This document shows positions 1 through 64,000 of a stretch of DNA of 64,000 nt, piece by piece. The DNA lies in contig JANJGN010000010.1 in NCBI GenBank assembly GCA_026770705.1, positions 89,342,001 to 89,406,000 on the forward strand. The letters run 5' to 3'. The position numbers were made by a program, and so were the translations under genes. The stretch's first letter is position 1. Each line of letters opens with the position of its first letter. The stretch comes from Isurus oxyrinchus. Its lineage: Eukaryota. Under the pieces are notes generated by a model, which made no database searches, was not told where the DNA came from, and saw only the letters and a list, made by a program, of their open reading frames with translations.

Positions 1-837
1 GATTCTGCTATTGTTTGTGTTTGCTTTACAAATGTGGACTGATCTATGTTGATACACATTAAATTGGTTTGTAAAGAGCGAATTAGAGGTTGTAGAGAGA
101 GTCTGTTTGAGCAAAACACAAAAGTGAGCAAAACAGGGAAATTCGGGGACAGTGTGAAACTTGTGCCAACCGTACAATTGATATTATTTCTCTGCCTGAA
201 TGAACAATCATTTGGACATATTCAGTGCAGCACAAAACACTGATAACTGATTGACTAAATGAAGCAGTCAATAGTGCTGGGAATTAGAAAGTTGCCCAAT
301 TTGTACGGACTTTCCGAACAGGCGAGGCAATTGCTGGAAATGCAGAATGAAAGTGCGACCATTACTGATTGGACTTCGCTCAGCATCTCTCCATTGACAC
401 AATGTTGATTTTCAAAATCCAGTGGTACACCGGGCAAAAAGTAGAGCACAGCAACCTGTGTGGAAACATTTAGTATCTTAACCATTGGCGTGTGAACATG
501 AATGTGAAATCCGGAATCATTGTTTCAGATGTGCAGAGCATGAAGATGTCCATTTCTCCAAGGAAGGTTTCTGTCGGTTGAAAACTTATGGAGATGTCAA
601 ATCACATTTTGAATAGGACAGACGACAAATTTCAATACAAATAATCCTGGGAACAGATGCCTAATTATTCAGAAGAACATCCACTTTGTGTCCAAGAATG
701 TGAAGGAGAGGTCTGGAACTTCACATCAACAAACTGTGTCAATTATTGCATAATATCATGCTGGATAATAGATATGATTGACAGCATCCTCTTGTGGCAA
801 ATGTTTGTGTCAGATATTTAATAACTGATACACTTAC

Positions 838-1050
838 CGGGTGATAATATTTGTCCATTGGCTGTACAGGAGCATGTTGTTGTTTCTGTAGTAGTGGGAG
901 TCACTGTTACTGTTGTTGTAGATTCTAGTGTAGTGGTGGGCACTGTAGTGGTTTCACATTTTCCCGTGTACTTCAAAATTTCACAACTCTTAGTACATAG
1001 AGTGAAATTACAGAGGCCGGATTTAACTGCAGAACTCACTATAGCCTGGC
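838..1050 (-). CDS. Repeat exon 1 (divergent; SAVKS, TVPTTTLES)
   Basis: Acceptor tgtcttccag ends at 1051, donor gtaagtg starts at 837; 213 bp, open frame. Confidence 0.9.
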
Positions 1051-4000
1051 CTGGAAGACAAAGGTCAACAAAATGTTTCAAACATCTCATGGCAATTCTT
1101 CACTCAGATATTATATTATTCCACAGGTAAATATACAGGTGGCAGTGACTCATGATTGCCCATTAACAGCTAAGAACAAGGCTCTATGGTCCCAATGAAA
1201 GAAGATTAAACATCAAAGTATTCGCTTGGGCTATTCAAAACATAATTTCCAAAATTTGGCACTCTATTTTTCATCAGCTCATGTTGCATTCAGAACACTG
1301 ATATTTGTATAATGTTGCTAAATCGTCGTATTGGTTCTTGACTTTGGTTTACGTATTTAGACAGAACAAAGGTCAAATGGGATAAAATACATTTATCCTC
1401 TTGTCCAGACTATACTGAGATCCAGAAGATGCAGTATTCCTTTCGGTTGTGCCCCCAAACATTTCCTCACCAGTCAATCTTCAAATCTCTCCCCTGATAG
1501 TATGAGGCAATCCTGAAGTTGTACAATTGAACTGTGGACTCACATTCAAAACTAGAAGAATAACAATCCTATACATTTCAAGATCTGACTTGAAAGGGAG
1601 AAATGTCAAAGCAATATGGAAGTGAAGGTGAGCAGCTCGTGTGGAAGCATTCAGTGTCTTTAACCATTGCTGTGTGAATGTGAATGTGAAATCTGGAATC
1701 ATTATTTCAGATGTGCAGAGCATGACATGTCCATTTCTCCAAGGGCTGCTTCTCTCATTTTCAAACTGACGGAGACGACAGTTCACTTTTCGAAATGGAC
1801 AGCGACAACTTTCATTAGGAAACATTCTAGGAACAGATACCTAATGATTCACAAGAACATCTAGCTTGTGACTAAGAATGTGAAAGAGAGAACTGGAACT
1901 TCATGTCAATAAGCTGTGTCAATTATTGCAGACAATCGTGAAAGATAATTGACCTGATCTTCAGGCTTCTTGTGTGACGAGTGCATGTGTCAGATTTTTA
2001 ATAACGGATACACTTACCGGGTGATAATATTTGTCCATTGGCTGTACAGGAGCATGTTGTTGTTTCTGTAGTGGTTGGAGTTACTGTTACTGTTGTTGCA
2101 GATTCCAGTGTAGTGCTGGGCACTGTGGTGGTTTCACATTTTCCCGTGAACTTCAAAATTTCACAACTATTAGTACATAGAGTGAAATTACAGAGGCCAG
2201 AATTACCTGCAGAACTTACTATAGCCTGGCCTGGAAGACAAAAGTCAGGAAAAGGTTTCAGCCATCTCCTTCCATTCATCACTCTGAGATTACTCTTACC
2301 AACAAAATTAAACATATAGCTGACAGAGCCTCATATTTTGACGTTTAAGAGCTGAGACCAACGCTGAATGTTTAGGACGAAAGAAGATTCCACCTCAAGG
2401 TTAATAGGCATGGACGTGGAAAATATAACGGCCAATATTAGAAGCTAAGTATTTCATGCGCCCCAATTACAGGTCTAACTCTCCTCATTCCAGAATGTTA
2501 AATGATATTGCAATTGTTTGAGGTTGGTTTAAAAATGTGGACTGAACAATGTTGATACATGTTAAATGGGTTTCTAAAGAGCGAATTGGGGGCTGCAGAA
2601 AGCTTCTGTTTAAGCAAAACACAAAAGTGAGCAAAACTTAGAAATTTGGGGACAGTGTGAAAATTATGCCATTCGTTTAACCAATATAATATCTCTGCCT
2701 GAACGAACAATCATATGGACATATTCAGTGCAGAACAATACACTGATAACTGATTGACTAAATGAAGCAGTCAAAAGTGCTGATCATTAGAAAGTTGCCC
2801 AATTTGTACAGACTTTCCAAATAGGCGAGACTTTTTTCTGGAAATGCATAATGAGAGTAAGAACATTAAAGCTTGGACCTCACTCGGTGTCTCTCCATTG
2901 ACACCATGTTGTTTTCCTCAAGTCCAGGGGGACATAGAGCAATAAGTAGAGCGCAGCAACTTGTGTGGACATTTAGTATCTTTAATCTTTGGTGTGTGAA
3001 TGTGAATTTGAAATCTGGAATCACTATTTCAGATGTGCAAAGCATGAAGATGTCCACTTCTCCAAGGGCTGATTCTCTCGGTTGAAAAATAATGGAGACG
3101 TCAAATCACATTTTGAATGGGACAGATGACAAATTTCAATACAAATAATCCTGGGAACAGATGCCTAATTATTCAGAAGAACATCCACTTTGTGTCCAAG
3201 AATGTGAAGGAGAGGTCTGGAACTTCACATCAACAAACTGTCTCAATTATTGCATACACTCATGCTGGATAATAGATATGATTGACAATATCCTCTTGTG
3301 GCAAATGTTTGTGTCAGATATTTAATAACTGATACACTTACCGGGTGACAATATTTGTCCATTGGCTGTACAGGAGCATGTTGTTGTTTCTGTAGTGGTG
3401 GGAGTCACTGTAAATGTTGTTGTAGATTCTAATGTAGTGCTGGGCGCTGTGGTGGTTTCACATTTTCCCGTGTACTTCAAAATTTCACAACTCTTAGTAC
3501 ATAGAGTGAAATTACAGAGGCCGGATTCACCTGCAGAACTGACTATAGCCTGGCCTGGAAGACAAAAGTCAGGAAAAGGTTTCAGCCATCTCCTTCCATT
3601 CATCACTCTGAGATTACTCTTACCAACAAAATTAAACATATAGCTGACAGAGCCTCATATTTTGACATTTAAAAGCTGAGACCAACGCTGAATGTTTAGG
3701 ACGAAAGAAGATTCCACCTCAAGGTTATGGGCATGGACGTGGAAAATATGACGGCCAATATTAGAAGCTAAATATTTCATGAGCTCCAATTGCAGGTCTA
3801 ACAATCCTCTTTCCAGAATGTTAAATGATATTGCAATTGTTTGTGTTTGGTTTACAAATGTGGACTGAACAATGTTGATACACCTTAAATGGGTTTCTAA
3901 AGAGTAAATTGGGGGCTGTAGAAAGAGTCCGTTTGAGCAAAACACAAAAGTGAGCAAAACAGAGGAATTTGGGGACAGTGCGAAACTTGTGCCAACCGTA

Positions 4001-7000
4001 CAACTGATATTATGTCTCTGCCTGAATGAACAATCATTTGGACATATTCAGTGCAGCACAAAACACTGATAACTGATTGACTTAAGGAAGCAATCAATAG
4101 CGCTGAGCGTTAGAAAATTGCCCAATTTGTGCAAACATTCCGAACAGCCGAGACATTTGCTGGAAATGCCGAATGAGAGTGCGACCATTACTGATTGGAC
4201 CTCACTTGGCGTCTCTCCTTTGACACAATGTTGATTTTCAAAATCCAGTGGGACACAGGGCAACAAGTAGAGCACAGCAACCTGTGTGGAAACATTTAGT
4301 ATCTTTAACCTTTGGTGTGTGAATGTGAATGTGAAATCTGGAATCATTGGTTCAGATGTGCAGAGCATGAAGATGTCCATTTCTCCAAGGGCTGATTCTC
4401 TCGGTTGAATATTTATGGAGACGTCAAATCACATTTTGAATGAGACGGACGACAAATTTCAATACAAATAATCCTGGGAACGGATGCCTAATTATTCACT
4501 AGAACATCGAATTTGTATCCAACAGCATGAAGCAGAGGTCTGGATCTTCACATCAACAAACTGTCTCAATTATTGCATACAATCATGCTGGATATTAGAC
4601 GTGATTGACTGTATTCTCTTGTGGCAAATGATTATGTCAGATATTTAATAATTGATACACTTACCGGGTGATAATATTTGTCCATTGGCTCTACAGGAGC
4701 ATGTTGTTGTTTCTGTAGTGGTGGGAGTCACTGTTACTGTTGTTGTAGATTCTAGTGTAGTGCTGGGCGCTGTGGTGGTTTCACATTTTCCCGTGTACTT
4801 CAAAATTTCACAACTCTTAGTACATAGAGTGAAATTACAGAGCCCAGATTTACCTGCAGAACTTACTATAGCCTGGCCTGAAAGACAAAAGTCAGGAAAA
4901 GGTTTCAGCCATCTCCTTCCATTCATCACTCTGAGATTACGTTTACCAACAAAAATCAATATATAGCTGACAGAGTCTCATATTTTGACATTAAAGAGCT
5001 AGGACCAACGCTGAAAGTTTAGAACGAAAGAAGATTCCACCTCAAGGTGAAAGTCATGGATGTGGAAAATATAATGGCCAATATTAGAAGCTAAGTATTT
5101 GATGCGCCCCAATTACAGGTCTAACTCTCCTCATTCCAGAATGTTAAATGATATTGCAATTGTTTGTGGTTGGTTCAAAAATGTGGACTGAATAATGTTG
5201 ATACATGTTAAATGGGTTTCTAAAGAGCGAATTGGGGGCTGCAGAGAGCTTCTGTTTGAGCAAAACACAAAAGTGAGCAAAACTTAGAAATTTGGGGACA
5301 GTGTGAAAATTATGCCATTCGTTCAACCAATATAATATCTCTGCCTGAATGAACAATCATATGGACATATTCAGTGCAGAACAATACACTGATAACTGAT
5401 TGACTAAATGAAGCAGTCAAAAGTGCTGATCATTAGAAAGTTGCCCAATTTGTACGAACTTCCAAACAGGCGAGACTTTTTTCAGGAAATGCAGAATGAG
5501 AGTAAGAACATTAAAGCTTGGACCTCACTCGGTGTCTCTCCATTGACACCATGTTGTTTTCCCCAAGTCCAGGGGGACATAGAGCAACAAGTAGAGCACA
5601 GCAACATGTGTGGACATTTAGTATCTTTAATCTTTGGTGTGTGAATGTGAATTTGAAATCTGGAATCATTATTTCAGATGTGCAGAGCATGAAGATGTCC
5701 ACTTCTCCAAGGCAGGCATCTCTCGGTTGAAAACTTATGGAGATGTCAAATGACATTTTGAATGGGACAGATGACAAATTTCAATACAAATAATCCTGGG
5801 AACAGATGCCTAATTATTCAGAAGAACATCCACTTTGTGTCCAAGAATGTGAAGGAGAGGTCTGGAACTTCACATCAACAAACTGTCTCAATTATTGCAT
5901 AATATCATACTGGATAATAGATATGATTGACAGTATCCGCTTGTGGCAAATGTTTGTGTCAGATATTTAATAACTGATACACTTACCGGGAGATAATATT
6001 TGTCCATTGGCTGTACAGGAGCATGTTGTTGTTTCTGTAGTAGTGGGAGTCACTGTAAATGTTGTTGTAGATTCTAGTGTAGTGCTGGGCGCTGTGGTGG
6101 TTTCACATTTTCCCGTGTACTTCAAAATTTCACAACTCTTAGTACATAGAGTGAACTTACAGAGGCCGGATTTACCTGCAGAACTTACTATAGCCTGCCC
6201 TGGAAGAGAAATATCAGGAGAAGGTTTCAGTCATCTCATACCATTCTTCACTCAGATAACATGTTTACCTCTAGAAAAATGTATAGAGCTGACCAGTCTG
6301 GCGTTAAGACAATTAAATGCTAAGAACAAGGCTAAATTTTTACAATGAAAGAAGATTCCAAAGTTAAACTATCAACATGAGCAGCTAAATATTTCCTCAG
6401 CTCCGATCGCACGTATAAAACTCCTCGTTTGGAAAGTTAAATTTTTCTGCTGCTGTTGTGTTTGGTTTACAAAATGGGACAGAACAATGTTGAAACAGGT
6501 TAACTCGGTTTGTAAAGAGCAAATAGGATGCTGTAGAATGATTCTGCTGGTTGAAAATACTAAATTGAGCAAATCAGAAATTTGGGGACAGTGTTAAACT
6601 TTTTCCATCCATACAACCAATATAATGTCTCTGCCTGAACGAACAATCATATGGACATATTCAGTGCAGCACAAAACTCTGATAACTGACTGACTAAATG
6701 AAGCAGTCAAAAGTGCTGAGCATTAGAAAGTTGCCCAATTTGTACGGACTTTCCAAACAGGCGAGACCTTTGCTGCAAATGCAGAATGAGAGTACGAACA
6801 TTACAGCTTGGACCTCGCTCGGTGATTCTCCATTGACACAATGTTGCTTTCCTCATTTCAGTGGGACACAGGGCAACAAGTAGAGCACAGCAACCTGTGC
6901 GGAAACATTTAGTATCTTTAACCATTGTTGTGTGAATGTGAGTGTGAAATCTGGAATCATTATTTCAGATGTGCAGAGCATGAAGATATCCCTTTCTCCA

Positions 7001-10000
7001 AGGCAGGCGTCTCTCGGTTGAAAACTTATGGAGATGTCAAATCACATTTTGAATAGGACAGGTGACAGATTTCAATACAAATAATCCTGGGAACAGATGC
7101 CTAGTTATTCAGAAGAACATCCACTTTGTGTCCAAGAATGTGAAGGAGAGGTCTGGAACTTCACATCAACAAACTGTCTCAAATATTGCATACACTCATG
7201 CTGGATATTAGACGTGATTGGCAGAAGTGTCTTGTGGCAAACGATTGTGCCAGATATTCAATAACTTATACACTTACCGGGTGATAATATTTGTCCATTG
7301 TCTGTACAGGAGCATGTTGTTGTTTCTGTAGTAGTGGGAGTCACTGTTACTGTTGTTGTAGATTGTAGTGTAGTGCTGGGCGCTGTGGTGGTTTCACATT
7401 TTCCCGTGTACTTCAAAATTTCACAACTCTTAGTACATAGAGTGAAATTACAGAGGCCAGATTTACCTGCAGAACTTACTATAGCCTGGCCTGGAAGACA
7501 AAAGTCAGGAAAAGGTTTCAGCCATCTCCTTCCATTCATCACTCTGAGATTACTCTTACCAACAAAATTAAACATATAGCTGACAGAGCCTCATATTTTG
7601 ACATTTAAAAGCTGAGACCAACGCTGAATGTTTAGGACGAAAGAAGATTCCACCTCAAGGTTATAGGCATGGACGTGGAAAATATGACGGCCAATATTAG
7701 AAGCTAAATATTTCATGAGCTCCAATTGCAGGTCTAACAATCCTCTTTCCAGAATGTTAAATGATATTGCAATTGTTTGTGTTTGGTTTACAAATGTGGA
7801 CTGAACAATGTTGATACACCTTAAATGGGTTTCTAAAGAGTAAATTGGGGGCTGTAGAAAGAGTCCGTTTGAGCAAAACACAAAAGTGAGCAAAACAGAG
7901 GAATTTGGGGACAGTGCGAAACTTGTGCCAACCGTACAACTGATATTATGTCTCTGCCTGAATGAACAATCATTTGGACATATTCAGTGCAGCACAAAAC
8001 ACTGATATCTGATTCACTAAAGGAAGCAATCAATAGCGCTGAGCGTTAGAAAATTGCCCAATTTGTGCAAACATTCCGAACAGCCGAGACATTTGCTGGA
8101 AATGCCGAATGAGAGTGCGACCATTACTGATTGGACCTCACTTGGCGTCTCTCCTTTGACACAATGTTGATTTTCAAAATCCAGTGGGACACAGGGCAAC
8201 AAGTAGAGCACAGCAACCTGTGTGGAAACATTTAGTATCTTTAACCTTTGGTGTGTGAATGTGAATGTGAAATCTGGAATCATTGGTTCAGATGTGCAGA
8301 GCATGAAGATGTCCATTTCTCCAAGGGCTGATTCTCTCGGTTGAATATTTATGGTGATGTCAAATCACATTTTGAATGGGACGGACGACAAATTTCAATA
8401 CAAATAATGCTGGGAATGGATGCCTAATTATTCACTAGAACATCGACTTTGTATCCAAGAACGTGAAGGAGAGGTCTGGATCTTCACATCAACAAACTGT
8501 GTCAATTATTGCATACAATCATGTTGGATATTAGACGTGATTGACTGTATTCCCTTGTTGCAAATGATTATGTCAGATATTTAATAATTGATAAACTTAC
8601 CGGGTGATAATATTTGTCCATTGGCTGTACAGGAGCATGTTGTTGTTTCTGTAGTAGTGGGAGTCACTGTAACTGTTGTTGTAGATTCAAGTGTAGTGCT
8701 GGGCGCTGTGGTGGTTTCACATTTTCCCGTGTACTTCAAAATTTCACAATTCTTAGTACATAGAGTGAAATTACAGAGGCCGGATTTACCTGCAGAACTT
8801 ACTATAGCCTGCCCTGGAAGAGAAATATCAGGAGAAGGTTTCAGTCATCTCATACCATTCTTCACTCAGATAACATGTAAAGAGCAAATTGGATGCTGTA
8901 GAACGAGTCTGCTGGTTGAAAATACTAAATTGAGCAAATCAGAAATTTGGGGACAGTGTTAAACTTTTTCCATCCGTACAGCCAATATAATGTCTCTGCC
9001 TGAACGAACAATCATATGGACATATTCAGTGCAGCACAAAACTCTGATAACTGACTGACTAAATGAAGCAGTCAAAAGTGCTGAGCATTAGAAAGTTGCC
9101 CAATTTGTACGGACTTTCCAAACAGGCGAGACCTTTGCTGCAAATGCAGAATGAGAGTACGAACATTACAGCTTGGACCTCGCTCGGTGATTCTCCATTG
9201 ACACAATGTTGCTTTCCTCATTTCAGTGGGACACAGGGCAACAAGTAGAGCACAGCAACCTGTGCGGAAACATTTAGTATCTTTAACCATTGTTGTGTGA
9301 ATGTGAGTGTGAAATCTGGAATCATTATTTCAGATGTGCAGAGCATGAAGATATCCCTTTCTCCAAGGCAGGCGTCTCTCGGTTGAAAACTTATGGAGAT
9401 GTCAAATCACATTTTGAATAGGACAGATGACAGATTTCAATACAAATAATCCTGGGAACAGATGCCTAATTATTCAGAAGAACATCCACTTTGTGTCCAA
9501 GAATGTGAAGGAGAGGTCTGGAACTTCACATCAACAAACTGTCTCAATTATTGCATACACTCATGCTGGATGTTAGACATGATTGGCAGCAGTGTCTTGT
9601 GGCAAACGATTGTGCCAGATATTCAATAACTTATACACTTACCGGGTGATAATATTTGTCCATTGGCTGTACAGGAGCATGTTGTTGTTTCTGTAGTAGT
9701 GGGAGTCACTATTACTGTTGTTGTAGATTCTAGTGTAGTGCTGGGCGCTGTGGTGGTTTCACATTTTCCCGTGTACTTCAAAATTTCACAACTCTTAGTA
9801 CATAGAGTGAAATTACAGAGGCCAGATTCACCTGCAGAACTGACTATAGCCTGGCCTGGAAGACAAAAGTCAGGAAAAGGTTTCAGCCATCTCCTTCCAT
9901 TCATCACTCTGAGATTACTCTTACCAACAAAATTAAACATATAGCTGACAGAGCCTCATATTTTGACATTTAAAAGCTGAGACCAACGCTGAATGTTTAG

Positions 10001-13000
10001 GACGAAAGAAGATTCCACCTCAAGGTTATAGGCATGGACGTGGAAAATATGACGGCCAATATTAGAAGCTAAATATTTCATGAGCTCCAATTGCAGGTCT
10101 AACAATCCTCTTTCCAGAATGTTAAATGATATTGCAATTGTTTGTGTTTGGTTTACAAATGTGGACTGAACAATGTTGATACACCTTAAATGGGTTTCTA
10201 AAGAGTAAATTGGGGGCTGTAGAAAGAGTCCGTTTGAGCAAAACACAAAAGTGAGCAAAACAGAGGAATTTGGGGACAGTGCGAAACTTGTGCCAACCGT
10301 ACAACTGATATTATGTCTCTGCCTGAATGAACAATCATTTGGACATATTCAGTGCAGCACAAAACACTGATATCTGATTCACTAAAGGAAGCAATCAATA
10401 GCGCTGAGCGTTAGAAAATTGCCCAATTTGTGCAAACATTCCGAACAGCCGAGACATTTGCTGGAAATGCCGAATGAGAGTGCGACCATTACTGATTGGA
10501 CCTCACTTGGCGTCTCTCCTTTGACACAATGTTGATTTTCAAAATCCAGTGGGACACAGGGCAACAAGTAGAGCACAGCAACCTGTGTGGAAACATTTAG
10601 TATCTTTAACCTTTGGTGTGTGAATGTGAATGTGAAATCTGGAATCATTGGTTCAGATGTGCAGAGCATGAAGATGTCCATTTCTCCAAGGGCTGATTCT
10701 CTCGGTTGAATATTTAGGGAGATGTCAAATCACATTTTGAATGAGACGGACGACAAATTTCAATACAAATAATCCTGGGAACGGATGCCTAATTATGCAC
10801 TAGAACATTGACTTTGTATCCAAGAACGTGAAGGAGAGGTCTGGATCTTCACATCAACAAACTGTGTCAATTATTGCATACAATCATGTTGGATATTAGA
10901 CGTGATTGACTGTATTCCCTTGTTGCAAATGATTATGTCAGATATTTAATAATTGATACACTTACCGGGTGATAATATTTGTCCATTGGCTGTACAGGAG
11001 CATGTGGTTGTTTCTGTAGTGGTGGGAGTCACTGTTACTGTTGTTGTAGATTCAAGTGTAGTGCTGGGCGCTGTGGTGGTTTCACATTTTCCCGTGTACT
11101 TCAAAATTTCACAACTCTTAGTACATAGAGTGAAATTACAGAGGCCGGATTTACCTGCAGAACTTACTATAGCCTGGCCTGGAAGACAAAAGTCAGGAAA
11201 AGGTTTCAGGCATCTCCTTCCATTCATCCTTCGAATGTTACGCTTAACAACAAAAATCACTACATAGCTGACAGAGCCTCATATTTTGACATTTAATAGC
11301 TAGGACCAACGCTGAAAGTTTAGAGCGAAAGAAGATTCCACCTCAAGGTGAAAGTCATGGATGTGGAAAATATAACGGCCAATATTAGAAGCTAAGTACT
11401 TCATGCGCCCCAATTACAGGTCTAACTCTCCTCATTCCAGAATGTTAAATGATATTGCAATTGTTTGTGTTTGGCTTAAAAATGTGGACTGAACAATGTT
11501 GATACATGTTAAATGGGTTTCTAAAGAGCAAATTGGGGGCTGTAGAAAGAGTCCATTTGAGCAAAACACAAAAGTGAGCAAAACAGAGGAATTTGGGGAC
11601 AGTGTGAAAATTATGCCATTCGTTCAACCAATATAATATCTCTGACTGAACGAACAATCATATGGACATATTCAGTGCAGAACAATACACTGATAACTGA
11701 TTGACATAAGGAAGCAGTCAAAAGTGCTGATCATTAGAAAGTTGCCCAACTTGTACGGACTTTCCAAACAGGCGAGACTTTTTTCTGGAAATGCAGAATG
11801 AGAGTAAGAACATTAAAGCTTGGACCTCACTCGATGTCTCTCCATTGACACCATGTTGTTTTCCTCAAGTCCAGGGGGACATAGAGCAACAAGTAGAGCA
11901 CAGCAACTTGTGTGGACATTTAGTATCTTTAATCTTTGGTGTGTGAATGTGAATTTGAAATCTGGAATCATTATTTCAGATGTGCAGAGCATGAAGATGT
12001 CCACTTCTCCAAGGGCTGATTCTCTCGGTTGAAAAATAATGGAGACGTCAAATCACATTTTGAATGGGACAGATGACAAATTTCAATACAAATAATCCTG
12101 GGAACGGATGCCTAATTATTCAGAAGAACATCCACTTTGTGTCCAAGAATGTGAAGGAGAGGTCTGGAACTTCACATCAACAAACTGTCTCAATTATTGC
12201 AATATATCATGCTTGATAATAGATATGATTGACAGTATCCTCTTGTGGCAAATGTTTGTGTCAGATATTTAATAACTGATACACTTACCGGGTGATAATA
12301 TTTGTCCATTGGCTGTACAGGAGCATGTTGTTGTTTCTGTAGTAGTGGGAGTCACTGTAACTGTTGTTGTAGATTCTAGTGTAGTGCTGGGCGCTGTGGT
12401 GGTTTCACATTTTCCCGTGTACTTCAAAATTTCACAATTCTTAGTACATAGAGTGAAATTACAGAGGCCGGATTTACCTGCAGAACTTACTATAGCCTGC
12501 CCTGGAAGAGAAATATCAGGAGAAGGTTTCAGTCATCTCATACCATTCTTCACTCAGATAACATGTAAAGAGCAAATTGGATGCTGTAGAACGAGTCTGC
12601 TGGTTGAAAATACTAAATTGAGCAAATCAGAAATTTGGGGACAGTGTTAAACTTTTTCCATCCGTACAACCAATATAATGTCTCTGCCTGAACGAACAAT
12701 CATATGGACATATTCAGTGCAGCACAAAACTCTGATAACTGACTGACTAAATGAAGCAGTCAAAAGTGATGAGCATTAGAAAGTTGCCCAATTTGTACGG
12801 ACTTTCCAAACAGGCGAGACCTTTGCTGCAAATGCAGAATGAGAGTACGAACATTACAGCTTGGACCTCACTCGGTGATTCTCCATTGACACAATGTTGC
12901 ATTCCTCATTTCAGTGGGACACAGGGCAACAAGTAGAGCACAGCAACCTGTGCGGAAACATTTAGTATCTTTAACCATTGTTGTGTGAATGTGAGTGTGA

Positions 13001-16000
13001 AATCTGGAATCATTATTTCAGATGTGCAGAGCATGAAGATATCCCTTTCTCCAAGGCAGGCGTCTCTCGGTTGAAAACTTATGGAGATGTCAAATCACAT
13101 TTTGAATAGGACAGATGACAGATTTCAATACAAATAATCCTGGGAACAGATGCCTAATTATTCAGAAGAACATCCACTTTGTGTCCAAGAATGTGAAGGA
13201 GAGGTCTGGAACTTCACATCAACAAACTGTCTCAATTATTGCATACACTCATGCTGGATGTTAGACATGATTGGCAGCAGTGTCTTGTGGCAAACGATTG
13301 TGCCAGATATTCAATAACTTATACACTTACCGGGTGATAATATTTGTCCATTGGCTGTACAGGAGCATGTTGTTGTTTCTGTAGTAGTGGGAGTCACTAT
13401 TACTGTTGTTGTAGATTCTAGTGTAGTGCTGGGCGCTGTGGTGGTTTCACATTTTCCCGTGTACTTCAAAATTTCACAACTCTTAGTACATAGAGTGAAA
13501 TTACAGAGGCCAGATTTACCTGCAGAACTGACTATAGCCTGGCCTGGAAGACAAAAGTCAGGAAAAGGTTTCAGCCATCTCCTTCCATTCATCACTCTGA
13601 GATTACTCTTACCAACAAAATTAAACATATAGCTGACAGAGCCTCATATTTTGACATTTAAAAGCTGAGACCAACGCTGAATGTTTAGGACGAAAGAAGA
13701 TTCCACCTCAAGGTTATAGGCATGGACGTGGAAAATATGACGGCCAATATTAGAAGCTAAATATTTCATGAGCTCCAATTGCAGGTCTAACAATCCTCTT
13801 TCCAGAATGTTAAATGATATTGCAATTGTTTGTGTTTGGTTTACAAATGTGGACTGAACAATGTTGATACACCTTAAATGGGTTTCTAAAGAGTAAATTG
13901 GGGGCTGTAGAAAGAGTCCGTTTGAGCAAAACACAAAAGTGAGCAAAACAGAGGAATTTGGGGACAGTGCGAAACTTGTGCCAACCGTACAACTGATATT
14001 ATGTCTCTGCCTGAATGAACAATCATTTGGACATATTCAGTGCAGCACAAAACACTGATATCTGATTCACTAAAGGAAGCAATCAATAGCGCTGAGCGTT
14101 AGAAAATTGCCCAATTTGTGCAAACATTCCGAACAGCCGAGACATTTGCTGGAAATGCCGAATGAGAGTGCGACCATTACTGATTGGACCTCACTTGGCG
14201 TCTCTCCTTTGACACAATGTTGATTTTCAAAATCCAGTGGGACACAGGGCAACAAGTAGAGCACAGCAACCTGTGTGGAAACATTTAGTATCTTTAACCT
14301 TTGGTGTGTGAATGTGAATGTGAAATCTGGAATCATTGGTTCAGATGTGCAGAGCATGAAGATGTCCATTTCTCCAAGGGCTGATTCTCTCGGTTGAATA
14401 TTTATGGTGATGTCAAATCACATTTTGAATGGGACGGACGACAAATTTCAATACAAATAATGCTGGGAATGGATGCCTAATTATTCACTAGAACATCGAC
14501 TTTGTATCCAAGAACGTGAAGGAGAGGTCTGGATCTTCACATCAACAAACTGTGTCAATTATTGCATACAATCATGTTGGATATTAGACGTGATTGACTG
14601 TATTCCCTTGTTGCAAATGATTATGTCAGATATTTAATAATTGATAAACTTACCGGGTGATAATATTTGTCCATTGGCTGTACAGGAGCATGTTGTTGTT
14701 TCTGTAGTAGTGGGAGTCACTGTAACTGTTGTTGTAGATTCAAGTGTAGTGCTGGGCGCTGTGGTGGTTTCACATTTTCCCGTGTACTTCAAAATTTCAC
14801 AATTCTTAGTACATAGAGTGAAATTACAGAGGCCGGATTTACCTGCAGAACTTACTATAGCCTGCCCTGGAAGAGAAATATCAGGAGAAGGTTTCAGTCA
14901 TCTCATACCATTCTTCACTCAGATAACATGTAAAGAGCAAATTGGATGCTGTAGAACGAGTCTGCTGGTTGAAAATACTAAATTGAGCAAATCAGAAATT
15001 TGGGGACAGTGTTAAACTTTTTCCATCCGTACAGCCAATATAATGTCTCTGCCTGAACGAACAATCATATGGACATATTCAGTGCAGCACAAAACTCTGA
15101 TAACTGACTGACTAAATGAAGCAGTCAAAAGTGCTGAGCATTAGAAAGTTGCCCAATTTGTACGGACTTTCCAAACAGGCGAGACCTTTGCTGCAAATGC
15201 AGAATGAGAGTACGAACATTACAGCTTGGACCTCACTCGGTGATTCTCCATTGACACAATGTTGCATTCCTCATTTCAGTGGGACACAGGGCAACAAGTA
15301 GAGCACAGCAACCTGTGCGGAAACATTTAGTATCTTTAACCATTGTTGTGTGAATGTGAGTGTGAAATCTGGAATCATTATTTCAGATGTGCAGAGCATG
15401 AAGATATCCCTTTCTCCAAGGCAGGCGTCTCTCGGTTGAAAACTTATGGAGATGTCAAATCACATTTTGAATAGGACAGATGACAGATTTCAATACAAAT
15501 AATCCTGGGAACAGATGCCTAATTATTCAGAAGAACATTCACTTTGTGTCCAAGAATGTGAAGGAGAGGTCTGGAACTTCACATCAACAAACTGTCTCAA
15601 TTATTGCATACACACATGCTGGATGTTAGACATGATTGGCAGCAGTGTCTTGTGGCAAACGATTGTGCCAGATATTCAATAACTTATACACTTACCGGGT
15701 GATAATATTTGTCCATTGGCTGTACAGGAGCATGTTGTTGTTTCTGTAGTAGTGGGAGTCACTGTTACTGTTGTTGTAGATTCTAGTGTAGTGCTGGGCG
15801 CTGTGGTGGTTTCACATTTTCCCGTGTACTTCAAAATTTCACAACTCTTAGTACATAGAGTGAAATTACAGAGGCCAGATTCACCTGCAGAACTGACTAT
15901 AGCCTGGCCTGGCAGACAAAAGTCAGGAAAAGGTTTCAGCCATCTCCTTCCATTCATCACTCTGAGATTACTCTTAGCAACAAAATTAAACATATAGCTG

Positions 16001-19000
16001 ACAGAGCCTCATATTTTGACATTTAAGAGCTGAGACCAACGCTGAATGTTTAGGACGAAAGAAGATTCCACCTCAAGGTTATAGGCATGGACGTGGAAAA
16101 TATGACGGCCAATATTAGAAGCTAAATATTTCATGAGCTCCAATTGCAGGTCTAACAATCCTCTTTCCAGAATGTTAAATGATATTGCAATTGTTTGTGT
16201 TTGGTTTACAAATGTGGACTGAACAATGTTGATACACCTTAAATGGGTTTCTAAAGAGTAAATTGGGGGCTGTAGAAAGAGTCCGTTTGAGCAAAACACA
16301 AAAGTGAGCAAAACAGAGGAATTTGGGGACAGTGCGAAACTTGTGCCAACCGTACAACTGATATTATGTCTCTGCCTGAATGAACAATCATTTGGACATA
16401 TTCAGTGCAGCACAAAACACTGATAACTGATTCACTAAAGGAAGCAATCAATAGCGCTGAGCGTTAGAAAATTGCCCAATTTGTGCAAACATTCCGAACA
16501 GCCGAGACATTTGCTGGAAATGCCGAATGAGAGTGCGACCATTACTGATTGGACCTCACTTGGCGTCTCTCCTTTGACACAATGTTGATTTTCAAAATCC
16601 AGTGGGACACAGGGCAACAAGTAGAGCACAGCAACCTGTGTGGAAACATTTAGTATCTTTAACCTTTGGTGTGTGAATGTGAATGTGAAATCTGGAATCA
16701 TTGGTTCAGATGTGCAGAGCATGAAGATGTCCATTTCTCCAAGGGCTGATTCTCTCGGTTGAATATTTAGGGAGATGTCAAATCACATTTTGAATGAGAC
16801 GGACGACAAATTTCAATACAAATAATCCTGGGAACGGATGCCTAATTATGCACTAGAACATCGACTTTGTATCCAAGAACGTGAAGGAGAGGTCTGGATC
16901 TTCATATCAACAAACTGTGTCAATTATTGCATACAATCATGTTGGATATTAGACGTGATTGACTGTATTCCCTTGTTGCAAATGATTATGTCAGATATTT
17001 AATAATTGATACACTTACCGGGTGATAATATTTGTCCATTGGCTGTACAGGAGCATGTGGTTGTTTCTGTAGTGGTGGGAGTCACTGTTACTGTTGTTGT
17101 AGATTCAAGTGTAGTGCTGGGCGCTGTGGTGGTTTCACATTTTCCCGTGTACTTCAAAATTTCACAACTCTTAGTACATAGAGTGAAATTACAGAGGCCG
17201 GATTTACCTGCAGAACTTACTATAGCCTGGCCTGGAAGACAAAAGTCAGGAAAAGGTTTCAGGCATCTCCTTCCATTCATCCTTCGAATGTTACGCTTAA
17301 CAACAAAAATCACTACATAGCTGACAGAGCCTCATATTTTGACATTTAATAGCTAGGACCAACGCTGAAAGTTTAGAGCGAAAGAAGATTCCACCTCAAG
17401 GTGAAAGTCATGGATGTGGAAAATATAACGGCCAATATTAGAAGCTAAGTACTTCATGCGCCCCAATTACAGGTCTAACTCTCCTCATTCCAGAATGTTA
17501 AATGATATTGCAATTGTTTGTGTTTGGCTTAAAAATGTGGACTGAACAATGTTGATACATGTTAAATGGGTTTCTAAAGAGCAAATTGGGGGCTGTAGAA
17601 AGAGTCCATTTGAGCAAAACACAAAAGTGAGCAAAACAGAGGAATTTGGGGACAGTGTGAAAATTATGCCATTCGTTCAACCAATATAATATCTCTGACT
17701 GAACGAACAATCATATGGACATATTCAGTGCAGAACAATACACTGATAACTGATTGACATAAGGAAGCAGTCAAAAGTGCTGATCATTAGAAAGTTGCCC
17801 AACTTGTACGGACTTTCCAAACAGGCGAGACTTTTTTCTGGAAATGCAGAATGAGAGTAAGAACATTAAAGCTTGGACCTCACTCGATGTCTCTCCATTG
17901 ACACCATGTTGTTTTCCTCAAGTCCAGGGGGACATAGAGCAACAAGTAGAGCACAGCAACTTGTGTGGACATTTAGTATCTTTAATCTTTGGTGTGTGAA
18001 TGTGAATTTGAAATCTGGAATCATTATTTCAGATGTGCAGAGCATGAAGATGTCCACTTCTCCAAGGGCTGATTCTCTCGGTTGAAAAATAATGGAGACG
18101 TCAAATCACATTTTGAATGGGACAGATGACAAATTTCAATACAAATAATCCTGGGAACAGATGCCTAATTATTCAGAAGAACATCCACTTTGTGTCCGAG
18201 AATGTGAAGGAGAGGTCTGGAACTTCACATCAACAAACTGTCTCAATTATTGCATAATATCATGCTTGATAATAGATATGATTGACAGTATCCTCTGGTG
18301 GCAAATGTTTGTGTCAGATATTTAATAACTGATACACTTACCGGGTGATAATATTTGTCCATTGGCTGTACAGGAGCATGTTGTTGTTTCTGTAGTAGTG
18401 GGAGTCACTGTAACTGTTGTTGTAGATTCTAGTGTAGTGCTGGGCGCTGTGGTGGTTTCACATTTTCCCGTGTACTTCAAAATTTCACAATTCTTAGTAC
18501 ATAGAGTGAAATTACAGAGGCCGGATTTACCTGCAGAACTTACTATAGCCTGCCCTGGAAGAGAAATATCAGGAGAAGGTTTCAGTCATCTCATACCATT
18601 CTTCACTCAGATAACATGTAAAGAGCAAATTGGATGCTGTAGAACGAGTCTGCTGGTTGAAAATACTAAATTGAGCAAATCAGAAATTTGGGGACAGTGT
18701 TAAACTTTTTCCATCCGTACAACCAATATAATGTCTCTGCCTGAACGAACAATCATATGGACATATTCAGTGCAGCACAAAACTCTGATAACTGACTGAC
18801 TAAATGAAGCAGTCAAAAGTGATGAGCATTAGAAAGTTGCCCAATTTGTACGGACTTTCCAAACAGGCGAGACCTTTGCTGCAAATGCAGAATGAGAGTA
18901 CGAACATTACAGCTTGGACCTCACTCGGTGATTCTCCATTGACACAATGTTGCATTCCTCATTTCAGTGGGACACAGGGCAACAAGTAGAGCACAGCAAC

Positions 19001-22000
19001 CTGTGCGGAAACATTTAGTATCTTTAACCATTGTTGTGTGAATGTGAGTGTGAAATCTGGAATCATTATTTCAGATGTGCAGAGCATGAAGATATCCCTT
19101 TCTCCAAGGCAGGCGTCTCTCGGTTGAAAACTTATGGAGATGTCAAATCACATTTTGAATAGGACAGATGACAGATTTCAATACAAATAATCCTGGGAAC
19201 AGATGCCTAATTATTCAGAAGAACATTCACTTTGTGTCCAAGAATGTGAAGGAGAGGTCTGGAACTTCACATCAACAAACTGTCTCAATTATTGCATACA
19301 CTCATGCTGGATGTTAGACATGATTGGCAGCAGTGTCTTGTGGCAAACGATTGTGCCAGATATTCAATAACTTATACACTTACCGGGTGATAATATTTGT
19401 CCATTGGCTGTACAGGAGCATGTTGTTGTTTCTGTAGTAGTGGGAGTCACTATTACTGTTGTTGTAGATTCTAGTGTAGTGCTGGGCGCTGTGGTGGTTT
19501 CACATTTTCCCGTGTACTTCAAAATTTCACAACTCTTAGTACATAGAGTGAAACTACAGAGGCCAGATTCACCTGCAGAACTGACTATAGCCTGGCCTGG
19601 AAGACAAAAGTCAGGAAAAGGTTTCAGCCATCTCCTTCCATTCATCACTCTGAGATTACTCTTACCAACAAAATTAAACATATAGCTGACAGAGCCTCAT
19701 ATTTTGACATTTAAGAGCTGAGACCAACGCTGAATGTTTAGGACGAAAGAAGATTCCACCTCAAGGTTATGGGCATGGACGTGGAAAATATGACGGCCAA
19801 TATTAGAAGCTAAATATTTCATGAGCTCCAATTGCAGGTCTAACAATCCTCTTTCCAGAATGTTAAATGATATTGCAATTGTTTGTGTTTGGTTTACAAA
19901 TGTGGACTGAACAATGTTGATACACCTTAAATGGGTTTCTAAAGAGTAAATTGGGGGCTGTAGAAAGAGTCCGTTTGAGCAAAACACAAAAGTGAGCAAA
20001 ACAGAGGAATTTGGGGACAGTGCGAAACTTGTGCCAACCGTACAACTGATATTATGTCTCTGCCTGAATGAACAATCATTTGGACATATTCAGTGCAGCA
20101 CAAAACACTGATATCTGATTCACTAAAGGAAGCAATCAATAGCGCTGAGCTTGAGAAAATTGCCCAATTTGTGCAAACATTCCGAACAGCCGAGACATTT
20201 GCTGGAAATGCCGAATGAGAGTGCGACCATTACTGATTGGACCTCACTTGGCGTCTCTCCTTTGACACAATGTTGATTTTCAAAATCCAGTGGGACACAG
20301 GGCAACAAGTAGAGCACAGCAACCTGTGTGGAAACATTTAGTATCTTTAACCTTTGGTGTGTGAATGTGAATGTGAAATCTGGAATCATTGGTTCAGATG
20401 TGCAGAGCATGAAGATGTCCATTTCTCCAAGGGCTGATTCTCTCGGTTGAATATTTAGGGAGATGTCAAATCACATTTTGAATGAGACGGACGACAAATT
20501 TCAATACAAATAATCCTGGGAACGGATGCCTAATTATGCACTAGAACATCGACTTTGTATCCAAGAACGTGAAGGAGAGGTCTGGATCTTCATATCAACA
20601 AACTGTGTCAATTATTGCATACAATCATGTTGGATATTAGACGTGATTGACTGTATTCCCTTGTTGCAAATGATTATGTCAGATATTTAATAATTGATAC
20701 ACTTACCGGGTGATAATATTTGTCCATTGGCTGTACAGGAGCATGTGGTTGTTTCTGTAGTGGTGGGAGTCACTGTTACTGTTGTTGTAGATTCAAGTGT
20801 AGTGCTGGGCGCTGTGGTGGTTTCACATTTTCCCGTGTACTTCAAAATTTCACAACTCTTAGTACATAGAGTGAAATTACAGAGGCCGGATTTACCTGCA
20901 GAACTTACTATAGCCTGGCCTGGAAGACAAAAGTCAGGAAAAGGTTTCAGGCATCTCCTTCCATTCATCCTTCGAATGTTACGCTTAACAACAAAAATCA
21001 CTACATAGCTGACAGAGCCTCATATTTTGACATTTAATAGCTAGGACCAACGCTGAAAGTTTAGAGCGAAAGAAGATTCCACCTCAAGGTGAAAGTCATG
21101 GATGTGGAAAATATAACGGCCAATATTAGAAGCTAAGTACTTCATGCGCCCCAATTACAGGTCTAACTCTCCTCATTCCAGAATGTTAAATGATATTGCA
21201 ATTGTTTGTGTTTGGCTTAAAAATGTGGACTGAACAATGTTGATACATGTTAAATGGGTTTCTAAAGAGCAAATTGGGGGCTGTAGAAAGAGTCCATTTG
21301 AGCAAAACACAAAAGTGAGCAAAACAGAGGAATTTGGGGACAGTGTGAAAATTATGCCATTCGTTCAACCAATATAATATCTCTGACTGAACGAACAATC
21401 ATATGGACATATTCAGTGCAGAACAATACACTGATAACTGATTGACATAAGGAAGCAGTCAAAAGTGCTGATCATTAGAAAGTTGCCCAACTTGTACGGA
21501 CTTTCCAAACAGGCGAGACTTTTTTCTGGAAATGCAGAATGAGAGTAAGAACATTAAAGCTTGGACCTCACTCGATGTCTCTCCATTGACACCATGTTGT
21601 TTTCCTCAAGTCCAGGGGGACATAGAGCAACAAGTAGAGCACAGCAACTTGTGTGGACATTTAGTATCTTTAATCTTTGGTGTGTGAATGTGAATTTGAA
21701 ATCTGGAATCATTATTTCAGATGTGCAGAGCATGAAGATGTCCACTTCTCCAAGGGCTGATTCTCTCGGTTGAAAAATAATGGAGACGTCAAATCACATT
21801 TTGAATGGGACAGATGACAAATTTCAATACAAATAATCCTGGGAACAGATGCCTAATTATTCAGAAGAACATCCACTTTGTGTCCGAGAATGTGAAGGAG
21901 AGGTCTGGAACTTCACATCAACAAACTGTCTCAATTATTGCATAATATCATGCTTGATAATAGATATGATTGACAGTATCCTCTTGTGGCAAATGTTTGT

Positions 22001-25000
22001 GTCAGATATTTAATAACTGATACACTTACCGGGTGATAATATTTGTCCATTGGCTGTACAGGAGCATGTTGTTGTTTCTGTAGTAGTGGGAGTCACTGTA
22101 ACTGTTGTTGTAGATTCTAGTGTAGTGCTGGGCGCTGTGGTGGTTTCACATTTTCCCGTGTACTTCAAAATTTCACAATTCTTAGTACATAGAGTGAAAT
22201 TACAGAGGCTGGATTTACCTGCAGAACTTACTATAGCCTGCCCTGGAAGAGAAATATCAGGAGAAGGTTTCAGTCATCTCATACCATTCTTCACTCAGAT
22301 AACATGTAAAGAGCAAATTGGATGCTGTAGAACGAGTCTGCTGGTTGAAAATACTAAATTGAGCAAATCAGAAATTTGGGGACAGTGTTAAACTTTTTCC
22401 ATCCGTACAACCAATATAATGTCTCTGCCTGAACGAACAATCATATGGACATATTCAGTGCAGCACAAAACTCTGATAACTGACTGACTAAATGAAGCAG
22501 TCAAAAGTGATGAGCATTAGAAAGTTGCCCAATTTGTACGGACTTTCCAAACAGGCGAGACCTTTGCTGCAAATGCAGAATGAGAGTACGAACATTACAG
22601 CTTGGACCTCACTCGGTGATTCTCCATTGACACAATGTTGCATTCCTCATTTCAGTGGGACACAGGGCAACAAGTAGAGCACAGCAACCTGTGCGGAAAC
22701 ATTTAGTATCTTTAACCATTGTTGTGTGAATGTGAGTGTGAAATCTGGAATCATTATTTCAGATGTGCAGAGCATGAAGATATCCCTTTCTCCAAGGCAG
22801 GCGTCTCTCGGTTGAAAACTTATGGAGATGTCAAATCACATTTTGAATAGGACAGATGACAGATTTCAATACAAATAATCCTGGGAACAGATGCCTAATT
22901 ATTCAGAAGAACATTCACTTTGTGTCCAAGAATGTGAAGGAGAGGTCTGGAACTTCACATCAACAAACTGTCTCAATTATTGCATACACTCATGCTGGAT
23001 GTTAGACATGATTGGCAGCAGTGTCTTGTGGCAAACGATTGTGCCAGATATTCAATAACTTATACACTTACCGGGTGATAATATTTGTCCATTGGCTGTA
23101 CAGGAGCATGTTGTTGTTTCTGTAGTAGTGGGAGTCACTATTACTGTTGTTGTAGATTCTAGTGTAGTGCTGGGCGCTGTGGTGGTTTCACATTTTCCCG
23201 TGTACTTCAAAATTTCACAACTCTTAGTACATAGAGTGAAATTACAGAGGCCAGATTTACCTGCAGAACTGACTATAGCCTGGCCTGGAAGACAAAAGTC
23301 AGGAAAAGGTTTCAGCCATCTCCTTCCATTCATCACTCTGAGATTACTCTTACCAACAAAATTAAACATATAGCTGACAGAGCCTCATATTTTGACATTT
23401 AAAAGCTGAGACCAACGCTGAATGTTTAGGACGAAAGAAGATTCCACCTCAAGGTTATAGGCATGGACGTGGAAAATATGACGGCCAATATTAGAAGCTA
23501 AATATTTCATGAGCTCCAATTGCAGGTCTAACAATCCTCTTTCCAGAATGTTAAATGATATTGCAATTGTTTGTGTTTGGTTTACAAATGTGGACTGAAC
23601 AATGTTGATACACCTTAAATGGGTTTCTAAAGAGTAAATTGGGGGCTGTAGAAAGAGTCCGTTTGAGCAAAACACAAAAGTGAGCAAAACAGAGGAATTT
23701 GGGGACAGTGCGAAACTTGTGCCAACCGTACAACTGATATTATGTCTCTGCCTGAATGAACAATCATTTGGACATATTCAGTGCAGCACAAAACACTGAT
23801 ATCTGATTCACTAAAGGAAGCAATCAATAGCGCTGAGCTTGAGAAAATTGCCAAATTTGTGCAAACATTCCGAACAGGCGAGACATTTGCTGGAAATGCC
23901 GAATGAGAGTGCGACCATTACTGATTGGACCTCACTTGGCGTCTCTCCTTTGACACAATGTTGATTTTCAAAATCCAGTGGGACACAGGGCAACAAGTAG
24001 AGCACAGCAACCTGTGTGGAAACATTTAGTATCTTTAACCTTTGGTGTGTGAATGTGAATGTGAAATCTGGAATCATTGGTTCAGATGTGCAGAGCATGA
24101 AGATGTCCATTTCTCCAAGGGCTGATTCTCTCGGTTGAATATTTATGGTGATGTCAAATCACATTTTGAATGGGACGGACGACAAATTTCAATACAAATA
24201 ATGCTGGGAATGGATGCCTAATTATTCACTAGAACATCGACTTTGTATCCAAGAACGTGAAGGAGAGGTCTGGATCTTCACATCAACAAACTGTGTCAAT
24301 TATTGCATACAATCATGTTGGATATTAGACGTGATTGACTGTATTCCCTTGTTGCAAATGATTATGTCAGATATTTAATAATTGATAAACTTACCGGGTG
24401 ATAATATTTGTCCATTGGCTGTACAGGAGCATGTTGTTGTTTCTGTAGTAGTGGGAGTCACTGTAACTGTTGTTGTAGATTCTAGTGTAGTGCTGGGCGC
24501 TGTGGTGGTTTCACATTTTCCCGTGTACTTCAAAATTTCACAATTCTTAGTACATAGAGTGAAATTACAGAGGCCGGATTTACCTGCAGAACTTACTATA
24601 GCCTGCCCTGGAAGAGAAATATCAGGAGAAGGTTTCAGTCATCTCATACCATTCTTCACTCAGATAACATGTAAAGAGCAAATTGGATGCTGTAGAACGA
24701 GTCTGCTGGTTGAAAATACTAAATTGAGCAAATCAGAAATTTGGGGACAGTGTTAAACTTTTTCCATCCGTACAACCAATATAATGTCTCTGCCTGAACG
24801 AACAATCATATGGACATATTCAGTGCAGCACAAAACTCTGATAACTGACTGACTAAATGAAGCAGTCAAAAGTGATGAGCATTAGAAAGTTGCCCAATTT
24901 GTACGGACTTTCCAAACAGGCGAGACCTTTGCTGCAAATGCAGAATGAGAGTACGAACATTACAGCTTGGACCTCACTCGTTGATTCTCCATTGACACAA

Positions 25001-28000
25001 TGTTGCATTCCTCATTTCAGTGGGACACAGGGCAACAAGTAGAGCACAGCAACCTGTGCGGAAACATTTAGTATCTTTAACCATTGTTGTGTGAATGTGA
25101 GTGTGAAATCTGGAATCATTATTTCAGATGTGCAGAGCATGAAGATATCCCTTTCTCCAAGGCAGGCGTCTCTCGGTTGAAAACTTATGGAGATGTCAAA
25201 TCACATTTTGAATAGGACAGATGACAGATTTCAATACAAATAATCCTGGGAACAGATGCCTAATTATTCAGAAGAACATTCACTTTGTGTCCAAGAATGT
25301 GAAGGAGAGGTCTGGAACTTCACATCAACAAACTGTCTCAATTATTGCATACACACATGCTGGATGTTAGACATGATTGGCAGCAGTGTCTTGTGGCAAA
25401 CGATTGTGCCAGATATTCAATAACTTATACACTTACCGGGTGATAATATTTGTCCATTGGCTGTACAGGAGCATGTTGTTGTTTCTGTAGTAGTGGGAGT
25501 CACTATTACTGTTGTTGTAGATTCTAGTGTAGTGCTGGGCGCTGTGGTGGTTTCACATTTTCCCGTGTACTTCAAAATTTCACAACTCTTAGTACATAGA
25601 GTGAAATTACAGAGGCCAGATTCACCTGCAGAACTGACTATAGCCTGGCCTGGAAGACAAAAGTCAGGAAAAGGTTTCAGCCATCTCCTTCCATTCATCA
25701 CTCTGAGATTACTCTTACCAACAAAATTAAACATATAGCTTACAGAGCCTCATATTTTGACATTTAAAAGCTGAGACCAACGCTGAATGTTTAGGACGAA
25801 AGAAGATTCCACCTCAAGGTTATAGGCATGGACGTGGAAAATATGACGGCCAATATTAGAAGCTAAATATTTCATGAGCTCCAATTGCAGGTCTAACAAT
25901 CCTCTTTCCAGAATGTTAAATGATATTGCAATTGTTTGTGTTTGGTTTACAAATGTGGACTGAACAATGTTGATACACCTTAAATGGGTTTCTAAAGAGT
26001 AAATTGGGGGCTGTAGAAAGCGTCCGTTTGAGCAAAACACAAAAGTGAGCAAAACAGAGGAATTTGGGGACAGTGCGAAACTTGGGCCAACCGTACAACT
26101 GATATTATGTCTCTGCCTGAATGAACAATCATTTGGACATATTCAGTGCAGCACAAAACACTGATATCTGATTCACTAAAGGAAGCAATCAATAGCGCTG
26201 AGCGTTAGAAAATTGCCCAATTTGTGCAAACATTCCGAACAGCCGAGACATTTGCTGGAAATGCCGAATGAGAGTGCGACCATTACTGATTGGACCTCAC
26301 TTGGCGTCTCTCCTTTGACACAATGTTGATTTTCAAAATCCAGTGGGACACAGGGCAACAAGTAGAGCACAGCAACCTGTGTGGAAACATTTAGTATCTT
26401 TAACCTTTGGTGTGTGAATGTGAATGTGAAATCTGGAATCATTGGTTCAGATGTGCAGAGCATGAAGATGTCCATTTCTCCAAGGGCTGATTCTCTCGGT
26501 TGAATATTTATGGAGATGTCAAATCACATTTTGAATGAGACGGATGACAAATTTCAATACAAATAATCCTGGGAACGGATGCCTAATTATTCACTAGAAC
26601 ATCGAATTTGTATCCAACATCATGAAGCAGAGGTCTGGATCTTCACATCAACAAACTGTGTCAATTATTGCATACAATCATGCTGGATATTAGACATGAT
26701 TGACTGTATTCTCTTGTGGCAAATGATTCTGTCAGATATTTAATAATTGATACACTTACCGGGTGATAATATTTGTCCATTGGCTGTACAGGAGCATGTT
26801 GTTGTTTCTGTAGTAGTGGGAGTCACTGTTACTGTTGTTGTAGATTCTAGTGTAGTGCTGGGCGCTGTGGTGGTTTCACATTTTCCCGTGTACTTCAAAA
26901 TTTCACAACTCTTAGTACATAGAGTGAAATTACAGAGGCCGGATTTACCTGCAGAACTTACTATAGCCTGGCCTGGAAGACAAAAGTCAGGAAAAGGTTT
27001 CAGGCATCTCCTTCCATTCATCCTTCGAATGTTACGCTTAGCAACAAAAATCACTACATAGCTGACAGAGCCTCATATTTTGACATTTAAGAGCTAGGAC
27101 CAACGCTGAAAGTTTAGAGCGAAAGAAGATTCCACCTCAAGGTGAAAGTCATGGATGTGGAAAATATAACGGCCAATATTAGAAGCTAAGTACTTCATGC
27201 GCCCCAATTACAGGTCTAACTCTCCTCATTCCAGAATGTTAAATGATATTGCAATTGTTTGTGTTTGGCTTAAAAATGTGGACTGAACAATGTTGATACA
27301 TGTTAAATGGGTTTCTAAAGAGCAAATTGGGGGCTGTAGAAAGAGTCCATTTGAGCAAAACACAAAAGTGAGCAAAACAGAGGAATTTGGGGACAGTGTG
27401 AAAATTATGCCATTCGTTCAACGAATATAATATCTCTGACTGAACGAACAATCATATGGACATATTCAGTGCAGAACAATACACTGATAACTGATTGACA
27501 TAAGGAAGCAGTCAAAAGTGCTGATCATTAGAAAGTTGCCCAACTTGTATGGACTTTCCAAACAGGCGAGACTTTTTTCTGGAAATGCAGAATGAGAGTA
27601 AGAACATTAAAGCTTGGACCTCACTCGATGTCTCTCCATTGACACCATGTTGTTTTCCTGAAGTCCAGGGGGACATAGAGCAACAAGTAGAGCACAGCAA
27701 CTTGTGTGGACATTTAGTATCTTTAATCTTTGGTGTGTGAATGTGAATTTGAAATCTGGAATCATTATTTCAGATGTGCATAGCATGAAGATGTCCACTT
27801 CTCCAAGGGCTGATTCTCTCGGTTGAAAAATAATGGAGACGTCAAATCACATTTTGAATGGGACAGATGACAGATTTCAATACAAATAATCCTGGGAACA
27901 GATGCCTAATTATTCAGAAGAACATCCACTTTGTGTCCAAGAATGTGAAGGAGAGGTCTGGAACTTCACATCAACAAACTGTCTCAATTATTGCATAATA

Positions 28001-31000
28001 TCATGCTTGATAATAGATATGATTGACAGTATCCTCTTGTGGCAAATGTTTGTGTCAGATATTTAATAACTGATACACTTACCGGGTGATAATATTTGTC
28101 CATTGGCTGTACAGGAGCATGTTGTTGTTTCTGTAGTAGTGGGAGTCACTGTTACTGTTGTTGTAGATTCGAGTGATGTGGTGGGCGTTGTGGTGGTTTC
28201 ACATTTTCCCGTGAACTTCAAAATTTCACAACTCTTAATACATAGAGTGAAATTACAGAGGCCGGATTTACCTGCAGAACTCACTATAGCCTGCCCTGGA
28301 AGACAAATGTCAGGAGAAGGTTTCAGTCATCTCATACCATTCTTCACTCAGATAACATGTTTACCTCTAGAAAAATGTATAGAACTGACCAGTCTGGCGT
28401 TAAGACAATTAAATGCTAAGTATAAGGCTAAATTTTTACAATGAAAGAAGATTCCAAAGTTAAACCATCAACATCAGCAGCTAAATATTTCCTCAGCTCT
28501 GATCGCACGTATAAACCTCCTCGTTTGGAAAGTTAAATTTTTCTGCTGCTGTTGTGTTTGGTTTACAAAATGGGACAGAACAATGTTGAAGCAGGTTAAC
28601 TGGGTTTGTCAAAGAGCAAATTGGATGCTGTAGAACGAGTCTACTGGTTGAAAATACTAAATTGAGCAAATCAGAAATTTGGGGACAGTGTTAAACTTTT
28701 TCCATCCGTACAACCAATATAATGTCTCTGCCTGAACGAACAATCATACGGACATATTCAGTGCAGCACAAAACTCTGATAACTGACTGACTAAATGAAG
28801 CAGTCAAAAGTGCTGAGCATTAGAAAGTTGTCCAATTTGTACGGACTTTCCAAACAGGCGAGACTTTTGCTGCAAATGCAGAATGAGAGTACGAACATTA
28901 AAGCTTGGACCTCGCTCGGTGATTCTCCATTGACACAATGTTGCATTCCTCATTTCAGTGGGACACAGGGCAACAAGTAGAGCACAGCAACCTGTGCGGA
29001 AACATTTAGTATCTTTAACCATTGTTGTGTGAATGTGAGTGTGTAATCTGGAATCATTATTTCAGATGTGCAGAGCATGAAGATATCCCTTTCTCCAAGG
29101 CAGGCGTCTCTCGGTTGAAAACTTATGGAGATGTCAAATCACATTTTGAATACGACAGATGACAGATTTCAATACAAATAATCCTGGGAACAGATGCCTA
29201 ATTATTCAGAAGAACATCCACTTTGTGTCCAAGAATATGAAGGAGAGGTCTGGAACTTCACATCAACAAACTGTGTCAATTATTGCATACACTCATGCTG
29301 GTTATTAGACATGATTGGCAGTAGTGTCTTGTGGCAAACGATTGTGCCAGATATTCAATAACTTATACACTTACCGGGTGATAATATTTGTCCACTGGCT
29401 GTACAGGAGCATGTTGTTGTTTCTGTAGTAGTGGGAGTCACTGTTACTGTTGTTGTAGATTCTAGTGTAGTGCTGGGCGCTGTGGTGGTTTCACATTTTC
29501 CCGTGTACTTCAAAATTTCACAACTCTTAGTACATAGAGTGAAATTACAGAGCCCAGATTTACCTGCAGAACTGACTATAGCCTGGCCTGGAAGACAAAA
29601 GTCAGGAAAAGGTTTCAGGCATCCCCTTCCATTGATCCTTCTAATATTACGCTTACCAACAAAAATCAATATATAGCTGACAGAGCCTCATATTTTGACA
29701 TTTAAGAGCTAACACCAACGCTGAAAGTTTAGAATAAAAGAAGATTCCACCTCTAGGTGAAATTCATGGGTCTGGAAAATATGACAGCCAATATTAGAAG
29801 CTAAATACTTCATGCACCCCGATTACAGGTCTAACTCTCCTCATTCCAGAATGTTAAATGATATTGCAATTGTTTGTGTTTGGTTTAAAAATGTGGACTG
29901 AACAATGTTGATACATGTTAAATGGGTTTCTAAAGAGCGAATTGGGGGCTGCAGAGAGCTTCTGTTTGAGCAAAACACAAAAGTGAGCGAAACAGAGAAA
30001 TTTGGGGACAGTGTGAAAATTATGCCATTCGTTCAACCAATATAATATCTCTGCCTGAACGAACAATCATATGGACATATTCAGTGCAGAACAATACACT
30101 GATAACTGATTGACTAAATGAAGCAGTCAAAAGTGCTGATCATTAGAAAGTTGCCCAATTTGTACGGACTTTCCAAACAGGCGAGACTTTTTTCTGGAAA
30201 TGCAGAATGAGAGTAAGAACATTAAAGCTTGGACCTCACTCGGTGTCTCTCCATTGACACCATGTTGTTTTCCTCAAGTCCAGGGGGACACAGAGCAACA
30301 AGTAGAGCACAGCAACTTGTGTGGACATTTAGTATCTTTAATCTTTGGTGTGTGAATGTGATTTTGAAATCTGGAATCATTATTTCAGATGTGCAAAGCA
30401 GGAAGACGTCCACTTCTCCAAGGGCTGATTCTCTCGGTTGAAAAATAATGGAGACGTCAAATCACATTTTGAATGGGACAGATGACAAATTTCAATACAA
30501 ATAATCCTGGGAACAGATGCCTAATTATTCAGAAGAACATCCACTTTGTGTCCAAGAATGTGAAGGAGAGGTCTGGAACTTCACATCAACAAACTGTCTC
30601 AATTATTGCATACACTCATGCTGGTTATTAGACATGATTGGCAGTAGTGTCTTGTGGCAAACGATTGTGCCAGATATTCAATAACTTATACACTTACCGG
30701 GTGATAATATTTGTCCATTGGCTGTACAGGAGCATGTTGTTGTTTCTGTAGTAGTGGGAGTCACTGTTACTGTTGTTGTAGATTCTAGTGTAGTGCTGGG
30801 CGCTGTGGTGGTTTCACATTTTCCCGTGTACTTCAAAATTTCACAACTCTTAGTACATAGAGTGAAATTACAGAGGCCAGATTCACCTGCAGAACTGACT
30901 ATAGCCTGGCCTGGAAGACAAAAGTCAGGAAAAGGTTTCAGCCATCTCCTTCCATTCATCACTCTGAGATTACTCTTACCAACAAAATTAAACATATAGC

Positions 31001-34000
31001 TGACAGAGCCTCATATTTTGACATTTAAGAGCTGAGACCAACGCTGAATGTTTAGGACGAAAGAAGATTCCACCTCAAGGTTATAGGCATGGACGTGGAA
31101 AATATGACGGCCAATATTAGAAGCTAAATATTTCATGAGCTCCAATTGCAGGTCTAACAATCCTCTTTCCAGAATGTTAAATGATATTGCAATTGTTTGT
31201 GTTTGGTTTACAAATGTGGACTGAACAATGTTGATACACCTTAAATGGGTTTCTAAAGAGTAAATTGGGGGCTGTAGAAAGAGTCCGTTTGAGCAAAACA
31301 CAAAAGTGAGCAAAACAGAGGAATTTGGGGACAGTGCGAAACTTGTGCCAACCGTACAACTGATATTATGTCTCTGCCTGAATGAACAATCATTTGGACA
31401 TATTCAGTGCAGCACAAAACACTGATAACTGATTGACTTAAGGAAGCAATCAATAGCGCTGAGCGTTAGAAAATTGCCCAATTTGTGCAAACATTCCGAA
31501 CAGGCGAGACATTTGCTGGAAATGCCGAATGAGAGTGCGACCTTTACTGATTGGACCTCACTTGGCGTCTCTCCCTTGACACAATGTTGATTTTCAAAAT
31601 CCAGTGGGACACAGGGCAACAAGTAGAGCACAGCAACCTGTGTTGGAAACATTTAGTATCTTTAACCTTTGGTGTGTGAATGTGAATGTGAAATCTGGAA
31701 TCATTGGTTCAGATGTGCAGAGCATGAAGATGTCCACTTCTCCAAGGGCTGATTCTCTCGGTTGAATATTTATGGAGACGTCAAATCACATTTTGAATGA
31801 GACGGATGACAAATTTCAATACAAATAATCCTGGGAACGGATGCCTAATTATTCACTAGAACATCGAATTTGTATCCAACAACATGAAGCAGAGGTCTGG
31901 ATCTTCACATCAACAAACTGTGTCAATTATTGCATACAATCATGCTGGATATTAGACATGATTGACTGTATTCTCTTGTGGCAAATGATTCTGTCAGATA
32001 TTTAATAATTGATACACTTACCGGGTGATAATATTTGTCCATTGGCTGTACAGGAGCATGTTGTTGTTTCTGTAGTAGTGGGAGTCACTGTTACTGTTGT
32101 TGTAGATTCTAGTGTAGTGCTGGGCGCTGTGGTGGTTTCACATTTTCCCGTGTACTTCAAAATTTCACAACTCTTAGTACATAGAGTGAAATTACAGAGG
32201 CCGGATTTACCTGCAGAACTTACTATAGCCTGGCCTGGAAGACAAAAGTCAGGAAAAGGTTTCAGGCATCTCCTTCCATTCATCCTTCGAATGTTACGCT
32301 TAGCAACAAAAATCACTACATAGCTGACAGAGCCTCATATTTTGACATTTAAGAGCTAGGACCAACGCTGAAAGTTTAGAGCGAAAGAAGATTCCACCTC
32401 AAGGTGAAAGTCATGGATGTGGAAAATATAACGGCCAATATTAGAAGCTAAGTACTTCATGCGCCCCAATTACAGGTCTAACTCTCCTCATTCCAGAATG
32501 TTAAATGATATTGCAATTGTTTGTGTTTGGCTTAAAAATGTGGACTGAACAATGTTGATACATGTTAAATGGGTTTCTAAAGAGCAAATTGGGGGCTGTA
32601 GAAAGAGTCCATTTGAGCAAAACACAAAAGTGAGCAAAACAGAGGAATTTGGGGACAGTGTGAAAATTATGCCATTCGTTCAACGAATATAATATCTCTG
32701 ACTGAACGAACAATCATATGGACATATTCAGTGCAGAACAATACACTGATAACTGATTGACATAAGGAAGCAGTCAAAAGTGCTGATCATTAGAAAGTTG
32801 CCCAACTTGTATGGACTTTCCAAACAGGCGAGACTTTTTTCTGGAAATGCAGAATGAGAGTAAGAACATTAAAGCTTGGACCTCACTCGATGTCTCTCCA
32901 TTGACACCATGTTGTTTTCCTCAAGTCCAGGGGGACATAGAGCAACAAGTAGAGCACAGCAACTTGTGTGGACATTTAGTATCTTTAATCTTTGGTGTGT
33001 GAATGTGAATTTGAAATCTGGAATCATTATTTCAGATGTGCAGAGCATGAAGATGTCCACTTCTCCAAGGGCTGATTCTCTCGGTTGAAAAATAATGGAG
33101 ACGTCAAATCACATTTTGAATGGGACAGATGACAGATTTCAATACAAATAATCCTGGGAACAGATGCCTAATTATTCAGAAGAACATCCACTTTGTGTCC
33201 AAGAATGTGAAGGAGAGGTCTGGAACTTCACATCAACAAACTGTCTCAATTATTGCATAATATCATGCTTGATAATAGATATGATTGACAGTATCCTCTT
33301 GTGGCAAATGTTTGTGTCAGATATTTAATAACTGATACACTTACCGGGTGATAATATTTGTCCATTGGCTGTACAGGAGCATGTTGTTGTTTCTGTAGTA
33401 GTGGGAGTCACTGTTACTGTTGTTGTAGATTCGAGTGATGTGGTGGGCGTTGTGGTGGTTTCACATTTTCCCGTGAAGTTCAAAATTTCACAACTCTTAA
33501 TACATAGAGTGAAATTACAGAGGCCGGATTTACCTGCAGAACTCACTATAGCCTGCCCTGGAAGACAAATGTCAGGAGAAGGTTTCAGTCATCTCATACC
33601 ATTCTTCACTCAGATAACATGTTTACCTCTAGAAAAATGTATAGAACTGACCAGTCTGGCGTTAAGACAATTAAATGCTAAGTATAAGGCTAAATTTTTA
33701 CAATGAAAGAAGATTCCAAAGTTAAACCATCAACATCAGCAGCTAAATATTTCCTCAGCTCTGATCGCACGTATAAACCTCCTCGTTTGGAAAGTTAAAT
33801 TTTTCTGCTGCTGTTGTGTTTGGTTTACAAAATGGGACAGAACAATGTTGAAACAGGTTAACTGGGTTTGTAAAAGAGCAAATTGGATGCTGTAGAACGA
33901 GTCTACTGGTTGAAAATACTAAATTGAGCAAATCAGAAATTTGGGGACAGTGTTAAACTTTTTCCATCCGTACAACCAATATAATGTCTCTGCCTGAACG

Positions 34001-37000
34001 AACAATCATACGGACATATTCAGTGCAGCACAAAACTCTGATAACTGACTGACTAAATGAAGCAGTCAAAAGTGCTGAGCATTAGAAAGTTGCCCAATTT
34101 GTACGGACTTTCCAAACAGGCGAGACTTTTGCTGCAAATGCAGAATGAGAGTACGAACATTAAAGCTTGGACCTCGCTCGGTGATTCTCCATTGACACAA
34201 TGTTGCATTCCTCATTTCAGTGGGACACAGGGCAACAAGTAGAGCACAGCAACCTGTGCGGAAACATTTAGTATCTTTAACCATTGTTGTGTGAATGTGA
34301 GTGTGTAATCTGGAATCATTATTTCAGATGTGCAGAGCATGAAGATATCCCTTTCTCCAAGGCAGGCGTCTCTCGGTTGAAAACTTATGGAGATGTCAAA
34401 TCACATTTTGAATACGACAGATGACAGATTTCAATACAAATAATCCTGGGAACAGATGCCTAATTATTCAGAAGAACATCCACTTTGTGTCCAAGAATAT
34501 GAAGGAGAGGTCTGGAACTTCACATCAACAAACTGTGTCAATTATTGCATACACTCATGCTGGTTATTAGACATGATTGGCAGTAGTGTCTTGTGGCAAA
34601 CGATTGTGCCAGATATTCAATAACTTATACACTTACCGGGTGATAATATTTGTCCACTGGCTGTACAGGAGCATGTTGTTGTTTCTGTAGTAGTGGGAGT
34701 CACTGTTACTGTTGTTGTAGATTCTAGTGTAGTGCTGGGCGCTGTGGTGGTTTCACATTTTCCCGTGTACTTCAAAATTTCACAACTCTTAGTACATAGA
34801 GTGAAATTACAGAGCCCAGATTTACCTGCAGAACTGACTATAGCCTGGCCTGGAAGACAAAAGTCAGGAAAAGGTTTCAGGCATCCCCTTCCATTGATCC
34901 TTCTAATATTACGCTTACCAACAAAAATCAATATATAGCTGACAGAGCCTCATATTTTGACATTTAAGAGCTAACACCAACGCTGAAAGTTTAGAATAAA
35001 AGAAGATTCCACCTCTAGGTGAAATTCATGGGTCTGGAAAATATGACGGCCAATATTAGAAGCTAAATACTTCATGCACCCCGATTACAGGTCTAACTCT
35101 CCTCATTCCAGAATGTTAAATGATATTGCAATTGTTTGTGTTTGGTTTAAAAATGTGGACTGAACAATGTTGATACATGTTAAATGGGTTTCTAAAGAGC
35201 GAATTGGGGGCTGCAGAGAGCTTCTGTTTGAGCAAAACACAAAAGTGAGCGAAACAGAGAAATTTGGGGACAGTGTGAAAATTATGCCATTCGTTCAACC
35301 AATATAATATCTCTGCCTGAACGAACAATCATATGGACATATTCAGTGCAGAACAATACACTGATAACTGATTGACTAAATGAAGCAGTCAAAAGTGCTG
35401 ATCATTAGAAAGTTGCCCAATTTGTACGGACTTTCCAAACAGGCGAGACTTTTTTCTGGAAATGCAGAATGAGAGTAAGAACATTAAAGCTTGGACCTCA
35501 CTCGGTGTCTCTCCATTGACACCATGTTGTTTTGCTCAAGTCCAGGGGGACACAGAGCAACAAGTAGAGCACAGCAACTTGTGTGGACATTTAGTATCTT
35601 TAATCTTTGGTGTGTGAATGTGATTTTGAAATCTGGAATCATAATTTCAGATGTGCAAAGCAGAAAGACGTCCACTTCTCCAAGGGCTGATTCTCTCGGT
35701 TGAAAAATAATGGAGACGTCAAATCACATTTTGAATGGGACAGATGACAAATTTCAATACAAATAATCCTGGGAACAGATGCCTAATTATTCAGAAGAAC
35801 ATCCACTTTGTGTCCAAGAATGTGAAGGAGAGGTCTGGAACTTCACATCAACAAACTGTCTCAATTATTGCATACACTCATGCTGGTTATTAGACATGAT
35901 TGGCAGCAGTGTCTTGTGGCAAACGATTGTGCCAGATATTCAATAACTTATACACTTACCGGGTGATAATATTTGTCCATTGGCTGTACAGGAGCATGTT
36001 GTTGTTTCTGTAGTAGTGGGAGTCACTATTACTGTTGTTGTAGATTCTAGTGTAGTGCTGGGCGCTGTGGTGGTTTCACATTTTCCCGTGTACTTCAAAA
36101 TTTCACAACTCTTAGTACATAGAGTGAAATTACAGAGGCCAGATTCACCTGCAGAACTGACTATAGCCTGGCCTGGAAGACAAAAGTCAGGAAAAGGTTT
36201 CAGCCATCTCCTTCCATTCATCACTCTGAGATTACTCTTACCAACAAAATTAAACATATAGCTGACAGAGCCTCATATTTTGACATTTAAGAGCTGAGAC
36301 CAACGCTGAATGTTTAGGACGAAAGAAGATTCCACCTCAAGGTTATAGGCATGGACGTGGAAAATATGACGGCCAATATTAGAAGCTAAATATTTCATGA
36401 GCTCCAATTGCAGGTCTAACAATCCTCTTTCCAGAATGTTAAATGATATTGCAATTGTTTGTGTTTGGTTTACAAATGTGGACTGAACAATGTTGATACA
36501 CCTTAAATGGGTTTCTAAAGAGTAAATTGGGGGCTGTAGAAAGAGTCCGTTTGAGCAAAACACAAAAGTGAGCAAAACAGAGGAATTTGGGGACAGTGCG
36601 AAACTTGTGCCAACCGTACAACTGATATTATGTCTCTGCCTGAATGAACAATCATTTGGACATATTCAGTGCAGCACAAAACACTGATAACTGATTGACT
36701 TAAGGAAGCAATCAATAGCGCTGAGCGTTAGAAAATTGCCCAATTTGTGCAAACATTCCGAACAGCCGAGACATTTGCTGGAAATGCCGAATGAGAGTGC
36801 GACCTTTACTGATTGGACCTCACTTGGCGTCTCTCCCTTGACACAATGTTGATTTTCAAAATCCAGTGGGACACAGGGCAACAAGTAGAGCACAGCAACC
36901 TGTGTTGGAAACATTTAGTATCTTTAACCTTTGGTGTGTGAATGTGAATGTGAAATCTGGAATCATTGGTTCAGATGTGCAGAGCATGAAGATGTCCATT

Positions 37001-40000
37001 TCTCCAAGGGCTGATTCTCTCGGTTGAATATTTATGGAGACGTCAAATCACATTTTGAATGAGACGGATGACAAATTTCAATACAAATAATCCTGGGAAC
37101 GGATGCCTAATTATTCACTAGAACATCGAATTTGTATCCAACAACATGAAGCAGAGGTCTGGATCTTCACATCAACAAACTGTGTCAATTATTGCATACA
37201 ATCATGCTGGATATTAGACATGATTGACTGTATTCTCTTGTGGCAAATGATTCTGTCAGATATTTAATAATTGATACACTTACCGGGTGATAATATTTGT
37301 CCATTGGCTGTACAGGAGCATGTGGTTGTTTCTGTAGTAGTGGGAGTCACTGTTACTGTTGTTGTAGATTCTAGTGTAGTGCTGGGCGCTGTGGTGGTTT
37401 CACATTTTCCCGTGTACTTCAAAATTTCACAACTCTTAGTACATAGAGTGAAATTACAGAGGCCGGATTTACCTGCAGAACTTACTATAGCCTGGCCTGG
37501 AAGACAAAAGTCAGGAAAAGGTTTCAGGCATCTCCTTCCATTCATCCTTCGAATGTTACGCTTAGCAACAAAAATCACTACATAGCTGACAGAGCCTCAT
37601 ATTTTGACATTTAAGAGCTAGGACCAACGCTGAAAGTTTAGAGCGAAAGAAGATTCCACCTCAAGGTGAAAGTCATGGATGTGGAAAATATAACGGCCAA
37701 TATTAGAAGCTAAGTACTTCATGCGCCCCAATTACAGGTCTAACTCTCCTCATTCCAGAATGTTAAATGATATTGCAATTGTTTGTGTTTGGCTTAAAAA
37801 TGTGGACTGAACAATGTTGATACATGTTAAATGGGTTTCTAAAGAGCGAATTGGGGGCTGTAGAAAGAGTCCATTTGAGCAAAACACAAAAGTGAGCAAA
37901 ACAGAGGAATTTGGGGACAGTGTGAAAATTATGCCATTCGTTCAACGAATATAATATCTCTGACTGAACGAACAATCATATGGACATATTCAGTGCAGAA
38001 CAATACACTGATAACTGATTGACATAAGGAAGCCGTCAAAAGTGCTGATCATTAGAAAGTTGCCCAACTTGTATGGACTTTCCAAACAGGCGAGACTTTT
38101 TTCTGGAAATGCAGAATGAGAGTAAGAACATTAAAGCTTGGACCTCACTCGATGTCTCTCCATTGACACCATGTTGTTTTCCTCAAGTCCAGGGGGACAT
38201 AGAGCAACAAGTAGAGCACAGCAACTTGTGTGGACATTTAGTATCTTTAATCTTTGGTGTGTGAATGTGAATTTGAAATCTGGAATCATTATTTCAGATG
38301 TGCAGAGCATGAAGATGTCCACTTCTCCAAGGGCTGATTCTCTCGGTTGAAAAATAATGGAGACGTCAAATCACATTTTGAATGGGACAGATGACAGATT
38401 TCAATACAAATAATCCTGGGAACAGATGCCTAATTATTCAGAAGAACATCCACTTTGTGTCCAAGAATGTGAAGGAGAGGTCTGGAACTTCACATCAACA
38501 AACTGTCTCAATTATTGCATAATATCATGCTTGATAATAGATATGATTGACAGTATCCTCTTGTGGCAAATGTTTGTGTCAGATATTTAATAACTGATAC
38601 ACTTACCGGGTGATAATATTTGTCCATTGGCTGTACAGGAGCATGTTGTTGTTTCTGTAGTAGTGGGAGTCACTGTTACTGTTGTTGTAGATTCGAGTGA
38701 TGTGGTGGGCGTTGTGGTGGTTTCACATTTTCCCGTGAAGTTCAAAATTTCACAACTCTTAATACATAGAGTGAAATTACAGAGGCCGGATTTACCTGCA
38801 GAACTCACTATAGCCTGCCCTGGAAGACAAATGTCAGGAGAAGGTTTCAGTCATCTCATACCATTCTTCACTCAGATAACATGTTTACCTCTAGAAAAAT
38901 GTATAGAACTGACCAGTCTGGCGTTAAGACAATTAAATGCTAAGTATAAGGCTAAATTTTTACAATGAAAGAAGATTCCAAAGTTAAACCATCAACATCA
39001 GCAGCTAAATATTTCCTCAGCTCTGATCGCACGTATAAACCTCCTCGTTTGGAAAGTTAAATTTTTCTGCTGCTGTTGTGTTTGGTTTACAAAATGGGAC
39101 AGAACAATGTTGAAACAGGTTAACTGGGTTTGTAAAAGAGCAAATTGGATGCTGTAGAACGAGTCTACTGGTTGAAAATACTAAATTGAGCAAATCAGAA
39201 ATTTGGGGACAGTGTTAAACTTTTTCCATCCGTACAACCAATATAATGTCTCTGCCTGAACGAACAATCATACGGACATATTCAGTGCAGCACAAAACTC
39301 TGATAACTGACTGACTAAATGAAGCAGTCAAAAGTGCTGAGCATTAGAAAGTTGCCCAATTTGTACGGACTTTCCAAACAGGCGAGACTTTTGCTGCAAA
39401 TGCAGAATGAGAGTACGAACATTAAAGCTTGGATCTCGCTCGGTGATTCTCCATTGACAAAATGTTGCATTCCTCATTTCAGTGGGACACAGGGCAAACA
39501 AGTAGAGCACAGCAACCTGTGCGGAAACATTTAGTATCTTTAACCATTGTTGTGTGAATGTGAGTGTGTAATCTGGAATCATTATTTCAGATGTGCAGAG
39601 CATGAAGATATCCCTTTCTCCAAGGCAGGCGTCTCTCGGTTGAAAACTTATGGAGATGTCAAATCACATTTTGAATACGACAGATGACAGATTTCAATAC
39701 AAATAATCCTGGGAACAGATGCCTAATTATTCAGAAGAACATCCACTTTGTGTCCAAGAATATGAAGGAGAGGTCTGGAACTTCACATCAACAAACTGTG
39801 TCAATTATTGCATACACTCATGCTGGTTATTAGACATGATTGGCAGTAGTGTCTTGTGGCAAACGATTGTGCCAGATATTCAATAACTTATACACTTACC
39901 GGGTGATAATATTTGTCCACTGGCTGTACAGGAGCATGTTGTTGTTTCTGTAGTAGTGGGAGTCACTGTTACTGTTGTTGTAGATTCTAGTGTAGTGCTG

Positions 40001-43000
40001 GGCGCTGTGGTGGTTTCACATTTTCCCGTGTACTTCAAAATTTCACAACTCTTAGTACATAGAGTGAAATTACAGAGCCCAGATTTACCTGCAGAACTGA
40101 CTATAGCCTGGCCTGGAAGACAAAAGTCAGGAAAAGGTTTCAGGCATCCCCTTCCATTGATCCTTCTAATATTACGCTTACCAACAAAAATCAATATATA
40201 GCTGACAGAGCCTCATATTTTGACATTTAAGAGCTAACACCAACGCTGAAAGTTTAGAATAAAAGAAGATTCCACCTCTAGGTGAAATTCATGGGTCTGG
40301 AAAATATGACGGCCAATATTAGAAGCTAAATACTTCATGCACCCCGATTACAGGTCTAACTCTCCTCATTCCAGAATGTTAAATGATATTGCAATTGTTT
40401 GTGTTTGGTTTAAAAATGTGGACTGAACAATGTTGATACATGTTAAATGGGTTTCTAAAGAGCGAATTGGGGGCTGCAGAGAGCTTCTGTTTGAGCAAAA
40501 CACAAAAGTGAGCGAAACAGAGAAATTTGGGGACAGTGTGAAAATTATGCCATTCGTTCAACGAATATAATATCTCTGACTGAACGAACAATCATATGGA
40601 CATATTCAGTGCAGAACAATACACTGATAACTGATTGACTAAATGAAGCAGTCAAAAGTGCTGATCATTAGAAAGTTGCCCAATTTGTACGGACTTTCCA
40701 AACAGGCGAGACTTTTTTCTGGAAATGCAGAATGAGAGTAAGAACATTAAAGCTTGGACCTCACTCGGTGTCTCTCCATTGACACCATGTTGTTTTCCTC
40801 AAGTCCAGGGGGACACAGAGCAACAAGTAGAGCACAGCAACTTGTGTGGACATTTAGTATCTTTAATCTTTGGTGTGTGAATGTGATTTTGAAATCTGGA
40901 ATCATTATTTCAGATGTGCAAAGCAGGAAGACGTCCACTTCTCCAAGGGCTGATTCTCTCGGTTGAAAAATAATGGAGACGTCAAATCACATTTTGAATG
41001 GGACAGATGACAAATTTCAATACAAATAATCCTGGGAACAGATGCCTAATTATTCAGAAGAACATCCACTTTGTGTCCAAAAATGTGAAGGAGAGGTCTG
41101 GAACTTCACATCAACAAACTGTGTCAATTATTGCATACACTCATGCTGGTTATTAGACATGATTGGCAGTAGTGTCTTGTGGCAAACGATTGTGCCAGAT
41201 ATTCAATAACTTATACACTTACCGGATGATAATATTTGTCCATTGGCTGTACAGGAGCATGTTGTTGTTTCTGTAGTAGTGGGAGTCACTGTTACTGTTG
41301 TTGTAGATTCTAGTGTAGTGCTGGGCGCTGTGGTGGTTTCACATTTTCCCGTGTACTTCAAAATTTCACAACTCTTAGTACATAGAGTGAAATTACAGAG
41401 GCCAGATTCACCTGCAGAACTGACTATAGCCTGGCCTGGAAGACAAAAGGCAGGAAAAGGTTTCAGCCATCTCCTTCCATTCATCACTCTGAGATTACTC
41501 TTACCAACAAAATTAAACATATAGCTGACAGAGCCTCATATTTTGACATTTAAGAGCTGAGACCAACGCTGAATGTTTAGGACGAAAGAAGATTCCACCT
41601 CAAGGTTATAGGCATGGACGTGGAAAATATGACGGCCAATATTAGAAGCTAAATATTTCATGAGCTCCAATTGCAGGTCTAACAATCCTCTTTCCAGAAT
41701 GTTAAATGATATTGCAATTGTTTGTGTTTGGTTTACAAATGTGGACTGAACAATGTTGATACACCTTAAATGGGTTTCTAAAGAGTAAATTGGGGGCTGT
41801 AGAAAGAGTCCGTTTGAGCAAAACACAAAAGTGAGCAAAACAGAGGAATTTGGGGACAGTGCGAAACTTGTGCCAACCGTACAACTGATATTATGTCTCT
41901 GCCTGAATGAACAATCATTTGGACATATTCAGTGCAGCACAAAACACTGATAACTGATTGACTTAAGGAAGCAATCAATAGCGCTGAGCGTTAGAAAATT
42001 GCCCAATTTGTGCAAACATTCCGAACAGGCGAGACATTTGCTGGAAATGCCGAATGAGAGTGCGACCTTTACTGATTGGACCTCACTTGGCGTCTCTCCC
42101 TTGACACAATGTTGATTTTCAAAATCCAGTGGGACACAGGGCAACAAGTAGAGCACAGCAACCTTTGTTGGAAACATTTAGTATCTTTAACCTTTGGTGT
42201 GTGAATGTGAATGTGAAATCTGGAATCATTGGTTCAGATGTGCAGAGCATGAAGATGTCCATTTCTCCAAGGGCTGATTCTCTCGGTTGAATATTTATGG
42301 AGACGTCAAATCACATTTTGAATGAGACGGATGACAAATTTCAATACAAATAATCCTGGGAACGGATGCCTAATTATTCACTAGAACATCGAATTTGTAT
42401 CCAACAACATGAAGCAGAGGTCTGGATCTTCACATCAACAAACTGTGTCAATTATTGCATACAATCATGCTGGATATTAGACATGATTGACTGTATTCTC
42501 TTGTGGCAAATGATTCTGTCAGATATTTAATAATTGATACACTTACCGGGTGATAATATTTGTCCATTGGCTGTACAGGAGCATGTTGTTGTTTCTGTAG
42601 TAGTGGGAGTCACTGTTACTGTTGTTGTAGATTCTAGTGTAGTGCTGGGCGCTGTGGTGGTTTCACATTTTCCCGTGTACTTCAAAATTTCACAACTCTT
42701 AGTACATAGAGTGAAATTACAGAGGCCGGATTTACCTGCAGAACTTACTATAGCCTGGCCTGGAAGACAAAAGTCAGGAAAAGGTTTCAGGCATCTCCTT
42801 CCATTCATCCTTCGAATGTTACGCTTAGCAACAAAAATCACTACATAGCTGACAGAGCCTCATATTTTGACATTTAAGAGCTAGGACCAACGCTGAAAGT
42901 TTAGAGCGAAAGAAGATTCCACCTCAAGGTGAAAGTCATGGATGTGGAAAATATAACGGCCAATATTAGAAGCTAAGTACTTCATGCGCCCCAATTACAG

Positions 43001-46000
43001 GTCTAACTCTCCTCATTCCAGAATGTTAAATGATATTGCAATTGTTTGTGTTTGGCTTAAAAATGTGGACTGAACAATGTTGATACATGTTAAATGGGTT
43101 TCTAAAGAGCGAATTGGGGGCTGTAGAAAGAGTCCATTTGAGCAAAACACAAAAGTGAGCAAAACAGGAATTTGGGGACAGTGTGAAAATTATGCCATTC
43201 GTTCAACGAATATAATATCTCTGACTGAACGAACAATCATATGGACATATTCAGTGCAGAACAATACACTGATAACTGATTGACATAAGGAAGCCGTCAA
43301 AAGTGCTGATCATTAGAAAGTTGCCCAACTTGTATGGACTTTCCAAACAGGCGAGACTTTTTTCTGGAAATGCAGAATGAGAGTAAGAACATTAAAGCTT
43401 GGACCTCACTCGATGTCTCTCCATTGACACCATGTTGTTTTCCTCAAGTCCAGGGGGACATAGAGCAACAAGTAGAGCACAGCAACTTGTGTGGACATTT
43501 AGTATCTTTAATCTTTGGTGTGTGAATGTGAATTTGAAATCTGGAATCATTATTTCAGATGTGCAGAGCATGAAGATGTCCACTTCTCCAAGGGCTGATT
43601 CTCTCGGTTGAAAAATAATGGAGACGTCAAATCACATTTTGAATGGGACAGATGACAGATTTCAATACAAATAATCCTGGGAACAGATGCCTAATTATTC
43701 AGAAGAACATCCACTTTGTGTCCAAGAATGTGAAGGAGAGGTCTGGAACTTCACATCAACAAACTGTCTCAATTATTGCATAATATCATGCTTGATAATA
43801 GATATGATTGACAGTATCCTCTTGTGGCAAATGTTTGTGTCAGATATTTAATAACTGATACACTTACCGGGTGATAATATTTGTCCATTGGCTGTACAGG
43901 AGCATGTTGTTGTTTCTGTAGTAGTGGGAGTCACTGTTACTGTTGTTGTAGATTCGAGTGATGTGGTGGGCGTTGTGGTGGTTTCACATTTTCCCGTGAA
44001 GTTCAAAATTTCACAACTCTTAATACATAGAGTGAAATTACAGAGGCCGGATTTACCTGCAGAACTCACTATAGCCTGCCCTGGAAGACAAATGTCAGGA
44101 GAAGGTTTCAGTCATCTCATACCATTCTTCACTCAGATAACATGTTTACCTCTAGAAAAATGTATAGAACTGACCAGTCTGGCGTTAAGACAATTAAATG
44201 CTAAGTATAAGGCTAAATTTTTACAATGAAAGAAGATTCCAAAGTTAAACCATCAACATCAGCAGCTAAATATTTCCTCAGCTCTGATCGCACGTATAAA
44301 CCTCCTCGTTTGGAAAGTTAAATTTTTCTGCTGCTGTTGTGTTTGGTTTACAAAATGGGACAGAACAATGTTGAAACAGGTTAACTGGGTTTGTAAAAGA
44401 GCAAATTGGATGCTGTAGAACGAGTCTACTGGTTGAAAATACTAAATTGAGCAAATCAGAAATTTGGGGACAGTGTTAAACTTTTTCCATCCGTACAACC
44501 AATATAATGTCTCTGCCTGAACGAACAATCATACGGACATATTCAGTGCAGCACAAAACTCTGATAACTGACTGACTAAATGAAGCAGTCAAAAGTGCTG
44601 AGCATTAGAAAGTTGCCCAATTTGTACGGACTTTCCAAACAGGCGAGACTTTTGCTGCAAATGCAGAATGAGAGTACGAACATTAAAGCTTGGATCTCGC
44701 TCGGTGATTCTCCATTGACAAAATGTTGCATTCCTCATTTCAGTGGGACACAGGGCAAACAAGTAGAGCACAGCAACCTGTGCGGAAACATTTAGTATCT
44801 TTAACCATTGTTGTGTGAATGTGAGTGTGTAATCTGGAATCATTATTTCAGATGTGCAGAGCATGAAGATATCCCTTTCTCCAAGGCAGGCGTCTCTCGG
44901 TTGAAAACTTATGGAGATGTCAAATCACATTTTGAATACGACAGATGACAGATTTCAATACAAATAATCCTGGGAACAGATGCCTAATTATTCAGAAGAA
45001 CATCCACTTTGTGTCCAAGAATATGAAGGAGAGGTCTGGAACTTCACATCAACAAACTGTGTCAATTATTGCATACACTCATGCTGGTTATTAGACATGA
45101 TTGGCAGTAGTGTCTTGTGGCAAACGATTGTGCCAGATATTCAATAACTTATACACTTACCGGGTGATAATATTTGTCCACTGGCTGTACAGGAGCATGT
45201 TGTTGTTTCTGTAGTAGTGGGAGTCACTGTTACTGTTGTTGTAGATTCTAGTGTAGTGCTGGGCGCTGTGGTGGTTTCACATTTTCCCGTGTACTTCAAA
45301 ATTTCACAACTCTTAGTACATAGAGTGAAATTACAGAGCCCAGATTTACCTGCAGAACTGACTATAGCCTGGCCTGGAAGACAAAAGTCAGGAAAAGGTT
45401 TCAGGCATCCCCTTCCATTGATCCTTCTAATATTACGCTTACCAACAAAAATCAATATATAGCTGACAGAGCCTCATATTTTGACATTTAAGAGCTAACA
45501 CCAACGCTGAAAGTTTAGAATAAAAGAAGATTCCACCTCTAGGTGAAATTCATGGGTCTGGAAAATATGACGGCCAATATTAGAAGCTAAATACTTCATG
45601 CACCCCGATTACAGGTCTAACTCTCCTCATTCCAGAATGTTAAATGATATTGCAATTGTTTGTGTTTGGTTTAAAAATGTGGACTGAACAATGTTGATAC
45701 ATGTTAAATGGGTTTCTAAAGAGCGAATTGGGGGCTGCAGAGAGCTTCTGTTTGAGCAAAACACAAAAGTGAGCGAAACAGAGAAATTTGGGGACAGTGT
45801 GAAAATTATGCCATTCGTTCAACGAATATAATATCTCTGACTGAACGAACAATCATATGGACATATTCAGTGCAGAACAATACACTGATAACTGATTGAC
45901 TAAATGAAGCAGTCAAAAGTGCTGATCATTAGAAAGTTGCCCAATTTGTACGGACTTTCCAAACAGGCGAGACTTTTTTCTGGAAATGCAGAATGAGAGT

Positions 46001-49000
46001 AAGAACATTAAAGCTTGGACCTCACTCGGTGTCTCTCCATTGACACCATGTTGTTTTCCTCAAGTCCAGGGGGACACAGAGCAACAAGTAGAGCACAGCA
46101 ACTTGTGTGGACATTTAGTATCTTTAATCTTTGGTGTGTGAATGTGATTTTGAAATCTGGAATCATTATTTCAGATGTGCAAAGCAGGAAGACGTCCACT
46201 TCTCCAAGGGCTGATTCTCTCGGTTGAAAAATAATGGAGACGTCAAATCACATTTTGAATGGGACAGATGACAAATTTCAATACAAATAATCCTGGGAAC
46301 AGATGCCTAATTATTCAGAAGAACATCCACTTTGTGTCCAAAAATGTGAAGGAGAGGTCTGGAACTTCACATCAACAAACTGTGTCAATTATTGCATACA
46401 CTCATGCTGGTTATTAGACATGATTGGCAGTAGTGTCTTGTGGCAAACGATTGTGCCAGATATTCAATAACTTATACACTTACCGGATGATAATATTTGT
46501 CCATTGGCTGTACAGGAGCATGTTGTTGTTTCTGTAGTAGTGGGAGTCACTGTTACTGTTGTTGTAGATTCTAGTGTAGTGCTGGGCGCTGTGGTGGTTT
46601 CACATTTTCCCGTGTACTTCAAAATTTCACAACTCTTAGTACATAGAGTGAAATTACAGAGGCCAGATTCACCTGCAGAACTGACTATAGCCTGGCCTGG
46701 AAGACAAAAGTCAGGAAAAGGTTTCAGCCATCTCCTTCCATTCATCACTCTGAGATTACTCTTACCAACAAAATTAAACATATAGCTGACAGAGCCTCAT
46801 ATTTTGACATTTAAGAGCTGAGACCAACGCTGAATGTTTAGGACGAAAGAAGATTCCACCTCAAGGTTATAGGCATGGACGTGGAAAATATGACGGCCAA
46901 TATTAGAAGCTAAATATTTCATGAGCTCCAATTGCAGGTCTAACAATCCTCTTTCCAGAATGTTAAATGATATTGCAATTGTTTGTGTTTGGTTTACAAA
47001 TGTGGACTGAACAATGTTGATACACCTTAAATGGGTTTCTAAAGAGTAAATTGGGGGCTGTAGAAAGAGTCCGTTTGAGCAAAACACAAAAGTGAGCAAA
47101 ACAGAGGAATTTGGGGACAGTGCGAAACTTGTGCCAACCGTACAACTGATATTATGTCTCTGCCTGAATGAACAATCATTTGGACATATTCAGTGCAGCA
47201 CAAAACACTGATAACTGATTGACTTAAGGAAGCAATCAATAGCGCTGAGCGTTAGAAAATTGCCCAATTTGTGCAAACATTCCGAACAGGCGAGACATTT
47301 GCTGGAAATGCCGAATGAGAGTGCGACCTTTACTGATTGGACCTCACTTGGCGTCTCTCCCTTGACACAATGTTGATTTTCAAAATCCAGTGGGACACAG
47401 GGCAACAAGTAGAGCACAGCAACCTTTGTTGGAAACATTTAGTATCTTTAACCTTTGGTGTGTGAATGTGAATGTGAAATCTGGAATCATTGGTTCAGAT
47501 GTGCAGAGCATGAAGATGTCCATTTCTCCAAGGGCTGATTCTCTCGGTTGAATATTTATGGAGACGTCAAATCACATTTTGAATGAGACGGATGACAAAT
47601 TTCAATACAAATAATCCTGGGAACGGATGCCTAATTATTCACTAGAACATCGAATTTGTATCCAACAACATGAAGCAGAGGTCTGGATCTTCACATCAAC
47701 AAACTGTGTCAATTATTGCATACAATCATGCTGGATATTAGACATGATTGACTGTATTCTCTTGTGGCAAATGATTCTGTCAGATATTTAATAATTGATA
47801 CACTTACCGGGTGATAATATTTGTCCATTGGCTGTACAGGAGCATGTTGTTGTTTCTGTAGTAGTGGGAGTCACTGTTACTGTTGTTGTAGATTCTAGTG
47901 TAGTGCTGGGCGCTGTGGTGGTTTCACATTTTCCCGTGTACTTCAAAATTTCACAACTCTTAGTACATAGAGTGAAATTACAGAGGCCGGATTTACCTGC
48001 AGAACTTACTATAGCCTGGCCTGGAAGACAAAAGTCAGGAAAAGGTTTCAGGCATCTCCTTCCATTCATCCTTCGAATGTTACGCTTAGCAACAAAAATC
48101 ACTACATAGCTGACAGAGCCTCATATTTTGACATTTAAGAGCTAGGACCAACGCTGAAAGTTTAGAGCGAAAGAAGATTCCACCTCAAGGTGAAAGTCAT
48201 GGATGTGGAAAATATAACGGCCAATATTAGAAGCTAAGTACTTCATGCACCCCGATTACAGGTCTAACTCTCCTCATTCCAGAATGTTAAATGATATTGC
48301 AATTGTTTGTGTTTGGCTTAAAAATGTGGACTGAACAATATTGATACATGTTAAATGGGTTTCTAAAGAGCAAATTGGGGGCTGTAGAAAGAGTCCATTT
48401 GAGCAAAACACAAAAGTGAGCAAAACAGAGGAATTTGGGGACAGTGTGAAAATTATGCCATTCGTTCAACGAATATAATATCTCTGACTGAACGAACAAT
48501 CATATGGACATATTCAGTGCAGAACAATACACTGATAACTGATTGACATAAGGAAGCAGTCAAAAGTGCTGATCATTAGAAAGTTGCCCAACTTGTATGG
48601 ACTTTCCAAACAGGCGAGACTTTTTTCTGGAAATGCAGAATGAGAGTAAGAACATTAAAGCTTGGACCTCACTCGATGTCTCTCCATTGACACCATGTTG
48701 TTTTCCTGAAGTCCAGGGGGACATAGAGCAACAAGTAGAGCACAGCAACTTGTGTGGACATTTAGTATCTTTAATCTTTGGTGTGTGAATGTGAATTTGA
48801 AATCTGGAATCATTATTTCAGATGTGCAGAGCATGAAGATGTCCACTTCTCCAAGGGCTGATTCTCTCGGTTGAAAAATAATGGAGACGTCAAATCACAT
48901 TTTGAATGGGACAGATGACAGATTTCAATACAAATAATCCTGGGAACAGATGCCTAATTATTCAGAAGAACATCCACTTTGTGTCCAAGAATGTGAAGGA

Positions 49001-52000
49001 GAGGTCTGGAACTTCACATCAACAAACTGTCTCAATTATTGCATACACTCATGCTGGTTATTAGACATGATTGGCAGTAGTGTCTTGTGGCAAACGATTG
49101 TGCCAGATATTCAATAACTTAGACACTTACCGGGTGATAATATTTGTCCATTGGCTGTACAGGAGCATGTTGTTGTTTCTGTAGTAGTGGGAGTCACTGT
49201 TACTGTTGTTGTAGATTCTAGTGTAGTGCTGGGCGCTGTGGTGGTTTCACATTTTCCCGTGTACTTCAAAATTTCACAACTCTTAGTACATAGAGTGAAA
49301 CTACAGAGGCCAGATTCACCTGCAGAACTGACTATAGCCTGGCCTGGAAGACAAAAGTCAGGAAAAGGTTTCAGCCATCTCCTTCCATTCATCACTCTGA
49401 GATTACTCTTACCAACAAAATTAAACATATAGCTGACAGAGCCTCATATTTTGACATTTAAGAGCTGAGACCAACGCTGAATGTTTAGGACGAAAGAAGA
49501 TTCCACCTCAAGGTTATAGGCATGGACGTGGAAAATATGACGGCCAATATTAGAAGCTAAATATTTCATGAGCTCCAATTGCAGGTCTAACAATCCTCTT
49601 TCCAGAATGTTAAATGATATTGCAATTGTTTGTGTTTGGTTTACAAATGTGGACTGAACAATGTTGATACCCCTTAAATGGGTTTCTAAAGAGTAAATTG
49701 GGGGCTGTAGAAAGAGTCCGTTTGAGCAAAACACAAAAGTGAGCAAAACAGAGGAATTTGGGGACAGTGCGAAACTTGTGCCAACCGTACAACTGATATT
49801 ATGTCTCTGCCTGAATGAACAATCATTTGGACATATTCAGTGCAGCACAAAACACTGATAACTGATTGACTTAAGGAAGCAATCAATAGCGCTGAGCGTT
49901 AGAAAATTGCCCAATTTGTGCAAACATTCCGAACAGCCGAGACATTTGCTGGAAATGCCGAATGAGAGTGCGACCTTTACTGATTGGACCTCACTTGGCG
50001 TCTCTCCCTTGACACAATGTTGATTTTCAAAATCCAGTGGGACACAGGGCAACAAGTAGAGCACAGCAACCTGTGTTGGAAACATTTAGTATCTTTAACC
50101 TTTGGTGTGTGAATGTGAATGTGAAATCTGGAATCATTGGTTCAGATGTGCAGAGCATGAAGATGTCCATTTCTCCAAGGGCTGATTCTCTCGGTTGAAT
50201 ATTTATGGAGACGTCAAATCACATTTTGAATGAGACGGATGACAAATTTCAACACAAATAATCCTGGGAACGGATGCCTAATTATTCACTAGAACATCGA
50301 ATTTGTATTTGTATCCAACAACATGAAGCAGAGGTCTGGATCTTCACATCAACAAACTGTGTCAATTATTGCATACAATCATGCTGGATATTAGACATGA
50401 TTGACTGTATTCTCTTGTGGCAAATGATTCTGTCAGATATTTAATAATTGATACACTTACCGGGTGATAATATTTGTCCATTGGCTGTACAGGAGCATGT
50501 TGTTGTTTCTGTAGTAGTGGGAGTCACTGTTACTGTTGTTGTAGATTCTAGTGTAGTGCTGGGCGCTGTGGTGGTTTCACATTTTCCCGTGTACTTCAAA
50601 ATTTCACAACTCTTAGTACATAGAGTGAAATTACAGAGGCCGGATTTACCTGCAGAACTTACTATAGCCTGGCCTGGAAGACAAAAGTCAGGAAAAGGTT
50701 TCAGGCATCTCCTTCCATTCATCCTTCGAATGTTACGCTTAGCAACAAAAATCACTACATAGCTGACAGAGCCTCATATTTTGACATTTAAGAGCTAGGA
50801 CCAACGCTGAAAGTTTAGAGCGAAAGAAGATTCCACCTCAAGGTGAAAGTCATGGATGTGGAAAATATAACGGCCAATATTAGAAGCTAAGTACTTCATG
50901 CGCCCCAATTACAGGTCTAACTCTCCTCATTCCAGAATGTTAAATGATATTGCAATTGTTTGTGTTTGGTTTAAAAATGTGGACTGAACAATGTTGATAC
51001 ATGTTAAATGGGTTTCTAAAGAGCAAATTGGGGGCTGTAGAAAGAGTCCATTTGAGCAAAACACAAAAGTGAGCAAAACAGAGGAATTTGGGGAAAGTGT
51101 GAAAATTATGCCATTCGTTCAACGAATATAATATCTCTGACTGAACGAACAATCATATGGACATATTCAGTGCAGAACAATACACTGATAACTGATTGAC
51201 ATAAGGAAGCAGTCAAAAGTGCTGATCATTAGAAAGTTGCCCAACTTGTATGGACTTTCCAAACAGGCGAGACTTTTTTCTGGAAATGCAGAATGAGAGT
51301 AAGAACATTAAAGCTTGGACCTCACTCGGTGTCTCTCCATTGACACCATGTTGTTTTCCTCAAGTCCAGGGGGACATAGAGCAACAAGTAGAGCACAGCA
51401 ACTTGTGTGGACATTTAGTATCTTTAATCTTTGGTGTGTGAATGTGAATTTGAAATCTGGAATCATTATTTCAGATGTGCAGAGCATGAAGATGTCCACT
51501 TCTCCAAGGGCTGATTCTCTCGGTTGAAAAATAATGGAGACGTCAAATCACATTTTGAATGGGACAGATGACAGATTTCAATACAAATAATCCTGGGAAC
51601 AGATGGCTAATTATTCAGAAGAACATCCACTTTGTGTCCAAGAATGTGAAGGAGAGGTCTGGAACTTCACATCAACAAACTGTCTCAATTATTGCATAAT
51701 ATCATGCTTGATAATAGATATGATTGACAGTATCCTCTTGTGGCAAATGTTTGTGTCAGATATTTAATAACTGATACACTTACCGGGTGATAATATTTGT
51801 CCATTGGCTGTACAGGAGCATGTTGTTGTTTCTGTAGTAGTGGGAGTCACTGTTACTGTTGTTGTAGATTCGAGTGATGTGGTGGGCGTTGTGGTGGTTT
51901 CACATTTTCCCGTGAACTTCAAAATTTCACAACTCTTAATACATAGAGTGAAATTACAGAGGCCGGATTTACCTGCAGAACTCACTATAGCCTGCCCTGG

Positions 52001-55000
52001 AAGACAAATGTCAGGAGAAGGTTTCAGTCATCTCATACCATTCTTCACTCAGATAACATGTTTACCTCTAGAAAAATGTATAGAACTGACCAGTCAGGCG
52101 TTAAGACAATTAAATGCTAAGTACAAGGCTAAATTTTTACAATGAAAGAAGATTCCAAAGTTAAACCATCAACATCAGCAGCTAAATATTTCCTCAGCTC
52201 TGATCGCACGTATAAACCTCCTCGTTTGGAAAGTTAAATTTTTCTGCTGCTGTTGTGTTTGGTTTACAAAATGGGACAGAACAATGTTGAAACAGGTTAA
52301 CTGGGTTTGTAAAGAGCAAATTGGATGCTGTAGAACGAGTCTACTGGTTGAAAATACTAAATTGAGCAAATCAGAAATTTGGGGACAGTGTTAAACTTTT
52401 TCCATCCGTACAACCAATATAATGTCTCTGCCTGAACGAACAATCATACGGACATATTCAGTGCAGCACAAAACTCTGATAACTGACTGACTAAATGAAG
52501 CAGTCAAAAGTGCTGAGCATTAGAAAGTTGCCCAATTTGTACGGACTTTCCAAACAGGCGAGATTTTTGCTGCAAATGCAGAATGAGAGTACGAACATTA
52601 AAGCTTGGACCTCGCTCGGTGATTCTCCATTGACACAATGTTGCTTTCCTCATTTCAGTGGGACACAGGGCAACAAGTAGAGCACAGCAACCTGTGCGGA
52701 AACATTTAGTATCTTTAACCATTGTTGTGTGAATGTGAGTGTGTAATCTGGAATCATTATTTCAGATGTGCAGAGCATGAAGATATCCCTTTCTCCAAGG
52801 CAGGCGTCTCTCGGTTGAAAACTTATGGAGATGTCAAATCACATTTTGAATACGACAGATGACAGATTTCAATACAAATAATCCTGGGAACAGATGCCTA
52901 ATTATTCAGAAGAACATCCACTTTGTGTCCAAGAATATGAAGGAGAGGTCTGGAACTTCACATCAACAAACTGTGTCAATTATTGCATACACTCATGCTG
53001 GATATTAGACATGAATGGCAGTAGTGTCTTGTGGCAAACGATTGTGCCAGATATTCAATAACTTATACACTTACCGGGTGATAATATTTGTCCACTGGCT
53101 GTACAGGAGCATGTTGTTGTTTCTGTAGTAGTGGGAGTCACTGTTACTGTTGTTGTAGATTCTAGTGTAGTGCTGGGCGCTGTGGTGGTTTCACATTTTC
53201 CCGTGTACTTCAAAATTTCACAACTCTTAGTACATAGAGTGAAATTACAGAGCCCAGATTTACCTGCAGAACTGACTATAGCCTGACCTGGAAGACAAAA
53301 GTCAGGAAAAGGTTTCAGGCATCCCCTTCCATTGATCCTTCTAATATTACGCTTACCAACAAAAATCAATATATAGCTGACAGAGCCTCATATTTTGACA
53401 TTTAAGAGCTAACACCAACGCTGAAAGTTTAGAATAAAAGAAGATTCCACCTCTAGGTGAAATTCATGGGTCTGGAAAATATGACGGCCAATATTAGAAG
53501 CTAAATACTTCATGCACCCCGATTACAGGTCTAACTCTCCTCATTCCAGAATGTTAAATGATATTGCAATTGTTTGTGTTTGGTTTAAAAATGTGGACTG
53601 AACAATGTTGATACATGTTAAATGGGTTTCTAAAGAGCGAATTGGGGGCTGCAGAGAGCTTCTGTTTGAGCAAAACACAAAAGTGAGCGAAACAGAGAAA
53701 TTTGGGGACAGTGTGAAAATTATGCCATTCGTTCAACGAATATAATATCTCTGACTGAACGAACAATCATATGGACATATTCAGTGCAGAACAATACACT
53801 GATAACTGATTGACATAAGGAAGCAGTCAAAAGTGCTGATCATTAGAAAGTTGCCCAACTTGTATGGACTTTCCAAACAGGCGAGACTTTTTTCTGGAAA
53901 TGCAGAATGAGAGTAAGAACATTAAAGCTTGGACCTCACTCGATGTCTCTCCATTGACACCATGTTGTTTTCCTCAAGTCCAGGGGGACATAGAGCAACA
54001 AGTAGAGCACAGCAACTTGTGTGGACATTTAGTATCTTTAATCTTTGGTGTGTGAATGTGAATTTGAAATCTGGAATCATTATTTCAGATGTGCAGAGCA
54101 TGAAGATGTTCACTTCTCCAAGGGCTGATTCTCTCGGTTGAAAAATAATGGAGACGTCAAATCACATTTTGAATGGGACAGATGACAGATTTCAATACAA
54201 ATAATCCTGGGAACAGATGCCTAATTATTCAGAAGAACATCCACTTTGTGTCCAAGAATGTGAAGGAGAGGTCTGGAACTTCACATCAACAAACTGTCTC
54301 AATTATTGCATAATATCATGCTTGATAATAGATATGATTGACAGTATCCTCTTGTGGCAAATGTTTGTGTCAGATATTTAATAACTGATACACTTACCGG
54401 GTGATAATATTTGTCCATTGGCTGTACAGGAGCATGTTGTTGTTTCTGTAGTAGTGGGAGTCACTGTTACTGTTGTTGTAGATTCGAGTGATGTGGTGGG
54501 CGTTGTGGTGGTTTCACATTTTCCCGTGAAGTTCAAAATTTCACAACTCTTAATACATAGAGTGAAATTACAGAGGCCGGATTTACCTGCAGAACTCACT
54601 ATAGCCTGCCCTGGAAGACAAATGTCAGGAGAAGGTTTCAGTCATCTCATACCATTCTTCACTCAGATAACATGTTTACCTCTAGAAAAATGTATAGAAC
54701 TGACCAGTCTGGCGTTAAGACAATTAAATGCTAAGTATAAGGCTAAATTTTTACAATGAAAGAAGATTCCAAAGTTAAACCATCAACATCAGCAGCTAAA
54801 TATTTCCTCAGCTCTGATCGCACGTATAAACCTCCTCGTTTGGAAAGTTAAATTTTTCTGCTGCTGTTGTGTTTGGTTTACAAAATGGGACAGAACAATG
54901 TTGAAACAGGTTAACTGGGTTTGTAAAAGAGCAAATTGGATGCTGTAGAACGAGTCTACTGGTTGAAAATACTAAATTGAGCAAATCAGAAATTTGGGGA

Positions 55001-58000
55001 CAGTGTTAAACTTTTTCCATCCGTACAACCAATATAATGTCTCTGCCTGAACGAACAATCATACGGACATATTCAGTGCAGCACAAAACTCTGATAACTG
55101 ACTGACTAAATGAAGCAGTCAAAAGTGCTGAGCATTAGAAAGTTGCCCAATTTGTACGGACTTTCCAAACAGGCGAGACCTTTGCTGCAAATGCAGAATG
55201 AGAGTACGAACATTAAAGCTTGGACCTCGCTCGGTGATTCTCCATTGACACAATGTTGCATTCCTCATTTCAGTGGGACACAGGGCAACAAGTAGAGCAC
55301 AGCAACCTGTGCGGAAACATTTAGTATCTTTAACCATTGTTGTGTGAATGTGAGTGTGTAATCTGGAATCATTATTTCAGATGTGCAGAGCATGAAGATA
55401 TCCCTTTCTCCAAGGCAGGCGTCTCTCGGTTGAAAACTTATGGAGATGTCAAATCACATTTTGAATACGACAGATGACAGATTTCAATACAAATAATCCT
55501 GGGAACAGATGCCTAATTATTCAGAAGAACATCCACTTTGTGTCCAAGAATATGAAGGAGAGGTCTGGAACTTCACATCAACAAACTGTGTCAATTATTG
55601 CATACACTCATGCTGGTTATTAGACATGATTGGCAGTAGTGTCTTGTGGCAAACGATTGTGCCAGATATTCAATAACTTATACACTTACCGGGTGATAAT
55701 ATTTGTCCACTGGCTGTACAGGAGCATGTTGTTGTTTCTGTAGTAGTGGGAGTCACTGTTACTGTTGTTGTAGATTCTAGTGTAGTGCTGGGCGCTGTGG
55801 TGGTTTCACATTTTCCCGTGTACTTCAAAATTTCACAACTCTTAGTACATAGAGTGAAATTACAGAGCCCAGATTTACCTGCAGAACTGACTATAGCCTG
55901 GCCTGGAAGACAAAAGTCAGGAAAAGGTTTCAGGCATCCCCTTCCATTGATCCTTCTAATATTACGCTTACCAACAAAAATCAATATATAGCTGACAGAG
56001 CCTCATATTTTGACATTTAAGAGCTAACACCAACGCTGAAAGTTTAGAATAAAAGAAGATTCCACCTCTAGGTGAAATTCATAGGTCTGGAAAATATGAC
56101 GGCCAATATTAGAAGCTAAATACTTCATGCACCCCGATTACAGGTCTAACTCTCCTCATTCCAGAATGTTAAATGATATTGCAATTGTTTGTGTTTGGTT
56201 TAAAAATGTGGACTGAACAATGTTGATACATGTTAAATGGGTTTCTAAAGAGCGAATTGGGGGCTGCAGAGAGCTTCTGTTTGAGCAAAACACAAAAGTG
56301 AGCGAAACAGAGAAATTTGGGGACAGTGTGAAAATTATGCCATTCGTTCAACGAATATAATATCTCTGACTGAACGAACAATCATATGGACATATTCAGT
56401 GCAGAACAATACACTGATAACTGATTGACATAAGGAAGCAGTCAAAAGTGCTGATCATTAGAAAGTTGCCCAACTTGTATGGACTTTCCAAACAGGCGAG
56501 ACTTTTTTCTGGAAATGCAGAATGAGAGTAAGAACATTAAAGCTTGGACCTCACTCGATGTCTCTCCATTGACACCATGTTGTTTTCCTCAAGTCCAGGG
56601 GGACATAGAGCAACAAGTAGAGCACAGCAACTTGTGTGGACATTTAGTATCTTTAATCTTTGGTGTGTGAATGTGAATTTGAAATCTGGAATCATTATTT
56701 CAGATGTGCAGAGCATGAAGATGTTCACTTCTCCAAGGGCTGATTCTCTCGGTTGAAAAATAATGGAGACGTCAAATCACATTTTGAATGGGACAGATGA
56801 CAGATTTCAATACAAATAATCCTGGGAACAGATGCCTAATTATTCAGAAGAACATCCACTTTGTGTCCAAGAATGTGAAGGAGAGGTCTGGAACTTCACA
56901 TCAACAAACTGTCTCAATTATTGCATAATATCATGCTTGATAATAGATATGATTGACAGTATCCTCTTGTGGCAAATGTTTGTGTCAGATATTTAATAAC
57001 TGATACACTTACCGGGTGATAATATTTGTCCATTGGCTGTACAGGAGCATGTTGTTGTTTCTGTAGTAGTGGGAGTCACTGTTACTGTTGTTGTAGATTC
57101 GAGTGATGTGGTGGGCGTTGTGGTGGTTTCACATTTTCCCGTGAAGTTCAAAATTTCACAACTCTTAATACATAGAGTGAAATTACAGAGGCCGGATTTA
57201 CCTGCAGAACTCACTATAGCCTGCCCTGGAAGACAAATGTCAGGAGAAGGTTTCAGTCATCTCATACCATTCTTCACTCAGATAACATGTTTACCTCTAG
57301 AAAAATGTATAGAACTGACCAGTCTGGCGTTAAGACAATTAAATGCTAAGTATAAGGCTAAATTTTTACAATGAAAGAAGATTCCAAAGTTAAACCATCA
57401 ACATCAGCAGCTAAATATTTCCTCAGCTCTGATCGCACGTATAAACCTCCTCGTTTGGAAAGTTAAATTTTTCTGCTGCTGTTGTGTTTGGTTTACAAAA
57501 TGGGACAGAACAATGTTGAAACAGGTTAACTGGGTTTGTAAAAGAGCAAATTGGATGCTGTAGAACGAGTCTACTGGTTGAAAATACTAAATTGAGCAAA
57601 TCAGAAATTTGGGGACAGTGTTAAACTTTTTCCATCCGTACAACCAATATAATGTCTCTGCCTGAACGAACAATCATACGGACATATTCAGTGCAGCACA
57701 AAACTCTGATAACTGACTGACTAAATGAAGCAGTCAAAAGTGCTGAGCATTAGAAAGTTGCCCAATTTGTACGGACTTTCCAAACAGGCGAGACTTTTGC
57801 TGCAAATGCAGAATGAGAGTACGAACATTAAAGCTTGGACCTCGCTCGGTGATTCTCCATTGACACAATGTTGCATTCCTCATTTCAGTGGGACACAGGG
57901 CAACAAGTAGAGCACAGCAACCTGTGCGGAAACATTTAGTATCTTTAACCATTGTTGTGTGAATGTGAGTGTGTAATCTGGAATCATTATTTCAGATGTG

Positions 58001-61000
58001 CAGAGCATGAAGATATCCCTTTCTCCAAGGCAGGCGTCTCTCGGTTGAAAACTTATGGAGATGTCAAATCACATTTTGAATACGACAGATGACAGATTTC
58101 AATACAAATAATCCTGGGAACAGATGCCTAATTATTCAGAAGAACATCCACTTTGTGTCCAAGAATATGAAGGAGAGGTCTGGAACTTCACATCAACAAA
58201 CTGTGTCAATTATTGCATACACTCATGCTGGTTATTAGACATGATTGGCAGTAGTGTCTTGTGGCAAACGATTGTGCCAGATATTCAATAACTTATACAC
58301 TTACCGGGTGATAATATTTGTCCACTGGCTGTACAGGAGCATGTTGTTGTTTCTGTAGTAGTGGGAGTCACTGTTACTGTTGTTGTAGATTCTAGTGTAG
58401 TGCTGGGCGCTGTGGTGGTTTCACATTTTCCCGTGTACTTCAAAATTTCACAACTCTTAGTACATAGAGTGAAATTACAGAGCCCAGATTTACCTGCAGA
58501 ACTGACTATAGCCTGGCCTGGAAGACAAAAGTCAGGAAAAGGTTTCAGGCATCCCCTTCCATTGATCCTTCTAATATTACGCTTACCAACAAAAATCAAT
58601 ATATAGCTGACAGAGCCTCATATTTTGACATTAAAGAGCTAACACCAACGCTGAAAGTTTAGAATAAAAGAAGATTCCACCTCTAGGTGAAATTCATGGG
58701 TCTGGAAAATATGACGGCCAATATTAGAAGCTAAATACTTCATGCACCCCGATTACAGGTCTAACTCTCCTCATTCCAGAATGTTAAATGATATTGCAAT
58801 TGTTTGTGTTTGGTTTAAAAATGTGGACTGAACAATGTTGATACATGTTAAATGGGTTTCTAAAGAGCGAATTGGGGGCTGCAGAGAGCTTCTGTTTGAG
58901 CAAAACACAAAAGTGAGCGAAACAGAGAAATTTGGGGACAGTGTGAAAATTATGCCATTCGTTCAACGAATATAATATCTCTGACTGAACGAACAATCAT
59001 ATGGACATATTCAGTGCAGAACAATACACTGATAACTGATTGACATAAGGAAGCAGTCAAAAGTGCTGATCATTAGAAAGTTGCCCAACTTGTATGGACT
59101 TTCCAAACAGGCGAGACTTTTTTCTGGAAATGCAGAATGAGAGTAAGAACATTAAAGCTTGGACCTCACTCGATGTCTCTCCATTGACACCATGTTGTTT
59201 TCCTCAAGTCCAGGGGGACATAGAGCAACAAGTAGAGCACAGCAACTTGTGTGGACATTTAGTATCTTTAATCTTTGGTGTGTGAATGTGAATTTGAAAT
59301 CTGGAATCATTATTTCAGATGTGCAGAGCATGAAGATGTTCACTTCTCCAAGGGCTGATTCTCTCGGTTGAAAAATAATGGAGACGTCAAATCACATTTT
59401 GAATGGGACAGATGACAGATTTCAATACAAATAATCCTGGGAACAGATGCCTAATTATTCAGAAGAACATCCACTTTGTGTCCAAGAATGTGAAGGAGAG
59501 GTCTGGAACTTCACATCAACAAACTGTCTCAATTATTGCATAATATCATGCTTGATAATAGATATGATTGACAGTATCCTCTTGTGGCAAATGTTTGTGT
59601 CAGATATTTAATAACTGATACACTTACCGGGTGATAATATTTGTCCATTGGCTGTACAGGAGCATGTTGTTGTTTCTGTAGTAGTGGGAGTCACTGTTAC
59701 TGTTGTTGTAGATTCGAGTGATGTGGTGGGCGTTGTGGTGGTTTCACATTTTCCCGTGAAGTTCAAAATTTCACAACTCTTAATACATAGAGTGAAATTA
59801 CAGAGGCCGGATTTACCTGCAGAACTCACTATAGCCTGCCCTGGAAGACAAATGTCAGGAGAAGGTTTCAGTCATCTCATACCATTCTTCACTCAGATAA
59901 CATGTTTACCTCTAGAAAAATGTATAGAACTGACCAGTCTGGCGTTAAGACAATTAAATGCTAAGTATAAGGCTAAATTTTTACAATGAAAGAAGATTCC
60001 AAAGTTAAACCATCAACATCAGCAGCTAAATATTTCCTCAGCTCTGATCGCACGTATAAACCTCCTCGTTTGGAAAGTTAAATTTTTCTGCTGCTGTTGT
60101 GTTTGGTTTACAAAATGGGACAGAACAATGTTGAAACAGGTTAACTGGGTTTGTAAAAGAGCAAATTGGATGCTGTAGAACGAGTCTACTGGTTGAAAAT
60201 ACTAAATTGAGCAAATCAGAAATTTGGGGACAGTGTTAAACTTTTTCCATCCGTACAACCAATATAATGTCTCTGCCTGAACGAACAATCATACGGACAT
60301 ATTCAGTGCAGCACAAAACTCTGATAACTGACTGACTAAATGAAGCAGTCAAAAGTGCTGAGCATTAGAAAGTTGCCCAATTTGTACGGACTTTCCAAAC
60401 AGGCGAGACTTTTGCTGCAAATGCAGAATGAGAGTACGAACATTAAAGCTTGGACCTCGCTCGGTGATTCTCCATTGACACAATGTTGCATTCCTCATTT
60501 CAGTGGGACACAGGGCAACAAGTAGAGCACAGCAACCTGTGCGGAAACATTTAGTATCTTTAACCATTGTTGTGTGAATGTGAGTGTGTAATCTGGAATC
60601 ATTATTTCAGATGTGCAGAGCATGAAGATATCCCTTTCTCCAAGGCAGGCGTCTCTCGGTTGAAAACTTATGGAGATGTCAAATCACATTTTGAATACGA
60701 CAGATGACAGATTTCAATACAAATAATCCTGGGAACAGATGCCTAATTATTCAGAAGAACATCCACTTTGTGTCCAAGAATATGAAGGAGAGGTCTGGAA
60801 CTTCACATCAACAAACTGTGTCAATTATTGCATACACTCATGCTGGTTATTAGACATGATTGGCAGTAGTGTCTTGTGGCAAACGATTGTGCCAGATATT
60901 CAATAACTTATACACTTACCGGGTGATAATATTTGTCCACTGGCTGTACAGGAGCATGTTGTTGTTTCTGTAGTAGTGGGAGTCACTGTTACTGTTGTTG

Positions 61001-63747
61001 TAGATTCTAGTGTAGTGCTGGGCGCTGTGGTGGTTTCACATTTTCCCGTGTACTTCAAAATTTCACAACTCTTAGTACATAGAGTGAAATTACAGAGCCC
61101 AGATTTACCTGCAGAACTGACTATAGCCTGGCCTGGAAGACAAAAGTCAGGAAATGGTTTCAGGCATCCCCTTCCATTGATCCTTCTAATATTACGCTTA
61201 CCAACAAAAATCAATATATAGCTGACAGAGCCTCATATTTTGACATTTAAGAGCTAACACCAACGCTGAAAGTTTAGAATAAAAGAAGATTCCACCTCTA
61301 GGTGAAATTCATGGGTCTGGAAAATATGACGGCCAATATTAGAAGCTAAATACTTCATGCACCCCGATTACAGGTCTAACTCTCCTCATTCCAGAATGTT
61401 AAATGATATTGCAATTGTTTGTGTTTGGTTTAAAAATGTGGACTGAACAATGTTGATACATGTTAAATGGGTTTCTAAAGAGCGAATTGGGGGCTGCAGA
61501 GAGCTTCTGTTTGAGCAAAACACAAAAGTGAGCGAAACAGAGAAATTTGGGGACAGTGTGAAAATTATGCCATTCGTTCAACGAATATAATATCTCTGAC
61601 TGAACGAACAATCATATGGACATATTCAGTGCAGAACAATACACTGATAACTGATTGACATAAGGAAGCAGTCAAAAGTGCTGATCATTAGAAAGTTGCC
61701 CAACTTGTATGGACTTTCCAAACAGGCGAGACTTTTTTCTGGAAATGCAGAATGAGAGTAAGAACATTAAAGCTTGGACCTCACTCGATGTCTCTCCATT
61801 GACACCATGTTGTTTTCCTCAAGTCCAGGGGGACATAGAGCAACAAGTAGAGCACAGCAACTTGTGTGGACATTTAGTATCTTTAATCTTTGGTGTGTGA
61901 ATGTGAATTTGAAATCTGGAATCATTATTTCAGATGTGCAGAGCATGAAGATGTTCACTTCTCCAAGGGCTGATTCTCTCGGTTGAAAAATAATGGAGAC
62001 GTCAAATCACATTTTGAATGGGACAGATGACAGATTTCAATACAAATAATCCTGGGAACAGATGCCTAATTATTCAGAAGAACATCCACTTTGTGTCCAA
62101 GAATGTGAAGGAGAGGTCTGGAACTTCACATCAACAAACTGTCTCAATTATTGCATAATATCATGCTTGATAATAGATATGATTGACAGTATCCTCTTGT
62201 GGCAAATGTTTGTGTCAGATATTTAATAACTGATACACTTACCGGGTGATAATATTTGTCCATTGGCTGTACAGGAGCATGTTGTTGTTTCTGTAGTAGT
62301 GGGAGTCACTGTTACTGTTGTTGTAGATTCGAGTGATGTGGTGGGCGTTGTGGTGGTTTCACATTTTCCCGTGAAGTTCAAAATTTCACAACTCTTAATA
62401 CATAGAGTGAAATTACAGAGGCCGGATTTACCTGCAGAACTCACTATAGCCTGCCCTGGAAGACAAATGTCAGGAGAAGGTTTCAGTCATCTCATACCAT
62501 TCTTCACTCAGATAACATGTTTACCTCTAGAAAAATGTATAGAACTGACCAGTCTGGCGTTAAGACAATTAAATGCTAAGTATAAGGCTAAATTTTTACA
62601 ATGAAAGAAGATTCCAAAGTTAAACCATCAACATCAGCAGCTAAATATTTCCTCAGCTCTGATCGCACGTATAAACCTCCTCGTTTGGAAAGTTAAATTT
62701 TTCTGCTGCTGTTGTGTTTGGTTTACAAAATGGGACAGAACAATGTTGAAACAGGTTAACTGGGTTTGTAAAAGAGCAAATTGGATGCTGTAGAACGAGT
62801 CTACTGGTTGAAAATACTAAATTGAGCAAATCAGAAATTTGGGGACAGTGTTAAACTTTTTCCATCCGTACAACCAATATAATGTCTCTGCCTGAACGAA
62901 CAATCATACGGACATATTCAGTGCAGCACAAAACTCTGATAACTGACTGACTAAATGAAGCAGTCAAAAGTGCTGAGCATTAGAAAGTTGCCCAATTTGT
63001 ACGGACTTTCCAAACAGGCGAGACTTTTGCTGCAAATGCAGAATGAGAGTACGAACATTAAAGCTTGGACCTCGCTCGGTGATTCTCCATTGACACAATG
63101 TTGCATTCCTCATTTCAGTGGGACACAGGGCAACAAGTAGAGCACAGCAACCTGTGCGGAAACATTTAGTATCTTTAACCATTGTTGTGTGAATGTGAGT
63201 GTGTAATCTGGAATCATTATTTCAGATGTGCAGAGCATGAAGATATCCCTTTCTCCAAGGCAGGCGTCTCTCGGTTGAAAACTTATGGAGATGTCAAATC
63301 ACATTTTGAATACGACAGATGACAGATTTCAATACAAATAATCCTGGGAACAGATGCCTAATTATTCAGAAGAACATCCACTTTGTGTCCAAGAATATGA
63401 AGGAGAGGTCTGGAACTTCACATCAACAAACTGTGTCAATTATTGCATACACTCATGCTGGTTATTAGACATGATTGGCAGTAGTGTCTTGTGGCAAACG
63501 ATTGTGCCAGATATTCAATAACTTATACACTTACCGGGTGATAATATTTGTCCACTGGCTGTACAGGAGCATGTTGTTGTTTCTGTAGTAGTGGGAGTCA
63601 CTGTTACTGTTGTTGTAGATTCTAGTGTAGTGCTGGGCGCTGTGGTGGTTTCACATTTTCCCGTGTACTTCAAAATTTCACAACTCTTAGTACATAGAGT
63701 GAAATTACAGAGCCCAGATTTACCTGCAGAACTGACTATAGCCTGGC
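838..63747 (-). CDS. Internal part of a giant mucin-like gene (gel-forming MUC2/MUC5-like): 50 spliced 213-bp exons, about 3,550 aa of alternating Thr-rich and 6-Cys modules; both ends lie outside the window
   Basis: Every copy has a polypyrimidine+CAG acceptor and a G|GTAAGT donor 213 bp apart, phase 1-1, with no stops or indels seen. The spacer is 20/27 Thr/Ser/Pro. The junction-spanning CxC..NG...SPG..I.......G.C....C...C.I....G.C pattern resembles the post-PTS Cys module of gel-forming mucins (recalled, not searched). Confidence 0.85.
2018..2230 (-). CDS. Repeat exon 2 (AGNS, CTNSC, KFT, ESAT; B-like intron)
   Basis: AG/GT flanked, 213 bp, open frame. Confidence 0.9.
3342..3554 (-). CDS. 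Repeat exon 3 (class A; AGES, TTFT)
   Basis: AG/GT flanked, 213 bp, open frame. Confidence 0.9.
4665..4877 (-). CDS. Repeat exon 4 (B/D-like intron; CSCRANG)
   Basis: Acceptor tctttcag, donor gtaagt, 213 bp. Confidence 0.9.
5987..6199 (-). CDS. Repeat exon 5 (class C, full-length intron; CKFT, TTFT)
   Basis: Acceptor tctcttccag|GG, donor gtaagt, 213 bp. Confidence 0.9.
7278..7490 (-). CDS. Repeat exon 6 (class A; TLQS, CTDNG)
   Basis: AG/GT flanked, 213 bp, open frame. Confidence 0.9.
8601..8813 (-). CDS. Repeat exon 7 (class c; CTKNC)
   Basis: AG/GT flanked (donor gtaagttt), 213 bp. Confidence 0.9.
9643..9855 (-). CDS. Repeat exon 8 (class A; AGES, VIV)
   Basis: AG/GT flanked, 213 bp, open frame. 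Confidence 0.9.
10966..11178 (-). CDS. Repeat exon 9 (class B; consensus)
   Basis: AG/GT flanked, 213 bp, open frame. Confidence 0.9.
12289..12501 (-). CDS. Repeat exon 10 (class c; CTKNC)
   Basis: AG/GT flanked, 213 bp. Confidence 0.9.
13331..13543 (-). CDS. Repeat exon 11 (class A; VIV)
   Basis: AG/GT flanked, 213 bp, open frame. Confidence 0.9.
14654..14866 (-). CDS. Repeat exon 12 (class c)
   Basis: AG/GT flanked (donor gtaagttt), 213 bp. Confidence 0.9.
15696..15908 (-). CDS. Repeat exon 13 (class A; AGES)
   Basis: Acceptor tgtctgccag, donor gtaagt, 213 bp. Confidence 0.9.
17019..17231 (-). CDS. Repeat exon 14 (class B)
   Basis: AG/GT flanked, 213 bp, open frame. Confidence 0.9.
18342..18554 (-). 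CDS. Repeat exon 15 (class c)
   Basis: AG/GT flanked, 213 bp. Confidence 0.9.
19384..19596 (-). CDS. Repeat exon 16 (class A; AGES, CSFT, VIV)
   Basis: AG/GT flanked, 213 bp, open frame. Confidence 0.9.
20707..20919 (-). CDS. Repeat exon 17 (class B)
   Basis: AG/GT flanked, 213 bp, open frame. Confidence 0.9.
22030..22242 (-). CDS. Repeat exon 18 (class c; KSSLC)
   Basis: AG/GT flanked, 213 bp. Confidence 0.9.
23072..23284 (-). CDS. Repeat exon 19 (class A; VIV)
   Basis: AG/GT flanked, 213 bp, open frame. Confidence 0.9.
24395..24607 (-). CDS. Repeat exon 20 (class c)
   Basis: AG/GT flanked (donor gtaagttt), 213 bp. Confidence 0.9.
25437..25649 (-). CDS. Repeat exon 21 (class A; AGES, VIV)
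   Basis: AG/GT flanked, 213 bp, open frame. Confidence 0.9.
26760..26972 (-). CDS. Repeat exon 22 (class B)
   Basis: AG/GT flanked, 213 bp, open frame. Confidence 0.9.
28083..28295 (-). CDS. Repeat exon 23 (class C; CIKSC, KFT, TTPTTSLES)
   Basis: AG/GT flanked, 213 bp, open frame. Confidence 0.9.
29375..29587 (-). CDS. Repeat exon 24 (class D; CTASG)
   Basis: AG/GT flanked, 213 bp, open frame. Confidence 0.9.
30698..30910 (-). CDS. Repeat exon 25 (class A; AGES)
   Basis: AG/GT flanked, 213 bp, open frame. Confidence 0.9.
32022..32234 (-). CDS. Repeat exon 26 (class B)
   Basis: AG/GT flanked, 213 bp, open frame. Confidence 0.9.
33345..33557 (-). CDS. Repeat exon 27 (class C; ILNFT)
   Basis: AG/GT flanked, 213 bp, open frame. 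Confidence 0.9.
34637..34849 (-). CDS. Repeat exon 28 (class D)
   Basis: AG/GT flanked, 213 bp, open frame. Confidence 0.9.
35960..36172 (-). CDS. Repeat exon 29 (class A; AGES, VIV)
   Basis: AG/GT flanked, 213 bp, open frame. Confidence 0.9.
37284..37496 (-). CDS. Repeat exon 30 (class B)
   Basis: AG/GT flanked, 213 bp, open frame. Confidence 0.9.
38607..38819 (-). CDS. Repeat exon 31 (class C; ILNFT)
   Basis: AG/GT flanked, 213 bp, open frame. Confidence 0.9.
39900..40112 (-). CDS. Repeat exon 32 (class D)
   Basis: AG/GT flanked, 213 bp, open frame. Confidence 0.9.
41223..41435 (-). CDS. Repeat exon 33 (class A; ILSS|G)
   Basis: AG/GT flanked, 213 bp, open frame. Confidence 0.9.
42547..42759 (-). 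CDS. Repeat exon 34 (class B)
   Basis: AG/GT flanked, 213 bp, open frame. Confidence 0.9.
43868..44080 (-). CDS. Repeat exon 35 (class C; ILNFT)
   Basis: AG/GT flanked, 213 bp, open frame. Confidence 0.9.
45161..45373 (-). CDS. Repeat exon 36 (class D)
   Basis: AG/GT flanked, 213 bp, open frame. Confidence 0.9.
46484..46696 (-). CDS. Repeat exon 37 (class A; ILSS|G)
   Basis: AG/GT flanked, 213 bp, open frame. Confidence 0.9.
47808..48020 (-). CDS. Repeat exon 38 (class B)
   Basis: AG/GT flanked, 213 bp, open frame. Confidence 0.9.
49131..49343 (-). CDS. Repeat exon 39 (class A; AGES, CSFT)
   Basis: AG/GT flanked, 213 bp, open frame. Confidence 0.9.
50461..50673 (-). CDS. Repeat exon 40 (class B)
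   Basis: AG/GT flanked, 213 bp, open frame. Confidence 0.9.
51784..51996 (-). CDS. Repeat exon 41 (class C; KFT)
   Basis: AG/GT flanked, 213 bp, open frame. Confidence 0.9.
53075..53287 (-). CDS. Repeat exon 42 (class D; junction Gly codon G|GT)
   Basis: AG/GT flanked, 213 bp, open frame. Confidence 0.9.
54398..54610 (-). CDS. Repeat exon 43 (class C; ILNFT)
   Basis: AG/GT flanked, 213 bp, open frame. Confidence 0.9.
55690..55902 (-). CDS. Repeat exon 44 (class D)
   Basis: AG/GT flanked, 213 bp, open frame. Confidence 0.9.
57013..57225 (-). CDS. Repeat exon 45 (class C)
   Basis: AG/GT flanked, 213 bp, open frame. Confidence 0.9.
58305..58517 (-). CDS. Repeat exon 46 (class D)
   Basis: AG/GT flanked, 213 bp, open frame. 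Confidence 0.9.
59628..59840 (-). CDS. Repeat exon 47 (class C)
   Basis: AG/GT flanked, 213 bp, open frame. Confidence 0.9.
60920..61132 (-). CDS. Repeat exon 48 (class D)
   Basis: AG/GT flanked, 213 bp, open frame. Confidence 0.9.
62243..62455 (-). CDS. Repeat exon 49 (class C)
   Basis: AG/GT flanked, 213 bp, open frame. Confidence 0.9.
63535..63747 (-). CDS. Repeat exon 50 (class D)
   Basis: AG/GT flanked, 213 bp, open frame. Confidence 0.9.
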
Positions 63748-64000
63748 CTGGAAGACAAAAGTCAGGAAAAGGTTTCAGGCATCCCCTTCCATTGATCCTT
63801 CTAATATTACGCTTACCAACAAAAATCAATATATAGCTGACAGAGCCTCATATTTTGACATTTAAGAGCTAACACCAACGCTGAAAGTTTAGAATAAAAG
63901 AAGATTCCACCTCTAGGTGAAATTCATGGGTCTGGAAAATATGACGGCCAATATTAGAAGCTAAATACTTCATGCACCCCGATTACAGGTCTAACTCTCC

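Follow-up and report, generated by a model that had tools for sequence, protein, structure and literature searches.

Fifty tandem 213-bp exons in Isurus oxyrinchus very likely encode a beaded core of an elasmobranch gel-forming mucin

A 64,000-nucleotide stretch of Isurus oxyrinchus DNA, referred to here as the window, carries on its minus strand 50 complete tandem exons that very likely are the central exons of an elasmobranch gel-forming mucin with the MUC2/MUC5 layout. Judging by homologous proteins, the array would lie between a conventional PTS region and a VWD4-VWC-cystine-knot end. The predicted product is a chain of all-β beads of 44 residues and six cysteines, each carrying an N-glycosylation sequon, with linkers of 27 residues between them. 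The coding status of the array appears firmer still than this account as a whole.

A fuzzy search for the donor motif across the 64-kb window returned 50 minus-strand matches, every one marking a 213-bp block with AG before it and GT after it, and a pyrimidine tract and AG precede the 213 bases at all 50 sites. Together with the intron termini, this search bore out the number, length, phase, AG/GT boundaries and coordinates of the exons proposed in an initial annotation made from the sequence alone. The features of the window are as follows.

838..63747, minus strand: exon array of 50 symmetric phase 1-1 coding exons of 213 bp, separated by 49 introns of 829-1117 bp; coding length 10,650 bases, or 3,550 codons
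Exons 1-10, minus strand, 5′ ends (each exon running 213 bp downward): 63747, 62455, 61132, 59840, 58517, 57225, 55902, 54610, 53287, 51996
Exons 11-20, minus strand, 5′ ends: 50673, 49343, 48020, 46696, 45373, 44080, 42759, 41435, 40112, 38819
Exons 21-30, minus strand, 5′ ends: 37496, 36172, 34849, 33557, 32234, 30910, 29587, 28295, 26972, 25649
Exons 31-40, minus strand, 5′ ends: 24607, 23284, 22242, 20919, 19596, 18554, 17231, 15908, 14866, 13543
Exons 41-50, minus strand, 5′ ends: 12501, 11178, 9855, 8813, 7490, 6199, 4877, 3554, 2230, 1050
63535..63747, minus strand: exon 1, first complete exon of the window, AG/GT bounded and open
50461..50673, minus strand: exon 11, representative unit and search query, 70-aa peptide
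Exon 11, codons 1-31: rear part of a bead, four cysteines, N-glycosylation sequon at codon 14
Exon 11, codons 32-58: Thr/Ser linker, 67% S+T and 7% P
Exon 11, codons 59-70: 12-residue front of the following bead (C-x-C)
838..1050, minus strand: exon 50, last complete exon of the window
53075..63747, minus strand: higher-order repeat block 1 (exons 1-9), two-exon unit of 2,615 bp, from k-mer periods and intron clustering
25437..53287, minus strand: higher-order repeat block 2 (exons 9-30), mostly a four-exon unit of ~5,262 bp, from k-mer periods and intron clustering
7278..25649, minus strand: higher-order repeat block 3 (exons 30-45), two-exon (2,365 bp) and three-exon (3,688 bp) units with the 829-bp intron variant, from k-mer periods and intron clustering
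838..7490, minus strand: diverged end units with private alleles (exons 45-50), probable 3′ edge of the array
1051..2017, minus strand: intron 49, 967 bp, ~35% divergence from every other intron, middle part unique
1..837, minus strand: partial intron 50, no more than 89.6% like any other intron, leaving the window
63748..64000, minus strand: 3′ end of the intron preceding exon 1, same as interior introns

All 49 complete introns start with GTAAGT and end in YAG (TTCCAG in 47, TGCCAG in one and TTTCAG in one), and their measured lengths agree with the 0.83-1.12 kb first estimated: six of 829 bp, one of 967 bp, ten of 1078-1080 bp and 32 of 1108-1117 bp. The window is a single repeat throughout (GC 39-40%) with k-mer periods of 1,042, 1,292, 1,323, 2,365, 2,615, 3,688 and 5,262 bp. 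Clustering of the introns gave three main types that are 12-17% apart, and 42 of the 49 introns and 22 of the 50 exons are distinct sequences. The earlier proposal that an exon-plus-intron cassette was amplified is supported. Unequal crossing-over yields higher-order patterns of this kind, and the pattern seen here would be its expected outcome. Tandem Repeats Finder, whose longest period is 500, reported nothing in the window, and an Rfam search of positions 1-8000 gave no match, the remainder being the same repeat.

The array had been described as running off both ends of the window. Repeat DNA does reach both, but only the high end resembles the interior. There, all 253 bases are the same as in interior introns, and the array therefore goes on upstream of exon 1. 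At the low end, intron 49 matches the other introns only over 387 bp at its start (79%) and 38 bp at its end. This divergence, with that of partial intron 50, suggests that the 3′ edge of the array is near, so that the low-coordinate end is probably close to the array edge. The ~540 bp of intron 49 (1051-2017) that are unlike any other array intron could represent an old edge intron or an insertion. Separately, the six 829-bp introns (7491-25436) look like a subtype of the 1,078-bp intron minus ~280 bp that was spread by later duplications, and this subtype could serve as a marker for the order of amplification events.

The 71-aa period of linker plus small disulfide domain put forward at the outset was recovered as a 27-aa linker and a 44-residue bead with six cysteines, whose pairing is predicted. 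Each bead extends from a C-x-C near the end of one exon to codon 31 of the next, and the intron cuts it after residue 12. The exon does contain both linker and domain, as first suggested, but not as a linker followed by an intact domain: it begins with the final 31 residues of one bead, continues through the linker and stops 12 residues into the following bead. Because the intron splits the bead, the exon is permuted relative to the domain. The simplest reading of six cysteines per bead is complete pairing within it, and we infer that the six pair inside each bead. An N-F-T sequon occurs at codon 14 in 47 of the 50 exons and a second sequon in seven. The entire joined product is 39.5% S+T and 4.2% P. 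The composition of the linker lies above both thresholds of a published PTS criterion (at least 40% S+T and more than 5% P; PMC4948705), and these Thr-rich linkers are expected to bear O-glycans.

The window lacks a unique flanking exon, and the gene context was therefore taken from other records. Searches with the exon peptide found five matches among 200 candidates and eight among 1.84 billion representatives, and a search with the repeat region found six among 7,996 candidates. In total, 14 homologous proteins were collected, all of them automatic gene predictions, and ten were traced to eight elasmobranchs from the genera Heptranchias, Leucoraja, Chiloscyllium, Scyliorhinus, Heterodontus, Pristis, Carcharodon and Cetorhinus. 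They cover galeomorph sharks, a squalomorph shark and batoids (lineage checked for three). None of the ten organism-assigned homologues comes from a bony vertebrate or a chimaera, in searches that lose distant relatives. Sharks and rays have retained the spliced peptide, at a mean of 79% over the rear 31 residues. The 70-aa peptide of exon 11 occurs letter-for-letter twice in the Carcharodon carcharias model P0014 and unchanged in none of the other ten proteins compared, which by itself points to a lamniform shark as the probable source of the window. These homologues, with the open minus-strand frame, corroborate the mucin identity and strand assigned initially.

The layout of the homologues indicates where the array sits. 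Models from Pristis, Leucoraja, Carcharodon and Cetorhinus have three VWD domains, a PTS region, the array, VWD4 and VWC. Outside the window, three N-terminal VWD-C8-TIL assemblies were found in P0008, P0009, P0011, P0013, P0014 and P0015, and VWD4/C8/VWC after the array in P0005, P0008, P0013, P0014 and P0015. In Scyliorhinus P0005, one exon unit is followed by a terminal cysteine module, a short PTS stretch and a D4 assembly that matches MUC2-C (7QCU, E 2e-127) and aligns as far as the end of that structure. The flanks foreseen for the array are thus present in homologues on both sides, except that no Pfam match to a cystine knot was reported in them. The array does not make up the mucin core by itself: a cysteine-free PTS stretch of 327-833 aa lies ahead of it in five full-length models. 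A stretch of 464-785 aa with 60-62% S+T precedes the array in homologues, and the PTS stretch contained no cysteine in the three homologues counted. The array was therefore added behind a conventional PTS region. No Pfam match to CysD (Mucin2_WxxW) was obtained in any of the 14 homologues scanned, whose models may be incomplete, and WxxW motifs were absent from all four homologues counted. Since 15 of 26 Xenopus mucins also lack CysD (PMC4948705), this absence does not exclude the gel-forming mucin family. For Crisp, dsrm and Toxin_R_bind_C, the homologues gave weak Pfam rows without a passing stretch, and these were set aside as repeat or chance effects.

The gene is probably a Muc5-type gel-forming mucin, on the basis of N-terminal bit scores. 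The Carcharodon N-terminus scored 1578 against MUC5AC, 1567 against MUC5B and 1396 against MUC2, and that of Chiloscyllium scored 1709, 1581 and 1420, respectively; in the two proteins tested (P0009 and P0014), these pairwise scores favour MUC5AC/5B by ~170 bits or more. It is possible, with limited likelihood, that the gene is instead the Muc2 orthologue of elasmobranchs, in line with most of the NCBI names. Six full or repeat-only models carry the name mucin-2 or mucin-2-like, and the C-terminal part has MUC2-C as its best PDB match, though no MUC5 C-terminus was in that match list. The N-terminal scores speak against this assignment, as does the name mucin-5B-like given to the Cetorhinus model. 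The 'mucin-2-like' names of P0008, P0009, P0014 and P0015 may be wrong.

Elasmobranch models named 'mucin-2-like' (Carcharodon, Heterodontus, Leucoraja, Pristis, Heptranchias, Chiloscyllium and Cetorhinus) have the same unit at the same position and are orthologues. They are often partial, and the window adds at least 50 copies and structure at the level of exons. Their repeat unit is 65-74 aa long, with ~3-37 repeats per model. The Carcharodon model has 10 repeat modules against at least 50 in the window, and copy number therefore varies by assembly, allele or species. One alternative is that only some exons are used, through routine skipping, or that the locus is a truncated or silent paralogue, so that no 50-bead protein is made. 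Symmetric exons are freely skippable, the database models hold few repeats, those of Heterodontus and Heptranchias and one further model consist of repeats only, and homogenisation could preserve young copies even if selection did not act on every one. However, consensus splice sites, frame and cysteines are intact in all 50 copies, even in those whose introns are 12-17% different, and the Leucoraja model P0013 has 22 repeats together with both ends. We consider this account improbable.

It is also very unlikely that the copy number is partly an assembly artefact caused by an over-expanded repeat. Several introns do match another copy exactly, and the Carcharodon model with the exact exon peptide stops at 10 repeats. 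Against this stand the number of distinct introns and exons, their arrangement in three higher-order patterns with diverged end units, and a Heterodontus model with 37 periods of 71 aa.

Coding function was assessed from the variation among copies. The joined exon frame has no stop in 3,549 codons, compared to 261 and 257 stops in the other two frames, which substantiates the open product of more than 3,500 aa claimed for the locus, and reading through into the intron meets a stop after six codons in each exon. Cysteines occupy exon codons 13, 18, 22, 31, 59 and 61 in all 50 copies. Diversity and gaps were compared in 48 units, the odd last intron being excluded. Mean pairwise difference was 0.034 for exons and 0.105 for introns, so that variation in the exons is about one third of that in their introns, and the least variable 213-column intron window sampled reached 0.066. 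The exons contain no indels, compared to 16 gap runs in the 48 introns (Poisson P ~0.05; this and the following P values are indicative only, because array copies are related). The pN/pS ratio of 0.40 (pS 0.058, pN 0.023) shows constraint, though not strong constraint, on the encoded sequence. Synonymous changes account for 17 of 40 variant alleles (binomial P 0.014, or 0.03 with transition bias), and the finding that no copy has a stop or has gained or lost a cysteine has a P of 0.006 for 41 random changes and of 0.0002 at the intron rate. As a control, none of 909 intron windows of 213 columns was both gap-free and open in all 48 copies, and 14 were gap-free. Openness alone proves little, since the antisense frame across the exon is also open in 49 of the 50 copies. 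A non-coding macrosatellite derived from a mucin exon, its open frame a relic, would suit the satellite-like DNA with higher-order repeats and the open antisense frame, but is hardly credible beside the exon-specific drop in diversity, the lack of indels, the synonymous excess, the fixed cysteines and a spliced peptide kept in sharks and rays.

The antisense open frame is likely a shadow of the Thr-rich sense frame. Its ORFs on the plus strand lie at 825-1130, 2005-2319, 3329-3643 and equivalent positions, with lengths of 101-124 aa in the first 6 kb.

The 44-residue frame of the bead also accommodates, gap-free, two other modules of the homologues: one with five cysteines ahead of the PTS region, and a terminal one with six behind the array. 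When the rear 31 residues are compared, the repeat is 17% identical to the pre-PTS module and 32% to the terminal one, and the set of six cysteines is common to the repeat and the terminal module only. At the sequence level, these comparisons show that the bead is related to the module normally found, in single copy, behind the PTS region. Position, the gap-free 44-aa alignment and a match of the Chiloscyllium terminal module to the human MUC5AC pre-PTS module (8QSP, E 3e-8) indicate that this post-PTS module is probably the 'MUC11p15-type' domain. PMC6780288 places a domain of that name after the MUC5B central exon and PMC4414189 places it before the MUC5AC mucin domain; in structural papers, the pre-PTS copy seems to be included in E3. 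When long proteins were searched with the terminal module, none of 30 candidates matched, and the link to mammalian modules therefore rests on the PDB match and position. Single-exon queries had no significant Pfam or PDB match (MUCL1 at E 0.14, a virus capsid at E ≥ 1.1). The VWCN domain of MUC2, which is the renamed D4N domain (PMC10082768), was ruled out as the bead, as it sits after the terminal module and a short PTS stretch.

The fold of the bead was modelled with AlphaFold2 on a 182-aa Chiloscyllium fragment, using an alignment of nine rows of which one was misaligned. The model (mean pLDDT 62.7, pTM 0.37) has a hairpin and a three-stranded sheet in each module and disordered linkers, with pLDDT of 69-84 in 10-residue blocks over the two modules. 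Fibronectin type I modules led both fold searches, weakly: the best Foldseek hit had an E of 5e-3, with none at E ≤ 0.001, and the other search gave a best Z of 5.1 over 48 residues at 2.2 Å, under the level that the tool deems typical of unrelated models. The bead is modelled as a fibronectin-type-I-like all-β sheet. Like fibronectin type I and VWF-type E modules, it is predicted to combine two- and three-stranded antiparallel sheets in ~45 residues. It differs from them in the spacing of its six cysteines and matches them at 10-20% identity, with weak structural scores; its copies are spaced by mucin linkers, whereas those modules are packed in tandem. A search of the ESM Atlas gave leads only, with one feature match of 0.76 and structure matches of TM ≤ 0.40, mostly to VWC-bearing proteins. 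Prediction of a bead-bead dimer (Chiloscyllium module, without an alignment) scored 0.02 against a mark of 0.32, which is evidence neither way.

We propose that a single intron interrupted the post-PTS module of the ancestral gene. If a duplication then broke on both sides of that intron, within the flanking Thr-rich exon sequence, it would have produced an exon composed of rear bead, short linker and front bead. This would have happened once, ahead of the shark-ray split of more than 250 million years ago. Unequal crossing-over would then have amplified and homogenised exon-plus-intron units within each lineage. A tree was built from 50 modules of exactly 44 residues (44 columns); the split modules of the window, the terminal module of Leucoraja and any module with an indel were not part of it. 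All 42 repeat-type modules fell on one side of a 100/99 branch, largely grouped by species, which fits a single origin before the split followed by homogenisation. Additionally, human MUC5AC and MUC5B central exons finish in a 12-aa non-PTS piece (PMC9712336). This piece agrees in length with the bead front, and by that match of length suggests that the intron is ancestral. The linker is too low in complexity for the proposed breakpoints to be located.

The 213-bp exon was also considered as a miniature of the giant central exon. This was rejected, as the human MUC5AC central exon begins with PTS and the chicken MUC2 pre-PTS module seems whole on a 198-bp exon (read from 10-nt junctions).

In the product, internally paired beads would lengthen and stiffen the mucin arm by ~7.5 nm per period, or ~0.37 µm for 50 periods, assuming 20 Å per module and 2 Å per glycosylated residue (values from PMC7599080). 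The array would present regularly spaced, folded, N-glycosylated patches. Because all junctions are alike, any number of exons could be skipped with frame and whole beads kept.

Comparison with known mucins places this architecture. The human mucin domain is encoded in one exon (PMC9712336 and PMC6269512), and chicken MUC2 spreads its PTS region over exons 32-45, with CysD and irregular exons (PMC3549977), in agreement with the contrast drawn initially between one-exon human and multi-exon non-mammalian PTS regions. Vertebrate MUC5AC, MUC5B and MUC2 and the elasmobranch homologues have the same order, (VWD-C8-TIL)x3, PTS, VWD4, VWC, and in both a small cysteine module sits on either side of the PTS region. 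Human mucins have CysD inserts and a single post-PTS module, whereas in the shark array at least 50 copies of the module occupy separate exons, and the homologues yielded no CysD. The closest architectural precedent is Xenopus tropicalis MucXS/Otogl, a gel-forming mucin with a multi-exon core and no typical CysD. Its core alternates 39 cysteine-rich and 34 PTS repeats (PMC5789918). However, the MucXS repeat has CCxxxxC plus three more cysteines and the shark bead no adjacent CC, and MucXS has three VWD domains and no VWD4, which the elasmobranch homologues have. MucXS was absent from the homologue matches. On the different cysteine motif, homology between bead and MucXS repeat was rejected, and MucXS looks like a mucin that works alike yet was independently built. 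Like the array, chicken Muc13 has one near-identical repeat per exon, and splice control of its length has been proposed (PMC1552070). It is a transmembrane SEA mucin with 20-aa PTS-only repeats, and neither it nor chicken MUC2 repeats a folded module split by an intron.

Multi-exon PTS/Cys mucin cores are therefore known, and what is apparently undescribed is the elasmobranch-wide amplification of a module on permuted exons. No description of such a post-PTS module amplification was found in the literature searched, which comprised mostly titles and starts of abstracts and few subscription papers. The array would be another, apparently independent way of building a beads-on-a-string mucin core, in which an intron-centred cassette was amplified and no giant exon had to grow, with a layout common to sharks and rays, whose mucins are little studied (PMC10707392). 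The small module is also present in human MUC2/MUC5 mucins and can be expressed and tested alone, and splice-controlled mucin length, as proposed in PMC1552070, becomes testable in a gel-forming mucin. More speculatively, and rather unlikely as a whole, a mucin free of CysD may have turned its post-PTS module, once and before the shark-ray split, into interaction beads that replace CysD in cross-linking or setting pore size. Splicing could then set the bead number from zero (an ordinary mucin) to more than 50 in a single animal, and the array would offer a handle on the function of a module carried by all MUC2/MUC5 mucins.

Gene models of the locus are probably truncated or collapsed and possibly misnamed Muc2. 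The suspicion that such a locus would be mis-annotated is partly justified, with loose names (mucin-2-like, DAN4-like, hypothetical) and fewer copies, although NCBI models already hold the spliced repeats. P0004, P0003 and P0005 are mucin fragments named 'cell wall protein DAN4-like', 'uncharacterized' and 'hypothetical', and P0005 is seemingly fused to an unrelated C-terminal half. Several gene models read through into the intron at a repeat junction. P0003 (Leucoraja), P0012 (Heterodontus) and P0006 end in the same intron read-through as the window exons, and skate and horn shark therefore have the same donor site.

Finally, each exon has a possible in-frame 69-nt internal intron, for example at 50594-50662 (minus strand) in exon 11. 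Its donor after codon 3 reads GTAAGT in 19 of the 50 exons and GTGAGT in 10, its acceptor TTGAAG after codon 26 is present in 43, and 22 have both. As three cysteines would be lost, such an intron is probably a prediction artefact and less probably an exitron; the Cetorhinus model skips the stretch twice.
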